A stretch of 64,000 nucleotides of DNA from Lujinxingiaceae bacterium (GTDB taxonomy: Bacteria; Myxococcota_A; Bradymonadia; Bradymonadales; Bradymonadaceae). The stretch spans positions 7,200 through 71,199 of the forward strand of contig JACCWM010000084.1 in NCBI GenBank assembly GCA_013697635.1, read 5' to 3'. Both the position numbers and the translations under genes were made by a program. The notes beneath the pieces are model-generated. The model had not been told where the DNA came from and searched no databases. It saw only the letters and a list, made by a program, of their open reading frames with translations. This document shows, piece after piece, positions 1-64,000 of the stretch (within the stretch, counting starts at the first letter, position 1; each line of letters starts with the position of its first letter).

Positions 1-108
1 TGCGGACGCTCGAGAGCGTACTTGCGCAAATTCGACATGTGTCGTATTTGCTTCCGCAATTTGGCGTTGCAGGGAGATATCCCGGGCATCACCAAAGCCA
101 GCTGGTAA
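1..108 (+). CDS. rpsN: 30S ribosomal protein S14 type Z, 3' end only (gene begins upstream of window)
   Basis: Frame 1 reads [35 protein letters not shown] then TAA at 106-108. This matches the Cys-containing C-terminus of zinc-ribbon S14 and lies directly upstream of rpsH as in spc operons. Confidence 0.85.
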
Positions 109-243
109 GAACCACAACGTGTCTATACGCGCCGTGATTGGGCGCGTGTGAGGCATCGATTTAGGCCCGCGCGCCGGCAGGCTCCGACATGGGTTCGGAG
201 TTGCGAGCGCGACGCGGGAACCGCTTCGATGGAGAAGTGAATC

Positions 244-645
244 ATGGCTACACTTACCGATCCAATCGCGGATCTGCTCACCCGTATTCGCAATGCCCAG
301 ATGGCCGGGCATGCCAAGGTGGTCGTCCCTGCGAGCAAAATTAAGTTCGAAATTGCCAAGATCCTTGGCAGCTATGGCTATATCGGCGAGGCCCGCTGGC
401 AAGGCGAAGGCCCGCAGGCCGTGATCGAACTCGATCTCAAGTACGACCGTCAAAACGTCGGCATGATCCGCTCAATCAAGCGGATCAGCAAGCCCTCGCG
501 CCGCGTCTACGTCAGTGTCAACGAGATTCCCAACGTGCTCAACGGGCTGGGTTTGGCCATCCTGTCGACCTCGCGTGGGATCCTTGGGGATCGGGAAGCA
601 CGCACCACCAATGTTGGTGGCGAGCTTCTTTGTACAGTGTACTGA
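244..645 (+). CDS. rpsH: 30S ribosomal protein S8
   Basis: MATLTDPIADLLTRIRNA... is the canonical S8 N-terminus. 133 aa, expected operon position. Confidence 0.97.
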   Translation: MATLTDPIADLLTRIRNAQMAGHAKVVVPASKIKFEIAKILGSYGYIGEARWQGEGPQAVIELDLKYDRQNVGMIRSIKRISKPSRRVYVSVNEIPNVLNGLGLAILSTSRGILGDREARTTNVGGELLCTVY

Positions 646-669
646 AAACTTGCTCGTTGGGAGAGAATC

Positions 670-1209
670 ATGAGTCGCATAGGTAAACAACCCATCACTG
701 TTCCCGACAAGGTCGAGATCAAGATCGATGGGAGCAAGGTATCCGTCAAAGGTCCGCTCGGCTCGCTCGAGCGCACCGTCTCCGACGTGGTCGATATCGC
801 TATCGAAGACAACCAGGTCATCATCAGCCGCCGCGACGATTCCCGCGAGGGACGCAGTCACCAGGGGCTCGTTCGCAGTCTTGTGGCCAATATGGTCGAG
901 GGCGTGGCCACGGGCTTCAAGCGCAATCTTGAGATCAACGGCGTCGGCTACCGCGCGGAAGTGCGCGGATCGTTTGTGCGCTTCGATCTCGGCTACAGCC
1001 ATCCCATCTTGTTCGAGCTTCCTGCGACGGTCAAAGTCACGATCGAGCGCCAGACACAGCTCAGCTTGCAAAGCCCTGACAAGGAATTGTTGGGTCAGGT
1101 GGCCGCGAAGATCCGAGGTTTGCGCAAGCCCGAGCCTTACAAGGGCAAGGGTGTCAAGTATTCTGACGAGGTCATTCGCCGCAAGGTCGGTAAGTCCGGC
1201 GGCAAGTAA
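670..1209 (+). CDS. rplF: 50S ribosomal protein L6
   Basis: MSRIGKQPITVPDKVEIKIDG... is typical L6. 179 aa, follows rpsH. Confidence 0.97.
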   Translation: MSRIGKQPITVPDKVEIKIDGSKVSVKGPLGSLERTVSDVVDIAIEDNQVIISRRDDSREGRSHQGLVRSLVANMVEGVATGFKRNLEINGVGYRAEVRGSFVRFDLGYSHPILFELPATVKVTIERQTQLSLQSPDKELLGQVAAKIRGLRKPEPYKGKGVKYSDEVIRRKVGKSGGK

Positions 1210-1245
1210 TAGGCAGGCGCACCGCGCTTCGAGAGGGAATTTGAG

Positions 1246-1614
1246 ATGCAGAACAAGACTGAACAACAGAGTGGCCGGCTTCGTCGCAAGCGACGCATCC
1301 GCAAGAAGATCTTCGGCGTGGTCTCCAAGCCCCGCATGTCCGTCTATCGCTCGAACAAAGCGATTTACGTGCAGGTCGTTGACGACATCTCTGGGCGCAC
1401 CCTGGCCAGCGCGTCGTCGATCGATCATGACGCTCGCGAGACCTTCAAGGGTCTGGATAAGAAGGAGCAGGCCAAGGCCGTCGGAAAGCTCCTCGCTCAG
1501 CGCGCGTTGCAAAATGGGCTCGAGGAAGTGGTTTTCGATCGCAATGGATTTATCTATCACGGCCGCGTAGCGGCTGTTGCCGAAGGTGCCCGTGAAGGCG
1601 GGCTTCGGTTCTAA
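1246..1614 (+). CDS. rplR: 50S ribosomal protein L18
   Basis: [10 protein letters not shown]...[19 protein letters not shown]...[26 protein letters not shown] is the L18 signature. Confidence 0.95.
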
Positions 1615-1626
1615 AGGAGAGTCGCT

Positions 1627-2136
1627 GTGGCAAACAACGAACGACGACGGAAAAAGGGTGTCGAGACTGATCTCAAGGATCAGGTCATCGCCATCAATCG
1701 CGTCGCAAAGGTCGTCAAGGGTGGTCGTCGCTTCAGCTTCGGCGCGATTGTCGCCGTCGGTGATGGCGAAGGGCGCGTGGGCGTCGGACATGGAAAGGCC
1801 AACGAGGTTCCCGAAGCGATTCGCAAGGGCACCGAGAAGGCAAAGCGCGCGATGATCGAGGTGCCCATCATCGATGAGACGATCCCACACGAGGTGTTGG
1901 GGCGGTTCAATTCGGGAGAGGTGCTGTTGCTGCCGGCAAGCGCCGGTACCGGCGTCATCGCTGGTGGTGCTGTGCGTGCCATCTTGGAACTTGCTGGTAT
2001 CAGCAACATTTTGTCCAAGAGCCTGGGCTCGAACAACCCGCACAACGTCGTTCACGCGACGATGCAGGCGCTGGGCCAGCTCAATGATCCGGATGCGTAC
2101 CGTCGCCGGCTCGGACAGATCAGCGAAGAAGAGTAA
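1627..2136 (+). CDS. rpsE: 30S ribosomal protein S5 (GTG start)
   Basis: [49 protein letters not shown] is the S5 dsRBD/S5 domain motif. Confidence 0.97.
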
Positions 2137-2147
2137 CTGCGGCTTGC

Positions 2148-2190
2148 TTCTCTTCTCTCGCGAATAGAGTGAAGAGAGTTGTTGTTTGTG
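2148..2190 (+). terminator. Hairpin plus T-rich tail in the unusually long rpsE-rpmD spacer (candidate attenuator or mRNA-processing element)
   Basis: ttctcttctctcgcgaatagagtgaagagag forms about 11 bp with one mismatch, followed by ttgttgtttgtg. The spacer is 115 nt. Confidence 0.35.
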
Positions 2191-2251
2191 AGTAGACGCT
2201 TGTCCCTGCGGCCGTGATCAAACGCGCTGGCTGGCGACAGAAAGGAGTTAT

Positions 2252-2437
2252 ATGGGTCGGCTTAAGGTCTCCCTGGTTCGCGGCCTCATTGGCCAAACAA
2301 AACGTCAACGTGACTCCGTTCGCGGCCTTGGTCTCAAGCGGCGCCACGATTCCGTGGTGGTGCAAGACACACCGTCGGCGCGCGGCTTGATCGGCAAAGT
2401 GTCGCATCTTGTGACCGTCGAGAAGATTGAGGATTGA
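2252..2437 (+). CDS. rpmD: 50S ribosomal protein L30
   Basis: 61 aa. [53 protein letters not shown] matches the L30 pattern. Confidence 0.9.
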
Positions 2438-2441
2438 GATT

Positions 2442-2885
2442 ATGGATTTGAGTAATTTGAGAGCACCCGCCGGCGCCACCAAGGACCGAAAGCGGGTTGG
2501 ACGTGGGCACGGCAGCGGCACGGGCAAGACGGCAGGCAAAGGTCATAAAGGCCAAAAAGCCCGCAGCGGCGGCTCGGTGCGTCCCGGTTTCGAAGGTGGT
2601 CAGACGCCTTTGCATCGACGTATCCCCAAGCTGGGCTTCATCAATCCCTTCAGCAAAGAGTATTCCATCATCAACTTGGATGACCTCGACCGGCTCTTCT
2701 CCGACGGTGACGTCGTCGACGATGCCAAACTTCGCGAGATTGGACATGTGCGGCGCAAGCTCGATGGGATCAAGGTCCTGGGCTCGGGCCAGCTCACCAA
2801 GAAGTTGACGGTCAAGGCGCACAAGTTCAGCAAGTCCGCCGTTGTGGCCATTGAAAAGGCCGGTGGCAGCGCAGAGGTCATTTAA
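2442..2885 (+). CDS. rplO: 50S ribosomal protein L15
   Basis: [44 protein letters not shown] is the L15 N-terminus. I prefer ATG 2442 to the TTG at 2427, which overlaps rpmD. Confidence 0.95.
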
Positions 2886-2886
2886 C

Positions 2887-4233
2887 GTGTCTAGTAAGTT
2901 TTCAGATATCACCAAGATACCAGAGCTGCGTCGACGCATTTTGTTCACGCTGGGGCTGCTGGCCGTCTACCGTGTAGGCGTCTTCATCACCGTTCCTGGT
3001 GTCAACCGCAGTTCCATGTCGCAGATTGTCTCCGGCGGCGGCGAATTGCTCGGTCTGATGAACCTCTTTACCGGTGGCGCGCTCGAGTTGATGAGCATTT
3101 TTGCGCTCGGTATCATGCCCTACATCTCGGCCTCGATCATCTTGCAATTGATGACGGTGGTCGTACCTGCCATTGAACGACTCAAGAAAGAGGGGCAGAC
3201 GGGCCAGAAGAAGATCACCCAGTGGACGCGCTACGGCACGGTCGGCTTGGGTTTGATTCAAGGCTTCTTTATCTCGTTGTACCTCGAGAACATGCACAAC
3301 AGCAACGCCGAGCTCGGCTTGCTCGAGGAGCCGGGTTGGGGATTTCGCATCGTCACCGTCTTGACGTTGACCGCCGGAACCGTGTTCGTGATGTGGCTGG
3401 GTGAGCAGATCACCGAGCGCGGCATTGGCAACGGCATCTCCTTGATCATCACGGCCGGTATCATCGCGCAGTTTCCGACAGCCATTATCCAGACCTATGC
3501 ACAGTACGAAACCGGCGCGATGACTACCTTTACCATTTTGGTGCTTGGTGGCATTGCCCTGTTCGTCACGTGGGCTATCGTCTTCATGGAGACGGCCCAG
3601 CGGCGCATACCGTTGCAGTATTCCAAGCGGATTTTGGGCAGAAAGATCTACGGTGGACAGGCACATCACCTGCCGCTCAAGGTCAACATGGCTGGCGTCA
3701 TTCCGCCGATCTTTGCCATGTCACTGCTGATCTTTCCAACGACGATCGCGAGTTACTTTCAAGATCAGCCGATCGGGCAGTGGATCCAACAGATCCTCAT
3801 CCCGGGCGATTGGCGCTACAACTTGATTTACGTGATTCTGATCGTCTTCTTCTGTTTTTTCTATACGGCCGTACAGGTCAATCCCGTGGACATCGCCGAC
3901 AACCTCAAGCGCTCCGACGCTTATATCCCGGGTATTCGACCGGGTAAGAAGACCGCGGAGTACATCGACGAAGTTTTGAGTCGATTGACGATGGCTGGCG
4001 CGTTGTATATCTCCGCGGTGTGTGTGTTGCCCTACTTCCTCATCGACGAGCTTGGTGTCAGTTTCTACTTTGGCGGCACGAGCTTGTTGATCATCGTGGT
4101 TGTCGGACTCGATACGGTCAATCAGATAGAGAATCATCTGATCACCCGTCATTACGAGGGATTCGGCGCCAGTGGTGGAAGTCAGGGGCCAAGCCGCATC
4201 AAGGGCCGTACGCCCACGGATCTCGACGCATAG
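2887..4233 (+). CDS. secY: Preprotein translocase subunit SecY (GTG start)
   Basis: [29 protein letters not shown] plus about 10 hydrophobic segments. It sits between rplO and adk. Start taken at GTG 2887, just after the rplO stop. Confidence 0.95.
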
Positions 4234-4273
4234 CTTGGCACCACAGTCCGGCTAATTGTATGCACGTCTTGGG

Positions 4274-4304
4274 CAAACCCATCCCACCAGCGGGGATGGG
4301 TTTG
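4274..4304 (+). terminator. Perfect 12-bp stem-loop between secY and adk, no U-tract (candidate attenuator or stabiliser)
   Basis: caaacccatccc-accagc-ggggatgggtttg, followed by gtcgTATAATtgg (TATAAT at 4308-4313). Confidence 0.4.
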
Positions 4305-4339
4305 TCGTATAATTGGAATGTTTCAAGGGCAGGTCGGTT

Positions 4340-4981
4340 ATGGCCAAGAGAAAATTGATGATGCTCGGCCCCCCCGGGGCGGGAAAAGGCACTCAGGCCA
4401 AGCTGCTCTCCGAGAGGCTCAGCATTCCTCATGTCTCAACAGGCGACATGCTGCGTGAAGCGCGACGAAAGGGCACGCCGATGGGCCAAGAGGCGGCGCG
4501 CTACATGGATGGTGGCCAACTCGTGCCCGACGAAGTTGTCATTGGCATTGTGCGCGAGCGCCTTGCTGAAGAGGACGCGCAGGCAGGCTTTATCCTCGAC
4601 GGTTTTCCCCGCACGCGCCCACAAGCCGAGTCACTCGATGCCATGGGTATCGTGCTCGAAGCGGTGCTCAATGTCAGGGTGTCCGACGATGAGGTCGTTC
4701 GCCGCCTTGGCGGCCGGTTGAGTTGTCCGGCCTGCGGGAGAGTTTACCACGAAGCCTTCAGTCCACCGACTGTTAGCGATACTTGTGATACCTGTGGGCA
4801 CCTGGGATTGATCAAACGCGAAGATGACCGCCCTGAGGCCATCCGTGAGCGGCTCAAGGGCTACTGGGCCCAGACCAATCCTCTGGTCGAGTATTATGAG
4901 AGCAAGGGCGTGCTCGTCGATGTCGATGGCGAGCGTGAGCCGGTCGATGTCGAGCGACAAGTCGTCGATGCAGTGCAATAA
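4340..4981 (+). CDS. adk: Adenylate kinase with 4-Cys zinc lid
   Basis: MAKRKLMMLGPPGAGKGTQAKLLSERL...STGDMLR. The lid is CPACGRVYH...CDTCG. Confidence 0.97.
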   Translation: MAKRKLMMLGPPGAGKGTQAKLLSERLSIPHVSTGDMLREARRKGTPMGQEAARYMDGGQLVPDEVVIGIVRERLAEEDAQAGFILDGFPRTRPQAESLDAMGIVLEAVLNVRVSDDEVVRRLGGRLSCPACGRVYHEAFSPPTVSDTCDTCGHLGLIKREDDRPEAIRERLKGYWAQTNPLVEYYESKGVLVDVDGEREPVDVERQVVDAVQ

Positions 4982-5033
4982 GGCAATTCGCCGTCTCCAA
5001 GGAGTCGGTACGACGTAAAAAGGCAAAGCGACG

Positions 5034-5828
5034 ATGGCACGGACACGGATCGAACTCAAAAGCAGCGACGAGATTGCTGTGATGGCACGTGCCGGCGCGA
5101 TCGTCTGCGAAGTGCTCGACACGGTCGAGTCGCACGCCATGGCAGGCATTTCGACCTTTGCGTTGGATGAGATCGCCCGTGACGTCATGAGCCGCCACGG
5201 TGCGACCAGCGCGTTTTTGAATTACCCACATGATCGCGGTGGAATACCGTTTCCAGGCGTGCTCTGTACCTCGGTGAACGAGGCGATCGTCCATGGGATC
5301 CCCTCGCGCGAGCAGGTTTTGGTCACCGGTGATGTGGTGACGATCGATTTCGGATGTGTGTTCGAAGGCTTTTACGGAGACAGCGCGCGCACGATCGCTG
5401 TCGGCGAGGTCAGCCCCGAGGTGCAACACTTGCTGGAGATCACGCGCCAGGCGCTTGACGAGGCGATCGCCCAGTGCGGAGTGGATCGTCATCTCCATGA
5501 GATCGGTGCCGCCGTGGAGCGGATCGTTCGTCCCCATGGCTATGGAATCGTTGCGGAGTTTGTCGGCCACGGCATTGGCCGCAGCCTGCATGAAGATCCG
5601 CAGGTACCAAATTATGTGCCCAAAGGCTATAAAGCCTGCAGCGGGCTGCGGCTTGAGCCGGGTCTGGTCATGGCGATTGAGCCTATGGTCAATCTGGGGA
5701 CGGCGCGAACAAAGCGGCACAAAGATGGATGGACGATCATCACGGCCGACGGTTTGCCATCGGCTCATTTTGAGCACACGGTCGCAATTACCGAGGATGG
5801 CCCAATCGTCTTGACTTCGCGGACGTGA
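5034..5828 (+). CDS. map: Type I methionine aminopeptidase
   Basis: [14 protein letters not shown]...[20 protein letters not shown]...FVGHGIG...MAIEPM...EHTV. The metal ligand pattern of MetAP is present. Confidence 0.97.
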
Positions 5829-5928
5829 CCATGTATTAAACGCCCCCTTGTCGCGTGCCGTTACCAAATGTGCCCGAACGCGATTGCGGGCAGCGACAGC
5901 GACTAATCGAATCAAAAGGTATGGTTTT

Positions 5929-6147
5929 ATGGCGAAAGAAGAGGCAATCGAGGTTCAGGGCAAGGTTATCGAGCCATTGCCAAACGCCATGTTTCGAGTG
6001 GAATTGGAAAACGGTCACCAGGTTCTCGCGCATATCTCTGGAAAGATGCGGATGCACTTTATCAAGATCCTGCCGGGTGACACGGTAACTGTAGAACTGT
6101 CGCCGTATGATTTGACGCGTGGCAGGATTGTGTATCGCGAGAAGTAG
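5929..6147 (+). CDS. infA: Translation initiation factor IF-1
   Basis: [70 protein letters not shown]. Start moved to the internal ATG, giving 72 aa. Confidence 0.95.
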
Positions 6148-6276
6148 GAAGGCGCCCATCGGCCATGCATGCTCGTCGCGAGACGCGCTGACATGGTGGA
6201 GACGACAATTTCGTGTTAGTGACTGCTCATGTTTTCCACGCGCGCAGCAGCTGACACAACGGATAGGAGAGTGGTC

Positions 6277-6390
6277 ATGAAGGTTCGACCATCGGTCAAG
6301 AAAATGTGTGACAAGTGCAAGGTCATTCGGCGCAAGGGCGTGGTGCGCGTGATCTGCATCAATCCTCGGCACAAACAACGGCAAGGTTAA
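6277..6390 (+). CDS. rpmJ: 50S ribosomal protein L36 (not in the ORF track, below its size cutoff)
   Basis: My own translation gives [47 protein letters not shown] lies 6 nt upstream. Confidence 0.95.
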
Positions 6391-6472
6391 TTGGTCGCCT
6401 TCGGGCGATCGAAGGTCCACTCGAGCGAGTGCGACCGCGCCTGGCGACTCATAATGAACGTAGGAGATTCAC

Positions 6473-6841
6473 GTGGCACGTATTGCAGGTGTCGACTTAC
6501 CGCGAAAGAAACGCATTGATATCGCTCTGACCTATATCTATGGGATCGGACGTACGATGGCGAAAGAGATTCTCGTCAAGGCTCAGGTTGAGCCGTCAGC
6601 TCAGGCTGACGACTTGAGCGAGGCTGAGGTGCGCAGCATCCGTGAGGTCATCGAGGGCGGCTACAAGGTCGAAGGTGATCTTCGACGCGAAGTCCAGATG
6701 AACATCAAGCGCCTCAAGGATCTTGGTTGTTATCGTGGCCTGCGCCATCGCCGCAGCCTTCCCTCTCGTGGCCAGCGCACGCGTACCAACGCGCGCACTC
6801 GTCGTGGGCCGCGCCGGGCGATGGTTCGCAAGAAGCGTTGA
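6473..6841 (+). CDS. rpsM: 30S ribosomal protein S13 (GTG start)
   Basis: (V)[33 protein letters not shown] is the S13 N-terminus. Confidence 0.97.
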
Positions 6842-6937
6842 AGAAAAGCTGTCAACGGATGGCCATTTGTGGGCCGTCTTGACCGGTGGTGTACCATCGA
6901 GAAGTTGCCCGAGAGGGCGAACGGGAGATTTTGAGTC

Positions 6938-7327
6938 ATGGTTAAAGGCAAGACGAAAACAAAACGCAAGGTGCGCAAAAATGTCCCCACGGGCATCGCG
7001 CACGTTCATGCGACCTTCAATAATACCATCGTGACCCTGACGGATAGCTCCGGCAACGCGTTGTCGTGGTCGAGTGCGGGTGCGCGTGGCTTCAAGGGCT
7101 CCAAGAAGTCCACGCCTTACGCCGCTGGCATCGCTGCAGAGGATGCCGCACGCAAGGCGCAGGAGCATGGTCTCAAGACTATTTCGGTCTTTCTCAAGGG
7201 CCCGGGACCTGGGCGCGAGTCTGCGCTTCGTTCGTTGCAGTCGGCGGGTCTCAAAATCACGGCGATCCGTGACGTGACGCCGCTGCCGCATAACGGGTGC
7301 CGTCCGCCCAAGCGTCGTCGCGTCTAA
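6938..7327 (+). CDS. rpsK: 30S ribosomal protein S11
   Basis: [45 protein letters not shown]...[18 protein letters not shown]. Confidence 0.97.
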
Positions 7328-7443
7328 GTCAGGCTCGACGATCACCTGAGTTCGACCATCTTCCGTGAGACGAAGGCCTCTGACACACTTGGACGGCGCT
7401 CCTCTCATCGTGATCAAACAATCGTTGTGCGGAGGCATAGTAC

Positions 7444-8448
7444 ATGTACCGAAACTGGCGAGATCTCATTAAGCCTCGCGAGGTGACCATCGACCCTCGC
7501 TCGAAGACCGACACGTACGGTAAATTTGTATGTGAGCCATTTGAGCGCGGATACGGTATCACGGTGGGCAACGCTCTGCGACGCATCCTGCTCAGCAGCA
7601 TCATGGGTGCGGCCGTTACCAAGTTGCGCATCGATGGTGCTCTGCACGAGTTCACCAGCCTGCCCGAGGTCAAGGAAGACGTCACCGACATCATCCTCAA
7701 TCTCAAGGAGTTGCGTCTCAAACTCCACGGCAATGACGCCCAGGTGGTCACGATCGATGTTGAAGGCCCCTGCGTGGTCACCGGCGCCGACATTGCCACG
7801 GGTGCCTCGGTCGAAGTGCTCAACCCTGAGCACGTGATCGCGACGGTCAGTGAGAAGGGACGGCTTCGCATGGAGCTGACCGTCGAAGCTGGGCGTGGCT
7901 ACGTCGTCGCCGAGGACAACAAGGCAGAAGAAGATCCGATCGGGGTCATCCCGATCGACAGCCTTTTCAGCCCGATTCGCAAGGTGAACTACCAGATCAC
8001 CAATGCACGCGTTGCCCAGCGTACGGATTACAACCGTCTGACTCTGGAAGTCTGGACCGACGGCAGCGTGGCTCCCGAGGATGCCGTGGCTTTTGCCGCA
8101 AAGATTCTCAAGGAGCAGGTCTCAATTTTCATCAACTTCGACGAGACCGCCGAGCCGCAGGAAATCATCGAGGAGGCCGAGCCGGAGTTCAACGAGAACC
8201 TGCTCAAGCCCATCGACGAGCTCGAGCTCTCCGTGCGAAGCTTTAACTGCCTGCAGACCGCAGGTATCAAATATGTGGGCGATCTTGTCCAAAAGACCGA
8301 GGCGGAGCTGCTCAAGACCAAGAACTTTGGTCGCAAGTCGCTCAAGGAGATCAAGGAGATTCTCGAGAAGCTCGGGCTTGATCTGGGACTTCGAATCGAG
8401 AATTGGCCTCCGAAGGAACTGGAGAGGAAGACGGCCGAGGGTGGTTGA
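7444..8448 (+). CDS. rpoA: DNA-directed RNA polymerase alpha subunit
   Basis: [28 protein letters not shown]...[47 protein letters not shown] (NTD plus CTD HhH). Confidence 0.98.
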
Positions 8449-8508
8449 TTCCCCCACGCGCCTTTGAAGCTGTAGAGCTATGTCTCGCGCAGCACAAGGA
8501 ATGAGATC

Positions 8509-8955
8509 ATGCGACATTTGAAATCCGGTCGTTCGCTTAGCCGCGATGCAGCTCACCGCAAGGCGATGCTGCAGAATCTGGCCGCGAGCCTGATCAAGTA
8601 CGAAATCATCCAGACCACCGATGCCAAGGCCAAGGAATTGCGCCGCGTCACGGATCGGTTGATCACCCTGGGCAAGCGTGGAACGTTGCATGCGCGTCGT
8701 CAGGCTTTGGCTCAGATCAATGACGCCGAGCTCATCGGCAAGTTGTTCGACGATCTGGCCAAGCGTGAGGCGATTGCCACACGTGAGGGCGGCTACACGC
8801 GCCTGATCAAGGTGGGCAACCGCCAAGGCGACAACGCACCGATCTCCAGGATCTCCTGGGTTGGCTCGACCCTTGAGAACACCGAAGCGCTTCGCTACCC
8901 GGCCCATATTCGCGAGCAGTTCGTGACCGAAGATGAGGACGAAACCGAAGCCTGA
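8509..8955 (+). CDS. rplQ: 50S ribosomal protein L17 with short acidic C-terminal tail
   Basis: MRHLKSGRSLSRDAAHRKAMLQNLAASLIKYEIIQTTDAKAKELRRVTDRLITLGK. The tail is ...TEDEDETEA. Confidence 0.95.
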   Translation: MRHLKSGRSLSRDAAHRKAMLQNLAASLIKYEIIQTTDAKAKELRRVTDRLITLGKRGTLHARRQALAQINDAELIGKLFDDLAKREAIATREGGYTRLIKVGNRQGDNAPISRISWVGSTLENTEALRYPAHIREQFVTEDEDETEA

Positions 8956-8988
8956 TTGCCGTGGCTTTCGTTAGCGTGACTTGAAAAG

Positions 8989-9024
8989 TCCCGATAGGAT
9001 CTCGATCCGTCGGGATTTTTTTTT
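8989..9024 (+). terminator. Rho-independent terminator of the ribosomal operon
   Basis: tcccgataggatctcgatccgtcggga hairpin followed by a run of 9 T, located 34 nt after the rplQ stop. Confidence 0.7.
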
Positions 9025-9070
9025 AAGTTCTTTGCTGGAAGGGATGGTGCCGCGTATGGGCCACCGACGT

Positions 9071-10693
9071 ATGACATTCAGGCGTGCGGGCAGAGCGATC
9101 GATTGGCTCAAGGTAGTGGTCTTTTGCCTGGCTGTGATCGCGGCGAGCTCTTGCACCCACGGGCGGATGATCAGCCGTGGCGATCAGCACTTTGAGAAAG
9201 GGCAATACGAAGAGGCACTTGTCGCCTATGAGGATGCTCATAGGGCTCGACCAGACTCTTTGGAAGCGACACAGCGAGTCGAAACCACGCGAGTTCGCCT
9301 CGTCGAGGTGTGGGCGGAGCGATCTCGGGCAAGCATTCGGCTCGAGAATTATCTCGAGGCCATTGATAACGCTGCGCGGGCGCTAAGTTTTTCGCCCAAC
9401 AATCCCCAGGCCCGCGCGATCGAACGCGAGGTCGTTGTGCGGATCGAAGAGCGCGCAGGCAAGGTGCTCGAAAGCGCTGACTTTGCTCAGGCCCTCAGGC
9501 TCTACGATGCGGTCTTCGAGCGCCTGGGCAATCAGGGGCAGGAGGCCCAGGAGCGGCGCGCAGAGATTCGAATCCGGTGGTCCAAAGACCTGGTAAAAAG
9601 GGCCGACGTGGCGGAGCAGGATTCGCAACCAGCCCGAGGGGTTTTGTTGTTGTCCAAGGCGTTTGCGTTGACCGCAGATCCGGAGCTTGCCAGCCGGCGC
9701 GACGCCTATCTCGACCGGGTCCGGGCAGAACGTCGCTACAAGGTGCTCGCTGTGGGTAATTCCGCCGAGGCAGGTTTTGCCTACGTCAGTGAGCGGCTGA
9801 TGCGAGAGATGATGGGTCCATTTTTCGAAGTGTATTCGCCAACGGTGGACAAGCCACAGGCCAGCCTTCGCCTGGCGGTCGGTAAGCCTCGCTTTGATAC
9901 CGATCGGCGCACGCGTACAGAGCGCGTCAACTATCAATCTGGGACGCGTCAGGCGCCAAATCCGCACTACAAGTCGCGACAAGATCGCGTTCACGACGAG
10001 GAGCGCAGAGTTCTCGAAGTCGAGCAAGAGATCACGCGCCAGCAGCAGTATGTGTCCAAGTATCAGAGCGATGTCGAGCGTGAGGGGCCGTCGCCCAATG
10101 TGTCGACCGGTGCCGAGCAAAATCTCAGCAACGCGCGAAGTAGGCTCGAGTCCGCGCAGCGGCGCGTTATCGATCAACGCCAGCAACTGCAGCGCGCTCG
10201 CGACGATCTGAACAATAGTCCGCAGTTTGTCGAAGAGGCGGTTTACTCCGATCACACCTACACGGTGACAACGCATACCTTGCGCGCTGCGGCTTCGTTA
10301 CATGGCGAGCTGACCCACCGAGACGGACGCGCTGCGATTCCGCTTGATGCACAATTGCAAGTGGAGGCAAGCGACGACGAGTATGCCGCGCAGCCCGTCA
10401 TCAACCTCGCTGAGCGACGACTCGAACTACCGAGCGCACAGGCGCTGACGCCTCGCCTCTACGAGCAGGCCTACAGGCGCAGCTATGATGCGCTCGCCCA
10501 CAGTTTTGAGCAACATCGGCTAGAGTTGTTCGATAGGGCAAAGAACACCACGGCCAGCGATCAACGCAGCGAGCTCTACGTGATCTATATGTTGATGGAT
10601 CTGGGCTCGATCGAGCCGTCTGCATCGATCGCGCTTGCAGCGCTCGAGGGAATTCCTGACAGTGTCGCGGTATTAACGCAGCTCGCTCGCTGA
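9071..10693 (+). CDS. Lipoprotein with TPR-like N-terminal region and Arg/Gln-rich coiled coil (function unknown)
   Basis: Signal/lipobox MTFRRAGRAIDWLKVVVFCLAVIAASSC. The track start at 8981 would include the rplQ terminator, so a later Met is used (9044, 9056 or 9071 are possible). Confidence 0.6.
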   Translation: MTFRRAGRAIDWLKVVVFCLAVIAASSCTHGRMISRGDQHFEKGQYEEALVAYEDAHRARPDSLEATQRVETTRVRLVEVWAERSRASIRLENYLEAIDNAARALSFSPNNPQARAIEREVVVRIEERAGKVLESADFAQALRLYDAVFERLGNQGQEAQERRAEIRIRWSKDLVKRADVAEQDSQPARGVLLLSKAFALTADPELASRRDAYLDRVRAERRYKVLAVGNSAEAGFAYVSERLMREMMGPFFEVYSPTVDKPQASLRLAVGKPRFDTDRRTRTERVNYQSGTRQAPNPHYKSRQDRVHDEERRVLEVEQEITRQQQYVSKYQSDVEREGPSPNVSTGAEQNLSNARSRLESAQRRVIDQRQQLQRARDDLNNSPQFVEEAVYSDHTYTVTTHTLRAAASLHGELTHRDGRAAIPLDAQLQVEASDDEYAAQPVINLAERRLELPSAQALTPRLYEQAYRRSYDALAHSFEQHRLELFDRAKNTTASDQRSELYVIYMLMDLGSIEPSASIALAALEGIPDSVAVLTQLAR

Positions 10694-10750
10694 TGGGCGA
10701 AGTCGATCGCTACCGCTCAGTTTTTACCCTTTTACCAAGGTCCAAGAGTC

Positions 10751-13465
10751 ATGCGCGTTTCTGATTGGTATGGGCTGCCTGCAGGCAGCCCGCTTCGATT
10801 CGTCGTCCTGAGCGTGCTTTTGCTTTCGGGCGGGATCATTTCGGGTTGCTCCAGGCCGCAACCGGCCACAGAGGCTGCGCCAGCCGTTGTGCAAGAGACC
10901 CCGGGTCGTGTCGAGGCACCGACGGCGCAGACCACCGAGGCGCCCAAACGAATCATCCTGTTCATCGGCGACGGCATGGGTGTTGGCGCGATCACCGCGG
11001 CCACCTATGCCAAGGGGGAACCGCTTCATATGCTCGGCATGCCGCACGTGGGGTTTAATACCACACACGAACATGAGTTTGTGGTCGCGGATTCAGCGGC
11101 GAGCGCTACGGCCTTGGCTACCGGGCACAAGACGCACTTCGAGGCAGTCAGCGTCAAACCCGGAACACTCAAGAGTCAGGAGGAGGATTCGGCCAACCAT
11201 CTGGAGACCATCGTTCAGACAGCGCACGCGGCCGGTTGGCGCACCGGGCTCGTCGCGACAAGTCGGATCAATCATGCGACTCCCGCAGCTTTTGCTGCAC
11301 ACCGCAGCAACCGCAACGATTACGAAGACATCGCTCACGATATGAGCCTCTCGCAGATCGATGTCATGCTTGGCGCCGGCTCCAAATTCTTCGAGAAGCG
11401 ATCCGATGGTCGGGATCTCTTTGCGGCGATGGGTGAGCGCGGTTATACGGTGGCGCGAAGCGCCGAAGACGTACAGCTTGCTCGCAAGCAAAAAGCCAGA
11501 AAACTCGTGGGATTGATGCACGACTCGGACATGCCGTCAGCGCAAAGTGGGGAGCGCGCGATGAGTCTGAGTCAAATGACGACCACGGCCATCGAATTGC
11601 TCGACAACGACAACTCCGAGGGCTTCTTCTTGATGGTCGAAGGATCGCAGATCGATTGGTTTGGCCACGATCTCGACGGTGTTGGGGTCGTCGCCGAGAC
11701 GCTCGACATGGACGAGGCCGTTGGTGCTGCGCTGGCCTATGCGCGCACCCGCGATGACACCTTGGTTGTCGTGACCGCGGATCACGAGACCGGCGGGATG
11801 AGCGTGCTCGATCCTGAATACATGAGTCGCTATCTGCTCGTGCTCGGTGGCCAGGGCGCCGCCGAGAAGTCGGTCGCCCTTGCCTCGCATCCCGATGCCA
11901 AGTCGCGGCCGTCACCATCGCCGGCGCAACATATCACGCTCGGTTCACTGAACGTGGGCGAGAGCACCAGGGAGGGGGCCATGGGCGCGCAGTTTGCCTT
12001 TGGGCCGCAAGAGCTCAAAGATCGGCGCCTGACCACCGATTTTGGTTACTTGTCTGTGGCGAGTCGGCCTCACTGGCAGCAAGCGGGCGCTTTCTCAGCC
12101 TCCCATACGGCGGTCATGGTCCCGGTTTTCGCGCAAGGACCGGCAGCGGCCTCTGTGGCTAGCGTGATCGACAATGCTGATCTGGGCGCGCGGCTCATTG
12201 AGCTCGTGCAGTGGCATGGCCGCGCTGATCGCCAACCGATCGAGGCGGGCATCGTCGGTGGCGTGGAGCGGCCTCAAAACGTGATCGTGCTGATTGGCGA
12301 TGGCTTGGGCCTGAGCTCGTTGACTGCCGCACTCTATGTGCGCGGTCATTTGGAGATGTTGGCGATGCCGGTCAAGGGTCTGGTCGCCACCCATGGCACG
12401 GACCGCGTTGTCAACGACTCGGCGGCGACCGCCACGGCGCTTGCCACGGGGCGTCGCACGCGCTCCGGGGTGGTCGGCATGGCGCCAATCGACGGTGAGC
12501 TACGAAGCGTCGAGACTGTTTTGGAGCGCGCCGGCGCGAGAGGCCTTCGCACAGGCCTGGTGACCACCACAACGCTGACGCATGCGACACCGGCGTCATT
12601 TTACGCGCATCACCCCGATCGCAAGGCGGAGAAAGCCATCGCCGAGTTCTACATGGACATGCCCCAGCGAATCTCTGGCTATGGAGGCATCGACGTAGCG
12701 ATTGCCGGTGGCTCGGAGATTTTCGGTGAAAAGCGATTGGCACAGTTGCGAGAGCGCGGCGTTCATGTCGCGCTTGAATGGAGTGGCGAGCCACTCGCGA
12801 CCGACGCGCCCACGTTGCACTTGCTGGCCGCAGGCGGGCTGCCTGCGGCCGCGCAGCGCCATGGAGTTCAGGCAAGCGTGCCCTCGCTTGCGCGCATGAC
12901 CGACGCAGCGATCACCAGTCTCTCGGCGCGCCAGCAGGGCTTCTTTCTGATGGTAGAGGGAGGCCAGATCGATTGGGCTCTGCACGGCCTCAACCGTGGC
13001 CAGGAGCTGATCGACGAGATCGTCGACTTTGACGAGGCCGTTGCCGCTGCTCTGGAATTTGCGCGCAAGGATGGAAACACCCTTGTGATCGTGACCTCTG
13101 ACCACGATCACACCATCTCAGTGCTCGACAATCATTACATCTTTTCCGAGGGCCACTGCGGTGCCGCCAAACAATGCGGCGGCCACTATGAGATGGCGGT
13201 GTTGCCGGTCGCGACGTCCAAGCTGCACCGCAACGAGGGGTTGAATGATCTCAAACTGCAGGGCGATTTCGGCCCGCCCGGACTCCTCTTGCAGTATTCC
13301 TGGGCAGTGCTCGCTGCCAATGAACGTGTGCGCATGGCCGGACCTCACGCAGCCAACTTCGTACCGCTGTTTGCTTACGGTCCGTGGGCTGCGCGCTTTG
13401 GTGGATTTCACGATCAACCTGACGTCGGCAAGCTGCTCATGGAGTGGGCTAGCTCTGCGCCCTGA
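10751..13465 (+). CDS. Lipoprotein made of two tandem alkaline phosphatase (PhoA-family) domains
   Basis: Lipobox LLLSGGIISGC. Half 1: ILFIGDGMG...DSAASATALATGHKT...GFFLMVEGSQIDWFGHD...VTADHETGG. Half 2: VIVLIGDGLG...DSAATATALATGRRT...GFFLMVEGGQIDWALHG...VTSDHDHT. Confidence 0.9.
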   Translation: MRVSDWYGLPAGSPLRFVVLSVLLLSGGIISGCSRPQPATEAAPAVVQETPGRVEAPTAQTTEAPKRIILFIGDGMGVGAITAATYAKGEPLHMLGMPHVGFNTTHEHEFVVADSAASATALATGHKTHFEAVSVKPGTLKSQEEDSANHLETIVQTAHAAGWRTGLVATSRINHATPAAFAAHRSNRNDYEDIAHDMSLSQIDVMLGAGSKFFEKRSDGRDLFAAMGERGYTVARSAEDVQLARKQKARKLVGLMHDSDMPSAQSGERAMSLSQMTTTAIELLDNDNSEGFFLMVEGSQIDWFGHDLDGVGVVAETLDMDEAVGAALAYARTRDDTLVVVTADHETGGMSVLDPEYMSRYLLVLGGQGAAEKSVALASHPDAKSRPSPSPAQHITLGSLNVGESTREGAMGAQFAFGPQELKDRRLTTDFGYLSVASRPHWQQAGAFSASHTAVMVPVFAQGPAAASVASVIDNADLGARLIELVQWHGRADRQPIEAGIVGGVERPQNVIVLIGDGLGLSSLTAALYVRGHLEMLAMPVKGLVATHGTDRVVNDSAATATALATGRRTRSGVVGMAPIDGELRSVETVLERAGARGLRTGLVTTTTLTHATPASFYAHHPDRKAEKAIAEFYMDMPQRISGYGGIDVAIAGGSEIFGEKRLAQLRERGVHVALEWSGEPLATDAPTLHLLAAGGLPAAAQRHGVQASVPSLARMTDAAITSLSARQQGFFLMVEGGQIDWALHGLNRGQELIDEIVDFDEAVAAALEFARKDGNTLVIVTSDHDHTISVLDNHYIFSEGHCGAAKQCGGHYEMAVLPVATSKLHRNEGLNDLKLQGDFGPPGLLLQYSWAVLAANERVRMAGPHAANFVPLFAYGPWAARFGGFHDQPDVGKLLMEWASSAP

Positions 13466-13494
13466 AGCCCGCTGACACGCGCTTTGGGTTCCGG

Positions 13495-13674
13495 TTAGAC
13501 GGCGCTGCGCCGACCGCCCATGAAGAAATAGGCCAGCAGGCTCAAAACGAAGAGCGCGAGGAAAACGTAGAACAGAATCTCGGCGATCGCGGCCAAGCCA
13601 GTGGCAATCCCTGCAAAACCCAGGATTGCGGCGACAACGGCAACGAGAAAAAATGCGAGTGCCCACCACAACAT
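13495..13674 (-). CDS. Small two-TM membrane protein, UPF0391/DUF1328 (YtjA-like)
   Basis: [56 protein letters not shown]. Start trimmed to the Met preceding LWWA. Confidence 0.75.
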
Positions 13675-13820
13675 ACGATACTCCTTTTCGTGACTACGAG
13701 GTGCGGTCATGCTGCTCTTGCAAATATACGCTGCAAAAGTGTCGTGCTAATGCTAAGTGCCCTGATTTAAAGGTCAATCAGGTTGTCGTGCCGTGGATGG
13801 GCGGCTAACAGGAGGCTTCG

Positions 13821-14759
13821 ATGATAATACCCAGGGTCATTATCCACGGCGGTGCAGGTCGTGCGCTCAAGAGCAGTGAGCGCGCCGCTTCGGTTCAGGC
13901 AGCGCTATACGCCGTGCTCGACGAGATCCACCAGATGCTCGTTGGCGGGGCCAGCGCAGTCGATGCCGTCGTGCACGGTTGCCGGCTGCTCGAAGACGAT
14001 TCCAACTTCAATGCCGGCACAGGCTCGGTGCTTCAAAGCGACGGCCAGATCCGAATGAGCGCGGCGTTAATGGATGGCGAACGCCAGTGTTTTAGCGGCG
14101 TGATCAATGTCGCTCGCGTTCAAAACCCCATCGACCTGGCCAGTGTGCTTCAAGGCGGTCGTGACCACGTGCTCTCTGATCTGGGAGCGATGGAGTTGGC
14201 CCGTGAGTTGAATTTGCCGGTTTACGACCCGCTAATCGAGCGACGATTGAGCGAGTGGCTGGAACAACGTGGGCAGGATAGGGCAAAGCCGGCAGCCGAT
14301 GTTGTCGGTGCGGGCAGCGAGCACGGCAGTGGCACGATCGGCGTTGTCGCCTTCGATACCCATGGTCGGCTGGCCGCGGGCACCTCGACCGGTGGACGGG
14401 GCTTTGAGCGTGTCGGCCGGGTCAGTGACTCGGCCATGCCTGCAGGCAATTATGCAACCCAGGGTGCAGCGATTAGCTGCACGGGCATCGGGGAGGACAT
14501 CATCGACGAGTGTCTGGCCGCACGCATTAGCGTGCGTGTCGACGACGGCATGAGCCTGCACGAGGCCTTTGCTCGCTCGTTTGCCGAGGCCAGTCGTCGA
14601 AAACGCAACTTTGGAGCGATCGGCATCGATGCCCGGGGCACGATCGCATGGGGCAAGACCAGCGAGATACTGTTGGCAGCCTATACGGATGGCCAAAGCC
14701 GCGCGGATACCCTCGGCCTCGAGCTCGGCATGCTCGTGGAGAGCTTGCCCATGGCCTGA
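13821..14759 (+). CDS. Isoaspartyl peptidase / L-asparaginase (plant-type Ntn hydrolase)
   Basis: HGGAG...NAGTGSVLQSDGQIRMSAALMDG...GSGTIGVVAFDTHGRLAAGTSTGG (autoprocessing Thr in GTIGVVA). AGGAGG RBS present. Confidence 0.85.
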   Translation: MIIPRVIIHGGAGRALKSSERAASVQAALYAVLDEIHQMLVGGASAVDAVVHGCRLLEDDSNFNAGTGSVLQSDGQIRMSAALMDGERQCFSGVINVARVQNPIDLASVLQGGRDHVLSDLGAMELARELNLPVYDPLIERRLSEWLEQRGQDRAKPAADVVGAGSEHGSGTIGVVAFDTHGRLAAGTSTGGRGFERVGRVSDSAMPAGNYATQGAAISCTGIGEDIIDECLAARISVRVDDGMSLHEAFARSFAEASRRKRNFGAIGIDARGTIAWGKTSEILLAAYTDGQSRADTLGLELGMLVESLPMA

Positions 14760-14768
14760 TCGCAAAAA

Positions 14769-14793
14769 AGCCGCTCCTCGTTAAGGGGCGGCT
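14769..14793. terminator. Bidirectional hairpin between convergent genes
   Basis: aaaaaagccgctcc-tcgttaa-ggggcggctctt, with an A-run on one side and TCTT on the other. Confidence 0.5.
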
Positions 14794-14832
14794 CTTGAAC
14801 CATTCAGGCCAATGCTGGCCAAATCAGCGCTA

Positions 14833-15903
14833 TTACGGGCCAGCCGGATAGGCGGGGAGCTCGGCGTAAGGATAATCGCTATCATCCGTGGCGAACTCAA
14901 GCACCAGTGGTGCCACCGGGCGACCGTAGAGAATCCAAAACATGTGATTACCGCCGCCATATTTCACGTCACCGCGCAGCTGCTTTCTTTCGTCATCGAA
15001 GATATTGAAGAAGTCTGAAAAAATACGAAACTTCGTATTGCAAGTGCCGGCTGCTCCGCCCAAACCATTGCTTCCGTTGACCGTTGATTGGAAGTTGACG
15101 ATAACCTGCTCGGTATTTTCCGGCTGGTAGAGCGTACCGCGATAGAGCACCGGCTCTTGGCATTCCAAAACCTGTGCGCCGTCCGGATCTTCACCCAGGC
15201 ATTCCTCGTACTCGAGGGTCGGTGAAAAAGTCTGCACCGAGCCACCCACAAAATCGACGCGTGATCCAGGGCCAGCCCAGACCATCTTCAGGTCGGCTGA
15301 AAGTCCCCCCTCGTCGGTGACGAGGTAGTAGTAAGAATCGCGACCGACTTGAGTCATCAGGTTTGTACGCGGAAAGCGCACGTCGGCATAGCCGGCCTGA
15401 GCCGGCGTCATATCAAAAGCGACCATGTAGCCAAAGTTGCCCAGACCATCGCTCAGTGTCGAGAGAGCGTTGTCAAAGACGATGCGGCAATCATTGCCCG
15501 CCGACTGAACATGGCGGTAGGTCGTGGCGTCGGCTTCGTCGAGCCCCGAGCGTCGCTTGAGCAACATGGTGCCCGTCTCGTGCGGGTAAAGCGCGAAGAG
15601 AGGGCTGGTCAAATCGATCGATTGCGGAGCGCCATCGAGCACGAGGGTAAACTCGGTTCCCAGGTTGCGATCGATGGCGATCGCCTCGCCGCTACGTGCT
15701 CCAAAGCCCAGGCCGGTGACGATCGTTCCTGATGGACCATAGAGGCTCATGCTCGAGCTTCCGGCGTAGCCGTTGAAGATGTAGAAATTGACAACTTCGC
15801 CGCCACCGCCGCCGCCATCGCCACAAGCCGAGACGGTCAAGAGCGATGCAGCAACCACAGCCCCAAGCGAGATCAGTCCGTGCGATTTATTGGACCACTT
15901 CAT
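14833..15903 (-). CDS. Secreted lipoprotein, function unknown
   Basis: MKWSNKSHGLISLGAVVAASLLTVSACGDGGGGGGE (lipobox plus Gly linker). GAGG lies 6 nt upstream of ATG 15903. An alternative start exists at 15921. Confidence 0.6.
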   Translation of the reverse strand: MKWSNKSHGLISLGAVVAASLLTVSACGDGGGGGGEVVNFYIFNGYAGSSSMSLYGPSGTIVTGLGFGARSGEAIAIDRNLGTEFTLVLDGAPQSIDLTSPLFALYPHETGTMLLKRRSGLDEADATTYRHVQSAGNDCRIVFDNALSTLSDGLGNFGYMVAFDMTPAQAGYADVRFPRTNLMTQVGRDSYYYLVTDEGGLSADLKMVWAGPGSRVDFVGGSVQTFSPTLEYEECLGEDPDGAQVLECQEPVLYRGTLYQPENTEQVIVNFQSTVNGSNGLGGAAGTCNTKFRIFSDFFNIFDDERKQLRGDVKYGGGNHMFWILYGRPVAPLVLEFATDDSDYPYAELPAYPAGP

Positions 15904-16074
15904 CAACAACCTCGAGTTCATTTAAATCCAAATCGAGCGACAGCGCCATTTGCCCACGTAACATGTGGTGCACGATGCTTTGCGCTACGTTAACCTGGGG
16001 TGCCTCACGATGTCAATCCACCCGAACACCGCTTGGTTAAGTCTTTTTAGCCGTGTCGGTGGTGGCGCGCCGGC

Positions 16075-16863
16075 TTAGGCCGTCGCGATCGAGAGCACGC
16101 CAAAGGCACCGCAAATGGGCACTTTTTCATCGCGTGGACCCAGTGGACCGGCGGCGACCTGATAGAGCTTGGGCCCGATCTGCAGTCGACTACCGGGCGG
16201 GTAGGCGTCTTGTTGGGCGATCATGGCCGAGGCGACGTCCATGAGGCAAAAATAAGCGGCGTTGAGGCCCTCGTCGACAAGTGTCTCCAACTCGGGAAGC
16301 CCGAAGACGGTCAAGCCTCGCGTCATCATCCACTTGTCCTGGTTCCAGGCGGCGACAAAGAGGTTAACCACGGCCGGTAGCTGCTCGAGGTCGACCGCTT
16401 GCTGCTTGATGAAGCCCGGCGAGTGCATCTCCAGTGAGAAGGGCAAAAACACCCCGGGCGCGCCTGCCTCGACGAAGGTGCTGACGATGCGCGCAAAGCG
16501 GCGCGCCGTCTCCAGACAATGTTCGCGCTCGGTGAGCATGGTGACGCGCCAGATCGCGGCGTGCTCTTTGAGCAATACGGCTTCCACCGCCGTAAAGGGC
16601 TCGCGGCTCATGGCGGCCATGCTCACCAACTGCTCGATAGGCTCTTCGATGATGATCTGGGCGGCTGGACCATGTTCAAAACGTACCTGTCCTTGGCCCG
16701 GATAGGCGGCATCGCTCGCCAGAGCGATCACTTCGTAGTCAGCAACCTCGAGCCATGTCTCGCCATGAACTTCGCCAAGCATGGGGCCACTGCTCAACCC
16801 CCATGGAACCGGGATCAAGGCGACGAATGAATTTGGAGCGGCCTTCTCGGCGATTGGTGCCAT
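16075..16863 (-). CDS. Hypothetical cytoplasmic protein (possibly DUF4261-like, unverified)
   Basis: 262-aa ORF with coding-like composition and no signal peptide, in series with the flanking minus-strand genes. Confidence 0.5.
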   Translation of the reverse strand: MAPIAEKAAPNSFVALIPVPWGLSSGPMLGEVHGETWLEVADYEVIALASDAAYPGQGQVRFEHGPAAQIIIEEPIEQLVSMAAMSREPFTAVEAVLLKEHAAIWRVTMLTEREHCLETARRFARIVSTFVEAGAPGVFLPFSLEMHSPGFIKQQAVDLEQLPAVVNLFVAAWNQDKWMMTRGLTVFGLPELETLVDEGLNAAYFCLMDVASAMIAQQDAYPPGSRLQIGPKLYQVAAGPLGPRDEKVPICGAFGVLSIATA

Positions 16864-16904
16864 GGCAAAGTCCTGCGATTCGAAGTGGGAGGGAGCAAAA
16901 GCGA

Positions 16905-17759
16905 TCAGTGCTGCGGTCGCGCAAACTCATGTACACGAAAGGTGCTTGTCAGGCGAGCCAAGACCGTGTCCACCGCCGAGCCATCGAGCAGGGAGTCGGC
17001 GCTGAGCCCATCGAACAGATCGGCCGAGATGTGCTTGTCGATCAAGACCAGGGCATGGCCTACCGGATCTTTGAAAGCCAGCGGTGATCGGCCGGTTTGA
17101 GGAGAGATGAGCTCCATTTCGACCGCGATGCGCTGCGGTGAGCGCAGCGCAAAATCTTGCCAAACATCTTGCGAGGATTTGAGAAAACGCCCGCGGATCA
17201 ACAACGTGTTTCCATGGATCTCTTGCGTATCCAGGGCAGTCAAATTGAGCACGTCGTCATCGGCCGGCGTCAAAACGGCATAGATGCGACAATAATTCTG
17301 CAAGGGAGGGGCGATGTTTCCAACGACGCGAGCCATATTCGGTTCGCCAAGCATATCTTCGACGAATGGAACTCCCAACCGGGTGGCCGAACTGGGCACG
17401 TGAGCATGTGCCGATCCGATGAGAGCGTTGGCCAACAGATGATCGAGGCGTCCGAGTGCGCCAAAGACCGGATCAAATCCGGGTTCGCAAGCATGCAGCT
17501 CGATGGCCGAGGTTATGAGGAAAAATTCGTCGATCTCGATCTGTAGGTCGTTTGCGCCGCCTGCGCGCAGTGGGGGCGCTGGCCGCTCGCTTTCATTCTG
17601 GTGGATATAACCAAGTGAAATTGAAGCGGCTCGCTCGGCGGGTGCGATGGGCCCGTCTCCTCGAGCCGTCTTGCTGGCCCCGCGCTCGCAGGCCCCAAGC
17701 GCTGAGAGAGCGAAGATCAAAGCGAACAAGATTGACGCAAACCGGTGTCGTGGGCTCAT
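16905..17759 (-). CDS. Lipoprotein, function unknown
   Basis: MSPRHRFASILFALIFALSALGAC lipobox. The start codon lies 5 nt after the polX stop. Confidence 0.6.
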   Translation of the reverse strand: MSPRHRFASILFALIFALSALGACERGASKTARGDGPIAPAERAASISLGYIHQNESERPAPPLRAGGANDLQIEIDEFFLITSAIELHACEPGFDPVFGALGRLDHLLANALIGSAHAHVPSSATRLGVPFVEDMLGEPNMARVVGNIAPPLQNYCRIYAVLTPADDDVLNLTALDTQEIHGNTLLIRGRFLKSSQDVWQDFALRSPQRIAVEMELISPQTGRSPLAFKDPVGHALVLIDKHISADLFDGLSADSLLDGSAVDTVLARLTSTFRVHEFARPQH

Positions 17760-17763
17760 CGGT

Positions 17764-19503
17764 TCAACGCCTCAAAGTGGGGCGAACGGCAGCGAGCAGG
17801 TCCTCGACGCTCAACGTGTTGAGCACGTCACTGGCGCCCAGCCATGCACGGCGCGCTTGCTGGACGGCAAAGTCCATGTCCTCGAGGCCGCGCGTGGAGT
17901 GCGCGTCGGATCCGAGGACGATCTTCGCGCCCCGTCGGTGCGCACGCTCGGCATGCTCGGCATTGAAGTCAAGCCGACCGGTGCTTCCATTGATTTCTAC
18001 GGCTACGCCAAACTCGACGGCTGCCTCGAGCACCGCGTCGAGATCGTATTTGTAGCCGGGCCGGCCACCGAGTATGCGCCCGGTGGGATGTCCAAGGCAG
18101 CTGATCAGTCCGGTTGCCATGGCCGTGATCAGACGCTGGGTCATCTCCTTGCTGTCGAGCGCAAAGTGGCTGTGAATGCTGCCCACAACCCAGTCGCAGT
18201 CGGCCAACAGCTCGTGCTCCATATCGAGCGATCCATCCTTGAGAATGTCGACCTCGATGCCGGCCAGAAGGCGCAGATCGGCGTAGGCTGCATCGGCCTC
18301 GCGGATGCGCTTGATGTGCTCACGAAACCTGGGTGGCGTCATGCCATTGGCCACACGCACAGCCTCGGAGTGGTCCGTGATCACGATGAAGTTGTAGCCA
18401 AGCGTGCGCGCGGCATCGGCCATCTCGAGAATCGTTGCGCGCCCGTCCGTCTCGACGGTGTGCATGTGCACATCGCCGCGAATATCGGTGAGCTCGACAA
18501 GCCCGGGCAGCGTACCTGCGGCCGCCGCCTCGATTTCGCCGCGACCCTCGCGAAGCTCGGGGGGAATATAGGTCAAACCGAGCGCCTTAAATACGTCAAC
18601 TTCGGTCTCGGAGGCAATTGCCGGCCCGTCGTTCTCCTTGAAGACGCCGTATTCGTTGATCTTGAGCCCTGATCGTTTGGCTCGTGTACGCAGCGCGATA
18701 TGATGCTCCTTACTTCCGGTGAAATAGTGAAGCGCTGCGCCAAAGCTCGAGGGGGCGACGATGCGCAGATCGACTTGAATGCCGCTGACCAGGCGCACCG
18801 AGGTTTTGGTCTCGCCGTGGGCGAGCACTTCGGCCACTTCGGCAAGCTCGACGAGGTAGGCGGAGATCGGTGCGGGCGTCTCGGAGGCGACCAGGATGTC
18901 GATGTCGCCGATGGTCTCGCGGCCGCGGCGAAGCGAGCCGGCGATCGCTATCTTGGTTACTTCACTGAGCGTGGCGAGCTTGTCGCGAATGGACTGGGCG
19001 ATCGCACGCGCTGCCGGAAGCGGAGTACGTCCTTCATCGTGGGAGAGGCGCTCAATTTCTGCCAGGATGCGCTCCTCGGTCTTGGCGCCCAAACCTGCCA
19101 GAGCCCGGATCTGTTGAGCTCGGGCCGCCGCCTCGAGTGTGCTCAAGTTGGAGACGCCCAGCGTCTCGTAGATCACCTTGATGCGCTTTGGCCCAAGACC
19201 CTGGATGCGCAACATGTCCAACAGACCGGGGTCGAGCTCATCGAGCAGATCACGGTGGACGTCGCAGCTGCCCGTGGTCAGCAGCGCCTCAATGTCGGCC
19301 GCGAGGCTTTTGCCCACGCCCGCCAGCGAATTGAGTTCGCCGCGAGCGGCGAGGGCTTCCAGATCCTCGCTCAGCGATTCGACGCTGCGCGCGGCATTTT
19401 CGAAGGCGCGCACCTTGAAGCGATTCTCGCCCTTGATCTCCATGAGTTGGGCGATCTCGGAGAGGATACGTGCGACGCTTTGGTTGTCCATGAGCCCTTG
19501 CAT
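17764..19503 (-). CDS. polX: Family X DNA polymerase with C-terminal PHP domain
   Basis: MDNQSVARILSEIAQLMEIKGENRFKVRAFENAARSVE (HhH N-terminus), GSLRRGRETIGDIDILV (Pol beta-like catalytic Asp pair), DVHMHT...ITDHS...GSDAHS (PHP). Confidence 0.9.
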   Translation of the reverse strand: MQGLMDNQSVARILSEIAQLMEIKGENRFKVRAFENAARSVESLSEDLEALAARGELNSLAGVGKSLAADIEALLTTGSCDVHRDLLDELDPGLLDMLRIQGLGPKRIKVIYETLGVSNLSTLEAAARAQQIRALAGLGAKTEERILAEIERLSHDEGRTPLPAARAIAQSIRDKLATLSEVTKIAIAGSLRRGRETIGDIDILVASETPAPISAYLVELAEVAEVLAHGETKTSVRLVSGIQVDLRIVAPSSFGAALHYFTGSKEHHIALRTRAKRSGLKINEYGVFKENDGPAIASETEVDVFKALGLTYIPPELREGRGEIEAAAAGTLPGLVELTDIRGDVHMHTVETDGRATILEMADAARTLGYNFIVITDHSEAVRVANGMTPPRFREHIKRIREADAAYADLRLLAGIEVDILKDGSLDMEHELLADCDWVVGSIHSHFALDSKEMTQRLITAMATGLISCLGHPTGRILGGRPGYKYDLDAVLEAAVEFGVAVEINGSTGRLDFNAEHAERAHRRGAKIVLGSDAHSTRGLEDMDFAVQQARRAWLGASDVLNTLSVEDLLAAVRPTLRR

Positions 19504-20016
19504 GTCGAGTGTGGCCGGATTGCTGATCGATCCGGCGGCCGGTGGCGTTTTGGGGCGAAGCGCGCGCGATCGAGCTGTTGGCGCGGGCGGTACCCTACGA
19601 TGTTTAAACTTGATTTTCCATACGATTATGGTACAACGTGCGCCCCTGCCGCCCAGTGCAGGCGAAGTTTCGTAGTGTTGACCTGTATGTTCTGTGCTCT
19701 GAGAACCCGCGGATTACGAGCCTTGCCGGCCCCGTACCCTCCCAGACACCGAACATGCCGCTACCTGCTGGGGGTATGAAATGAATGACGACTACCTCTA
19801 AGACACAGGCCGCGCCCGCTCTCAACCTGTGAAGGTCGAGGGCGGGCAAAACAAAACCCAATCAACCGGTGGTTTATGCAATTACACGGAACGACTCTCA
19901 CTCAGGGCGGCTTTCCTTAGTTGCGTTCAACACAGCAGTCAGTGATGGCGAAGATGTTGCGGACGTAACCGAAGGATGGCTTACCGGGTGGAGCCAACCA
20001 AAAAGGACAACAAGAA

Positions 20017-20427
20017 TTGGAAGCATTAGGACGTCAGCTTATCATCGAGTACTACGGTTGCCCCGCTCATTTGCTCAACGATCGCGATTTCATCGAAGAT
20101 GTCATGGTCTCCGCAGCCAAGCATATGCGGGCAAACATCGTCTCCGTGGAATTTCACAAGTTCAACCCGCACGGCGTCAGTGGCGTTGTGGTCATCAGTG
20201 AATCGCACCTTACGATTCACACCTGGCCGGAATACGGCTATGCGGCCGTCGATGTCTTCACCTGTGGTCAGGTCATCGATCCTTGGGAGGCTCATGCCTT
20301 CATGAAGGAGCGCTTCTTGTCGGATAAGGACAGCGTCGTCGAGTTTCGTCGCGGCTGTTTCAATGTCGCTCCGGGCACTTTGCCGTCGGCTTACGGCGTT
20401 CAGCCGTCGGAGCCCGCCGACAAGTAA
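20017..20427 (+). CDS. speH: S-adenosylmethionine decarboxylase proenzyme, class 1 (TTG start)
   Basis: (M)EALGRQLIIEYYGC...GVSGVVVISESHLTIHTWPEYGYAAVDVFTCG, with the self-cleavage E-S site. Confidence 0.9.
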   Translation: MEALGRQLIIEYYGCPAHLLNDRDFIEDVMVSAAKHMRANIVSVEFHKFNPHGVSGVVVISESHLTIHTWPEYGYAAVDVFTCGQVIDPWEAHAFMKERFLSDKDSVVEFRRGCFNVAPGTLPSAYGVQPSEPADK

Positions 20428-20535
20428 CATCTTACGATTCATCGAGCGTACCGGTCGTCGCTAGCCCCGCAAGCTTTGGGGGAAGTTGATGACCGGTCGC
20501 TCTTTTTCTTGCTCAACAAAATAAGGAGTAGGCTC

Positions 20536-21384
20536 ATGGCGAAGGTAGTCTTTCGTGATCCCCTGACCCCGTATACCTCGATCGAGCACACGATCTCGGA
20601 GTATCTCTTCAGTCAGGAGACCGAGTTCCAGCAGATCGATTTCTTTCGTACCCCTGAGTTCGGGACTGTCTTGGCGCTTGGAGGCGTGGTCAACGTCACC
20701 GAACGCGATGAGGTCGGCTACCATGAGATGATTGCGCACGTGCCGATGTTTGCGCATCCGGCACCCAAGCGTGTGCTGATCATCGGCGGCGGCGACGGTG
20801 GCACGCTTCGCGAGGTGACACGTCACCCCGGCCTTGAGGAGGCCGTGCTCGTCGAAATCGACGAGGTGGTCGTCGAAAAGTCCAAGGAGTTCTTGCCGGT
20901 CACGGCCTGCGGCTTTGATCATCCCAAGTCGCGCACGATCATCGGTGACGGCCTGGCCTACGTGCGTGACGCGGAGGCGGCTTCCTTTGACGTGATCCTC
21001 GTCGACTCGACCGATCCGGTCGACGCAGGCGTGGAACTTTTTACACCGGCGTTTTACCGCGATTGTCACCGTGTGCTTCGCCCAAACGGCATCTTGGTGC
21101 CCCAGAGCGACAGCGTGCTCTACTACCCCGAGCGCGTCGCAGGTATTGCCAGAAATCTTCGCGAGATCTTTGCCAGCGTCGACTTCTACACCACCCATGT
21201 GCCGACCTACCCCGGTGGGCTGTGGACTTTTGCATTTGCTTCCAAGGGCCCGCATCCCTTCGCCCATGTCGATGCGCTGCGGGTGCAGTCCATGGTCGCT
21301 GAGCTGGACTATTACAACCTCGACTTGCACCGCGCAGCCTTTGCACTGCCCACGCGCTATCGCCGGGTTGTCGAGCAACTTTAA
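20536..21384 (+). CDS. speE: Spermidine synthase (polyamine aminopropyltransferase)
   Basis: LALGGVVNVTERDEVGYHEMIAHVPM...VLIIGGGDGGTLREVTRH...VEIDEVVVE...VILVDSTDP. Follows speH. Confidence 0.93.
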   Translation: MAKVVFRDPLTPYTSIEHTISEYLFSQETEFQQIDFFRTPEFGTVLALGGVVNVTERDEVGYHEMIAHVPMFAHPAPKRVLIIGGGDGGTLREVTRHPGLEEAVLVEIDEVVVEKSKEFLPVTACGFDHPKSRTIIGDGLAYVRDAEAASFDVILVDSTDPVDAGVELFTPAFYRDCHRVLRPNGILVPQSDSVLYYPERVAGIARNLREIFASVDFYTTHVPTYPGGLWTFAFASKGPHPFAHVDALRVQSMVAELDYYNLDLHRAAFALPTRYRRVVEQL

Positions 21385-21418
21385 GTGGGTCCAGGAGCGT
21401 TGTATGCCTGAGTGCGGT

Positions 21419-21454
21419 ATCCTTGACTGCTGGAGGATCCTTGACTGCTGGAGG
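21419..21454 (+). repeat. Perfect tandem duplication, 2 x 18 bp (atccttgactgctggagg), upstream of the motor cluster
   Basis: Read directly: unit 1 at 21419-21436, unit 2 at 21437-21454. Each unit contains a TTGACT hexamer. Confidence 0.9.
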
Positions 21455-21601
21455 GCAATGGCCCATTCTGCCGTCGAGCAGCTTGGGCCTGGAAACTTGA
21501 GATTAAGTCGAGGGTAGTCTAGGCTGCTGACGACTCATCGCTTAGAGGCAAGTTGCTGAGTTCATGGGTGAAGTCGTTGTATTGATGATTAACTTTAAAG
21601 G

Positions 21602-22486
21602 ATGTCGTATATGAGATGCAGACTCTTGCCCGTGTTCGCGGTGCTGGTCCTGCTTTTTGTGGTGCCTGTTGGAGCGGCCTTTGCCCAGCAAGATGCAGAG
21701 GCGGCAGACGAGCCCGTTGAGACAACGCAGTCGTCGAATCCTTCGCCCATTGAAGAGCCCGGCGTGCAGGCTCCAGGCGAGGGCGTCGCAAAACCAAACG
21801 GCCCGGTGCGTGGACCTGGAGGGCGCACCCTTCGTTCGGATTACCCAGGCACGGATGCTTCACTGCAGCCGAGTATGGATACCGCTCGGATTGAAGGCAT
21901 CAGCATCCAAGATGGCCAGCGACCCGAAGAGGTCTACGACTTGCGCGTCAAGGAGCTCGAGACGAAGATCGACGACCTCAAGGAGCGTGTCTTTCGATCG
22001 AAGAGCCGAATCGTGCTGCTCAAAGAGACTGTGCTCAGTGGAAATCTGGCGGGCAGCCGTGTGATCATCACCCATGAATCCAAACTCGGAGCCACCTATA
22101 AGATTCGCCGCGGGCTCTTTAGTTTGGACGGCAACCGCGTATTCAACCGCATCGATCGCGATGGGGACTTGGCCGGTGAGCGCGAGTTGGACATCTACAA
22201 CGGCACGGTCACACCGGGCACACACACCGTTTCAATCATGCTCGGCTTGCAAGGCAGCGGCTTTGGCCTGTTCTCCTACGTCAAGGGATACGAGTTCAAC
22301 CTGCGCTCATCGTGTCAGTTTACGGCAGAGGAAGGTAAGACCACGTTGCTCTCGATTGTGACCTACGAGCAGGGCAACGCCTTTACGGCTCACGAAGATC
22401 GTCCAGCCGTTATGTGCCAGGTGAGCATGGTCGATCTGACCACTTCGGATCTCGAGGCCGAGGCGGCAGAAGCTGAAGGCAAGTAA
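21602..22486 (+). CDS. Secreted protein: signal peptide, acidic/Pro-rich spacer, coiled coil, beta-rich C-terminal domain (unknown family)
   Basis: MSYMRCRLLPVFAVLVLLFVVPVGAAFAQQ. The coiled coil is VYDLRVKELETKIDDLKERVFRSKSRIVLLKE. An AAAGGA RBS is present. This is the first gene of the cluster. Confidence 0.65.
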   Translation: MSYMRCRLLPVFAVLVLLFVVPVGAAFAQQDAEAADEPVETTQSSNPSPIEEPGVQAPGEGVAKPNGPVRGPGGRTLRSDYPGTDASLQPSMDTARIEGISIQDGQRPEEVYDLRVKELETKIDDLKERVFRSKSRIVLLKETVLSGNLAGSRVIITHESKLGATYKIRRGLFSLDGNRVFNRIDRDGDLAGERELDIYNGTVTPGTHTVSIMLGLQGSGFGLFSYVKGYEFNLRSSCQFTAEEGKTTLLSIVTYEQGNAFTAHEDRPAVMCQVSMVDLTTSDLEAEAAEAEGK

Positions 22487-22492
22487 CGAGAC

Positions 22493-24880
22493 GTGCAGTT
22501 TTGCGTTCATTCGGGCCTGGCCGCACGGCATTGTATTGTGCAATTGACGAGCATGGAACATATGATATTGCCGCTTACTCCCACGTCGTTTCTGGAGCGT
22601 GGCCCATTTTGGGTGGCTGTTTGCACGGCGTTTGTGATCTTGCTCGGCTCTTCGGCGACCCAGGCTCAGCCGCTCGACGTACTGATCGCGGAAGCCGAAG
22701 GTTTCGACGCCACCTTGGGCCGCATTGAGGAACGCTATTTGACCCCGGCTCAACTTGAGTCGCGTTTTCGCCTTGAGACGCGCTTCAATGACGCGCGTGT
22801 GGCCTATTTTCTCAAAGATTACGTGCGCGCCAGCATCATCTTGGTCGCCGTGGTCGAGAATCCGGCCGTGCGACAGTTCGACAGCTACCGCGATGCGCTC
22901 TACATGTTGGGAGACTGCCTCTTCTTGCTTCGAAGTTACAAGGCTGCGCGTAGCTTCTTTCAAACCGTCGTGGATTTGGGACCGGGCTTGTATTACCAGG
23001 AAGCCGTCATTCGTTTGCTGGAGATCGCGTCGACGACCAACAATTTCGAGGGCGTCGAGGAGCTCTACAGTCGGCTCGATTCGCTCCAGAACATCAGCCC
23101 GCAACTCGCGTATATGCGCGGAAAGACCCTCTACCACCAGAAGAAGTACGCCGATGCGCGCCAGTGGTTCCAGCGCGCAGCAGTCGATGCCGAGCACGCC
23201 TTCGTCGCCCGCTATTATGAAGGCATCGCTTTTGCCGCTCAGCGCCAACTCGGGCCCGCTCGCGAGGTCTTCCAGTCCATCGTTCGTGAAGCGCCCAGAA
23301 CACCGCGCGACAGCAACGTGGTCGACATGGCTTATCTGGCGCTCGGACGGCTGGCCTATGAGGAAGGCAACTTCGATACGGCCATAGACCACTACTTGCA
23401 GCTGCCACGAACCAGCCCGGGCTTCGAGCGCGCGCTCTACGAGCTGACCTGGTCATTGATCTCGCGTGGAAGTCACCGTGCAGCGCTTCGCAACGTCGAT
23501 ATCTTGCTCTTGTCCAACCCTCAGCCCACGTTCGTGCCTGAGGCAAAGCTTCTCATGGCCGATCTGGCCCTCAAGCTCGGTGAGCACGACGACGCGCGCC
23601 GCTCCTATCAAGACGTCATCGACACATTTGCTCCGGTGCACGACGAATTGATGCATTTCATTGCTCAAAACAACGATCTCGAGGCGTTCTTCGTCGACCT
23701 TGTGCGCCGTGACATTGAAGGCGGAAAACCCGACTATCTGCCGCCGATGGTGGCCGATTGGGCCGCAAAAAGCACGTTGATGGAATCGGCCACGCGTCTT
23801 GTGCACGATAATATCATGACACAAGAAGACATCGATGAGGCGCTGGCGGCGATCGAAGAGATCGAGGCCTTGCTCGGCTCAGGTTCGGCAGTCGAGGCGT
23901 TTCCGCAACTCGCCGAGGGGATGGTTATGGGCGTCGAGACCGAGAACAACATTATTGATGTCAATCAGAGGTTGCTCGTCCATGAGCGCAAGTTGCTCGA
24001 GTCTTCCATGTCGGCCCAGGAGCGTCAGCGCTGGACGGAGCTCGAAGGGCAGCTCAAAGCATTTCAGACTCAGTACGCAACGCTTCCCAAAAATCGCGAA
24101 GAGCTGCGTGCACGGGAAAAGAAGATCGCTGGCGAGTTCTCTCGCTTGCGCCGAAAGCTCGACAGTGTTGCGTACGATATCGACACGCTGCGGGTTCATC
24201 TCTCGGGCATCGATACCTATCTTCGCAATAATCCGCTCACCGAAATGCCCGTAGCGGATCGCCGCCAGGTCGATCAGATCCGTGGCGAGCTACGCCTGAC
24301 AATCGCCGATCTCGAGAAGGTACGCATAGCCCTGCAGCGCCAAATCGACATCACGCGCCGCGAAGTCGGCGTCGGCGATCGGGTGGCCGCACACGAGCGC
24401 CAGCTTCGCGAGCAGTACCTGCGCATGCTCAGCGAGCGAAGCCAATTTCTCGAAGCCTTGCACGGGCGCGCCTCCGGTGAGAGCCGAGGCTCATTGCAGC
24501 GTATTGCCACCGCACGCCAGCGCATTCCAGCTGCCAGCGCTCGCTTGCACCGCTTCTTTGCTGCGATGAATGTGCTCATCGATGAGCGCGTACACGATGT
24601 TCGTCAAACGCTCGACATTGAATACGACGTATTGATGGGCTATCAGCAGGAACTCAACGTGATTAAAGGCGACTCCGAATCGGCGGCAGCAGCCGTGGCT
24701 CACCTCAACTTCAAGAACGTCGGTGAGCAGTTCGAAGAGATCATCTTGCGCGGAAACGTTGGATTGATCGACGTAAGCTGGCAACAAAAAGACGACGTCA
24801 CGGTTGGCATCAATCAACTCTTCGAAGATCGGGCCGCAGAGCTGCAGTTGCTGCGCGATGCGTTCAAGGACGTGCGCTGA
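22493..24880 (+). CDS. Secreted TPR plus long coiled-coil protein (795 aa; start uncertain: GTG 22493, ATG 22553 or ATG 22562)
   Basis: Hydrophobic leader FWVAVCTAFVILLGSSATQAQP, TPR-like repeats over about residues 60-400, then heptad-rich ELRAREKKIAGEFSRLRRKLDSV... Begins 6 nt after the upstream stop. Confidence 0.7.
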   Translation: MQFCVHSGLAARHCIVQLTSMEHMILPLTPTSFLERGPFWVAVCTAFVILLGSSATQAQPLDVLIAEAEGFDATLGRIEERYLTPAQLESRFRLETRFNDARVAYFLKDYVRASIILVAVVENPAVRQFDSYRDALYMLGDCLFLLRSYKAARSFFQTVVDLGPGLYYQEAVIRLLEIASTTNNFEGVEELYSRLDSLQNISPQLAYMRGKTLYHQKKYADARQWFQRAAVDAEHAFVARYYEGIAFAAQRQLGPAREVFQSIVREAPRTPRDSNVVDMAYLALGRLAYEEGNFDTAIDHYLQLPRTSPGFERALYELTWSLISRGSHRAALRNVDILLLSNPQPTFVPEAKLLMADLALKLGEHDDARRSYQDVIDTFAPVHDELMHFIAQNNDLEAFFVDLVRRDIEGGKPDYLPPMVADWAAKSTLMESATRLVHDNIMTQEDIDEALAAIEEIEALLGSGSAVEAFPQLAEGMVMGVETENNIIDVNQRLLVHERKLLESSMSAQERQRWTELEGQLKAFQTQYATLPKNREELRAREKKIAGEFSRLRRKLDSVAYDIDTLRVHLSGIDTYLRNNPLTEMPVADRRQVDQIRGELRLTIADLEKVRIALQRQIDITRREVGVGDRVAAHERQLREQYLRMLSERSQFLEALHGRASGESRGSLQRIATARQRIPAASARLHRFFAAMNVLIDERVHDVRQTLDIEYDVLMGYQQELNVIKGDSESAAAAVAHLNFKNVGEQFEEIILRGNVGLIDVSWQQKDDVTVGINQLFEDRAAELQLLRDAFKDVR

Positions 24881-27800
24881 TGATGCCCAAGAACAGTGGT
24901 CGAAATTGGCTCCCGGACAACGGACAAACGATGGTCCCTCGAAAGAGTGACAGACGGCTTTGGATGCATTGTGCAAAAATCGGCCGCCTGCTCGCGCTTT
25001 GTGCCTTGCTTTGTGTGTGTCCATCCCTTGTTTATGGCCAAGAAGAGGCCGATCTCGCTCCCTCCTCGGATGAGCAAGCCGAGGGAGAAGTAGCCAGCGA
25101 GAAAGCTGCTGACGAGGGCGCGCCTGTTCGCGATGTGCCGCCGCCGCCCAGCGCGATCCCCGCTGCGCCCGAAGCGCCCCCGGGTGCGGACAAGGAATTT
25201 ACCCAGGCCTTGGATGCCTACGGCAAGGCTCACGGTCGCTATGCCCGTGAGATTCAAGACTATCAAGATACGATCGATGCGATCATCGAGGCGGAGTACA
25301 ACCGCCGGGTTGCCCAGATCAACAGCCAGTATGATGGACAGATACGCTCGATGGAGATCATCGAGCGCAAACATCGAAACGAGGCGATCGCTGCTTTTGA
25401 GCAATTCTTGCAGCGCAATCCAAGCGAGCCTCGCTACACGCCCGATGCGCTCTTTCGGTTGGCGGAACTCTTTTTTGAGAAGACCAACGACGACTTCATG
25501 ATCGCCGACGAGCAGTACCGCACCGATCGCGCACTCTTTGAGGCCGGCCGCATCGCCGACGAGCCCGTCGAGGCCGTGCGAAGCTATGCGCAGCCCATGG
25601 TGTTGTTCAATCGCCTCATTCGTGATTGGCCCGATTACCGTCACGTCGACGGTGCCTATTACTTGCTCGCCTATTGCGAACAACAGATGGGTAATCCGGA
25701 CAAGGCGCGTGACCTCTTCGCGGAGTTGATCGTCAAGCGCCCGGACAGCAACTTCGTTCCCGAAGCCTGGTTGCGCATCGGTGAGTATCACTTTGATTAT
25801 GCCGAGGGCACCGGTGAGCAAAGCATCACCAAGAATCTCGAGCTGGCCATGAATGCCTACCAACAGGCCATGCAAGACGAGGGTAGCCAATTCTATGACA
25901 AGGCCCTCTACAAGTTGGCTTGGACGCACTACCGCCTCGACGATTTCGACAAAGCGATCGCACACTTCAAAAAGCTCGTCGAGTACAGCGACGAGGTCGA
26001 GCGACGTACCGGCCGATCCGGTGCTGTGCTTCGCGAGGAGGCCGTGCAGTACATCGCCATCGCTTTGGCCGAGGAAGACTGGGATCTCGACGGCGCGCGT
26101 GACGACGATTACGGCCTGGTGCGCGTCAAGAAGTATTTGCGCGGCGAGCACGACTACGAGCGTGAGGTCCTCGTGCAGTTGTCGGGCTTTCTCTTTGACC
26201 GTGCCCAGTACGAACAGACCATTGCGATTTACGAATACATCATCGCGAACAATCCCACGCATCGCGAGAATCCGCTGATTCACGAGAAGATTGTGATCGC
26301 GCTGCACAGCGACTCTCAGCCCGAGGCCGCCTTCGAGGTACGCCGTCGCCTGCTGGAATTCTACGGCCCTAACAGCGAGTGGTACGCCTATCAGCGACGC
26401 GTTGGAAACGACGAAGCGCTTCGCTACGCCGACAACGTCGTGCGCGAGAACCTCATCCAGGCAGCGACCTGGTACCACGAGGAGGCCCAGAGTCTTCGAA
26501 ACGAAGCGCTGGTGCGCCGTGATCCAGACTTGCTAGTGCTCACGCAACAGCGCTACCGGTTGGCCGCAAGCGCCTATGAGGAGTTTCTCTCGCGCTATCC
26601 CAACGACAAAGAAGTGTTCCAATGGAACTTTTACTATGCGGAGTGTCTCTACTACTCCGGACAGTACGATGTGGCCTTCGAACAATACCAGGTGGTGCGT
26701 GAGCTCGATCTTACCAACAACGAGTACCAGGAGATCAGTGCCTTCAATGCGATCAAGGCCCTGGAGTTCACCATGCGCGATATGATCCAGCGCGGTCAGC
26801 TCTCAAGCACGGCTCTGGCCGGCCTGGATCTCGACGAGGCTCGCGAAACGGCACAAAGTCAGGCTACTCAACGTGAAACCGATGAGCGCCAGGAGCAAGT
26901 CGGCGTGATCGAGGCTGAGACGGTGCCCCCGATCGTTGAGAAGTACGTTACGGCCATGGATCGCTACGTCGTTTTAAGACTCCAAAACCCCGATGATCGC
27001 TATCTCGACGCCAAGTTTGCCTTTCAATCGGCCAAGGTCTATTACGATTTTAAGAATTACGACGAAGCTCGCCGCCGCTTTGCCTGGATTGTAAACAACT
27101 ACTCCGAGCACGAAGTGGCCTATCTTGCCGGCAGCCTGATCTTGGAGACCTACCGCGAAGAGCAGAACTACGCCATGCTCGCGGAGTGGGCCGAGCGTCT
27201 GGCGACGGTGATCAAGGGTGATCAGGCCGATGCGGTTCGCGCCGAAGTTCGTGAGTTTCGCCTCGGCGCACTGTTCAAATCGGCCGAAGCCCTCTATTCC
27301 GAGAAGAAGTATGCTGAGGCGGCCGAAGAGTACATTCGCCTGGTCAACGATGCACCCAACCATGAGTACGCGCCGAAGGCTTTGAACAACGCTGCCGTGG
27401 CCTACGAATTGTTGCAGCGCTACGACTCGGCGCTTCGCCTCTACGAGCGTGTTTATCAAGAATACCCCACCGATCCGTTGGCCGGCTACGCGCTCTACCG
27501 TGTTGCGATCAATTCGGAGCGCTTCTTCGAATTCGAAAAGGCGATCCAAAACTACACGCTCTTCTACGACAAGTTTCGTGGCCAGGCGCCTAAAGAGCTC
27601 ACCGACATGGGTTTTGTCGTCGAGGAGAAGCGCTCCGAGGCCCTCAAGAGTGTTGCCGTCTTGTATGAAAACCTGCAGCGCTATGACGAGGCTTCGAAGA
27701 GCTACATCCAGTTTGCGCGGGCTTATCCCAACGATCCGCAGGCCGGTCCAGGAATGTGGCAGGCCGTGCTCGTTTACCAAAAGGCCGGCAATACGCGCCA

Positions 27801-28554
27801 GATGATCGATACGATTCAGACCTACATCCGCGAATACGGTCAGAATCCCGAAAACAGCCTCAAGGTGCTCGAGGGCATGACGATCATCGCCGACCACCAT
27901 GAAAACAGCAAAGATCGGCGCAACGCCGCGATCTGGTATCGCACCGTGCTCAACGAATTCTCCAAGCGCGGCATGGCGCCGGCCTCACCGGCTGCTTTCT
28001 ACAGCGGCAAAGCCGAATTCATGCTCGTCGAGCATGAGTTTGACAAGTGGAAGGCGCTCAAGATCAACGGTAATCTTCGCAACCAAGAGCGCCTGCTCAA
28101 AGAGAAGATCGCCGGACAACAAAAGCTTACCGAGCAGTACAATCTGGTCATGGGCCATCGCAGCTTGGAGTGGACCATGGCAGCGAACTTTCGGATCGGA
28201 TCGTTGTTGCAACACTTTGCCGCGGCGCTCTACGAGGTGCCGATCCCCTTCCCCGAAGGCAGCGACGAGTTCGACATCTATCAGGAACGCCTCGAAGACA
28301 TCGCCATCCCGCTCGAGGAAGCCGCGATCGCGCGCTACGAGGCCACGATCAAGCGTGCCCAGCAGGATAAGATCGTCAACGAGTGGACCAAGCGCACGCT
28401 CGACGAACTCAACAAGTTTAAGCCTGGCGAGTATCCTCTCTACAAGGAGGAGCGCCGCTCGGTTCAAAAGCGCACCGTCACGGGTCTACCGTACCTCGAT
28501 TCCGAGGGCTATAAGACCTTCAAGGAGCGCGTCGAAGAGGGGGACCGCACGTGA
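24880..28554 (+). CDS. Very large secreted TPR protein, GltD/AgmU-like by size, architecture and position
   Basis: 1224 aa. Leader IGRLLALCALLCVCPSLVYGQ, then TPR-type repeats throughout (for example YDKALYKLAWTHYRLDDFDKAIAHFKKLV). The ATGA overlaps the upstream stop. Confidence 0.7.
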   Translation: MMPKNSGRNWLPDNGQTMVPRKSDRRLWMHCAKIGRLLALCALLCVCPSLVYGQEEADLAPSSDEQAEGEVASEKAADEGAPVRDVPPPPSAIPAAPEAPPGADKEFTQALDAYGKAHGRYAREIQDYQDTIDAIIEAEYNRRVAQINSQYDGQIRSMEIIERKHRNEAIAAFEQFLQRNPSEPRYTPDALFRLAELFFEKTNDDFMIADEQYRTDRALFEAGRIADEPVEAVRSYAQPMVLFNRLIRDWPDYRHVDGAYYLLAYCEQQMGNPDKARDLFAELIVKRPDSNFVPEAWLRIGEYHFDYAEGTGEQSITKNLELAMNAYQQAMQDEGSQFYDKALYKLAWTHYRLDDFDKAIAHFKKLVEYSDEVERRTGRSGAVLREEAVQYIAIALAEEDWDLDGARDDDYGLVRVKKYLRGEHDYEREVLVQLSGFLFDRAQYEQTIAIYEYIIANNPTHRENPLIHEKIVIALHSDSQPEAAFEVRRRLLEFYGPNSEWYAYQRRVGNDEALRYADNVVRENLIQAATWYHEEAQSLRNEALVRRDPDLLVLTQQRYRLAASAYEEFLSRYPNDKEVFQWNFYYAECLYYSGQYDVAFEQYQVVRELDLTNNEYQEISAFNAIKALEFTMRDMIQRGQLSSTALAGLDLDEARETAQSQATQRETDERQEQVGVIEAETVPPIVEKYVTAMDRYVVLRLQNPDDRYLDAKFAFQSAKVYYDFKNYDEARRRFAWIVNNYSEHEVAYLAGSLILETYREEQNYAMLAEWAERLATVIKGDQADAVRAEVREFRLGALFKSAEALYSEKKYAEAAEEYIRLVNDAPNHEYAPKALNNAAVAYELLQRYDSALRLYERVYQEYPTDPLAGYALYRVAINSERFFEFEKAIQNYTLFYDKFRGQAPKELTDMGFVVEEKRSEALKSVAVLYENLQRYDEASKSYIQFARAYPNDPQAGPGMWQAVLVYQKAGNTRQMIDTIQTYIREYGQNPENSLKVLEGMTIIADHHENSKDRRNAAIWYRTVLNEFSKRGMAPASPAAFYSGKAEFMLVEHEFDKWKALKINGNLRNQERLLKEKIAGQQKLTEQYNLVMGHRSLEWTMAANFRIGSLLQHFAAALYEVPIPFPEGSDEFDIYQERLEDIAIPLEEAAIARYEATIKRAQQDKIVNEWTKRTLDELNKFKPGEYPLYKEERRSVQKRTVTGLPYLDSEGYKTFKERVEEGDRT

Positions 28555-29903
28555 GGAACTCAGGCGTCGGTTCAAAATTGAAGGGGAGCAACCGATCGAG
28601 CTCGTTGATCGCCAGTCTCTTGTGGCTTGGGCTGCTCGTGGGCTGCTCGTCGACTCCAGACAAGCCCGATTCGCCTACAACGGAGCAGTCCGCAGGCGAT
28701 CAGAGCGAGTTCAGCGCGCAGCCGCAGAGGGCGGCGGTCGAATTGCCCGACGCCACGTCGATTGGTGACGACACCGATGCCAGTGCCACGGGCGCCGTCG
28801 CCCCCCATGTCAACGCCCGCATCCGTGCGGCGATCGACAGCGCCGATCAGGGCCGCAGCGACGTGGCGATCCAGACGTTGGCCGAGCTGGTCAACGAGCC
28901 CGAGGGCGGTTTTTTGGCGGCCTTCAATCTCGGTGTGATCTACGATCGCAAAGGTGACCTCGATGTCGCTGCGCGGCGCTACATCCAGGCGTTGCAAAAG
29001 AACCCTGACTTTAGCCCGGCCTTGACCAATCTGGTGCGCATCTACCTGCGTCAGAATCGGCTTGCCGATGCTGACGATATCGCCCGCCGCTTCGTGGATC
29101 TGCGCTCTGAAAACCTCGAACACCGCGCCGTTCGCCTGGAAGTCTTTCTGGCACAAAAGCGCTTCGAGGATGTGGTGCGCAGCGCCAAGGAGATCTTGCG
29201 AAAGGACGAGCGCCACGTCGATGCCATGCTCGCCATGGCCCATGCGAACTATCAACTCGAGCGCTACGAGCTTGGCCTGGCGATCTTGCGAAGTGCGATC
29301 AAGCTCGCGCCGCGGCGCGCCGAGATCTACTACCTCTATGGCAATCTCGAGCTCGCCATGGGCCGATCGCCTTCGGCCATGGCCAACTACCGCCGCGCGA
29401 TCGAGCTGCAATCGGATTATCCGGAAGCCCGAAACAACCTGGGCCTTCTCTATCACGAGGCCCGCGATCACGAGGCCGCCGTCGAGCAATTCCTCTTTGC
29501 CCTCGATGGGTTCCCCGATTTCAAGCAAGCCTATTTGAACCTGGGCAATGCCTACAAAGGTATGGCTCGTTTCAAAGAGGCCGAAGGCGCCTTCTTGAGA
29601 GCGCTCGCCCTCGACAACGATTATGCCGATGCCTATTTCAATCTGGGGATCCTCTATCTAGAAAGCGATCTGCCGGGCATGGAGGCGATCCCTCGTCTGC
29701 ACCGCTCCATCGAGGTTTTCAATCAATACCGGCGCGCTGCGCGCGGCCAGATGACCAACGAAGATCCGGTGGCGAGATTTATCGAAGAGGCTAACAAGTC
29801 CATCGAACAGGCACGCCAACGCGAGGATATGGCGCGTCGTGCCCAGACCCAGGCCGAAACCCCGCCAATCCAAGAAGACGGGGTTGATGATGACGATGAG
29901 TAA
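28551..29903 (+). CDS. TPR lipoprotein, GltE/AglT-like
   Basis: Lipobox LLWLGLLVGCSS. Canonical TPRs (AFNLGVIYDRKGDLDVAARRYIQALQKNPDF..., AYLNLGNAYKGMARFKEAEGAFLRALALDNDYADAYFNLG). GTGA overlap with the upstream stop. Confidence 0.75.
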   Translation: MRNSGVGSKLKGSNRSSSLIASLLWLGLLVGCSSTPDKPDSPTTEQSAGDQSEFSAQPQRAAVELPDATSIGDDTDASATGAVAPHVNARIRAAIDSADQGRSDVAIQTLAELVNEPEGGFLAAFNLGVIYDRKGDLDVAARRYIQALQKNPDFSPALTNLVRIYLRQNRLADADDIARRFVDLRSENLEHRAVRLEVFLAQKRFEDVVRSAKEILRKDERHVDAMLAMAHANYQLERYELGLAILRSAIKLAPRRAEIYYLYGNLELAMGRSPSAMANYRRAIELQSDYPEARNNLGLLYHEARDHEAAVEQFLFALDGFPDFKQAYLNLGNAYKGMARFKEAEGAFLRALALDNDYADAYFNLGILYLESDLPGMEAIPRLHRSIEVFNQYRRAARGQMTNEDPVARFIEEANKSIEQARQREDMARRAQTQAETPPIQEDGVDDDDE

Positions 29904-29975
29904 GCTACTTGATGGTGGACAGAATACCCATCCTCTCATACCCTTGGTGCAGAGGAAGCAAACACAAGGAAAGTC

Positions 29976-30224
29976 ATGCTAGACCTAGCCCTCAAGACTG
30001 TCGCATTTGTGCTCGTCGCCGGCTTCACTACCGCGGCATTGGGTAGTTCGCCGGCCTACGCACAGCGTGTCATTGAGTTCGAGGAGATCGTGGTCGAGGG
30101 GCGCATACAAAAGCCGGAGGCGTTCTATATCCTTCAGCACGCCAATCTCAACTACGAAGCACTCAATCCCAAGCCTTCCTTTTTGAAAGAGTTGCTGGAG
30201 ACGGTCGAAGATGACTTGTTCTAG
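29976..30224 (+). CDS. Small secreted protein (82 aa), in the position of GltF
   Basis: MLDLALKTVAFVLVAGFTTAALGSSPAYAQ signal peptide and a mature part of about 52 aa. Assigned by size and position only. Confidence 0.5.
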   Translation: MLDLALKTVAFVLVAGFTTAALGSSPAYAQRVIEFEEIVVEGRIQKPEAFYILQHANLNYEALNPKPSFLKELLETVEDDLF

Positions 30225-30246
30225 AAGCGTGGCCACGGGTCGAGTT

Positions 30247-30260
30247 GTTGATAAATCAAC
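30247..30260. repeat. Perfect inverted repeat GTTGAT-AA-ATCAAC (candidate operator or small hairpin)
   Basis: Read directly. Lies 23 nt after the stop of the 82-aa gene, inside a 255-nt gap. Confidence 0.4.
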
Positions 30261-30479
30261 GGCTTATGGCCATTGGGCCGATGCCCTCGGATGAGAAAAA
30301 GTACTTTGCCGCTGCCAAACCTATGTGTTATAGATGTCAGTCTCAATCGGAGCCTTCAAAGAGGCAATTGACCAAGTAAACAGTGGTTGGTTCCACAGAA
30401 GGAAGACGAGTCAAAACAGGTAATTAATCGCAATCCAGCCGGGTCGCAACAATCTCAACAAGCACGGAGGTAACTGGAC

Positions 30480-31127
30480 ATGGGCGCAATCGCTGAAGCC
30501 TTTCGTACGGGCGGTATATGGATGTACATCATCCTTGCCACCAGCATTTTTGCACTTGGTATCACCATCGAGCGCTTTTTCTTCTTGTTCTTTAAGTACA
30601 ACATCAACGCGCAAGCGTTCATGGCTCAGATCCAGAAATTGGTGATGGCGGACAATGTGGATCGAGCAATCAAGTTGTGCAACGCGGCTCCTTCGCGTGC
30701 ACTTCCCCAGGTCATCAAGGCCGGGTTGACGCGTGCGAACAAGGGCGAGGTGGAGATTCAAAATGCCATCGAAGAGGCGACCCTCGAGGTCGTGCCCAAG
30801 GTTCAAAAGCGCACCCCTGCCCTGCAGACCATCGCCAACGTGGCGACGTTGCTCGGCCTTCTGGGTACAATTATCGGTCTGATCGAGGCCTTCGAGGCTC
30901 TCGAGAAGGCCACCCCGGAGAATCGTCAGCGCATGCTCTCGCGTGGTATCGCTATGGCCATGAACACGACCGCTTTCGGTCTGGTTGTCGCCATCCCGAC
31001 GCTGGTTGCCCACCTTATTTTGTCGGGCATGACCAAGAAGATCCTCGACGAGATCGACATGTACAGTGTCAAGCTCGAGAACCTTCTGGTAACGCGCGGC
31101 AAGGGTGGCTCGGCTCCTCTGGAGTAA
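30480..31127 (+). CDS. MotA/TolQ/ExbB-family proton channel (AglR-like)
   Basis: GGIWMYIILATSIFALGITIERFFFL...LQTIANVATLLGLLGTIIGLIEAF...GIAMAMNTTAFGLVVAIPTLVAHLIL. Three TM segments with family motifs. GGAGG RBS present. Confidence 0.9.
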   Translation: MGAIAEAFRTGGIWMYIILATSIFALGITIERFFFLFFKYNINAQAFMAQIQKLVMADNVDRAIKLCNAAPSRALPQVIKAGLTRANKGEVEIQNAIEEATLEVVPKVQKRTPALQTIANVATLLGLLGTIIGLIEAFEALEKATPENRQRMLSRGIAMAMNTTAFGLVVAIPTLVAHLILSGMTKKILDEIDMYSVKLENLLVTRGKGGSAPLE

Positions 31128-31280
31128 GCTGCTCGTCGGATCGGATTGGCGCAACGCCTGGCTCAGCACAAGCAGATTCCCCCAGGATTGGGGGGAGCTG
31201 CCTGTGCGAGGCGCGCGAAGTGCATTGAAGCGTACGAACAAGCTGTGTTTGCGCTGAGGCTTGTAAGATAAGGAGGCTAA

Positions 31281-31943
31281 ATGGCGCGCCGCCCACGGGT
31301 CGTGGATCCAGAGTCAGATCTGAACCTCGCACCCATGATGAACCTGGTCATCATTCTCATCCCGATGCTGCTGCTCTCCGTTGTTTTCTTGGAGGTAGGT
31401 GTCATCAATATTACCGCGCCGACGTTGTCGGTGGGGGCGCCAAGCGAGCCCAAGGACGAGCCGGAGGAGCAACCGCTCAATCTCACGGTCGCCATCTCGG
31501 CCAACGGTTTTCAGATTGCGGCAACAGGTGTGGTCTTGCCTGCCCGTGCTGGATGCCCGACGCAGGGGCCGACGATTTGTCTCGACGATCAAAATGTCGA
31601 TGTGTCGGCAAAGTTTGAGGAAGCCCGTCGCATCATGTCCGCCGGCAGCGAAGGCGGTGGAGAGGACGTGCTCAAGCAAGGCTTGGCTGCTTACAGTTTT
31701 CGTGAGTTGTACAATCAACTCTCGCGCATCAAGAAAGAGTATCCCAAAGAGACGATTATCACCTTGTCGGCCGATGCCGATGTCCCCTACGCGGTTTTGG
31801 TACGTGTGATGGACGTGGCGCGTTTTCAACTCGAGAAGGATTCGTACGACACGGCGAGCGATTTTTGGAGCGCGACGGCCAAGACCGAGGGCAATGCCTA
31901 CTCGGAGCTCTTCAGTGATCCGGTGTTGTCCATTTTGCAGTGA
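31281..31943 (+). CDS. ExbD/TolR-family protein, paralogue 1 (TM Asp replaced by Asn; long C-terminal domain)
   Basis: SDLNLAPMMNLVIILIPMLLLSVVF aligns with TolR EINIVPLLDVLLVLLLIF. The Asn codon AAC is at 31341-31343. 220 aa. AAGGAGG RBS present. Confidence 0.8.
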   Translation: MARRPRVVDPESDLNLAPMMNLVIILIPMLLLSVVFLEVGVINITAPTLSVGAPSEPKDEPEEQPLNLTVAISANGFQIAATGVVLPARAGCPTQGPTICLDDQNVDVSAKFEEARRIMSAGSEGGGEDVLKQGLAAYSFRELYNQLSRIKKEYPKETIITLSADADVPYAVLVRVMDVARFQLEKDSYDTASDFWSATAKTEGNAYSELFSDPVLSILQ

Positions 31944-31977
31944 TTTGACCCAAGCCTCGTGCTCCTGGAGGGCTTAG

Positions 31978-32577
31978 ATGCAAGACAATGAAGAGAAAGT
32001 GGCCGGATTTGGTCATGATGAAGAAGAATGGATTCGGGCTCAACGCGCCCGGGAAGCCAAGCGCAACAAGAAAAAGCGCGGCGGTGAGACCGGCACACTG
32101 AGCATGAACTCACTGATGGACATTCTTGTCATCATGCTCGTCTTCCTGCTCAAGAGCTACGGCGACGAGCCGATTAAGGCGGTCGGCGAGGATCTCAAGG
32201 TTCCGAGCAGCGCCTCGCAGCTCAACCCGGAAGACACGACCGCGGTGACGATCTCGCGCAAGTCGATTTTGGTGAACGACAAACTGGCCGTCGACGTCAA
32301 GAATGGCGCGATCGATCAGAGCCAGAAGCGCGGCGGCGATCGCGGCATGATCATTCAGCCGCTGTTCGACGAGTTGACCGACGCGATCAACAAGAAGAAG
32401 CGCGAAACCACTTTGCTCGGTCAGACCTACGAGCCGGTGGCCACGATCATCGCCGATCAGACCACGCCCTATCGGTTGATCACGGAGGTGATGTACACCG
32501 CCGGGCAGGCCGAATTGCGCCAGTTCAAGTTTGCGGTGATCAAGGGTGACATGAAGTCATTCGGTCCTGCCGACTGA
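31978..32577 (+). CDS. ExbD/TolR-family protein, paralogue 2 (TM Asp conserved; Lys/Arg-rich N-terminal extension)
   Basis: TLSMNSLMDILVIMLVFLLKS with GAC (Asp48) at 32119-32121. 199 aa. Confidence 0.8.
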   Translation: MQDNEEKVAGFGHDEEEWIRAQRAREAKRNKKKRGGETGTLSMNSLMDILVIMLVFLLKSYGDEPIKAVGEDLKVPSSASQLNPEDTTAVTISRKSILVNDKLAVDVKNGAIDQSQKRGGDRGMIIQPLFDELTDAINKKKRETTLLGQTYEPVATIIADQTTPYRLITEVMYTAGQAELRQFKFAVIKGDMKSFGPAD

Positions 32578-32587
32578 TTTGCCCAAC

Positions 32588-32615
32588 GGCTTGGACGCGA
32601 TGGCTTGGACGCGAT
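32588..32615 (+). repeat. Perfect tandem duplication, 2 x 14 bp (ggcttggacgcgat)
   Basis: Read directly: 32588-32601 and 32602-32615, located 11 nt after the ExbD-2 stop. Confidence 0.9.
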
Positions 32616-32694
32616 TTCTCCATGCCAGGCCTTGTAGAGTGTGTAGCATGCTTAGCTTTGTCAGTACCTTGGAACTAATCCGTATAGATGTTGT

Positions 32695-32735
32695 CCATAG
32701 GCTCGGGTGCTAAGCACGCGAGCCTATGGTTTGTT
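32695..32735 (+). terminator. Strong stem-loop plus TTTGTT (candidate terminator or attenuator between motor genes and the TonB-like gene)
   Basis: ccataggctcg-g-gtg/ctaag/cac-g-cgagcctatgg: 11 bp, a G.G mismatch, then 3 bp. Followed by tttgtt. Confidence 0.5.
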
Positions 32736-32850
32736 CGCGTGGTTCCATTTACTAGGCGTCTATACATGAAGTTTTCGCTTTGGCGACCTGGGTTAACGTT
32801 GGGAACTGTTGGTTCTCACGTCCGGGCGTGAGGCTCCGAAGGATCTTTTT

Positions 32851-34233
32851 ATGTCCAGCCAGTCCGGCCAAAAAGTTCTGCGCATAGGGCTGATTCAGAA
32901 CGGAAAGATCATCGAAGAGCGCTTGATGCGCTCTATGAAACCCGTCACGATCGGCAGTGCGTTAGAGAAGAATGAGCTCGTTGTTCCGGCCTCGGATCTT
33001 CCGAAGTCGATGACGGTTTTTGACGTCAGCAACGGGCGCTACGTTCTACATTTCACCTCCAAGATGAGTGGGCGCGTTTCGCTTGGCGATGGTGTTGTCC
33101 CTCTCGAGGAACTGATCAGCAAGGGAAAGGCCAAGAAGACCGCTCAGGGCTTCTCGGTCGAGTTGCCACCCAATGGTCGGGGCAAGGTCGTCATCGGGGA
33201 GGTCACGCTGCTGTTTCAGTTTGTGACGGCTCCTGCGGCGCGTCCCAAGCCCGTGCTTCCCGCTTCGATGCGCGGTGGCTGGGGGCGTGGAATGGACCGG
33301 GCGCTGGGCTTGATCATCTTGCTCTCGGCGATCTTGCAGATCGGCTTCGTCGTTTATCTAGAGACCCAACATTTTCTCATTGAAGACATTGAGTACGTCT
33401 TTCCCACCCGCTTCGTCCAGATTTCCGTGGACAAGGATGAGGAAGAGCCGCCCAAGGTCGAGGTCGAAGTCACCGATGGCGACGGCCCCAGCGTCGAGAC
33501 CGAGGAGCCTGTGGCGACCAAGAGCGAGGATAAGGGCAAGGAGAGTCCCGAGGAGATGGCCGAAGATCGGGCGCGTGAGCGGACGATGAAGGCCGTTGAG
33601 GACAAGACTCTGCTGCGTGTGCTCGGTGCCAAGGGAGAAGGCGGCTCGGTGGTCGACACCCTGCTCAACGGCGTGGGCAACATCTCGGCCGAGGAGGCCT
33701 TTGCCAACTCGACGGGCGTGCAGCATGCCGAGGCCGGCGTCGAGCGCAGCGGAATCCGCGGCAAGGGCAGCCCCGATGGCGATGGTGTGGGAGCGCGCGC
33801 GGGCATCGATGAACTCGGCGCGATGAAGGGTGCCAAAAAGGCTCAGGGCGGCGTCGACACCGGCCAGATAGCCGAGCGTCAGGTCAAGGCGCGACCGATC
33901 AAGATCCAGGATCCCAACGACATGGCCGGCGGCACGCTGGACAACAAGACCGTCTCGACGGCGATTCGTCGTCGCCAGGCGGCGATTCAGGCCTGCTACG
34001 AGCGCGAGCTTCGCCGCAATCACCAGGCCGGCGGCCGCGTGGTGATCAACTTTACGATCAGCGCACGTGGCTCGCGCGGCGCCGTCACCCAGGCCAAGGC
34101 CGTTGTCGACGACGTCGGCGGTGGCGTGGGCCAGTGCGTGGCCAACGAGATCCAGAATTTGCGCGGCTTGCCAGCGCCAGATGGTGGCGATGTAATTATC
34201 AACATGCCGTTTGTCTTTCAGCCCGGCCAATAG
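32851..34233 (+). CDS. Bitopic inner-membrane protein with AgmX/PglI-type (TonB-C-like) C-terminal domain, GltG/GltJ-like
   Basis: Single TM ALGLIILLSAILQIGFVVYL, an acidic linker, and the C-terminus IQACYERELRRNHQAGGRVVINFTISARGSRGAVTQAKAVVDDVGGGVGQCVANEIQNLRGLPAPDGGDVIINMPFVFQP. ATG 32851 has an AAGGA RBS. Confidence 0.75.
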   Translation: MSSQSGQKVLRIGLIQNGKIIEERLMRSMKPVTIGSALEKNELVVPASDLPKSMTVFDVSNGRYVLHFTSKMSGRVSLGDGVVPLEELISKGKAKKTAQGFSVELPPNGRGKVVIGEVTLLFQFVTAPAARPKPVLPASMRGGWGRGMDRALGLIILLSAILQIGFVVYLETQHFLIEDIEYVFPTRFVQISVDKDEEEPPKVEVEVTDGDGPSVETEEPVATKSEDKGKESPEEMAEDRARERTMKAVEDKTLLRVLGAKGEGGSVVDTLLNGVGNISAEEAFANSTGVQHAEAGVERSGIRGKGSPDGDGVGARAGIDELGAMKGAKKAQGGVDTGQIAERQVKARPIKIQDPNDMAGGTLDNKTVSTAIRRRQAAIQACYERELRRNHQAGGRVVINFTISARGSRGAVTQAKAVVDDVGGGVGQCVANEIQNLRGLPAPDGGDVIINMPFVFQPGQ

Positions 34234-34427
34234 GTATGCTGAAATTGTGGCGCCGCCGGCTAAACTTGAATTGAGTTTGGCCGGTGCTACCTTCTTGAAG
34301 AGGCCGATGCATCGCCTCTTTGGGTAGACAGCTCGTCTTCTGCGCGACTTGCAAGGTGTTTGGACTGAGAAGCGCAGTAAATGTTGTAGGCGAGTTGAGT
34401 CATGATTCTTTCGGCAAAGGTTTTGTT

Positions 34428-35030
34428 ATGAAGATACGATGGGTTTCCTTCGTGGTCATCACCTTGGCGTTCGCGCTTGTCGGAGGGCTCGTCGTTGCGC
34501 AGCAGCGAGGCGGCCTCAATGAACAAGCGATTCGCGAGTTCAACGGGCGTAACGGCCGCGCATTGATCGACGAAGATATCGACAAGCTGACCGGCCCTCA
34601 GAAGTTGGATCGAAGCCAGAATAAGATCGCCACGATGAAGGTCGCGCTCGAGTCCACCGACCAGCTGCTTGGACGGGCGCGCACTCAGGAGCGTGATATC
34701 CTCAAGATCAACTGCATCAGCGAGAAGCTCGCGGCCGTCAAGGGCTTCGTCAAGGTCAGCGAGCAAAGCTATGTCAGTCTCTCCGATTCCGTGGGCAAGA
34801 GCGACAACGAGGCCTCCAAGCATCACTACACCCTGATCGCTATCGCCGGTCAAAAGGTCGGCGGTCTCAGTGAAGAGGCGCGTGTCTGTGCCGGCGAGGA
34901 GGTGCGTTATGCCGACGACACCATGCTCGATGTGACGATCGATCCGGACATCATGCCCAGCGACGAGTCCTTCTGGGGAGACGATCCACTCGTGCTCGAG
35001 TCACTTCCCAAATTCACCCCTTATTATTGA
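34428..35030 (+). CDS. Secreted, mostly helical periplasmic protein (200 aa), unknown family
   Basis: MKIRWVSFVVITLAFALVGGLVVAQQ signal peptide. Ends ...SLPKFTPYY. Confidence 0.55.
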   Translation: MKIRWVSFVVITLAFALVGGLVVAQQRGGLNEQAIREFNGRNGRALIDEDIDKLTGPQKLDRSQNKIATMKVALESTDQLLGRARTQERDILKINCISEKLAAVKGFVKVSEQSYVSLSDSVGKSDNEASKHHYTLIAIAGQKVGGLSEEARVCAGEEVRYADDTMLDVTIDPDIMPSDESFWGDDPLVLESLPKFTPYY

Positions 35031-35183
35031 AATTATTGAAAACTCTGATGCCCAACGCAGCCTTTGATTGCGGCGTTGGTTCAGTTCGACTGAGGAATTG
35101 CCTTAATCGCCTCCACCACTTCAATGGATGATTCGCGCCAGTAGCGAGTGTGGAAGGCTTTTCACATAGAATCGAGAATCTGT

Positions 35184-36491
35184 ATGGATGCAAAACTGAG
35201 AACGACGTGCCACATCGCCGCCTTCATTGCGCTGGTGATCGCGGTACCCGGCTCCGTGCGCGCCGAGCCCGGTGACGGTCTGCGCTCGGGCAATCTTCAG
35301 CTTAGCCCGGGCGTGATGCTGGGCACGGGCTTTGATACCAACCTCTTCTATGGCTCGGGTAGCGAGGAGATTCGTCAGGCTCCGATGGGCATCTTGGAGC
35401 CGCGTCTCAAGATTGCGACCATTGAGCCGACCAACTTCGATCTTGCGTTTAACGGCGCGGTGGGCTGGACGCAGTACTTCTCACTGCAGGAGGACGCCGT
35501 CACCAGGCAAAGCGGCCTCTCCTCGGCGTTGTCCGGCAGTGGTACGCTCAATCCGCGAGGCAACCTCAGCCTGCGCTTGAGCAACCACTTTTTGCGCACC
35601 AACGAGACCCCGAGCTCGTCGAGCGATGACAGCGTCAATCGCATTTGGAACCGCTCCGGTGTGGTGCTCGGGTTTCACCCGGGTGGGCGCGTTCTCGAAT
35701 CGCATCTGAGCTACAACTATACCGTTTATCGCCACAATCTCTATACCAACCTCGACCGCGGCAGCCACGGCCTGGGCTGGCGCAGTTCTTGGAAGTTTCT
35801 TCCCAAAACAGCGTTGGTCGCCGATGCAACCTATTCGATCGTGGGTTATCGCGGGGCGCAGGCGGATGATGCCGAGCGCATCGTCAAGGTTAACAGCACG
35901 CCGCTTCGTCTGTTGGGTGGAGTCAACGGCCTGTTGACCAACCGCCTCGGTGCCAAGCTGATGGCCGGATACGCCTGGGGCTTTTACGATGCCGGCGACT
36001 CCTTTCAAGGCGTGGTCGGCCTGGCCGAAGGCTATTACGGCTTTGGCAGCCATGGCATGAACAACCGCCTTCGCATCGGTTACGAGTACAATTTTCGAGA
36101 CTCGCCGATCAGCAACTATTACACCTTTCACCGTGTTTTTGGCGGCTATGAACAGGGCTTGATGAACAATCGTTTGCGTCTGGGGCTCGAGACCGAGACC
36201 CAGATTCGAGACTACCGCTACGCTGGTGGAGGGGTGCGCTTGCCCACCGCCAATGGCGGTGAGGTCGAGACGCCTAATTCGGTCAACGATCTGTCGGTGG
36301 GCGTGCGCGCCAGCGCCGGGTACCAACTCTCGGCCTGGTGGAATGCGGAGCTGAGCTATCGCTTCGGCACCAATTTCACCGATGACCAGATCCGCGTCTT
36401 CGAACAAAGTGGAGATATCGAACCCTCGCAAATTATTCTGCGTGAGTTCGTTCGCCACCACATTATGTTTCAGACGACCTTTACCTACTGA
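35184..36491 (+). CDS. Outer-membrane beta-barrel protein (GltH-like, or ExoB/EpsX-type partner of a short OPX protein)
   Basis: Signal peptide IAAFIALVIAVPGSVRAEP, alternating-hydrophobicity strands with Gly/Tyr/Asn-rich turns, and the C-terminal OMP signature ...IMFQTTFTY. Confidence 0.7.
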   Translation: MDAKLRTTCHIAAFIALVIAVPGSVRAEPGDGLRSGNLQLSPGVMLGTGFDTNLFYGSGSEEIRQAPMGILEPRLKIATIEPTNFDLAFNGAVGWTQYFSLQEDAVTRQSGLSSALSGSGTLNPRGNLSLRLSNHFLRTNETPSSSSDDSVNRIWNRSGVVLGFHPGGRVLESHLSYNYTVYRHNLYTNLDRGSHGLGWRSSWKFLPKTALVADATYSIVGYRGAQADDAERIVKVNSTPLRLLGGVNGLLTNRLGAKLMAGYAWGFYDAGDSFQGVVGLAEGYYGFGSHGMNNRLRIGYEYNFRDSPISNYYTFHRVFGGYEQGLMNNRLRLGLETETQIRDYRYAGGGVRLPTANGGEVETPNSVNDLSVGVRASAGYQLSAWWNAELSYRFGTNFTDDQIRVFEQSGDIEPSQIILREFVRHHIMFQTTFTY

Positions 36492-36683
36492 TCAGCGCCG
36501 GCCGCCCTTTTGGGTCCGAGTTGTGGCGCTGTGAAAAGCCCTAGAAATCAATAAGTTACGATGGTCCATGCGAGTGGTTGTGCGTGCTGGCCGCGTTCGT
36601 GCTATCGGTAATTGCGTGGCACGGCATGCCGCATGTGGCGGGATGCCGGTCGCTTTCAACAATTTGCCCCCGTGGGTGGCTTC

Positions 36684-37310
36684 ATGCATACATACAAGAT
36701 CTCGAGCCTGCGCTGGCTGCTGCCCATCGTCATCGCGCTGGGATGGGTTTCGGCCTGCACCCACGATCGTGTCGATCCGGCTTACGCTGCGCTCGTCGAA
36801 CAGCAAAATGATATGCCCGAGACCGGTGAACTGGGACCGGGTGACAAGTTTCAGATCCGCGTATTTGCCGAGGAAGATCTCACCGGTGAGTTCACGGTCT
36901 CGACCGATGGTACGGTCAACTACCCCTATGTTGGCCGCTTCCAGGTGACCGGTTTGACCTGCGCCGACGTCGAGGAGTTGGTCACCAACGGGCTAAAGGG
37001 CGGCTTTGTGCGAAGCCCCAGCGTGTCGTGCTCGATCACGGAGTACAATTCCAAGCGAATATTTATCTTTGGCGAGGTCAAAAAGCCTGGTTCCTTTGCA
37101 TACAAATCCAATATCAGTATCATCGAGGCGTTCGCGCTCGCGGGTGGGTTCGGTGAGCGTGCAAATACGAATAACACCAAGTTGACCCGCGTGGTTAACG
37201 ACGTCGAGATTCAGGTGCGTGTGCCGATGCAGGAGATCGTCGAAGGCCGACAGAGAAACATTCGGCTGCTGCCTGGCGATATCATCTACGTGCCGGAGTC
37301 GGCCTACTGA
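36684..37310 (+). CDS. Short OPX (Wza-like) polysaccharide export lipoprotein without the C-terminal OM-spanning helix
   Basis: Lipobox LPIVIALGWVSAC. Poly_export motif GPGDKFQIRVFAEEDLTGEFTVSTDGTVNYPYVGRFQVTGLT. SLBB RIFIFGEVKKPGSFAY...LLPGDIIYVPES. About 209 aa, whereas E. coli Wza as I recall is substantially longer. Confidence 0.85.
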   Translation: MHTYKISSLRWLLPIVIALGWVSACTHDRVDPAYAALVEQQNDMPETGELGPGDKFQIRVFAEEDLTGEFTVSTDGTVNYPYVGRFQVTGLTCADVEELVTNGLKGGFVRSPSVSCSITEYNSKRIFIFGEVKKPGSFAYKSNISIIEAFALAGGFGERANTNNTKLTRVVNDVEIQVRVPMQEIVEGRQRNIRLLPGDIIYVPESAY

Positions 37311-37334
37311 TCGCTTAATGACGAGGGATGTTGC

Positions 37335-38762
37335 GTGGCAACCAATCAAGGCGTGGCCGATGTTGGCCGAGATGTCGCTGCAAAGCAGCCTCTCGAGACC
37401 CTCAAGGGCGTCTACAGCGTGGAGCAGGTCCTCGGTGAAGGGGCGTTGGGGCGCACCTACCTGGCGTCGGACAACTCGCGTGGCGGCGCAAAGGTGGCGA
37501 TCAAGGAGCTGCTGCCCAGTCGCATGAAACGCTGGAAAGACTATGAGCTCTTTCACCGCGAATGCAGCATGCTGCGCAGCCTGAATCATCCGGGGATCCC
37601 TTCCTATTTCGAAGACTTCATCGTCGAGAGTGACGATCCGAGCGTGCCGGCACGCCTGTTCCTCGTTCAACGTTTTGTCGATGGAAGGTCGCTCCAAGAT
37701 CGACTCGATGATGGCGAGGTTTTCAGTGAGGAGCGGGTACGCGATGTGGCCGTTCAGGCACTCGAGATTTTGTGCTATTTGCACGGGCTCAACCCGAAGG
37801 TCATTCACCGCGACATCAAGCCGTCCAACCTGATGCTGACGCCGGGTGGCAAGGTAATCTTGATCGACTTTGGCGCGGTGCGCGAGGCGGTGACCGCCGA
37901 TGGTCTCGGCTCGACGATCGTTGGCACCTTCGGCTACATGCCGCCGGAGCAATATGCCGGTCAAAGCGTTGCGGCAACAGACCTGTTCGCATTGGGAGCG
38001 ACCTGTGTGCAACTGCTCACCGGACGAGAGCCAGGCGAGCTCTTCGAGGGGCTTCACACCTTTCGCATTCCTGATGACTTGCCGGTAACCCTGGGCTTTG
38101 AGCGGATCTTGTTGGGAATGACCGAGCCGGAGGTTTCTCGGCGCTTTCAATCCGCGCAAGAGGTGCTCGATGAGCTTGCTTTCGGCTTTTTGATGGTTCC
38201 CAAAGACGCAATCACCGGGAAGTTGCCCATTCCCAACGAGATTCGCCCGGCGCCGCGGCCGATGCCCGGCTTTCAACTGCGCGATGCCTACCACGGTCGA
38301 AGTCATCTGAGCGTGCTGCTGGTGGGCGGGGTGGGCGCGACGCTGACGTTGGTCTTTCCGATCACGGCGATCTGGCTGGGCTCTGGGGCCTTGTCGATCC
38401 TGGGCTTTTTCTTGGTGGCTGCAACGCTTTGGAGCGCAGGTATGGTCAGCTTGCGCGCGCGCATTGAGATCGACGCCTACCGCCGGGGCATCTACACGCT
38501 GGGCGAGGTGACGGGACGCTTTCTCAGCGCTTCGTCAGGCGTCGAGTTCACGCACATGACTTATCGCTACCGGGCCGGCTCGGGTTTTTTATACGGCAGT
38601 GTGTCGACGCGCGACCGCGCTTATCGCACGCTCTCGCCGGGCGATCCGGTCGGGGTGATTTATCTGAGCGAGGAGCCCGACGAGCACGTGATGTATGCCG
38701 TGCCCGCAGAGTGGGCGAAGCGCCAGACAGTCGGCCTTCGGCAGCTGTCTGGCGCTTCATGA
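37335..38762 (+). CDS. Hanks-type Ser/Thr protein kinase with C-terminal TM segments and DUF3592-like domain (GTG start)
   Basis: GEGALGRTYLA...VAIKEL...HRDIKPSNLML...DFGAVR...GTFGYMPPEQ. Then TMs VLLVGGVGATLTLVFPITAIWLG / ILGFFLVAATLWSAGMV and YTLGEVTG...YRYRAGSGFLYGSVS...GDPVGVIYL. Confidence 0.9.
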   Translation: MATNQGVADVGRDVAAKQPLETLKGVYSVEQVLGEGALGRTYLASDNSRGGAKVAIKELLPSRMKRWKDYELFHRECSMLRSLNHPGIPSYFEDFIVESDDPSVPARLFLVQRFVDGRSLQDRLDDGEVFSEERVRDVAVQALEILCYLHGLNPKVIHRDIKPSNLMLTPGGKVILIDFGAVREAVTADGLGSTIVGTFGYMPPEQYAGQSVAATDLFALGATCVQLLTGREPGELFEGLHTFRIPDDLPVTLGFERILLGMTEPEVSRRFQSAQEVLDELAFGFLMVPKDAITGKLPIPNEIRPAPRPMPGFQLRDAYHGRSHLSVLLVGGVGATLTLVFPITAIWLGSGALSILGFFLVAATLWSAGMVSLRARIEIDAYRRGIYTLGEVTGRFLSASSGVEFTHMTYRYRAGSGFLYGSVSTRDRAYRTLSPGDPVGVIYLSEEPDEHVMYAVPAEWAKRQTVGLRQLSGAS

Positions 38763-38794
38763 GCGCTTGAATCCGATCGTTGGCTCAGGGCTAG

Positions 38795-39136
38795 TTAGCT
38801 TTGAATTGAGCTGGTCGAATCGTCTTGGATCTCGTCGAGAGCTTCGCGGCCGCGGGCGCGCAGCTCATCGTAGCTCGAGGGCACGCGCTCGCGCAGATCT
38901 TCGAGGCGGTGGCGCAGATCGCCGCGCATTTCATCGCCACGCTTGGGTGCGAAGAGCAGCCCCAGGGTCGCGCCGACGGCGATGCCCGCTCCGAAGACTC
39001 CGAGCACGGGCAAGAGAATTTCCATGGTGCTGCGCTTCTGCTCGAGGCCCATGCGCTCGAGCAGTGATTCGACACTGGTGTCGTAGGTTGAGCTGACCTG
39101 GCGATTGACGTCCGTAAATACCTTCTTCCAATCCAT
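38795..39136 (-). CDS. YtxH domain-containing membrane-anchored protein
   Basis: LLPVLGVFGAGIAVGATLGLLFAPKRGDEMRGDLRHRLEDLRE is the YtxH signature. Confidence 0.8.
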   Translation of the reverse strand: MDWKKVFTDVNRQVSSTYDTSVESLLERMGLEQKRSTMEILLPVLGVFGAGIAVGATLGLLFAPKRGDEMRGDLRHRLEDLRERVPSSYDELRARGREALDEIQDDSTSSIQS

Positions 39137-39209
39137 GTAAAGTCTCCTGGTGTGACTGTGGGGTGTTGGTTTGAAAACCGAGCCTTGATTGCTCGTCGGG
39201 GCGTATGCC

Positions 39210-39545
39210 CTAAAAGTCAGCCTGCGTGCCCCCGTTGAGTTGGGAGCTCTGTTGGCCAGTGAAATTTTTGATCTGGGTGGCCGCCAGGGGCACGACCAGC
39301 GCTTTCATTCCTACGCGCAACAGCCGCCGCGTAAAGGGCGAGAAGAGGCCTCCGCCGATGACGTAGCCGATTCCTGCGGCGGCGGCCAAAACGGCGTAAG
39401 GATTTTGGGCGTAGTAGGTGCCAAAGGCGTTGTCGCGGCGCACGTTGTCGTACAAGTTGCGCAGGTCGGCCGCCACGCGGCGTGTGTCGTCGACGAGATT
39501 TTGTGCGCCGTCGGCCGATTTGCTGGTGGAATCATCGTCGTACAT
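39210..39545 (-). CDS. Small protein with N-terminal helix and C-terminal Gly-rich membrane anchor (unknown family)
   Basis: MYDDDSTSKSADGAQNLVDDTRRVAADLRNLYDNV...NPYAVLAAAAGIGYVIGGGLFSP. Trimmed from the 160-aa track ORF. Confidence 0.55.
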   Translation of the reverse strand: MYDDDSTSKSADGAQNLVDDTRRVAADLRNLYDNVRRDNAFGTYYAQNPYAVLAAAAGIGYVIGGGLFSPFTRRLLRVGMKALVVPLAATQIKNFTGQQSSQLNGGTQADF

Positions 39546-39622
39546 GGGGAGACCTCCTTGAGAAGAAACGTGCGGTGCGTGGAGCGGTTCAAGACGAGTT
39601 GGTCGGCGGCAGGCGTCGCGGC

Positions 39623-39937
39623 TTAGGCGAGCCAGCGCCGCGAGGCCATGCGGCCAACGACGTAGCCTACGGCCACGGCGCCAATCACGCACCAGCCGGG
39701 ATTCTCACGGATGAAGGTGACGGCCTTGTCGTTGAATTCTTGGAGTTGGGCTCGGGTTTGATCGACCTGTTGCTCGATCTGATGGTATTGGTCTTCGAGG
39801 CGCTCTCGGGTGTCTTGGGTACGCTCAGTCACGGGAATTCTCTCTTGGTTGAGTCCATTGGGTACAGCGTCAGCTCGTTGGCTGCTCGCCGCTTTAGGCG
39901 AGCTTGCGGGCCTCGAGGGTTTGTCATCGTTGTCCAT
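39623..39937 (-). CDS. DUF883 (ElaB/YqjD-like) tail-anchored protein
   Basis: Helical QDTRERLEDQYHQIEQQVDQTRAQLQEFNDKAVTFIRENPGWCVIGAVAVGYVVGRMASRR, the ElaB-like C-terminal anchor. Confidence 0.7.
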   Translation of the reverse strand: MDNDDKPSRPASSPKAASSQRADAVPNGLNQERIPVTERTQDTRERLEDQYHQIEQQVDQTRAQLQEFNDKAVTFIRENPGWCVIGAVAVGYVVGRMASRRWLA

Positions 39938-40089
39938 GGCAGATCCTCAATCGAGTCGACGCGGAACAAAGTCTGCAAAAGTTACAGCTTGGGATTCGAG
40001 CAGGGATAAGCTGGGCACAAGGTCTGCCGGGTCAAGTCGGCGCGCACGATTTATGCCGGCTGCCCGAGAGTTCTTGCCCAGCTTTGCCC

Positions 40090-40359
40090 TCATCGCAGCC
40101 CCAGGTAAAAGCCAAAGGCCAGGGCGGCACCGACGCTCGGCAGGGGATGATCCCAGACGAAGCCGCGCCAGTCGGTGATACGGCGAACCGAGCTTTGCAC
40201 TTCGGACTGCAGAGCATCGAGGCTCTGGGCAATCTGGCGGCGCGAGGCCTCGATCTCGGCGCGAATCTCGCCGGCTTGGCCGTCGGCGGGCGCGAATCTT
40301 ACGAGGTCTCCGCCGGCAGTCGTACGTGTGAGTTGTTGTCGCGAATCTGCTTTATCCAT
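40090..40359 (-). CDS. DUF3618-like small protein with C-terminal anchor
   Basis: EIRAEIEASRRQIAQSLDALQSEVQSSV...PLPSVGAALAFGFYLGL. Its first 61 nt overlap the upstream gene out of frame. Confidence 0.5.
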   Translation of the reverse strand: MDKADSRQQLTRTTAGGDLVRFAPADGQAGEIRAEIEASRRQIAQSLDALQSEVQSSVRRITDWRGFVWDHPLPSVGAALAFGFYLGLR

Positions 40360-40748
40360 TGCTTGTCCCTTTGAATTTCCTCGCTTGTCTGGCTGAGCCC
40401 GGGCTTGTCGTCTTCAAAGCGCTTGAGAATGTGGCGAATGGCATAGAGGCTGCCGCCGAGGTTGATCAAAGTCAAGACCAGGGCGGTGATCGCCATGGCG
40501 ACGATGCCGCCAAACCAGCCGGCGAACAAGATTGCCGTCAGATTGAGCAGGCCAAAGCCGACCAGTGCGATGAAGCCAAAGAGGGCCAAGGCCGCGACAT
40601 TTTTGCCGACGGTGGTTGCCTCCTCTTTGACTTCGTAGCGGACCAGGTCGAGGTGGTTTCGAATCAGGCTGGTCAGTCCATCGGTGAGGCCTTGAAAGGC
40701 CACGTTGATGCCTGAGTTGCGTTGTTCGGATACGCGGATCTCTGCCAT
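40299..40748 (-). CDS. Holin-X / DUF1469 (YqjE-like) membrane protein, the so-called phage holin family
   Basis: MAEIRVSEQRN...LIRNHLDLVRYEVKEEATTVGKNVAALALFGFIALVGFGLLNLTAILFAGWFGGIVAMAITALVLTLINLGG. Confidence 0.65.
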   Translation of the reverse strand: MAEIRVSEQRNSGINVAFQGLTDGLTSLIRNHLDLVRYEVKEEATTVGKNVAALALFGFIALVGFGLLNLTAILFAGWFGGIVAMAITALVLTLINLGGSLYAIRHILKRFEDDKPGLSQTSEEIQRDKQWIKQIRDNNSHVRLPAETS

Positions 40749-40842
40749 ACTATCTCCTTGGGCCAAGTCACCAAGCCAGGGCTCAGATTCGAACCTAAGC
40801 GCGTGCGGGCCTGCGTCCATCGGAGCCGCTCAGCGGCCCGGC

Positions 40843-41280
40843 CTAGTCCTCGATGACGACCGTGGCCAGGTTGTTCTCGCGCACGGTCACGGAGCTGGTG
40901 CGCACCTGGGCGCCGATGCTGTAGGTGCCAGGCTCGAGGCCGCCAAACCAGGTCTTGGCGATTCGCTCGATCAAGATCGTTTCACCCTCGACGATCACGG
41001 TGCCCACGGCGTTGCGCACGGGCGTCAGTTGAATGTAGACCTCGACGCCGGTGATATCTTCGTCGAAGTTGATCGTGCTCAGCTCAATGTTGAAGTATTC
41101 ATCGGTCATGCCCACTTCGCTGCGGCTGATCACGGAAGGATCGATATTCATCGATACGATGCGTGGCTCATCACCCAGATCGATCGGGCAGCCCGCAATG
41201 ATGAGGGTCGTGACGGCCAGAAACAACGCCGAAAAGAGCCATCGTGGTGCAGTGCTAAGACGGGGGTTCAACTCTCGCAT
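40843..41280 (-). CDS. Small lipoprotein (145 aa), Ig/beta-sandwich-like, unknown function
   Basis: MRELNPRLSTAPRWLFSALFLAVTTLIIAGC lipobox. The longer 326-aa track ORF is rejected because its N-terminal extension has no protein-like features. Confidence 0.6.
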   Translation of the reverse strand: MRELNPRLSTAPRWLFSALFLAVTTLIIAGCPIDLGDEPRIVSMNIDPSVISRSEVGMTDEYFNIELSTINFDEDITGVEVYIQLTPVRNAVGTVIVEGETILIERIAKTWFGGLEPGTYSIGAQVRTSSVTVRENNLATVVIED

Positions 41281-41361
41281 GCCGTTGCCTCCTGGAAACG
41301 AGAAGAAGTCGATACAGATCAGATGGGACTGATACATACGTTCAAGTCTGTCTAGCATGGT

Positions 41362-41377
41362 TGGATGACCATTTGCA
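41362..41377 (+). promoter_or_regulatory. Candidate sigma-54 (-24/-12) promoter
   Basis: TGGATGACCATTTGCA has GG and GC at the canonical spacing of TGGCACG-N4-TTGCA and a perfect TTGCA. The -24 half is only TGG. Lies 144 nt upstream of ATG 41521. Confidence 0.3.
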
Positions 41378-41520
41378 AATCCAGCTCGCTCGGGTGCGCA
41401 TCGCACAATGGATGGTGAGGCCTTTTGCCAGTGGGGCCTGTGCGCGTTATCATGGCCCCGATCGAGCGAGATCTTCGTCCTGCAGGCCATGTCATCCATC
41501 GCCACCGATTGTGTGAGTCC

Positions 41521-42963
41521 ATGAGTCAAAAGAGCTATACGGTGACGGTTCACTCCGAGCACGGCGTCGAGGAGCCGGCGGTCCTCGCGCGCCAACTCGG
41601 CGCGTTGGTGGGCCAGTCCGAGTCCAAGTTGCTCGAGCGCCTGGCAAAAGGTCCGCTGACCTTGAAGAGCAATTTGAGCTATGAGGAGGCCGTCTCGCTC
41701 AAGGAGAGGCTCTTGCGCGCGGGGATTGCGGCTCAGGTGCTGCGCGGTGCACAAAGTGAGATCGGTGCCAATGTGGCGATCGGGGCGCCGCCCCAGGGGC
41801 CCCCAAAGCTGCCGGTCGCCCAAGGCATGAGCATTGCCCCGCGCAAGCCCGACGCGCCGGCTGCAGGCTTGGCGCCGGCCGGCGAGTCGGAGGGCTGGCA
41901 GGCGCTCTTTCCCGATCTCGGTGAGGGCTCCGATGCCGAGGAGTTAGGCGCGCTGCCCCATGTGGCGCCGCCCGAGCGCTCGAGCGCCCAGGTCCAGATG
42001 GTGCGCCCGGCGTTGCCCGAGCCTGAGCCGGAGGCGCCACCGGGCGTCGCGCTCGCCCAAGACGTGCCGGCGGACTCGCCGGTTAGCGAGGTGGCGGCCA
42101 AATTTGACGGCGGGGTGTTGACCGGTGCGATCGCGAGCCAGCGCGAGGCCCGCGCGCCCTTTGCTCCGGAGGGCTTTGATGCCCGTCCGGGCCATGTGCC
42201 TGCCTGCGCCGCCTTGTTGAGCGCGCTGGCGCCGGGCGCCGGGCAGATCTACAACGGTCAGGAGGAGCGCGCGCTGCATTATGGGTTGCGGTTTTTACTG
42301 ATCTTGCCGTGGATCGAGAGCGTTCGCCAGGCGCATGCGCGTGGCGAGCGCATTCGCACCTTTTATGCGCCCCGGCCAAAGGATGGCGTCTTCTGGCGCG
42401 CGCTGCGCTATCTGGTGCTCTGGTACGCCGTGGTGATCGCGATCGCGCTGGTGCTCGGATGGATGGCCAATCGCTTCTACGAGGCCGCGCAGCGTCGCAA
42501 CCATGTTGCCCAGGTCGTTCAGGTCGAGGAGGTCGTCGAGCGCGCGACCAGCGGCGTTCAGTTTGCCCGCGTCGTGGCAAACGGCGCGCTTCAAAAGGCG
42601 CTCGACGCCAAACAAGAGCGCCAGCCCGAGTTTACGATGAGCCCCTCCGAGCGTGCGCACCGCCTCTACGTGATCGGCCATGGCTATTGCATTACCGGGC
42701 AGTACGCCATGTGTGAGGCGACGATGCGCCGCGTCACAAGCCTTGGTAGTGAACAGCGTGACGCCTTTCGTTTGCAGGCCTGGGCCAGCGTGCAGGCCAA
42801 GAATCAGGGCCGACCCGAGCCGATGCCCGAGGTCGGCCAGGTGCCCTCGCTGCTCGAGTTTGAATTGCACCAGGACAACGATCCGGATCGCGATCTGGTC
42901 CAGCCCGCCCTTGATTCGATCGCCAAGAGCGAGGCCGAAGCACGCCTAGAGGAGAGCCCATGA
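41521..42963 (+). CDS. Membrane protein: small N-terminal alpha/beta domain, Pro/Ala-rich linker, two TM segments, C-terminal helical domain (unknown family)
   Basis: MSQKSYTVTVHSEHG...EEAVSLKERLLRAGIAAQVL. Linker PPQGPPKLPVAQ...PEPEPEAPPG. Membrane part ALLSALAPGAGQIYNGQ...RALRYLVLWYAVVIAIALVLGWM. ATGA overlap with the next gene. Confidence 0.6.
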   Translation: MSQKSYTVTVHSEHGVEEPAVLARQLGALVGQSESKLLERLAKGPLTLKSNLSYEEAVSLKERLLRAGIAAQVLRGAQSEIGANVAIGAPPQGPPKLPVAQGMSIAPRKPDAPAAGLAPAGESEGWQALFPDLGEGSDAEELGALPHVAPPERSSAQVQMVRPALPEPEPEAPPGVALAQDVPADSPVSEVAAKFDGGVLTGAIASQREARAPFAPEGFDARPGHVPACAALLSALAPGAGQIYNGQEERALHYGLRFLLILPWIESVRQAHARGERIRTFYAPRPKDGVFWRALRYLVLWYAVVIAIALVLGWMANRFYEAAQRRNHVAQVVQVEEVVERATSGVQFARVVANGALQKALDAKQERQPEFTMSPSERAHRLYVIGHGYCITGQYAMCEATMRRVTSLGSEQRDAFRLQAWASVQAKNQGRPEPMPEVGQVPSLLEFELHQDNDPDRDLVQPALDSIAKSEAEARLEESP

Positions 42964-44327
42964 CCCCCACGCCGACCATGACATGGCAGGCCTTCGATTG
43001 CCCGCGCATTGAGGCGCTGGGTGCGCGCGCCGGCCTTGCCTCGCTGCTCTTGTCGTTGACCCAGGCGGTGGCTGCCAGGCCCGAGGTCGACGTCTTGTTG
43101 GCCGGCTTGAGCGAGTTGTTCGAGGATTTGAGTGGACAGGCTGCGGCCTGCGCCGGCGTGGTGATCCTGACCGATGCCGAGGAGTTTCAAAACGAGGTCT
43201 TTCGCTTTGTGCCCCAGAGCCCGGCCGGCGGCTGCACCAACGAGCGCGATCCGCTGGCAGCCTGCGCCAGTGCCGGGCTCGATCTGGTCGCCGAGCTGCG
43301 TGAGCGCGAGGCCTGCTTTCTAATGGGCGCGGGCACAAGCCAGGCGACGGCCTTCTTTGGCGTGCGTGGTGCGAGCGGTCTCTTGGCCGTCTTCTACATC
43401 AAGCTTCCGGGCGCGGAGCTTGCGAACTTCGGGCAGGCGTCGGCGGCAGCGGCCACCTTGTTTAGCCCGTTGGCCGGGCTCGTGCTCGCTCAGCGCCGAC
43501 GTCAGGCGCTAGCCCACGGCGTGCTCGAGGAGAACCGCTATTTTGCCGAGCGCGAGCGTCGCCACTACCTGTTCAAGGAGCTGGTCTGCGAGAGCGCGAC
43601 GATGCGCGCGGTCTATGACGCGCTCAACGAGCGCGTGGCGCGCGATACGCCGGTGCTGATCACCGGCGAAGCCGGCACGGGCAAGGAGCTGCTCGCGCGC
43701 GCGCTGCACCATTTGAGCTGGCGAAAGGAGGGCATGCTGATCAGCCTGGATTGCAGCCAGCTCACCAACGATCTGCTCGACTTCGAGCTGTTTGGCTGCG
43801 TGGCAAGCGAGCTGGCCGGCGCCGTGGCCGCGCGCAAGGGAATCTTTGAGCTGGCCCGAAACGGCACGGTCTTTCTCGACGAGATCGATCTGCTCTCTCC
43901 GCTGATGCAGGGCAAGATCGTGCGCATGCTCAAAGAGGGCGAGGTGCGCCGCATCGGCGATGCCGTCGGGCGCAGCGTCAACGCGCGCCTGATCGCCAGC
44001 ACCCATCGCGATCTACAAACCCTGGTCAACGAGGGCAAGCTTCGCCACGATCTCTTCTTGGCGCTTCGCGGCCATGTGCTCGAGGTGCCCGCGCTTCGCC
44101 ATCGCCAGGCGGACATCTTGCCCCTGGCGCGCACTTTTCTTCGCAGCTACTGCCAGCGCTACGGCGCCCGCTGTCGCAAGTTCGACGACGCCACGCTCGC
44201 CTGGATGCTCGCCTACCGGTGGCCGGGCAACGTGCGCCAGTTGCAGAGCTTCATCGAATCGGCCGTGCTGCGCGCGCCTGAGGAGGAGGTCGTGTCGATG
44301 GACGGATGGCAGGTTGAGGCCACATGA
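42960..44327 (+). CDS. NtrC-family (bacterial enhancer-binding protein-like) AAA+ ATPase lacking a C-terminal HTH and with a degenerate GAFTGA loop
   Basis: Walker A ITGEAGTGKELLARALH, Walker B GTVFLDEID, sensor/R-finger region RLIASTHRDL...GKLRHDLFLAL, and WPGNVRQLQSFIE only 25 aa before the stop. The loop reads FGCVASELAGAVAARKG where ELFGHEKGAFTGA is expected. Confidence 0.85.
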   Translation: MTPTPTMTWQAFDCPRIEALGARAGLASLLLSLTQAVAARPEVDVLLAGLSELFEDLSGQAAACAGVVILTDAEEFQNEVFRFVPQSPAGGCTNERDPLAACASAGLDLVAELREREACFLMGAGTSQATAFFGVRGASGLLAVFYIKLPGAELANFGQASAAAATLFSPLAGLVLAQRRRQALAHGVLEENRYFAERERRHYLFKELVCESATMRAVYDALNERVARDTPVLITGEAGTGKELLARALHHLSWRKEGMLISLDCSQLTNDLLDFELFGCVASELAGAVAARKGIFELARNGTVFLDEIDLLSPLMQGKIVRMLKEGEVRRIGDAVGRSVNARLIASTHRDLQTLVNEGKLRHDLFLALRGHVLEVPALRHRQADILPLARTFLRSYCQRYGARCRKFDDATLAWMLAYRWPGNVRQLQSFIESAVLRAPEEEVVSMDGWQVEAT

Positions 44328-44353
44328 GATCGAAGGGCAGCTAAAGAAACGTG

Positions 44354-44962
44354 TCAGGGTCGGGGGTAGTAGAAGTCCAGGCAGATGTTGCACAGGCCGT
44401 GGCTGAGGTCGTCGGGTGGGTGCTCGACGAAGTTGGGCACCCAGTCCCAGTGGGTGTCGTCGTCGCCCTGGCGCGTGCGCCGACAGTGGCTGCACATGGT
44501 GATCAGGCCCTTGGCGTTGCGGTAGTGCTCAGCGAGCGGGTCGGGCAGGGTGGGGGTATCGGGGTGGGGATGATCGACGGTAAGCGAGTTGATCAGCAGC
44601 AGGCCGCGCTCGGCGCCGGGTGCCTGCAAGGGGTAGACGGCCATGTGGTACATGCGAAAGCGTTGGGCGCTGTTGCACTGGAAGTCGTGGTGCCAGACGA
44701 CCTTGTCGTCGAGTACGTGGGCAAAGGCGTCGTCGTAGAAGGCCTCGAGCGGACCAAAGGCCTCGCGGATCGGGCGGCCCAGCGGCCAGCGGGTGGCGAG
44801 GTCGACGCCGGGGTGGTTGATGTGGGCGAAGCGCTCCCAGGCGTCGTTGTAGTAGGCCAGGCGCGTGTCGCTCCAGATGCCATAGATCGTTGCCGTGCTC
44901 TTGTTGAGCACCTCGAGATCGAAGCCTTGGAGCAGAGGTGCAAATGCAGGGTCAAGGCGCAT
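44354..44962 (-). CDS. PAS-like domain protein with C-terminal CxxC...CxxC module
   Basis: IWSDTRLAYYNDAWERFA...FRMYHMAVYPL (PAS-like core), then ITMCSHCRRTRQGDDDTHWDWVPNFVEHPPDDLSHGLCNICLDFY. GGAGAG RBS before ATG 44962. Confidence 0.6.
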   Translation of the reverse strand: MRLDPAFAPLLQGFDLEVLNKSTATIYGIWSDTRLAYYNDAWERFAHINHPGVDLATRWPLGRPIREAFGPLEAFYDDAFAHVLDDKVVWHHDFQCNSAQRFRMYHMAVYPLQAPGAERGLLLINSLTVDHPHPDTPTLPDPLAEHYRNAKGLITMCSHCRRTRQGDDDTHWDWVPNFVEHPPDDLSHGLCNICLDFYYPRP

Positions 44963-45057
44963 TATTTCTCTCCGGGGCAACGTGTTATGACCTTGTCGTC
45001 GTTCTTTGAGTGGCATAACAAGGTGGGCGCACGAAACATTGCGGAGCCAGGATTACG

Positions 45058-45927
45058 ATGAGCATGGATATAGAGGAGATCGCGATCAGGGTGTCGGGGC
45101 TGCAGGTGGCGGGGCGAGCCTGTGGACCCCGCGACGGCTATCCCGTGCTGTGTATGCACGGCTGGCTGGACAACGCGGCTAGCCTGGAGCCCTTGCTGGC
45201 GCTTTTGCCGGCGAGCTTTCGTTTTGTGGCGCTCGATCTGCCCGGCCACGGCCGCTCCGAGCACAAGAGTGAAGATGCCTCCTATCACTTCGTCGACTGG
45301 GTGGCGTCGGTGGTCGATGCGGCCGACGCGCTGGGCTTTGGGCGTTTTTCGATTCTGGCGCACTCGATGGGCGCAGCGATCGCGACGATGGTCGCGCCGG
45401 TGATCGCCGAGCGCGTCGAGCGCATGGTGCTGATCGACGGTCTAGGGCCGTGGACTCTGCCTGGCGAGTGTGCGCCCGAGCAGCTTCGGCGCGCGCTCTC
45501 GGCGCGCGCTGTGCTTGGCTCCAAGAGCGCGCGCCGCTTTGAGAACATCGAGCAGGCCGTGGCCGTGCTCAATCAGTCCTATGCCGACTTGTCGCCGCAA
45601 AATGTGCGCCGAATCGTCGAGCGCGGCAGCCGCCAGCTCGCCGATGGTGGGCTGAGTTTTAGCTACGATTTGCGCTTGCGGGGGGCCTCGATGATGCGCC
45701 TTAGCGAGGAGCAGGTCCGCGCGTTTTTGGCCGAGATCGGCTGCCCGGTGCTGATGGTGCGCCCGCTTCAAGGCTGGCCGCTCGATGCCGAGACTTTTGC
45801 GGCGCGCTTTGAGGCGATCAAGGGCGCCCGCTTGCTCGAGGTCGAGGGCGGCCATCACGTGCACCTCGAGGCGCCCGAGCGCATGGCCGAGGCGATCGGG
45901 GCATTTTTGCTCGAAGGACAGCCATGA
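45058..45927 (+). CDS. Alpha/beta-fold hydrolase
   Basis: PVLCMHGWLDNAAS...FSILAHSMGAAIA (nucleophile elbow)...GGHHVHLE. Confidence 0.85.
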   Translation: MSMDIEEIAIRVSGLQVAGRACGPRDGYPVLCMHGWLDNAASLEPLLALLPASFRFVALDLPGHGRSEHKSEDASYHFVDWVASVVDAADALGFGRFSILAHSMGAAIATMVAPVIAERVERMVLIDGLGPWTLPGECAPEQLRRALSARAVLGSKSARRFENIEQAVAVLNQSYADLSPQNVRRIVERGSRQLADGGLSFSYDLRLRGASMMRLSEEQVRAFLAEIGCPVLMVRPLQGWPLDAETFAARFEAIKGARLLEVEGGHHVHLEAPERMAEAIGAFLLEGQP

Positions 45928-47108
45928 GCACAGCGAGTGAGCGTGCTGAGATCTTGAAGCGGACGATGGTCTTTTCGGCCTTGTCCGAGGCGGATCTGCG
46001 CGCGCTGGCGCCGGTTTTTCGCCCGCGCGTGCTGGCCGATGGCCAACATTTGTTCAAGGCCGGCGAGCCGGGCGATTATCTGGCCGTGGTGGTGCGCGGT
46101 GTGCTGTGCGTGGACGTCTCGTCGACGCCGGCTGTGCGGGCGTCGGCCGGCGAGCTTGGGGCCTTTGATGTGGTCGGGGAGATGGCGTGTTTGGATCCGG
46201 CGCCGCGCTCAGCGAGCGTGATGGCGCGTGGCGAGGTGGAGGTGTTGATCTTGACGCGTGTGATGCTCGATGCGCTGCGAATCAACGCGGTCGGCCTCTT
46301 TGCCGCGGTGATAGGCGGGCTGTCGCGGCGCGTGACCGAGCGTGTGCGCGAGACGAATGCGCGCATCAGCAAGCTGTTGTGGGCGCGACGGGAGGCGATC
46401 AAATCGCCGGCCGGCTCGATTGAAGGCTATTTTTTGGATGCGGCGAGCCCGACGCTGCACCGGGGGCCGCTTGATCTGGCTTCGCTCGTGGCGCTTCGCT
46501 CCTTTGCGCCGGCCGAGCTCGGCGCGCTGCAAGGCGCGGCGCGCGCGCTGCACTTTGCCGACGGCGCGCTGCTTTGTCGGGAGAGCGATCCGGGTGCGAG
46601 CTGTTTTATCATCTGCCAGGGCCGCGCCGACGTCGTGAAGATCGTCGGCGGCCGAGCCTACAGCTTTGCCAGCATCGCTGAGGGTAGCCTGGTCGGCCAA
46701 ATGGCGCTGCTCGATCGCGTCGAGCGCTCGGCCACGGTGCGCGCGCGCGGTGAGCTGGTCGCCCTGGAGCTGTCGCGCGACAGCTTCGAGGCGCTCTTGA
46801 GAGCGCACAGCCCGCTGGCGGTGCGCTTTCAGGAGCTGGTCACGATTTCGGGCATCCGACAGCTTCGCCTGGCCAACGCCATGCTCGCGTTTTTGATTGA
46901 GCGCGGTGTTCAGACGCCGAGCGCTCTGGCAGCGCAGATGCCCGAGGTCGACGCGCAGCATGACGAGCTGGGGGCGCTGGCGCAGGCCTACTTGCAGACA
47001 GCGCTCGGGGAGTGGAACGTGACGCCCTCGGAGCTCAAGAATATCCGGGTGGCCAAGCTCGACGGGATGATCAGTCAGGCGGAGTTGCAGGGCCGGCTCA
47101 AGAAGTGA
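45924..47108 (+). CDS. Protein with two cyclic-nucleotide-binding (CAP effector-type) domains and no recognisable output domain
   Basis: Domain 1 FKAGEPGDYLAVVVRG...VVGEMACLDPAPRSASVMARGE. Domain 2 CRESDPGASCFIICQGR...LVGQMALLDRVERSATVRARGE. ATGA overlap with the hydrolase gene. Confidence 0.8.
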   Translation: MSTASERAEILKRTMVFSALSEADLRALAPVFRPRVLADGQHLFKAGEPGDYLAVVVRGVLCVDVSSTPAVRASAGELGAFDVVGEMACLDPAPRSASVMARGEVEVLILTRVMLDALRINAVGLFAAVIGGLSRRVTERVRETNARISKLLWARREAIKSPAGSIEGYFLDAASPTLHRGPLDLASLVALRSFAPAELGALQGAARALHFADGALLCRESDPGASCFIICQGRADVVKIVGGRAYSFASIAEGSLVGQMALLDRVERSATVRARGELVALELSRDSFEALLRAHSPLAVRFQELVTISGIRQLRLANAMLAFLIERGVQTPSALAAQMPEVDAQHDELGALAQAYLQTALGEWNVTPSELKNIRVAKLDGMISQAELQGRLKK

Positions 47109-47267
47109 GCTTGGGCGTGCGCGGAATAAAGCGGATTTGTCACGCGCTCTTGTCGAGAACGGAAAACACCCTCATAATCCGCCCGACCGTGGCCGATTTT
47201 TTGTTTTTCGCATCCCCTTAATAATACGTGTTCATTCACTGTGACCCTTTGACAACGGCATAAGACC

Positions 47268-48941
<1,674 letters not shown>

Positions 48942-48984
48942 TCGCGCGCGCGGCTCTAGTGCTGCTCTATAGCTTGATGACAAA

Positions 48985-49020
48985 CGCCGGTCCTTCTCAA
49001 CGAGGGGCCGGCGCTTTTTT
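48985..49020 (+). terminator. Rho-independent terminator after ettA
   Basis: cgccggtcct-tctcaacga-ggggccggcg stem (about 10 bp, GC-rich) followed by cTTTTTT. Confidence 0.75.
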
Positions 49021-49471
49021 GTGGGCTATTGGTCGTCGTCGTCGTCGCTTTCTTGCTCGGCCATGTCGAGCATCTCCTCGACCTGGCGGGCGTGCTCGGG
49101 CTCGAGGCCCACGATCATCTCGCCGAAGGCACGTCGCGCCTCGGTGAGGGTCATTCGATCTTTTTGAAATTCAACGCAAATCAAACACATGGCGTGGGCT
49201 CCTGTGGGTTGTGGCGCTGTGAAGGGACCAAACGGGTTGCGCCTGTTGCTCTCTCTTGCCCAAGGCTTGAACGCTTTGATGGGTGGCGTTCATTTCACGA
49301 TCAATAATGGACCCTTAGGGCAGGGTTGGCCACCGCGATGTGAAAATTGGCGGTGGCAGTGGCGTGGTTGTTGCCGCTTAGAGCGCGATGTTTACCTTGT
49401 GTGCACTCATTGAACAGTCAGGAAACATTCATGGTTTGTGTGTGTCAGGCATCAAAAATAGGGAGTGGTTC

Positions 49472-50275
49472 ATGCGTAAAACGAGCTTGTCGATAGGGTT
49501 GATGGTCGTGCTGCTCGGCGCAGCAGGGGTTTTGAGCACGGGTTGTCCGGGCACACGCCCGGGGCGTGTGGCGGCCGACGTTTTGGTGCCGCCCAGCGAG
49601 GAGACCCAGCTCGGCGAGCAGGTCTCGGCCCAGGTGGAGCGCGAGCTTCGCATGCATCCAAACGCCGAGGTGCAGCAGTACGTGCGAGGGCTTGGCGAGC
49701 AGATCGTGCGCGTGGCGGACAACGTGCCAGACGGGATCAATTTTACCTTTCAGGTCGTCGACGATAAGCAGACCTCCAACGCCTTTGCGCTGCCCGGCGG
49801 CTGGATCTACGTCTACAGCGGGTTGATGGCCAACATGGACAACGAGGCCGAGCTTATCGGGGTGATAGCGCACGAGGTTGCGCACGTGACCCGTCGCCAC
49901 GTTGCTCAGCGTCTGGTCACGCTCTACGGCGTCGATTTGCTCACGCGCATGGCCCTGGGCCAGGAGCCGGGGATCGTGCAAAGCGTCGTGGCGACGATCG
50001 TGCAGCAGGGATTCTTGCTTCGCTATAGCCGCGGCCAGGAGACCGACGCGGACAATATCGGTCTGACCTATATTGTGCGGGCAAACTACGATCCGCAGGG
50101 GTTCATCAGCTTTTTCCAGACGATGGTCGGCCAGCCCAGCCCGCCGACCTTCTTGCTCACCCATCCGGCGCCCGAGGATCGCATCCGCAATATCGAGGAG
50201 GCGATAGCCCAGATGAAGCAGGTGCCTACGCGCACCAATCGCGAGCGCTTCCAGGCGATCAAGAGCCAGCTCTAA
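49472..50275 (+). CDS. M48-family zinc metalloprotease lipoprotein
   Basis: Lipobox VVLLGAAGVLSTGC. NAFALPGGWIYVYSGL...VIAHEVAHVTRRH (HExxH)...GQETDAD. Confidence 0.85.
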   Translation: MRKTSLSIGLMVVLLGAAGVLSTGCPGTRPGRVAADVLVPPSEETQLGEQVSAQVERELRMHPNAEVQQYVRGLGEQIVRVADNVPDGINFTFQVVDDKQTSNAFALPGGWIYVYSGLMANMDNEAELIGVIAHEVAHVTRRHVAQRLVTLYGVDLLTRMALGQEPGIVQSVVATIVQQGFLLRYSRGQETDADNIGLTYIVRANYDPQGFISFFQTMVGQPSPPTFLLTHPAPEDRIRNIEEAIAQMKQVPTRTNRERFQAIKSQL

Positions 50276-51858
50276 TCGGCGTCATCCAGGCCGAGCTCGC
50301 CCATCACATCGGCTAGTACGCGCTCGACCTCCTGGCGATGAGGCCACAAGGTCGGGGCGTTCTTGAGCGCCATGTTCAGATCGCTTGCGGCTTCGTCGTG
50401 TTGCTCGAGGGCCATCCACATCGAGGCGCGCTTGAGATAGGCCGTGGGATAGAAGGGATCGATCGCGATGGCGCGATTCCAGTCCTCGACGGCGGCCGTC
50501 AAATTTCCCAGGAGCATCTGGGTGCCGCCGCGGTTGACATAGGCCTCGACATCCTCGGCGTCGAGGGCGATGGCGCGGTCGTAGTCGGCGATCGCCTCGT
50601 CGTAGCGCTCGAGTTGGTTGAGGGCGTTGGCGCGGTTGTAGTAATTGATCGGGTCCGCGGGCTGCAGGGCGATGGCCTGGCCGAAATCGTCGATCGCTTT
50701 GGTGACGAGCTGCAACTCCAGATAGAGGAATCCACGCGCGGCGAAGGCCTCGGCGTAGCGCGGGCGAAGGCCGATGGCGCGCTCGTAGTCCTTGAGCGCG
50801 GCCGGGGTGTTTGCGCGCACGCGCTGCAGGTTTGCGCGGTTGAAGAAGCCCTCGGGGCGCGTGGGTTCGAGCTCAATGGCCCGGTCGAATTCGACCAGGG
50901 CCTGGTCATGCTCGCCCAGGGCGAAGCGGGCGATCGCGCTGTTGGTCAAGAGCTCGGCGTTGTCGGGCGCCAGGGTGAGCGCCAGCGCGTAGTCTTCGCG
51001 CGCGCTGGCCAGCTCGCCCAAGGCGTGCTGGGTCAGGCCGCGGTTGATGCGCGCGATCAGGTGTGCGGGGTCGATGGCGAGCGCGCGGTCGAAGTCTTCG
51101 AGGCCGCCGGCTAGCTCTTCGAGCGCTGCGCGACAGATGCCGCGTTGGACGAGCGCCTCGAGGTGGTCGGGCTCGAGCTCGAGCACGCTGGTATAGGCCT
51201 CTTCTGCGCCTTCGAGGTCGGCCTGCTCGTAGAGCGTGTTGGCCAGGGCCAGGCAGCTCTCGATGCTGCGCGGCGTCAAGGCCTCGGCGGCCTGGAGCGC
51301 GGCCTGCTGGGCGTCGGCCTTGGCCTTGGCGTCAAAATCACGGATCAGATCGTGGGTGAGCTGCTCACTGAGTTGGCCAAGCTCATCGCCATGCTCGACG
51401 AGAAAGGCCAGGGCCTCGTCGAGGGCGCCGGTGAGCACGTCGCGCTCAGCGTGTGGGATCTCTTCGTAGCGGCCTGCCATCTTGCGAAGCGGCTCGAGCC
51501 AGGCGAGCTTCTCCTCGCTCGAGGCGGCCTCGCTTGCCCGCTCGCTGCGCGCTTCGAGCTCCTCGAGATCGTCGATCAGCTGGGCGAGTGTGCGCTCATG
51601 GTCGATGATCAGATCGAGGTTCATGCGCGTGAGCAAGACGTAGTGCGGGTCAAGGGCGGGGGCGCGCACGTACAGCCACCAGGCCAGGCGGTAGAGCACG
51701 TCGCTTGGGTGGTCGGTGCGCGTGAGCTCTTCGGGCAGCGCCTCGGCACGGGCGATCTGGGCGATGGCGCGCGCGATGAGCTGCTCGCTGGCGTCGGTGG
51801 CGGCCCTGAAATCTCGAAGTTGCGCTGCGATTGGATCTAGCGAGTCGCGCCAGGCCAT
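50272..51858 (-). CDS. TPR repeat protein (cytoplasmic)
   Basis: A series of canonical 34-aa repeats, for example AYTSVLELEPDHLEALVQRGICR... and AIALDAEDVEAYVNRGGTQMLLGNLTAAVEDWNRAIAIDPFYPTAYLKRA. Confidence 0.8.
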   Translation of the reverse strand: MAWRDSLDPIAAQLRDFRAATDASEQLIARAIAQIARAEALPEELTRTDHPSDVLYRLAWWLYVRAPALDPHYVLLTRMNLDLIIDHERTLAQLIDDLEELEARSERASEAASSEEKLAWLEPLRKMAGRYEEIPHAERDVLTGALDEALAFLVEHGDELGQLSEQLTHDLIRDFDAKAKADAQQAALQAAEALTPRSIESCLALANTLYEQADLEGAEEAYTSVLELEPDHLEALVQRGICRAALEELAGGLEDFDRALAIDPAHLIARINRGLTQHALGELASAREDYALALTLAPDNAELLTNSAIARFALGEHDQALVEFDRAIELEPTRPEGFFNRANLQRVRANTPAALKDYERAIGLRPRYAEAFAARGFLYLELQLVTKAIDDFGQAIALQPADPINYYNRANALNQLERYDEAIADYDRAIALDAEDVEAYVNRGGTQMLLGNLTAAVEDWNRAIAIDPFYPTAYLKRASMWMALEQHDEAASDLNMALKNAPTLWPHRQEVERVLADVMGELGLDDAD

Positions 51859-51957
51859 GGATTACCTCGTGCTCGGCGTGGCCAACATTGGCCGACGATT
51901 TTTGGGTGAGCGCGTGCGCTCAGAACCGCTTCAAGGCCCCGGGTTTACCGCTTCCCG

Positions 51958-51978
51958 CATGACAGTACAACTGTCATG
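51958..51978. repeat. Perfect 9-bp inverted repeat CATGACAGT-ACA-ACTGTCATG (candidate operator upstream of the TPR gene)
   Basis: Read directly. Lies 100-120 nt upstream of the TPR gene start (51858, minus strand). Confidence 0.4.
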
Positions 51979-52129
51979 TCGCGGGGGGCATTTCCATGGA
52001 TTGGGAGCAAAAAACGAGGCCCGAGAGAGCATTGGGCGAGGCGGGGAATGGGTGGGTGTGGGGCTGGAGCTGGAGCGCATAAGGCGTGAAGGACTCGGCT
52101 CCCCCCTTAGAGAGCCGAGTCGCTTCGTT

Positions 52130-52621
52130 CTAGAACTTCAGGTTGAGCACGCGCACCTGAACGGCCTTGGGCAAGTCGCGCTCCAAGTACTCCAGGCTTG
52201 CCATGCCGGCCTGGTCGTCGCGGGTGAGCGCGTCGATCAAGCCGACCGTGGCACCGAGCGCCAGACCGCCACCGGCGGTGTAGGCGATCACCCACGGGCT
52301 CCAGTCCTGGCCGCTAAGGAAGTAGCCACCGGTCCCGATCAGGGCACCGACGACACCACCGAGCAGGGCGCTGCGTGTCACGATCCAGGCCGTGCTCGGT
52401 CCACGCTGCTGGGTGAACTGCTGCTCCTGTTGCATGGGCTGCTCCTGGGGCGGAAACTGCTGGGCCCCGGGTTGTTCTTGCTGCTGCTGCTGCTGCTGAT
52501 CAATTCGCTCATCTTCGGTCTCGTAGCGGGTATCTTGCGCCCAGGCGAGACTCGAGCTCAGGGCCAGGCCCATAATCATGAGCAGCGCGGTAAAAAGTCG
52601 AATCAACGATGATGTGGCCAT
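52130..52621 (-). CDS. Secreted Gln-rich protein with glycine-zipper-like C-terminal half
   Basis: Signal MATSSLIRLFTALLMIMGLALSSSLAWAQ. DQQQQQQQEQPGAQQFPPQEQPMQQEQQFTQQ is encoded partly by a (CTG)6 run on the plus strand at 52483-52500. GGVVGALIGTGGY...AGGGLALGATVGL. Track ORF trimmed. Confidence 0.6.
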   Translation of the reverse strand: MATSSLIRLFTALLMIMGLALSSSLAWAQDTRYETEDERIDQQQQQQQEQPGAQQFPPQEQPMQQEQQFTQQRGPSTAWIVTRSALLGGVVGALIGTGGYFLSGQDWSPWVIAYTAGGGLALGATVGLIDALTRDDQAGMASLEYLERDLPKAVQVRVLNLKF

Positions 52622-53084
52622 GGTGCACCTCCTTACTGAGGAATCGCCTGCCACACTTTGGGAGCTGTTCGATGGCGTTGGAATTGGGCCGTAGAGACCG
52701 GGCCCATCCAATGTCTCGAAAACAGTAGGGTGGAGGCGAATTTCCATTAATTTTTTCCTGTCGAACATTCTTCCTGAGCGTTGGGCACCCAATGGAAGGA
52801 GCGGTCCGTGCGACGACAAATAGTGTGATACGTGCAAGCCTCAAAGTTTTGCCAACTCCAGGCTCATTATTAACATAATTACTGATAGTGGGTATTCAAT
52901 GGAGTTTGTCGGGGCGGGCAGGTGGCGCCCTTGGTGGTCAAGGCTTGAGACCGGGACGATGAAAAGCGGTGTAAACTCAAGTGTGTATTGACCGCAGCAA
53001 GGTTGCTCCCGTATGTTCTTCGCCCTGAATTGGGATGCGCGCGCTCAATTTTCGAGGCGCGTGGCCGACGACGTGACAAGAGCA

Positions 53085-53099
53085 GGCCTCGTCGAGGCC
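53085..53099. repeat. Perfect palindrome GGCCTCG-T-CGAGGCC about 60 nt upstream of the dehydrogenase gene
   Basis: Read directly. TAGAAT lies at 53110-53115. Confidence 0.35.
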
Positions 53100-53159
53100 G
53101 TTGTGCTCGTAGAATGAACAACGTGGCCATTGCAAAGTGGGCTGCATGAGGGAGTAGGC

Positions 53160-54176
53160 ATGAGTTTCAAAGTCTCGCTTATCCGTGGAGATGGCATCGG
53201 GCCGGAGATCGTCGACGCGACTGTGCGCGTTTTGGACGCCTTGCAGGCCGATATCGAGTGGGAGGAAGTGCGTGCCGGCTCGGGCGCCTTCAAAGATCTG
53301 GGAACACCGCTGCCCGAGGAGACGATCTCGAGCATCGGTCGAAACGGCGTGGTGCTCAAGGGTCCGCTGGAGACGCCGATCGGCACGGGGTTTCGCAGCA
53401 TCAACGTCACCATTCGCAAGCACTTTGACATGTACGCCAACGTGCGCCCGGCCAAGACTACGCCGGGTCTGGCGACGCGCTTTCAGGACGTGGCGATCGA
53501 CATGGTGATCGTGCGCGAGAACACCGAGGGCGCCTATGCGGGCATCGAGCATGTGATTCCGCCCAACCGTGCGGCCGCTGAGACGGTGATCTTGTGCACG
53601 CGCTGGGCCAGCGAGCGCATCGTTCGCCATGCCTTCGAGTACGCCAGGCGCTGCGGGCGCAAGCAGGTCACGCTGGTGCACAAGGCCAACATCTTGAAGG
53701 AGACCGGCGGTCTGTTTTTGGAGGTCGGCCAGACGATCGCGCGCGAGTACGACGACATCGCCTTCAACGACATCATCATCGACAATATGTGCATGCAGAT
53801 GGTGCGTCGGCCCGAGCAGTTCGATGTGATCGTGACGACCAATCTCTTTGGCGACATCCTCTCGGATCTGGCCGCCGGGCTGATCGGCGGGCTGGGGTTG
53901 ACGCCGGGGGCAAACATTGGCAACGGCGCCTCGATGTTCGAGGCCGTTCACGGCACCGCGCCCGACATTGCGGGCAAGGGCCTGGCCAATCCCACGGCGC
54001 TGCTGCGCGCGGCGGGCATGATGCTCGATCATCTGGGCATGGTCGACAAAGGCCGGCGTCTCGAGGAGTCGATCGCCGCGGTTTTGGCGCATGGCAAGGC
54101 GATCACGGGCGATCTCGGTGGGCGTGCGGGCACGGCGGAGTACACCGACGCGCTGATCGCCGAGATCGGCGGCTGA
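53160..54176 (+). CDS. Isocitrate/isopropylmalate dehydrogenase family enzyme, closest in motifs to NAD-dependent (IDH3-like) isocitrate dehydrogenase
   Basis: LIRGDGIGPEI...GPLETPIGTGFRSINVTIRKHFDMYANVRP...VIVRENTEGAYAGIEH...NLFGDILSDLAAGLIGGLGLTPGANIG...FEAVHGTAPDIAGKGLANP. Confidence 0.8.
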   Translation: MSFKVSLIRGDGIGPEIVDATVRVLDALQADIEWEEVRAGSGAFKDLGTPLPEETISSIGRNGVVLKGPLETPIGTGFRSINVTIRKHFDMYANVRPAKTTPGLATRFQDVAIDMVIVRENTEGAYAGIEHVIPPNRAAAETVILCTRWASERIVRHAFEYARRCGRKQVTLVHKANILKETGGLFLEVGQTIAREYDDIAFNDIIIDNMCMQMVRRPEQFDVIVTTNLFGDILSDLAAGLIGGLGLTPGANIGNGASMFEAVHGTAPDIAGKGLANPTALLRAAGMMLDHLGMVDKGRRLEESIAAVLAHGKAITGDLGGRAGTAEYTDALIAEIGG

Positions 54177-54192
54177 GCCCAAGGCCTTAAGG

Positions 54193-56748
54193 CTAACCGA
54201 GAACTTTGACGAAGCGGCGAATGACGGTCTGTTCGCCGCCGTTTGCGAAGTCGATGACGAGGCGCGCCTCGTCGCCGGTGCCGGAGACGGCGCTCACCGT
54301 ACCGATCCCAAAGCGTGTGTGGGTGACCGTCTGACCGACGAGCTCGTTGTGGCTGACGGCGCGCTCGGGTGCTTTCCATTGCACGGACTCGGCCGGGGCG
54401 TGGTTTAGGCCCTCGTCGGTGTCCCAGGCCGGGTTGAGCTGGGAGAAGTCGTCGACCGGAGGCTGAGCGCGCACCTGGGTGACGGCGCGCCCGAGCTGGC
54501 CGCGGATCATCTCCGGCGACTGATCGAAGTCCCACAGGTTGCGGTTGACGCCGCCCGCCATGGGGTTTCTTCCAAAGTTAACCAGTCCTTCGTGGGCCTG
54601 GGTGGGCGCGCGGCTGCGCGTGTAGTCGACCATCGTGCTCGAGCTTCGCGCATCGATCACCAGGCGCTCGGGGGCGATGTCGAGCAAAAATCGGCTGGGA
54701 TTGGTGTCCTTGAAGGTGCCGTAGACGCGGCGCCGGCGCGCGTTGGTGATATAGAGCGCGTGGCGCGCGCGGGTGATCGCGACGTAGGCCAGGCGGCGCT
54801 CCTCCTCGAGCTCCTCTAAATCGCTGGCATCGCGCAGGCTGGGAAAGATCTCGTCCTCCATGCCGACCAAAAAGACCGTGTCGAACTCGAGGCCCTTGGA
54901 GCCGTGCACGGTCATCAAGGTCACCGAGCCGACGCCCTCTTGAAGCGCGTCGTTGCTCTGCACGAGCGCTGAGCGCTCCAAGAAGGCGCGAAGCAGCCGG
55001 GCGGCGGGCGCCTCGGCGAAGAGATTATCATCAAAGGCGTGAGCCTCGCTGTGGGCGTCGTCGTCAGCGAGCAGGGCCGATGGCGCGGCCTCCTCGTCGC
55101 GCTCGAACTCCTCGATCGCGTTGACCAGCTCGGCGACGTTGCGCGCTCGGTCCTCGGCGCGCTCGGGATCGCTGGCCTCGAGGTACTCGATGTAGTGGGC
55201 GCGCTCGATGAAGTTTTGCACCACGGTCGACAGGCTCTCGAAGTGGGCAAGGTCGTCGCGAACGCTCTCAATGAGCTCGAGAAAGTGCTTGATGCCGGCG
55301 CGCGGCGCGCGGCTCAGTGCAACAAGCGCGGCGATCGCCTCGTCGTGCTCGAGCGTTTTGGGTCGGGGGCGCTCGGGGCTGAACAGGTCGTGCTGGGCCG
55401 TTTCGTCGTCCTGGAGCAGGCGAAGCGCGCGGTGCAGGCCGTTGACGCCGGGCACGCGCGAGGCGGCGTTGAGTTTTTCGATCGTCGTCTTGCCGATGCC
55501 GCGCGCCGGGGTGTTGACCACGCGCAGCAGCGCGACCTCGTCGGCGGGATTGATCGCGACCTTGAGATAGGCCATCAGATCCTTGATCTCTTCTCGAGCA
55601 TAGAAGCTCATGCCACCGACGATCTGATGGGGCATGGTGTGGTGGCGCAGCTGCTCCTCGAAGAGGCGGGCCTGGGCGTTGGTGCGATAAAAAATCGCGA
55701 AGTCCTGATAGTTGGCACCCGAGGCGATGCGCTGGGCGATCGTCTCGGCCACATAGCTGGCCTCCTCGCGATCGCTTGCGGCGGTGAAGACGGCGATCGG
55801 CTGGCCGGCGGGGCGCTCGGTCCAAAGCGTCTTGTCGTGGCGGCGCGGATTGTGGCGGATCACGTCGTTTGCGGCATCGAGGATCGCCGCGCTGGAGCGG
55901 TAGTTTTGCTCGAGCTTGATCACGCGCGCCTTGGCGAAGCTGCGCTCAAAATCCAAGATGTTGGCCACGGTCGCCCCGCGCCAGCCGTAGATCGCCTGGT
56001 CGTCGTCGCCAACGACAGCGAGGTTTTCATGGGCCGTGGTCAGGTGGGTGAGCAATTCGAACTGCGCCATGTTGGTGTCCTGGAACTCGTCGACCATCAA
56101 GAATCGCCACTGCTCGCTGTAGGATCGGGCGAGGCCGGGATCGGCGCGAAACAGCTCGAGCACGCCCAGCAGCAGATCGCCAAAGTCGACGCAGTTGGCC
56201 TGGCGAAGCGCGCTCTGGTAGCGCTCGTAGAAGAAGACGTCGGCCTCGTCGATGCGGTTGTGCGCGGCTTCGTGGGCGCCCTCGGGGGTGAGGCCGCGGT
56301 TCTTCATCTCTTCGACGAAGCTTTGCAGGCGGCGGATCTCGCGGCGCTCGCTCTCCTGCTCGTTGGCGATGAGTAGGCGGCGGATGTGACGACGCTGATC
56401 ATCGTCGTCATAGATCGTAAAGCCGGGCGAGAGCCCGAGGCGGCGCGCGTGGCGGCGCAACAGGCGTGCTCCCAGCGAGTGGAAGGTCGACAGGGCCAAC
56501 TGGCCGGTGTCGTAGTGCGCTCCGAGCAGGCCATCGACGCGCGAGCGCATCTCGGCGGCGGCCTTGTTCGTGAAGGTGACGGCAAGGATCTGGGCCGGGT
56601 GCACGTCGTGCTCGGTGACCAGGTGGGCAATGCGCGAGGTCAAGACGCGTGTCTTACCGCTGCCGGCGCCGGCCAAGATGAGCAGCGGCCCCTCGATGTG
56701 TCGCACCGCCTCTTGCTGGGGTGCGTTGAGCTCGTTGAAGATGTTCAT
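54193..56748 (-). CDS. ATP-dependent DNA helicase, UvrD/PcrA family
   Basis: MNIFNELNAPQQEAVRHIEGPLLILAGAGSGKTRVLTSRIAHL...FTNKAAAEM...MVDEFQDTN...VGDDDQAIYGWRGA...TVHGSKGLEF...LAYVAITRA. C-terminal Tudor-like tail. Start at the Met before NIFNEL. Confidence 0.93.
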   Translation of the reverse strand: MNIFNELNAPQQEAVRHIEGPLLILAGAGSGKTRVLTSRIAHLVTEHDVHPAQILAVTFTNKAAAEMRSRVDGLLGAHYDTGQLALSTFHSLGARLLRRHARRLGLSPGFTIYDDDDQRRHIRRLLIANEQESERREIRRLQSFVEEMKNRGLTPEGAHEAAHNRIDEADVFFYERYQSALRQANCVDFGDLLLGVLELFRADPGLARSYSEQWRFLMVDEFQDTNMAQFELLTHLTTAHENLAVVGDDDQAIYGWRGATVANILDFERSFAKARVIKLEQNYRSSAAILDAANDVIRHNPRRHDKTLWTERPAGQPIAVFTAASDREEASYVAETIAQRIASGANYQDFAIFYRTNAQARLFEEQLRHHTMPHQIVGGMSFYAREEIKDLMAYLKVAINPADEVALLRVVNTPARGIGKTTIEKLNAASRVPGVNGLHRALRLLQDDETAQHDLFSPERPRPKTLEHDEAIAALVALSRAPRAGIKHFLELIESVRDDLAHFESLSTVVQNFIERAHYIEYLEASDPERAEDRARNVAELVNAIEEFERDEEAAPSALLADDDAHSEAHAFDDNLFAEAPAARLLRAFLERSALVQSNDALQEGVGSVTLMTVHGSKGLEFDTVFLVGMEDEIFPSLRDASDLEELEEERRLAYVAITRARHALYITNARRRRVYGTFKDTNPSRFLLDIAPERLVIDARSSSTMVDYTRSRAPTQAHEGLVNFGRNPMAGGVNRNLWDFDQSPEMIRGQLGRAVTQVRAQPPVDDFSQLNPAWDTDEGLNHAPAESVQWKAPERAVSHNELVGQTVTHTRFGIGTVSAVSGTGDEARLVIDFANGGEQTVIRRFVKVLG

Positions 56749-57044
56749 GGCTCTGCATTGGCGGTGAGGTTCACTGTACTTCTGTTCGGTGCCGTTATCG
56801 CCGAGAGCGTGTGCGTCTGGCAAGCCCCATGTTCGTGATTACGGCGCGAACTTTTTTCCAAACGTATAGGAATAATCCCACATTCCACCTAGTTTTTTGG
56901 GCGACCAAGTTGTCCTTGAAAAGGGTGTCCCAAAGCGCCCAAAGCGCCTGCTGGCCGTAAGTTCGATTGCACAAGTTGCAGTCGGCGGTTAGACTCAGTG
57001 CTAGATTAGCTATTGTAAAAGCGCACACGCCAGAAGGAGTATCG

Positions 57045-57839
57045 ATGGCAGTTCAACAGTTGACCGATCGCGGTGAGCTTCGCGAGTTTTTGATGCGCGA
57101 TCGCATCGCAAACGCGTACTTGCTGGGCAATCTCGATCCGGCCTACTTTCAGTTCTGCCGCTGGTACGGCTCGCGTACCGCGAGCGGCGAGCTTGGCAAC
57201 CTGTTGTTGATTTACCGGGGGCTGAGCTTGCCGGTGGTGTTCATGAGCGGCAGCGATCCGGGAATCGAGACGTTTCTTCGCGAGTGCACGACGGTACTGC
57301 CCGACCGCTTTCACTTTCACGTCTTAGAAAATCACATGAATACGGTGCGCGATACCTTCTCGCCGCCGGATTTCAAGCCGATGTATCGCATGGGCCTGGA
57401 GCGCTCGCGCTTTTCGACCCACGGAGACACCTCGCGCGTGGTTCGCCTGGGCCACCGGGATACGGCGGCGATCATGGCGCTTTACGCCCACTATCCGGAC
57501 AATTTCTTTGAGCCCTATCAGCTCGAAACGGGTCTGTATTTTGGAATCCGCGACCCAGCGCTCGGTCTGGTGAGCATCGCCGGGGTGCACGTGGTCAGCG
57601 AGGAGCACGACGTGGCCGTGATCGGCAACCTGGTGACGCACCGCCAAGCGCGCGGCCAGGGTCTAGCTACGGCCTGCACGGCGCGCCTTCTCGAAGAGAT
57701 CTTCGAGCGCGTCTCGCTGGTCGCGCTCAACGTCCAACAAGACAACGAGCCGGCGATCCGCATGTACCGCCACTTCGGCTTTGAGTTCAACAACGTCTTC
57801 TTCGAGGGCCAGTACGCGCTTGGCGTCAAGGTGCCCTGA
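57045..57839 (+). CDS. GNAT-family N-acetyltransferase with N-terminal extension
   Basis: AVIGNLVTHRQARGQGLATACTARLLEEIF...LNVQQDNEPAIRMYRHFGFE (motif A). AGGAG RBS before ATG 57045. Confidence 0.7.
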   Translation: MAVQQLTDRGELREFLMRDRIANAYLLGNLDPAYFQFCRWYGSRTASGELGNLLLIYRGLSLPVVFMSGSDPGIETFLRECTTVLPDRFHFHVLENHMNTVRDTFSPPDFKPMYRMGLERSRFSTHGDTSRVVRLGHRDTAAIMALYAHYPDNFFEPYQLETGLYFGIRDPALGLVSIAGVHVVSEEHDVAVIGNLVTHRQARGQGLATACTARLLEEIFERVSLVALNVQQDNEPAIRMYRHFGFEFNNVFFEGQYALGVKVP

Positions 57840-57867
57840 GCCAGGTGGCTGCGATGAAGCCGTTGCG

Positions 57868-58272
57868 CTAGTCGAACTCGTTGAAGATTCCCGGGTTGAC
57901 TGCGGTGCGCCGTCGCTCCTCGCGCTCCTCTTCTTCCTTACAATCGATGCACATCGTGGCCATGGGTCGGGCTTTGAGGCGGCCGACGCCGATCGGTTCG
58001 CTGCAGATGTCGCAGTAGCCGTACTCGCCGTCGTCCATGCGTTGGAGGGCTTCGTTGATCTTGGCGAGCAGGTTGCGCTCGCGGTCCTTGATGCGAAGCT
58101 GGGTCGAAGTTCCCTGCTCGTCGGTAGACTGATCGATCGAGTCACCCGGCTCGCGCTCGCGCTCGCGTAGCTCGTTTCGTGCGAGGTGGCTGCGGTTGAT
58201 CAATTCGGCGCGTTGTCGTTCAAGATCTTGGCGAATCTCGGCGAGGGTATCTTGACTGAATTCCAAGTTCAT
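57868..58272 (-). CDS. DksA/TraR-family C4 zinc-finger regulator
   Basis: Coiled coil with acidic tip GDSIDQSTDE. LAKINEALQRMDDGEYGYCDICSEPIGVGRLKARPMATMCIDC. 134 aa after trimming the track ORF. Confidence 0.85.
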   Translation of the reverse strand: MNLEFSQDTLAEIRQDLERQRAELINRSHLARNELREREREPGDSIDQSTDEQGTSTQLRIKDRERNLLAKINEALQRMDDGEYGYCDICSEPIGVGRLKARPMATMCIDCKEEEEREERRRTAVNPGIFNEFD

Positions 58273-58494
58273 AATGCTCCTTCCTACGACAAACTTTTGA
58301 GGGGCGCCTGATGCCTGCCCCCGCGAACCTCTCCAACTTAGGCACACGAACTTTTGCAACCAGTGCATGCGTTCAGTGCGCCGCCGAGCGGGTGCCCCTT
58401 TCAAGGTTGAACCCAAGAATATCTCGTGTACGATACCTGGGCAATGGGGCTGTGTGTCATGTGGCGGCTCTACTCTACGCGCTAAGGTGCTTGT

Positions 58495-58911
58495 ATGGCG
58501 ACAGCGAAGTTTTCAAAATTGGCGATTGCAATGGTGGGCTTTGGCCTTTTCGTGAGTTTGAGCGTGGGCTGTTCATCGCGAATTCTGGTGCAATCCGATC
58601 CGGTGGCCACGCAGGTGATCATGAACGAGACGGTGGAGCTGGGCCCGACGCCGTTTGAGATACGTCAGATGTCCTGGCTGTGGAGTAGCCCCGCGCTGAG
58701 CTTTAGCAAAGAGGGCTACCAGACGCGCTATGTGAAGCTGGAGAGCACGTTCAATCCGTTAAATATGCTGGCGTGCGTGTGCACAATCGGCACGCTTTTT
58801 CCGGCCCTGTTCTTGGGCGAATCGCATTCCAACGTCTTTGTGCGCCTCGAGCCGGTGGAGACGGCGAGCGTCCAGACGCTCGTCGAGGTGCCTCGCATTG
58901 CTTTCGAATAG
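58495..58911 (+). CDS. Small lipoprotein with PEGA-like domain and hydrophobic C-terminal segment
   Basis: Lipobox GLFVSLSVGCSS. ILVQSDPVATQVIMNETVELGPTPFEI resembles PEGA. Confidence 0.55.
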   Translation: MATAKFSKLAIAMVGFGLFVSLSVGCSSRILVQSDPVATQVIMNETVELGPTPFEIRQMSWLWSSPALSFSKEGYQTRYVKLESTFNPLNMLACVCTIGTLFPALFLGESHSNVFVRLEPVETASVQTLVEVPRIAFE

Positions 58912-59046
58912 CGGCCGGCGGCGGCGATAGAGCGGCGGCCTTTGAAGTGGCCGCCGGCTTTTGGTATGAATGGAGCATGTTTTGCCCGTGAGCTGTGCGC
59001 GCCGCGCGCGCGCTCAGCTCGTATTTCCTGGTATTGAGTACACGCC

Positions 59047-61089
59047 ATGTCGATCACGACCCGATGTTCACTTTTCCTGATGGCCAGCCTGCTTGCGTGC
59101 ACACTTGGTGCCTGCAGCAGCGAGCCGGATGACACGAGCAAGAAAGACACGTCGGGCGGGGCAGACATTGAGGAGGTTGGCGTCGAGGTTGATGCCGACG
59201 TCTCGGTGGGCCCCGATGATGTGGCGCCGGAGGTGAGCCTGCCCGATGGCGGTGGCGATGACGCCGGCCAGCCCGATGGTGGTGATGCATACTGCGCGCC
59301 CAACGGCCCCGGTTGGACGATCGACAGCGATCAGGACGGGCTGACCGATTGCGAGGAGATGCAGATGTGCACCGATCCTTACAATCACGACACCGATGGT
59401 GATGGGCTCAGCGATCTCGAGGAGCTGCAACTGGGCACGGATCCGTGCAAAGCCGACAGCGACGGTGACGGTCTTTCGGACTTTGACGAGCTCGTCTTTG
59501 GCTTCGACCCGCTCAACGACGATACCTATGGCGACGGCATTCTCGATGGCGACCGTTGGATCGTGACGGCCTGCGATGAGCCGGTCAGTGAGCCCTTGGA
59601 GTACCACAAAAATAGCCTGGGCAACTGGACGATGGCCTTGCATCCGGCTTTTCGCAGCTATACGAACCTGAGCGTCGAAGGGGCGGATTTTCATAACCGC
59701 CATGCTGCGGCCGTCTTCGACGATCCGGCCAACGAGATCAGCGGCTTTGTCTTTTCGAGCCGCCCGAGCGTCGCCCAAACCGGGCCGGTCGCCGCCTTGT
59801 TGGGCTACCGCCCGCGTGTGGCTGCCTTTGGTGCGATCCAACAAGACAGCACCGGCGGTGAGTTCGCGACCCACGATTTTCACCGCGCCGCGATCAGCCG
59901 CTTTCTGGTGCGATCGCCCCAGGCTCGCTCGCCGCGCGCAGTGCGCGATGCGCTCTTGCTACAGTTGGTGCCAAGCGATATCGGCGCGATCAGCGGGTTT
60001 CCAAGCGCTGCGGGCAACACCCACAACGACTATCGAATCTTCATGTCGGTGGTCTATCGTGGCCAGCAGATGCTCACCGTGGTGGCCTTTGCGCCGGCGC
60101 AAAAGTTCGAGACCCACGACAAGATCAAGTTTCGCATGGACGATCTGACCAATACGACCAATCTCGCCGGCGTCAGCGACGTGGAGTCCACGCGTTGCAC
60201 GAGCTTTCGTCCGGGTTTGACCACGCCTCAGGTGGATTTCTACTGGGTGCTCGATCAATCCGGCTCGATGAACAACAAGTACGTGCAAGTGCGCGCGGTC
60301 GCCGCCGAGTTCTTCGCGCAGTTGATCAACACGCCGCTGGATTTTCGCCTCGGCGTGGCGAACATGGCCGAGAGCACCGAGGGCAGGTTGCGCAGCCCTC
60401 CGGGCTGGCACACCGAGCTGGCGACCTTCAACAGTGAAATCGAGGACTGGGTCGTTCGCTGCACGGGCTGCACGGGTGGCTACGGCGGCCTCGAGCATGG
60501 ATTGCTCAATGCCAAAAGGGGCATTGACTACATGACGAGCAATCAGGCGCCGGCCGAGGTGCGAATCCGCCCCGAGGCCAAAATAGTTACAATCATCATG
60601 AGCGACGAGGAGGATCAGTCGATTCAGAACAACGCGATGCATACGCCGGCCGGCCAGGCGGTCATGAACGACTACCTTGCCTTCTTTCCCGGGCGAACGA
60701 CGATGTTCTCAATCGTCTCCCAGGGTGGTAGCTGCGGGCACAACGCCCAGGCCTACATGCAGGTCGCGCTGGCCACGGGCGGCTCGTTCTACGATTTGTG
60801 CGCGGTCAATATCGAGGAGACGATCACCGAGATCATCGTGGCGGCCACCGGCCAGGCTGCCAGTCACGTGTTGCCCGACACCCCGGTCTCGAGCTCACTG
60901 CGCGTGTTCAAGGATGGCAAGTGGGTGCCGCGCAGCCGAGCTAACGGCTTCGATTACTTCTCCAATACGAACTCGATCGCCTTTTTTGGCAGCTTTCGCC
61001 CCGATCCCGATTCCGACGGTGCGACCGACCACATTGCGGTGACCTACCGACACTACAAAATGACAACAAAGCCCGACAGCGTTCGCTGA
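59047..61089 (+). CDS. Lipoprotein with thrombospondin type-3 Ca-binding repeats and a VWA (MIDAS) domain
   Basis: Lipobox LLACTLGAC. DSDQDGLTDCEE / DTDGDGLSDLEE / DSDGDGLSDFDE. MIDAS VDFYWVLDQSGSM. Confidence 0.8.
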   Translation: MSITTRCSLFLMASLLACTLGACSSEPDDTSKKDTSGGADIEEVGVEVDADVSVGPDDVAPEVSLPDGGGDDAGQPDGGDAYCAPNGPGWTIDSDQDGLTDCEEMQMCTDPYNHDTDGDGLSDLEELQLGTDPCKADSDGDGLSDFDELVFGFDPLNDDTYGDGILDGDRWIVTACDEPVSEPLEYHKNSLGNWTMALHPAFRSYTNLSVEGADFHNRHAAAVFDDPANEISGFVFSSRPSVAQTGPVAALLGYRPRVAAFGAIQQDSTGGEFATHDFHRAAISRFLVRSPQARSPRAVRDALLLQLVPSDIGAISGFPSAAGNTHNDYRIFMSVVYRGQQMLTVVAFAPAQKFETHDKIKFRMDDLTNTTNLAGVSDVESTRCTSFRPGLTTPQVDFYWVLDQSGSMNNKYVQVRAVAAEFFAQLINTPLDFRLGVANMAESTEGRLRSPPGWHTELATFNSEIEDWVVRCTGCTGGYGGLEHGLLNAKRGIDYMTSNQAPAEVRIRPEAKIVTIIMSDEEDQSIQNNAMHTPAGQAVMNDYLAFFPGRTTMFSIVSQGGSCGHNAQAYMQVALATGGSFYDLCAVNIEETITEIIVAATGQAASHVLPDTPVSSSLRVFKDGKWVPRSRANGFDYFSNTNSIAFFGSFRPDPDSDGATDHIAVTYRHYKMTTKPDSVR

Positions 61090-61252
61090 GAAGACGCTGC
61101 AAAAAGAATTTTCGCGAATTTGGAATGTGTCATTCGTGCGGTCCGTTTTGACAAGTACCTCCTCGGAGGTGGCGAGATCAGCCGGACATCGAAGTCAGGT
61201 CGTCTTGTTCCGGCAAGAGCGCGCATTCATCGCATGACTCCTCCTTTCGGCT

Positions 61253-61282
61253 AAAACGCCCTGTCCAAAGACAGGGCGTTTT
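61253..61282 (+). terminator. Perfect 13-bp stem-loop plus T-rich tail (terminator, potentially bidirectional)
   Basis: aaaacgccctgtc-caaa-gacagggcgtttt followed by agtttcttgttt. Confidence 0.65.
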
Positions 61283-61362
61283 AGTTTCTTGTTTGCTCCA
61301 ACTTGCGACTATCATGCGCCGCGGCTCGCCCGCATTGCCCCTAATTTCACGAGGAAAATCCG

Positions 61363-62820
61363 ATGCTCGAAGGCCTGGCTCTGTTGAAGGCACACCTGTT
61401 CGATGGCGCCGAGCTGGGCGCGAAATCCTGGCCCGGGATCGCGACGAGCCTCGAGCGCGCCGAGGACAACGCTCTGGTCGTGGCGCTCTTGGCCCTGGCT
61501 GATATGCCGGCGCTCACAAAGAAGTGGCTCGCCTGGCGGCGTGTATCAGGGCTCTCGGAGCTGAGCGGGGTTGAGCGGCTGTTGTATCTGTCGATCGAGC
61601 GTGACGACGTGGAGCAAGCGATCGACGAGGCGCTGGCTACGGCGCTGGCGGCCCCGGTCGCCGACGGGCTGGTGCGAGCCGGCTTTCCCTGGTCGCATCC
61701 TGGGCTGGTGGGGCTGCTCGATAGCGATGAGGGACGCGCGCCCGCAGCGTGGTTGTTGGCCGATGTCGGTGCCGAAGAGCTGGCCGGCTGGCTGGAGGCC
61801 TGCGAGGACGACGAGGCGGCGCTCGCGGTTGCGCGCAGCATCGGCCTCAATGGCAATGCCTTGTACTGGGACGAGATCGTCGCGTGGCTCGAGCTTGCCC
61901 GAGACGAGGGCGACGAGGACGCGCGAAAGGGCTTTCACGCGGCGCTGGCCAATCTCGATCCAACGGCCTATGCGCGCGCGGTGATGCTCGGCGAGATGGA
62001 GGTCGACTGGCTTGGCCAGAGCGTATGTGTCGCTGATTTTCTCGGCGCGCATGGACCCACTGAGTGGCTCGAGACCTTGGAGTTGTTGGCCCATCACGCC
62101 AGCCAGGCGGCCTTTGAGTTCGCCGCTTTGCTCGCGGTCAGCGCCGCTGCCGGCGCCGACAACGAGCTCTGGGACAGCGAGGATGTCGAGGCGATGCTGC
62201 AGTGTCTGGAGATCGCGCGCGAAGCACCGGGTGAGGCGGTCGCGCAGTTCTCGGCCAGCGGCCAGTTCGGATTTCAGATGGCGCTTGGCGAAGAGGACGA
62301 TCTGGCCGTCTTGCTCGCTGAGGCGGCGATCCACGAGCGCCTCTTGGCCCTTGGCGAGGCATCACCGGGCGTTGGTGGCTTGCCGCTCTCGGCGACCGAT
62401 CTGGAGTGGGCACCGCTCGACGTGGCCGAGGAGTTCTTCGAGCGCATGTTGGCCGCCGGTGAGCTCTCCGATGAGGCGCTCGTGGCGCTGGTTCGAACGC
62501 TGGTCGATCTGCGCCAGTGGAGCGAGCGCGAGCCCGAGCACTTTGGCGCGCTCGCAGCACGCACAGCCAAGCAATTCAAGGCCCACCCTAGCGCAGCGGT
62601 AGCTGCGGCCGGTGCCAGGATCGAGCAAGAAGCGTCGTTTGAGCACGAGATTATCGCGCAAACCGCACGCCGTGAGGATGTCATCGGCCTCGATGCCGTG
62701 CGCCAACTCGTTGAGCGCGGCGGCGACGAGGCGCTCGCGGCGCTCGTCGAGCTCTGGGTCGGCGGACCGCTTGAGCGCGCGCCATTTTACCGTGAGAGCT
62801 TGATTCAAGTGCGGGCGTAG
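61363..62820 (+). CDS. Hypothetical Ala/Leu/Glu-rich all-helical protein (485 aa)
   Basis: Long ORF with coding-like composition and no motif I recognise. Its 3' end overlaps the convergent cheR-like gene by 16 nt. Confidence 0.5.
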   Translation: MLEGLALLKAHLFDGAELGAKSWPGIATSLERAEDNALVVALLALADMPALTKKWLAWRRVSGLSELSGVERLLYLSIERDDVEQAIDEALATALAAPVADGLVRAGFPWSHPGLVGLLDSDEGRAPAAWLLADVGAEELAGWLEACEDDEAALAVARSIGLNGNALYWDEIVAWLELARDEGDEDARKGFHAALANLDPTAYARAVMLGEMEVDWLGQSVCVADFLGAHGPTEWLETLELLAHHASQAAFEFAALLAVSAAAGADNELWDSEDVEAMLQCLEIAREAPGEAVAQFSASGQFGFQMALGEEDDLAVLLAEAAIHERLLALGEASPGVGGLPLSATDLEWAPLDVAEEFFERMLAAGELSDEALVALVRTLVDLRQWSEREPEHFGALAARTAKQFKAHPSAAVAAAGARIEQEASFEHEIIAQTARREDVIGLDAVRQLVERGGDEALAALVELWVGGPLERAPFYRESLIQVRA

Positions 62821-64000
62821 GCGAGCTCGCGGACCTGGGTTCGTGTCTCCTGGAGGGGGGCGAGCAGCTTGGCCAGCGCCATGGTGCCCTGGACGGGGTC
62901 AGGCTGGGCGTCGAGGCCTTCGATCGCCTGGCGCCAGGTTCGCCTGGCGGCTTCATCTTCGCCGACAACGTTGTAGATCATGGCGGCCTGGGCGGCGGCA
63001 AACCAGTTGTGGGGCTCGAGAAAGAGCGCCTTTCGAAACGCTTCGAGCGCCTGCAGGCGCGCGCCACCTTGGTTGAGCGCCTGTCCCATCAAACAGTAGC
63101 TCTCGGGGACGAGCGGGTCGTAGCTGACGGCGGCTTCGGCCGCAGCGATCGCGCCGTCGTGGTTGCTGGAGGCTAGGTGGCTGGCGGTTGCGCGCAGCAA
63201 GGTCGAGATCGTGTCGCTGTCTTCGATCTCGCTGGTCTCTTCTTCGAGCTGCGAGCTTGCGCCAACCGGTCGATCGAGCGCCTGCCAGGTGTCCTTATCT
63301 GAGCCCACGAACAACTCACCGGGCTGGATCGTCTGCCCGCTCGGGGTGGTGCTCAGCCGATAGACGAAGCCCTCGGCCAGGCGCGCGGCGCGAAACGGCG
63401 GCTCGATACCTGGCTCGGAGATGATCTGCTCGGAGGAGCCCAGCAGCAGGTAGCCATTTCTGTGCAGTGCGCCGCCAAAATGGTGGTAGACGCGCGCCGT
63501 CGAGCGCGCGTCGAAGTAGATCAGCACGTTGCGGCACAAGATGACGTCCCAGGGCGCGCCGGGCTGCAGGCTGGGCGCGGCGCTGAGCAAATTGTGATGG
63601 CGAAACTCGACCATGGCGCGCAGCTCGTCGCCGATTTGCCAGGTCTGGGCGTCGGGCTGGGTGAAGAAGCGCCGGGCGCGATCGGCGCTCAAGCGGCGAA
63701 GGCTCCAGGCGCTGTAGTGGGCGCGCTTTGCCAGGCGCAAAAAATCCGTGTTGATGTCGCTGCCGAGGATCTTGGCCTCGAGGCCGGCTTCGGCCACGAT
63801 CATCGCCACCGTGTAGGGTTCCTCGCCGGTCGAGCAGCCAGCACACCAGATGCGAAGCGGGCGCCCGACATCGGCGCTCGACTCGAGCACCGAGCGCAGA
63901 GCGTTGAGCTGGGGCTCGTCGCGCCAGAAGGCGGTCAAGCCGTTGGTGATCAGGTTGACCAGACGCTGAGGCTCGCTGTCGGAGGCAGCAAGCTCGGTCA
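62805..64000 (-). CDS. CheR-type SAM-dependent methyltransferase fused to C-terminal TPR repeats (5' end outside window)
   Basis: LRIWCAGCSTGEEPYTVAMIV...WDVILCRNVLIYFD. The frame stays open upstream of the track start to the window edge (...LVNLITNGLTAFWRDEPQ, the CheR TxFFR-like motif). TPRs at the C-terminus. Confidence 0.85.
   Translation of the reverse strand, partial: TELAASDSEPQRLVNLITNGLTAFWRDEPQLNALRSVLESSADVGRPLRIWCAGCSTGEEPYTVAMIVAEAGLEAKILGSDINTDFLRLAKRAHYSAWSLRRLSADRARRFFTQPDAQTWQIGDELRAMVEFRHHNLLSAAPSLQPGAPWDVILCRNVLIYFDARSTARVYHHFGGALHRNGYLLLGSSEQIISEPGIEPPFRAARLAEGFVYRLSTTPSGQTIQPGELFVGSDKDTWQALDRPVGASSQLEEETSEIEDSDTISTLLRATASHLASSNHDGAIAAAEAAVSYDPLVPESYCLMGQALNQGGARLQALEAFRKALFLEPHNWFAAAQAAMIYNVVGEDEAARRTWRQAIEGLDAQPDPVQGTMALAKLLAPLQETRTQVRELAYART

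Follow-up and report, generated by a model that had tools for sequence, protein, structure and literature searches.

A 12-gene block in the genome of a bacterium described as a predatory member of the Bradymonadaceae encodes relatives of the Agl-Glt and Nfs proteins of Myxococcus xanthus, together with a large outer-membrane β-barrel and an OPX protein. We propose, with moderate confidence, that the block specifies an envelope-spanning machine of the Agl-Glt/Nfs type, laid out as in the core complex of such systems, that is joined to an OPX/β-barrel translocon and acts on a secreted polysaccharide. Since a proton-driven TolQR-type motor and Glt/Nfs-type periplasmic proteins are here joined to a polysaccharide exit pore, a sugar polymer of the cell surface is the most likely substrate. 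The type of machine is already known; this wiring of it is new.

Gene content of the block

The block lies in the 64-kb stretch of DNA analyzed here (the window), which comes from a Bradymonadaceae MAG, and it is also present in Bradymonas sediminis FA350. Eleven of its genes correspond to consecutive NCBI locus tags (H0U74_09500 to H0U74_09550, 100% matches). All eleven had been listed in a preliminary description of the window as same-strand genes and were recovered as plus-strand ORFs at the positions given there (Table 1), and Pfam searches agreed with its domain calls, namely, TPR repeats in the 22493, 24880, and 28551 products, a MotA_ExbB domain in the 30480 product, and ExbD domains in the 31281 and 31978 products. 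Two of its details needed correction. The overlap of genes 2 and 3, given as ATGA, is a TGATG junction with a 1-nt stop/start overlap (the GTGA junction of genes 3 and 4 was as described), and the cluster does not end with the barrel gene at position 36491 but continues into a conserved 12th gene on the same strand, encoding the OPX protein. The resulting block is operon-like, with gaps of 153 nt ahead of the barrel gene and 120 nt ahead of the OPX ORF. Hydrophobic, signal-like segments are found at the N termini of the 21602, 29976, 34428, and 35184 products.

Table 1. Genes of the block, with coordinates in the window and the basis of each assignment
Feature	Coordinates	Strand	Basis
g01, exported protein	21602..22486	+	Signal-like N terminus; no Pfam/NCBIfam family
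Probable GltC-like periplasmic TPR/coiled-coil protein, 795 aa	22493..24880	+	NF033756, TPR Pfam matches, synteny
Candidate GltD-like giant TPR scaffold, 1224 aa	24880..28554	+	Size, TPR content, position
GltE-like TPR lipoprotein, 450 aa	28551..29903	+	NF033758, lipobox LLVGC
Small exported protein, 82 aa, GltF/CglF-like candidate	29976..30224	+	Weak NF033764 match, conserved position
AglR-like TolQ/ExbB/MotA-family proton channel, 215 aa	30480..31127	+	PF01618, TIGR02796
ExbD/TolR paralog 1, AglQ/S-like, 220 aa	31281..31943	+	PF02472
ExbD/TolR paralog 2, AglQ/S-like, 199 aa	31978..32577	+	PF02472
GltG-like bitopic transducer, 460 aa	32851..34233	+	NF033760, NF033768
g10, exported protein, 200 aa	34428..35030	+	No relatives in Pfam, NCBIfam, or PDB sequences
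18-stranded outer-membrane β-barrel, 435 aa, ends ...TTFTY	35184..36491	+	AF2 model, BBP2_2/EpsL family
Predicted Class-3/D1D2 OPX lipoprotein	36684..37310 (ORF from 36612)	+	PF02563 + SLBB, lipobox VSAC

The motor genes lie between the GltF-like and GltG-like genes, in the composition first proposed, a TolQ-like channel with two ExbD/TolR paralogs. The channel protein matches the MotA_ExbB family (PF01618, 94 bits) and TolQ (TIGR02796, 65 bits), and its closest relative of solved structure is TolQ (2.6e-8), with ExbB next. It has three hydrophobic segments, is 68 to 87% identical across loci, and carries the conserved TM2/TM3 motifs LLGLLGT (T130), NTTAFG (T163/T164), and AIP (P173). Both paralogs match ExbD (PF02472), the 31281 product at 48 bits and the 31978 product at 38 bits. 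At the site of the essential Asp of TolR/ExbD, the transmembrane helix of the 31281 product has an asparagine (Asn21), while the 31978 product retains the transmembrane Asp (D48), an asymmetry kept in 10 of the 10 sequences aligned (the window and nine motor-bearing loci). AlphaFold models of AglR5QS and of a GltD-centered scaffold have been published (PMC11761067).

Four of the remaining products match NCBIfam gliding profiles, with scores that, for the Glt profiles, are all well below the equivalog cut-offs, and we therefore regard them as distant relatives, not orthologs, of the motility proteins. The 460-aa protein matches GltG (NF033760, E 4.6e-32, 111 bits against a cut-off of 650, model positions 225 to 647 of 650), and its C-terminal tail exceeds the cut-off of the AgmX/PglI profile (NF033768, 69.6 bits against 40); this agrees with its earlier reading as a GltG (PglI)-type protein with an AgmX/PglI-type C-terminal domain. 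A single transmembrane segment (residues 151 to 170) separates a cytoplasmic domain, which aligns to the membrane-proximal FHA-like region of GltG, from a periplasmic linker, which is acidic, of low complexity, and presumably disordered, and from the TonB-CTD-like tail. Compared with the architecture described for GltG (PMC11761067), the first FHA domain of the M. xanthus protein is missing. A Nannocystaceae ortholog matches more strongly, both to GltG (172 bits) and to TonB_Cterm (31.7 bits; cut-off, 27.1). The GltE-type TPR lipoprotein proposed at 28551 was likewise supported, by a nearly full-length match to NF033758 (E 1.1e-24, 87 bits against a cut-off of 225, model positions 11 to 395 of 411).

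The 795-aa protein, left unrecognized in the preliminary description, matches the GltC profile (NF033756, E 1.4e-18, 67 bits against a cut-off of 450, model positions 120 to 450 of 622), with generic TPR models scoring similarly. Its gene lies directly upstream of the GltD-like gene and is syntenic in all loci; the GTG at 22493 may not be its true start, as ~35 residues precede the signal-like segment. The 1224-aa protein is a candidate GltD-like scaffold on the strength of its size, position, and many TPR and YbgF-like repeats (Pfam/NCBIfam): M. xanthus GltD has ~1200 aa (PMC11761067), and every locus has the gene, at 37 to 75% identity, flanked by those for the GltC-like and GltE-like proteins. 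The 82-aa protein matches CglF weakly (NF033764, E 0.008). Its C-terminal 50 residues are 42 to 70% identical in all loci, where its gene always lies between the GltE-like gene and either the motor or the GltG-like gene.

In an AF2 model (pLDDT 89.8, pTM 0.82), the 35184 product forms 18 long strands with no plug domain. Its family includes 20 of 30 members that match BBP2_2 (PF10082, best E 1e-10), although the 35184 product itself is below the PF10082 threshold, and two members that match EpsL (TIGR03014); Foldseek matches include AlgE and PgaA but do not discriminate between these and other large barrels. We consider the protein a BBP2_2/EpsL-type barrel and a candidate Wzp/EpsX-like polysaccharide porin. 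The terminal barrel had been equated with GltH, an assignment that we reject: GltH is a barrel of ~20 kDa in its mature form (PMC9946355), whereas the protein here has 435 aa and 18 strands and is of the BBP2_2/EpsL type. The 12th gene encodes, within a 232-aa ORF, a Poly_export domain (PF02563, 69.7 bits, residues 73 to 142) followed by a single SLBB domain (residues 148 to 227), with no Wza_C, and its profile matches include EpsE, EpsY, and PEP-CTERM export models. Its probable start is the ATG at 36684, with a lipobox, VSAC, and its sequence features classify it as a short OPX lipoprotein of Class 3 (D1D2). OPX proteins of this class are known to partner with 18-stranded barrels encoded next to them in the export of polysaccharides (PMC9601211, PMC9603273). 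The presence of a conserved OPX gene at this position thus shifts the likely function of the block toward polysaccharide handling.

Two lineage-specific exported proteins, g01 and g10, probably play accessory roles in the machine. g01 has a signal-like N terminus, a disordered Pro/Glu-rich stretch, a long helix (residues 108 to 150), and a β-sandwich (residues 152 to 278), with an invariant GPGGR..DYPGT motif and two invariant Cys residues (C238, C272) in the sandwich. It belongs to no family in Pfam or NCBIfam; its 246 homologs are all uncharacterized, and every named one is from Bradymonadia. The AF2 model (pLDDT 74 overall, ~90 in the sandwich) returned only generic transthyretin/Ig-like sandwiches in Foldseek. 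The g01 gene is first in the block, upstream of the GltC-like gene, in two related loci (L008 and L011) and in B. sediminis. g10, with no relatives in Pfam, NCBIfam, or PDB sequences, looks helical from its sequence and has two invariant Cys residues (C96 and C154); in most loci, its gene separates the GltG-like gene from the barrel gene.

Conservation of the gene order and its neighbors

The same gene order was found in 15 genome loci, in B. sediminis, and in one metagenome contig, at 23 to 87% amino acid identity. The arrangement is far beyond chance. The linkage of barrel and OPX genes to the Glt-like genes is kept in Bradymonadia, in Nannocystaceae, and in other Myxococcota MAGs, at identities that fall from ~87% to ~23%, and the OPX gene adjoins the barrel gene in every related locus that reaches past the barrel (L001 to L003, L005 to L012, L014, L015, L017, and L018). 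The linkage of the pair to the Glt-like genes also persists in loci that have lost the motor, whose genes are missing between the F-like and G-like genes in L008 to L011.

Beyond the OPX gene, nine loci (L002, L006, L007, L009, L010, L011, L012, L014, and L015) continue directly into a gene for a Wzc-like PCP. Seven of the nine encode an NAD-dependent epimerase, and six of those seven also encode a UDP-glucose dehydrogenase. On the metagenome contig (L018), the block is followed by genes for a polymerase (Wzy_C), two glycosyltransferases (an initiating enzyme and a GT4), and an aminotransferase. The 64-kb window itself was found to contain no gene for a PCP, Wzx, Wzy, or a glycosyltransferase, and the polymer pathway in this lineage would therefore have to be encoded elsewhere. 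Gene adjacency alone is no proof of physical coupling.

Competing readings and a proposed mechanism

Gliding has been reported for cultured Bradymonadales (PMC7188933), with the entry "gliding" for Lujinxingia, "weakly gliding" for B. sediminis, and "flagella and gliding" for P. caeni, which makes a primary role in motility possible. The block would then encode a true gliding motor, a Bradymonadia counterpart of Agl-Glt in which the barrel and OPX protein replace GltA/B/H/K as platform or slime outlet. The homology of the parts to Glt and Agl fits such a motor, as does the association of expanded core sets with gliding in Bdellovibrio drawn by Luciano 2011 (PMC3169522). However, the same study argued that motility is not powered by the core on its own, and GltA, GltB, GltK, GltH, GltI, GltJ, the CglB adhesin, AglZ, and MglA/B were not found among the ORFs of the 64-kb window scanned with Pfam and NCBIfam. 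Furthermore, the soft-agar assay does not tell gliding from type IV pilus movement, a later paper ascribed spreading of Bradymonabacteria to T4P S-motility (PMC11509652), and the conserved linkage of the block is to polysaccharide export genes. We consider a dedicated gliding motor rather unlikely.

It is improbable that the block instead comprises two independent systems side by side, a Glt-like core and an OPX/porin pair serving an unrelated polysaccharide pathway. The 120-nt and 153-nt gaps would allow separate promoters, and the window contains neither a PCP gene nor synthesis genes, but the adjacency of the two gene sets persists over the whole identity range and taxonomic spread described above, even in motor-less loci.

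Our results argue against both a Tol-Pal system and a TonB nutrient-uptake system. A Tol-Pal-like system for envelope integrity or division would combine a motor of the TolQR type with a TolA-like transducer and with TPR proteins resembling YbgF/CpoB, and each has a possible counterpart here: TolQ is the closest solved relative of the channel, the 460-aa protein has a TolA/TonB-like layout, and the 1224-aa protein scores 128.8 bits against YbgF repeats (TIGR02795), a score drawn from five separate TPR stretches. Yet profile scans of the block returned no TolB, Pal, or OmpA-like domain, the specific profile matches are to GltC, GltE, and GltG, and the conserved neighbors are OPX, barrel, and PCP genes, so we judge this reading very improbable. 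Ordinary TonB-ExbBD nutrient uptake energizing an outer-membrane receptor is scarcely credible despite the ExbB/ExbD-family proteins and the TonB-like C-terminal domain, as the 32851 product scores 13.9 bits against tonB_Cterm (TIGR01352, cut-off 27.1), the conserved block contains no TonB-dependent receptor, two distinct ExbD paralogs and giant TPR proteins are atypical of such systems, and the barrel, being 18-stranded and plugless, is not a 22-stranded TonB-dependent transporter.

Under our preferred reading, a Glt/Nfs-type machine joined to a polysaccharide translocon, a pentamer of the TolQ-like protein would house a heterodimer of the two ExbD/TolR paralogs (5:1:1). Only the 31978 product (D48) carries a protonatable Asp, and proton flow through the motor unit would drive conformational work that passes to the bitopic GltG-like protein. 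The long acidic linker and TonB-like tail of the latter may reach a periplasmic TPR scaffold of the GltD-like protein, the GltE-like lipoprotein, and the GltC-like and GltF-like proteins, which in turn would contact the outer-membrane exit made up of the 18-stranded barrel and the short OPX lipoprotein. Proton motive force could thereby serve to transport, anchor, or deposit at the cell surface a secreted polysaccharide of the Wzx/Wzy type; the same activity could appear as gliding if the polymer sticks to the substratum. The analysis establishes that the parts are homologous, that the barrel has an 18-strand fold, to which class the OPX protein belongs, and that the linkage of the genes is conserved; from these we infer which parts touch, in what stoichiometry, which way energy flows, and that the substrate is a polysaccharide.

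More tentatively, this locus family may be an extant form of a hypothesized link between capsule-type polysaccharide export and Glt/Nfs surface motors. A scaffold of GltG/D/E/C would hard-wire a TolQR-like proton motor to a porin of the Class-3 OPX/18-strand kind, so that polysaccharide export across the outer membrane, or its surface deposition, would be energized directly by proton motive force in culturable, nonsporulating predators (Bradymonas, Lujinxingia, and Persicimonas). If so, the hard-wired motor could also underlie the gliding reported in these genera. What the ancestral Agl-Glt core complex does has been debated as an open point since 2011, and so has the route by which a motor of the TolQR type came to power gliding as well as spore coat assembly. 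The family described here unites motor, periplasmic Glt scaffold, and polysaccharide outer-membrane exit in one conserved block, and its presence in strains that have been cultured, B. sediminis FA350 among them, makes a hypothesis about the job of the core machine, and about the coupling of Class-3 OPX/porin export to proton motive force, genetically testable. Should the block turn out to serve gliding or the envelope and nothing more, it would still extend the range of Glt-like systems to Bradymonadia.

Comparison with known systems

The GltE and GltG profile matches and the motor uphold the earlier claim of homology to the M. xanthus Agl-Glt/Nfs machinery. The suggestion that the motor had been inserted into a glt-like operon, on the other hand, reverses the published reading, in which gltC/D/E/G and aglRQS in one locus represent the ancestral "core complex" (Luciano 2011; PMC3169522); the compact layout is therefore not itself new. 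If its probable GltC-like and candidate GltD-like proteins are counted, the block has all seven protein types of that complex on one strand, with a TolQ-like channel and two TolR-like paralogs beside a GltG-like transducer and three TPR proteins. It differs from the core complex in the addition of a GltF-like gene, classed as a restricted Group A gene (PMC3169522), and of g01, g10, the 18-stranded barrel, and the Class-3 OPX protein, and in its occurrence in Bradymonadia, a lineage outside the 2011 coverage. Neither polysaccharide nor Wza is mentioned in that study.

The Agl-Glt gliding machinery of M. xanthus shares homologous parts with the block (E, G, and R/Q/S, probably C, and possibly D and F). 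The gene order D-E-F-G is that of the M. xanthus G1 cluster, and L008 to L011, with no motor between F and G, resemble G1 further. The outer-membrane platform of M. xanthus, made up of the GltA and GltB barrels (~25 to 27 kDa), the GltK lipoprotein, and GltH, is in contrast missing from the locus.

Composite OPX/barrel translocons such as EpsY/EpsX, ExoA/ExoB, and WzaB/WzpB (Schwabe 2022, Saidi 2022) have the same short OPX protein beside an 18-stranded barrel, but the pair here ends a Glt-like motor operon instead of lying inside a biosynthesis cluster. The PCP and Wzx/Wzy genes that belong to such translocons are not in the window, whereas the Wzc-like PCP is encoded in the nine related loci. 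The accessible papers on these translocons draw no connection to TolQR or Glt: "Glt" and "Nfs" are absent from two of them (PMC9603273, PMC12819527), and "Glt" appears in a third only as a gltB control strain (PMC9601211).

The best functional analogy is M. xanthus Agl-Nfs (NfsA-H with AglRQS), together with the Exo/MASC Wzx/Wzy pathway (PMC3858216; PMC12288465). There, a Glt-paralogous complex with a TolQR-like motor acts on the spore coat polysaccharide, which leaves through a Wza-like OPX protein with a partner barrel, much as we propose for the polymer handled here. The block differs in having no small barrels of the NfsA/B or NfsH type, and sporulation is not known in Bradymonadia. Furthermore, nfs, exo, and agl form three separate loci in M. 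xanthus, whereas their counterparts here are contiguous.

Composition and boundaries of the block

All eleven plus-strand open reading frames of the preliminary description were recovered at the coordinates given there, and Pfam and NCBIfam searches bore out the domain content claimed for them. The 795-, 1224-, and 450-aa proteins all contain TPR repeats (both databases). Hydropathy profiles placed signal-like N-terminal segments in the exported proteins. The products of g01, g09, and g11 have 100% identical counterparts in a MAG that bears the annotation "Bradymonadaceae bacterium" and in which locus tags H0U74_09500 (g01) and H0U74_09550 (g11) enclose eleven consecutive genes. Among the tight junctions described, the 6-nt gap ahead of gene 2 (whose start codon is uncertain) and the GTGA overlap of genes 3 and 4 were found, whereas genes 2 and 3 meet in a 1-nt overlap, TGATG, rather than in ATGA. 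Directly 3′ of the barrel gene lies a twelfth gene, with a probable ATG start at 36684, encoding a short lipoprotein with the lipobox VSAC.

A Ser/Thr kinase gene begins 24 nt past the stop of this twelfth gene; its product has hydrophobic segments at about residues 325 to 371 and an uncharacterized C-terminal domain. We considered it as a block member, but because it is missing from all related loci it is probably a lineage-specific neighbor instead. Rfam searches gave no match across 20000-39500, and a promoter and terminator scan returned no more sites than in shuffled sequence. Past ~42 kb (window positions ~42000 to 64000), G+C content rises from ~0.58 to 0.61-0.67, with GC3 up to 0.85; among the products encoded there are a sigma-54 activator, a cNMP-binding protein, UvrD, a TSP3-repeat protein, and a CheR-TPR fusion. 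Two further TPR proteins, encoded outside the cluster, showed no connection with the Glt-like genes.

Features of the block and its surroundings, in window coordinates
Start	End	Strand	Feature
8981	10693	+	TPR protein outside the cluster, 570 aa
			Upstream flank, unrelated to block: SecY-RpoA end of ribosomal-protein cluster, PhoA-like phosphatase, asparaginase, PolX, speE
21602	22486	+	g01
22493		+	GltC-like, 795 aa
24880		+	Putative GltD-like, 1224 aa
28551		+	GltE-like lipoprotein, 450 aa
29976		+	GltF-like, 82 aa
30480		+	TolQ-like channel
31281	31943	+	ExbD/TolR paralogue 1 (ExbD1)
31978	32577	+	ExbD/TolR paralogue 2 (ExbD2)
32851		+	g09, GltG-like, 460 aa
34428	35030	+	g10
35184		+	g11, barrel, 435 aa
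[quoted passage not shown]
37335	38762	+	Ser/Thr kinase
			Downstream flank, unrelated to block: Ser/Thr kinase, sigma-54 activator, ABC-F protein, UvrD, DksA, CheR
50272	51858	-	TPR protein outside the cluster, 528 aa
59047	61089		TSP3-repeat protein
62805	63938	-	CheR-TPR fusion

Motor and Glt-like proteins

The putative channel matched MotA_ExbB in Pfam (94 bits) and has three hydrophobic segments by hydropathy; its nearest solved relatives are TolQ (2.6e-8) and then ExbB. Both paralogues that follow it carry the Pfam ExbD domain, and they differ at the transmembrane site of the essential Asp of TolR/ExbD, where the first has Asn (N21 in the window, within MMNLV) and the second keeps Asp (D48). 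The window shares this asymmetry with each of the nine motor-bearing loci that were aligned (L001-L004, L006, L007, and L012-L014 of the related loci). If the AglR5-AglQ-AglS model (PMC11761067) applies, the two paralogues would pair as a stator plug in which one site alone can be protonated.

Four products responded to NCBIfam equivalog models, which are based on Myxococcus xanthus gliding proteins. The 450-aa lipoprotein matched the GltE model over nearly its whole length (87 bits), the 795-aa protein aligned in part with the GltC model (E = 1.4e-18), and the 82-aa protein weakly matched the model of CglF (E = 0.008), which we take to be GltF. Positions 225 to 647 of the 650-position GltG model aligned with the 460-aa protein (E = 4.6e-32), spanning a membrane-proximal FHA-like domain, a transmembrane segment, a linker, and a TonB-like tail, all of them known from GltG (PMC11761067). 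This protein has a single transmembrane segment by hydropathy (residues 151 to 170), its AgmX/PglI C-terminal domain scored 69.6 bits against a cut-off of 40, and a profile search against PDB sequences returned no match. All Glt profile scores fall far under the equivalog cut-offs, and these products are remote kin of the motility proteins rather than their orthologues. A Nannocystaceae orthologue of the GltG-like protein scored higher (172 bits) and exceeded the TonB_Cterm cut-off, which connects the proteins of Bradymonadia with the family in Myxococcus. No GltD profile gave a match with the 1224-aa protein or with the Nannocystaceae orthologue, so the putative GltD-like assignment was made on length, TPR content, and a conserved position after the GltC-like gene and before the GltE-like one.

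The compact layout noted in the preliminary description is real, but its reading as insertion of the motor into a glt operon gives way to a published ancestral arrangement, because the "core complex" of Luciano et al. 2011 (gltC, gltD, gltE, gltG, aglR, aglQ, and aglS; PMC3169522) is itself single-locus, its genes being clustered together in gammaproteobacteria, Geobacter, and Fibrobacter. That complex is regarded as the form from which both the nfs operon and the separate G1, G2, and M1 clusters of M. xanthus arose; its role was given as unknown, and it was argued to be insufficient for motility (PMC3169522).

When genomes were scanned with each species represented once, 15 related loci emerged, belonging to Bradymonadia, Nannocystaceae, and further Myxococcota MAGs. 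The order GltC-like, GltD-like, GltE-like, GltF-like, TolQ-like, ExbD1, ExbD2, GltG-like, g10, barrel, OPX was kept in all loci reaching far enough, with the three motor genes where present, at 23 to 87% identity (tblastn); barrel and OPX genes adjoin in every case, and g01 lies ahead of the GltC-like gene wherever a locus extends that far. Bradymonas sediminis FA350, a type strain in culture, has the 12-gene block as well, beside PolX. Loci L008-L011 (Bradymonadia or Myxococcota MAGs) lack the motor trio that would separate the F-like gene from the G-like gene and keep the rest, a layout resembling M. xanthus G1/nfs, whose motor is encoded elsewhere and serves several systems.

The barrel/OPX pair and the proteins g01 and g10

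The terminal barrel had been taken for GltH, an assignment that its size and strand number rule out: structure prediction from a 30-sequence alignment gave 18 long strands (pLDDT 89.8, pTM 0.82) in a protein of 435 aa, against ~20 kDa for mature M. xanthus GltH and ~25 to 27 kDa for GltA and GltB (PMC9946355). Pfam BBP2_2 (PF10082) was matched by 20 of the 30 family members (best E, 1e-10) and the model of EpsL, a polysaccharide-locus barrel, by two, with the window barrel itself under both thresholds. Foldseek against the PDB was not discriminating and returned generic barrels only (TonB-dependent receptors, Occ porins, AlgE, and PgaA). The twelfth gene encodes a Poly_export domain and one SLBB domain and no other, which by domain content makes its product a Class-3, or D1D2, OPX protein; proteins of this type are without an outer-membrane pore (PMC9601211 and PMC9603273; both 2022).

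The protein g10 resembles GltH in size and position; we rejected this identity from sequence, given its helical look, richness in charged residues, two conserved cysteines, and lack of a conserved barrel terminus. Exactly two cysteines (C96 and C154) are invariant across nine divergent homologues, which suggests a periplasmic disulfide in an apparent helical hairpin. Profile searches found no relatives of g10 in Pfam, NCBIfam, or PDB sequences. The g01 protein has a signal-like N terminus, a disordered region, a 43-residue helix or coiled coil, and a beta-sandwich with two invariant cysteines; an invariant motif, GPGGRxLRxDYPGT (residues 71 to 84), precedes the coiled coil. Foldseek returned generic beta-sandwiches only, and all g01 homologues with a name are from Bradymonadia. 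Some are labeled "dihydrolipoamide acetyltransferase" in UniRef, which looks like an artefact of a Pro/Ala-rich linker. No M. xanthus counterpart of either protein was found (Pfam and NCBIfam for both, Foldseek for g01, and PDB sequences for g10).

Proposed function and relation to known systems

Among the relatives, the block is linked to genes of polysaccharide synthesis. A Wzc-like co-polymerase (Wzz, GNVR, and tyrosine-kinase ATPase) follows the OPX gene in nine loci (L002, L006, L007, L009-L012, L014, and L015), seven of which have an NAD-dependent epimerase, in most ahead of the co-polymerase, and six of these seven a UDP-glucose dehydrogenase too. An NTP_transf_5 gene lies on the opposite strand in L006, L007, L009-L012, and L014, and a DUF1508 gene follows the co-polymerase in L009 and L011. 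On L018 (3754-13158), a single metagenome contig reached via a BBP2_2 protein remotely homologous to the barrel, GltG-like, g10-like, barrel, OPX, and Wzy_C polymerase genes are followed by an initiating glycosyltransferase, an epimerase, a DegT aminotransferase, a methyltransferase, and a GT4 gene. No co-polymerase was found in the window or near the Lujinxingia loci; B. sediminis has a UDP-glucose dehydrogenase two genes downstream.

We lean, by a modest measure, toward a proton-driven machine acting on secreted polysaccharide via the barrel/OPX exit. The data establish homology, barrel fold, OPX class, and gene linkage; the contacts, stoichiometry, and substrate that we infer would be as follows: energy from proton flow via a TolQ-like pentamer and the ExbD1-ExbD2 heterodimer would reach the GltG-like transducer, whose TonB-like tail would engage a GltD/E/C/F-like TPR scaffold; this scaffold would contact the barrel/OPX exit, and the machine would move, anchor, or deposit the polysaccharide. 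The main rival, gliding, is compatible with the polysaccharide reading, and cultured Bradymonadales have been described as gliding (PMC7188933), but the assay leaves pili possible, a later study credited Bradymonabacteria spreading to type IV pili (PMC11509652), and GltA/B/K/H/I/J and CglB, essential in M. xanthus, are all absent from the locus and window; we consider it unlikely. A Tol-Pal system fails for want of its defining parts, TolB and Pal, in the block, and a TonB-uptake system for want of a plugged receptor and with a window tonB_Cterm score under the cut-off.

The main value of the finding is that the function of the ancestral core becomes testable in culturable organisms. Both the machine type and its single-locus core are already known. 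Agrebi et al., in Nat Rev Microbiol in 2015, reportedly proposed a capsule-motility link and a capsule origin for these machines, and may have shown such intermediates earlier. The words "polysaccharide" and "Wza" appear nowhere in Luciano 2011 (PMC3169522). The Class-3 OPX papers make no Glt/Nfs link, with both words missing from PMC9603273 and PMC12819527 and "Glt" in PMC9601211 solely as a gltB control strain; the Bradymonabacteria and Persicimonas papers (PMC11509652 and PMC7188933) do not mention Agl/Glt. None of these papers mentions the conserved fusion with a Class-3 OPX and 18-strand porin, the lineage-specific proteins g01 and g10, or the occurrence in Bradymonadia. In M. xanthus, AglRQS also powers Nfs (Wartel et al. 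2013, PMC3858216), which has a part in both transport and assembly of the Exo/MASC spore-coat polysaccharide, a polymer whose exporter is Wza-like (PMC3858216; PMC12288465). The action that we propose for the block, moving, anchoring, or depositing polysaccharide, is that of Agl-Nfs.

Follow-up and report, generated by a model that had tools for sequence, protein, structure and literature searches.

A probable WzpB/WzaB-type polysaccharide translocon at the end of a G4-type Glt cluster in a Bradymonadales genome

A gene for an outer-membrane beta-barrel and a gene for a short OPX lipoprotein follow a series of Glt-like genes in a 64,000-nucleotide stretch of DNA (hereafter the window) from a Lujinxingiaceae bacterium, and the question is whether these two products belong to a motor or to a polysaccharide export route. 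The initial annotation saw a possible composite translocon within a motor locus and left two readings for the barrel, a GltH-like motor component or the partner of the OPX protein. We consider it likely that the barrel and the lipoprotein together form a composite outer-membrane polysaccharide translocon of the WzpB/WzaB type, encoded at the tail of a G4-type Glt cluster (Table 1).

Table 1. Features of the cluster and its surroundings, with positions in the window
Feature	Position	Strand	Basis
294-aa protein, first gene of the cluster, no Pfam/NCBIfam family	21602..22486	+	6 nt before the GltC-like gene
GltC-like TPR protein, 795 aa	22493..24880	+	TPR families; NCBIfam gliding_GltC 1.4e-18, below cut-off
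GltD-like TPR protein, 1224 aa	24880..28554	+	reciprocal best hit with the M. xanthus G4 gltD homologue
GltE-like TPR lipoprotein, 450 aa	28551..29903	+	NCBIfam gliding_GltE 1.1e-24 over full length, below cut-off
Small protein in the GltF position, open frame, true start uncertain	29913..30221	+	synteny; Myxococcus G4 match
AglR-like MotA/TolQ/ExbB proton-channel subunit	30480..31127	+	Pfam MotA_ExbB 7.1e-27; position kept in relatives
Two ExbD/TolR-like stator partners	31281-31943, 31978-32577	+	Pfam ExbD 1.3e-12, 2.3e-09; kept in relatives
GltG-like TonB-type inner-membrane transducer, AgmX/PglI C-terminal domain	32809..34233	+	NCBIfam gliding_GltG 6.5e-32
Protein X, 200 aa, predicted secreted three-helix bundle	34428..35030	+	alignment A3, AF2
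Putative WzpB orthologue, 435 aa, 18-stranded outer-membrane beta-barrel porin	35184..36491	+	AF2, A1 profile, genome search
Intergenic spacer, 192 nt	36492..36683	.	comparison with nearest relatives
Putative WzaB orthologue, Class-3 (D1D2) OPX lipoprotein, 208 aa	36684..37310	+	Poly_export and SLBB_2; PDB 9N9A
Membrane Ser/Thr kinase, lineage-specific neighbour	37335..38762	+	Pkinase 4.3e-36; 24 nt past the OPX stop

The open frame of the barrel gene starts at 35148, and the ATG at 35184 gives the product length annotated initially, which is also that of the database copy (P0001) and of homologues. As first described, the protein begins with a signal peptide, apparently of type I (MDAKLRTTCHIAAFIALVIAVPGSVRA/EPGDG) and ends in ...FQTTFTY with the terminal aromatic residue present. 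The AF2 model contains 18 long strands (pLDDT 89.8, pTM 0.82), the number published for EpsX, ExoB and WzpB (PMC9601211, PMC9603273), and the mature protein is estimated at about 408 residues and 45 kDa. A profile of window-barrel homologues (A1) matched Myxococcus WzpB, encoded by the gene preceding that of WzaB, at an E value of 2.3e-61, while a BLASTP search with WzpB against the source genome returned the window barrel as its sole match (7e-10). Pfam and NCBIfam searches gave nothing above threshold for the barrel, including the NCBIfam gliding families; PDB sequences yielded spurious WD40 matches alone (residues 149-175), and Foldseek returned AlgE (5d5d, TM 0.48/0.51) and PgaA (4y25) amid hundreds of generic, non-discriminating barrel matches. 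The BBP2_2 model (PF10082) was passed by only one homologue, that of locus L006.

The place of the barrel after GltG resembles that of gltH in the M. xanthus G1 cluster (PMC3169522), and the barrel could accordingly be a GltH-, GltA- or GltB-type outer-membrane component of a motor, with the OPX gene as an unrelated neighbour. However, these three M. xanthus proteins have masses of only 20.0, 25.4 and 27.5 kDa, respectively (PMC9946355), and the barrel is partnered with an OPX protein in every homologous locus, even where Glt genes are absent. Such an identity is very improbable, and it is contradicted by the strand count and the homology to WzpB. The comparison of strand numbers proposed in the initial annotation has thus favoured the second of its two readings: by model and sequence comparison, the barrel is the predicted partner of the OPX protein and a WzpB orthologue rather than a GltH-type protein.

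The OPX open frame (36612-37310) would encode 232 aa, and the ATG at 36684 (MHTYKISSLRWLLPIVIALGWVSAC...) gives 208 aa instead of the 209 first reported. The assignment as a lipoprotein stands, with a type-II signal peptide read from the sequence as ...ALGWVSA-C25-THD (lipobox V-S-A-C, Cys25). Pfam detected Poly_export (PF02563; 2.4e-19, 69.7 bits with the cut-off at 28) and SLBB_2 (5.8e-10; residues 148-227 of the 232-aa frame, 5 residues short of its end), but no Wza_C (PF18412), no GfcC and no further family at E <= 0.01, which agrees with the single SLBB domain and the missing C-terminal outer-membrane helix noted at the outset. The closest protein of solved structure is M. xanthus WzaB (PDB 9N9A, E 1.4e-43, compared with about 1e-18 for Wza), and Myxococcus WzaB has the window protein as its single match in the source genome (39% identity). 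In M. xanthus, the C-terminal Phe-Phe of WzaB is the porin-binding motif and Arg106-Arg107 the PCP-binding motif (PMC12819527). The window protein ends in ...PESAY, where the terminal aromatic residue is kept and Phe203-Phe204 is replaced by Ala-Tyr; in its V-R-S-P loop the first arginine is kept and the pair reads Arg-Ser. Across the family the tail is hydrophobic or aromatic, and of the basic pair the first residue alone is common. By domain content and closest relatives, the protein is assigned to the Class-3 (D1D2) OPX proteins as a WzaB orthologue.

The lack of the D3 and D4 domains found in E. coli Wza might point to a truncated and decaying Wza remnant. Nevertheless, D1D2 proteins form the commonest OPX class and are functional in M. 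xanthus (PMC9603273, PMC12819527), and the window gene is intact, 59%–77% identical to homologues in other Bradymonadales, and the sole OPX gene in a genome with a PCP-2a pathway. A remnant therefore has next to no probability, being contradicted by the intact gene, its domains, its uniqueness and the conserved homologues. The pairing of barrel and OPX genes is not due to chance either, because many full-length homologues share the same arrangement. The gap between the two genes has the length first given, compared with a family median of 27 nt over 55 loci; it is not conserved relative to the nearest relatives save directly before the ATG, and contains no terminator or promoter signal above chance. 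No terminator-like site was found from GltG to the kinase gene, and the gaps separating GltG, protein X, the barrel and the OPX gene in the source genome amount to 150-200 nt, so internal promoters are possible.

The 64-kb window, as already stated in the initial annotation, contains no Wzx, Wzy, PCP or glycosyltransferase gene. The source genome (99%-complete) encodes exactly one OPX (Poly_export) protein, one Wzp-type barrel, which is the window copy, and one PCP, a single GNVR protein; Wzz was not found. The suggested search for a Wzx/Wzy/PCP locus without its own OPX gene was successful: contig C32 has no OPX gene but encodes Wzx, a Wzy_C-like protein and a PCP-2a that carries a fused tyrosine kinase, together with a TviB-type and a UDP-Glc dehydrogenase, both of them NDP-sugar 6-dehydrogenases. 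The presence of these two enzymes makes an acidic polymer probable. Directly 3' of the OPX gene, 11 related loci encode a PCP-2a homologue of the C32 protein (1e-87 to 1e-114). Since the genome holds a single OPX, barrel and PCP, and the C32 cluster has no OPX gene, the pair is predicted to be the outer-membrane exit of the only Wzx/Wzy/PCP pathway of this genome, neither an orphan nor a remnant. The idea of a functional orphan is thereby abandoned, and of the cautions raised initially none applies, as the barrel is not small and the OPX gene is intact and unique in the genome.

The genes upstream of the pair identify the kind of machine it adjoins. The GltC-like protein is the best match in the source genome to the Myxococcus G4 TPR809 protein, the GltE-like protein is the best match of the 489-aa G4 protein, and the GltG-like protein, which also scores above the cut-off for myxo_SS_tail (NCBIfam, 1.9e-19), is that of the 447-aa G4 protein. 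The small protein in the GltF position is the best match (44% identity) of a 91-aa Myxococcus G4 gene in the same position, which is occupied by genes of 83-85 aa in L001 and L005. The GltD-like protein was recovered from the source genome with its Myxococcus counterpart from L087 (34% identity, E 0), and in the reverse search that Myxococcus gene (C29:88130-91297) scored 592 bits, while the paralogues reached 174 and 144 bits; the counterpart is assigned by gene count to MXAN_1922, the G4 gltD homologue (Luciano 2011, PMC3169522). All nine proteins of Myxococcus G4 and wzpB-wzaB match the window cluster best, in the same order, and the window cluster is thus orthologous to the M. xanthus G4 Glt paralogue (MXAN_1917-1923), which lies beside wzpB-wzaB. 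The kinase gene behind the OPX gene is kept in L001, whereas L005 has other genes there.

With a full stator (AglR and two ExbD) and GltC/D/E/G-like proteins, the cluster could be taken for the gliding engine of the organism, its translocon secreting the slime for gliding; slime polysaccharide of unknown origin helps Glt adhesion in M. xanthus (PMC7310880). This is unlikely and was rejected as the main reading, given the G4 orthology and a better candidate elsewhere. The window cluster is an orthologue of G4, not of G1, and M. xanthus G4, which contains no stator genes, is dispensable for gliding; disruption of its gltD homologue causes no motility defect (PMC3169522). Additionally, a second cluster, which lies on contig C38 and pairs with another Myxococcus paralogue, scores 328, 155 and 419 bits with the gliding GltC, GltE and GltG models, compared with 67, 87 and 111 bits for the window cluster. 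The motor locus of the initial annotation is consequently retained as Glt-like, a G4-type paralogue with its own stator genes, but not as the gliding machine, for which the C38 cluster is the better candidate on these scores; nothing was found that ties the pair to slime deposition.

The association of the pair with the Glt-like genes extends well beyond the source genome. The order GltG, protein X, barrel, OPX was found in 36 of 44 assessable related GTDB loci, and it spans Bradymonadales to Myxococcaceae at 29%–40% protein identity while the flanking genes vary. All deep clades of the barrel tree contain loci in the Glt-linked state, which suggests that the linkage between Glt cluster and translocon is ancestral. 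GltG, barrel, OPX and PCP genes form one string with junctions of 1-25 nt in three loci (L050, L054, L035), the first of which is a single tight operon, GltD-GltE-AglR-ExbD-ExbD-GltG-231aa-barrel-OPX-PCP-2a; in L006, the module continues directly into genes for Wzy_C, a phosphoglycosyl transferase and a glycosyltransferase. A nested clade retains X-barrel-OPX-PCP with Glt genes absent nearby, so the translocon can apparently function without an adjacent G4 cluster. The conserved linkage appears to be undiscussed in the literature that we searched.

Protein X always stands immediately before the barrel, in Glt-linked and PCP-linked loci alike, and its counterpart in M. xanthus is, by gene count, MXAN_1917. 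Alignment A3 shows conservation of two cysteines and of a P-x-x-(T/S)-P-(Y/F) tail at the C-terminus, and the AF2 model has a pLDDT of 80.6 overall and 96-98 in the core. The protein belongs to no Pfam or NCBIfam family and matches no PDB fold at E <= 0.001. A single copy is encoded in the source genome, and the family comprises 2171 clusters. The conserved gene context makes protein X, whose roughly 2000 clusters are unannotated, a candidate third component of the translocon.

In the arrangement that we propose, the OPX lipoprotein would be anchored in the inner leaflet of the outer membrane and would oligomerise into a periplasmic funnel; because it has no membrane-spanning helix, its hydrophobic/aromatic C-terminal tail would dock beneath the 18-stranded porin, which would form the actual pore for a polymer synthesised elsewhere by the C32 Wzx/Wzy pathway. 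The pair forms the conserved 3' end of a co-directional cluster of GltC/D/E/F-like genes, AglR, two ExbD-like genes, GltG and X. There is about an even chance that the G4-type proton-driven machine works on the translocon or its polymer. As no GltA/B/H-type barrel was detected in the window cluster (in a non-rigorous search), the Wzp/Wza pair might serve as the outer-membrane module of this machine. Such a role would resemble that of Agl-Nfs, which handles the spore-coat polymer exported by Exo (PMC3858216).

Nearly as much can be said for linkage without coupling, to which we give somewhat less than an even chance: the pair would be the plain exit of an unlinked Wzx/Wzy/PCP pathway, and the adjacency to an unrelated G4 cluster an inherited gene order. 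The clade without Glt genes fits this, as do the intergenic gaps that permit separate promoters; WzaB, WzpB and WzcB bind one another and suffice in vitro for a trans-envelope complex (PMC12819527), and the literature treats mxan_1915 as an orphan OPX gene serving the distant BPS cluster (PMC7310880, PMC7484181). On the other hand, the order has been kept from Bradymonadales to Myxococcaceae despite divergent proteins and changing flanks, some loci join the genes into strings with very short junctions, and no other outer-membrane component of the G4-type machine was found in our search.

The translocon itself is of a known kind, a textbook system in the making that is now found in the class Bradymonadia as the only OPX pathway of the organism, and it is the context that is useful. 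From Bradymonadales to Myxococcus, the pair adjoins a Glt/Agl cluster of the G4 type, and this holds for the model species too, in which mxan_1915 is described as an orphan and no role is known for G4; the linkage hints at the role of the cluster. We tentatively propose, at somewhat less than even confidence, that G4-type Agl/Glt core complexes, to which no function has been assigned since 2011, act in the periplasm as partners of Class-3 OPX/porin translocons and are driven by the proton motive force. The stator and the TonB-like GltG would act via the GltC/D/E TPR scaffold and protein X, and could open or close the WzpB/WzaB exit, energise or move it, or pull its polymer. If so, the spore-coat (Nfs) and gliding (Glt) machines would derive from an older machine for the export or handling of polysaccharide. 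The linkage also brings the old question of what non-gliding Glt core complexes do within reach of a simple experiment in M. xanthus.

Several known systems share parts of this arrangement. E. coli Wza (Class-1 OPX, PDB 2J58) has the same Poly_export and SLBB domains (E about 1e-17) and lipoprotein anchor, but it is independent of a porin owing to D3 and the Wza_C outer-membrane helix, both missing from the window protein. The closest parallel is the BPS translocon of M. xanthus, WzpB (MXAN_1916)/WzaB (MXAN_1915) (PMC9603273, PMC9601211, PMC12819527). In both species a Class-3 D1D2 OPX gene directly follows that of an 18-stranded porin, the pair lies behind a G4-type Glt paralogue cluster and protein X, and it is distant from a Wzx/Wzy/PCP-2a biosynthesis cluster whose PCP has a fused tyrosine kinase. 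The differences are the identity of only about 39% (OPX) and 29% (barrel), the substitutions in the Phe-Phe tail and the twin arginine, and one OPX pathway in the source genome versus three in M. xanthus. The M. xanthus G4 cluster (PMC3169522) has the same order, GltC-GltD-GltE-small-GltG-...-X-barrel-OPX, with reciprocal best hits; the window cluster differs in including the AglR/ExbD/ExbD stator genes, as in the ancestral core complex, in having no cNMP-binding gene between GltG and X, and in the Ser/Thr kinase gene after the OPX gene. Agl-Nfs with Exo (ExoA/ExoB = WzaS/WzpS) likewise combines a Glt-like proton-driven machine with a short-OPX/barrel polymer (PMC3858216), although nfs and exo lie apart in the M. 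xanthus genome and Nfs possesses NfsA/B/H barrels of its own; coupling was shown experimentally there, whereas for the window cluster it is inferred.

The outer-membrane barrel and the short OPX lipoprotein that follows it are predicted to form the exit of the only Wzx/Wzy/PCP pathway of their genome, since OPX, barrel and PCP are each encoded once, the biosynthesis cluster itself lacks an OPX gene, and in eleven related loci a PCP gene follows OPX directly. The 6.2-Mb assembly (99.45% complete) contains a single Poly_export gene, the OPX gene of the window, one GNVR-type PCP, and one barrel and one protein X (the secreted protein encoded before the barrel) of these families; no Wzz match was found in it. 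The PCP lies on another contig, C32. Its gene cluster there also encodes Wzx, a Wzy_C-like protein of 823 aa, a WbpM-like enzyme, UDP-glucose dehydrogenase and a TviB-type UDP-GlcNAc 6-dehydrogenase (643 bits, above cut-off), and contains no OPX gene. Close homologues of this PCP (1e-87 to 1e-114) are encoded directly 3' of OPX in eleven related loci. The exported polymer is probably acidic. A search of 64 kb bears out the initial annotation in that glycosyltransferase, Wzx, Wzy and PCP genes are absent from the window. One of its two alternatives, an orphan pair, has to be abandoned, because the genome search it recommended, for a Wzx/Wzy/PCP locus without OPX, led to the cognate cluster on C32.

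Features of the window, of other contigs of the same genome and of two related loci
Feature	Location	Strand	Remarks
Protein X, 200 aa	34428-35030		
Barrel, 435 aa	35184-36491	+	type-I signal peptide; C-terminus ...FQTTFTY
OPX lipoprotein, 208 aa	36684-37310	+	lipobox VSA-C25
Membrane Ser/Thr kinase	37335-38762		
Tandem cNMP-binding protein	45924-47108		~8.6 kb past OPX
AglR/ExbD set, further	C32:93663-99516		with 1136-aa TonB-like protein
Open frame, 3676 aa	C32:134352-145379	-	few kb from Wzx/Wzy/PCP cluster
PCP, 745 aa	C32:162862-165099		fused tyrosine kinase, Tyr-rich tail
Second Glt-like cluster (L094)	C38:5001-18969		GltC, GltD, GltE, FHA-GltG, TPR
Related locus L050	1-13404		OY763407.1, 2.95-Mb MAG chromosome; operon members GltD/E-like to PCP-2a
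Related locus L006	1-13158		Logan contig, SRR29483437; GltG-X-barrel-OPX, then biosynthesis genes

Reading of the window sequence upholds the earlier coordinates and description of both proteins, except that OPX has 208 residues and not 209. It matches Poly_export (2.4e-19) and SLBB_2 (5.8e-10) and stops five residues past the SLBB domain; Wza_C and GfcC gave no match in the domain search. The closest solved relative (PDB 9N9A, E 1.4e-43) is WzaB of M. xanthus, which in that species serves the biosurfactant polysaccharide (BPS) pathway as its Class-3 OPX (PMC12819527), and E. coli Wza matches at ~1e-18 over D1-D2 only. WzaB contacts its porin WzpB through Phe203-Phe204 and the PCP WzcB through Arg106-Arg107 (PMC12819527), whereas the window protein has a ...PESAY tail and a V-R-S-P loop at the respective places. 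Among 80 relatives (the best 80 of 317 matches), the tail is hydrophobic or aromatic in all; of the two basic residues in the loop, just the first is common. The barrel and OPX genes are separated by 192 nt, against a median of 27 nt in family loci; this gap is common only to the nearest relatives, and its sequence is not conserved. From GltG to the kinase gene of the window no terminator-like site was found. The kinase gene begins 24 nt past the OPX stop and is present in Bradymonadales TMQ1 (locus L001) and absent from the related locus L005.

For the barrel, the initial annotation had offered two readings, an OPX partner or a GltH-like motor component. The AlphaFold2 model has 18 long strands (pLDDT 89.8, pTM 0.82), the number published for EpsX, ExoB and WzpB (PMC9601211, PMC9603273), and a profile of its homologues matches the gene before WzaB in a Myxococcus genome, i.e., WzpB, at 2.3e-61. 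The Glt barrels are small, with mature masses of 20.0 kDa (GltH), 25.4 kDa (GltA) and 27.5 kDa (GltB) (PMC9946355). Model and profile thus identify the barrel as the predicted OPX partner, and the GltH-like reading was rejected. Foldseek against the PDB was uninformative, with AlgE and PgaA among the listed matches. Thirty barrel homologues were aligned, and those with names belong to Bradymonadaceae or Lujinxingia. In a phmmer search of the PDB, barrel residues 149-175 matched designed and natural WD40 repeat proteins (E 7e-13); the match is confined to these 27 residues, none of its stretches passes alone, and it looks like a repeat-inflated artefact.

Protein X carries a signal peptide and two conserved Cys, and its disordered tail closes with the motif P-x-x-(T/S)-P-(Y/F) (alignment A3). 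Its predicted fold is a three-helix bundle (core pLDDT 96-98) that found no match in the PDB, and no Pfam or NCBIfam family was matched. The family is large (2171 clusters at E <= 0.001, 1490 at <= 1e-10) and without annotation. Because X directly precedes the barrel in Glt-linked and PCP-linked loci alike (best 80 of 317 matches), we assign it as a predicted part of the translocon module.

Upstream of the pair, on the same strand, are encoded a 294-aa protein, GltC-, GltD- and GltE-like TPR proteins and a small protein, then an AglR-like MotA/ExbB protein, two ExbD-like proteins, a GltG-like TonB-type protein and X. The Myxococcus counterpart (L087), located together with WzaB from the 9N9A sequence, reads TPR809, TPR1110, 489, 91, 447, cNMP-binding protein, 187, 432 (WzpB) and 204 (WzaB). 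Counting genes along the locus equates TPR1110 with MXAN_1922, the gltD homologue of G4, a Glt-paralogue cluster that is dispensable for motility (Luciano et al., PMC3169522). The best matches of all nine Myxococcus proteins lie in the window cluster, in identical order, and the window GltD-like protein scores 592 bits against that Myxococcus gene versus 174 and 144 bits against the paralogues. The second Glt-like cluster of the genome, on contig C38, pairs with another Myxococcus paralogue. These matches therefore mark the window locus as the G4-type paralogue with the stator genes still inside. What had been called a motor locus is indeed a Glt-like cluster, but probably not the gliding machine: the gliding models for GltC, GltE and GltG score much higher on the C38 cluster (328, 155 and 419 bits), which has an FHA domain and is a candidate gliding or Nfs-type machine. 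In Myxococcus G4, a 148-aa cNMP-binding gene lies between the GltG-like gene and X; the tandem cNMP-binding gene of the window is its second-best match in the own genome.

The linkage was followed by a scan with the OPX alignment in which each species was represented by a single genome; it gave 80 loci (the best 80 of 317 matches), scored with our own profiles; taxonomic labels of MAGs are the submitters' own. A strong barrel match was present in 49 of these 80 loci, with a GltG-like gene just upstream in 36, absent in 8, and 5 too short. Most linked loci of this set also contain AglR and two ExbD genes, and those of Myxococcaceae and Archangiaceae are without them. In the barrel tree, drawn from the same best 80 of 317, all deep clades include linked loci, and those without the linkage fall into two or three nested groups, chiefly an X-barrel-OPX-PCP clade. 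This pattern fits an ancestral linkage with a few losses. L050 is a single tight operon, GltD-GltE-AglR-ExbD-ExbD-GltG-231aa-barrel-OPX-PCP-2a, past which lie RlpA-like (DPBB+SPOR) and SpoIID genes; GltG, barrel, OPX and PCP are also joined in L035 and L054. In L006 the module is directly followed by genes for a Wzy_C/TPR protein, a Glycos_transf_4 phosphoglycosyl transferase, an epimerase, an aminotransferase, a methyltransferase and GT4, making it a fully merged Glt-like and biosynthesis locus.

Full-text searches for MXAN_1917 to MXAN_1922 returned only Luciano 2011, and term searches of the OPX papers met no discussion of Glt neighbours. New here are the Bradymonadia version of the cluster with stator genes inside, the single-OPX genome census and the barrel tree. 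The pair consists of orthologues of WzpB and WzaB, each unique in the genome, and its place at the end of a G4-type cluster is conserved. In M. xanthus the lipidated OPX oligomerises below the porin, which its C-terminal tail binds, and its apical loop binds the PCP (PMC12819527). That the G4-type machine works on the translocon or its polymer at all seems to us about as likely as not. In the Glt model GltC docks below the outer-membrane barrels and GltF bridges it to GltD and GltG (PMC11761067); a non-rigorous search of the window cluster detected no GltA/B/H-type barrel, and the GltC-like protein could, by analogy, dock below Wzp/Wza. A precedent for such coupling is provided by the Agl-Nfs machinery, which handles the Exo polymer (PMC3858216).
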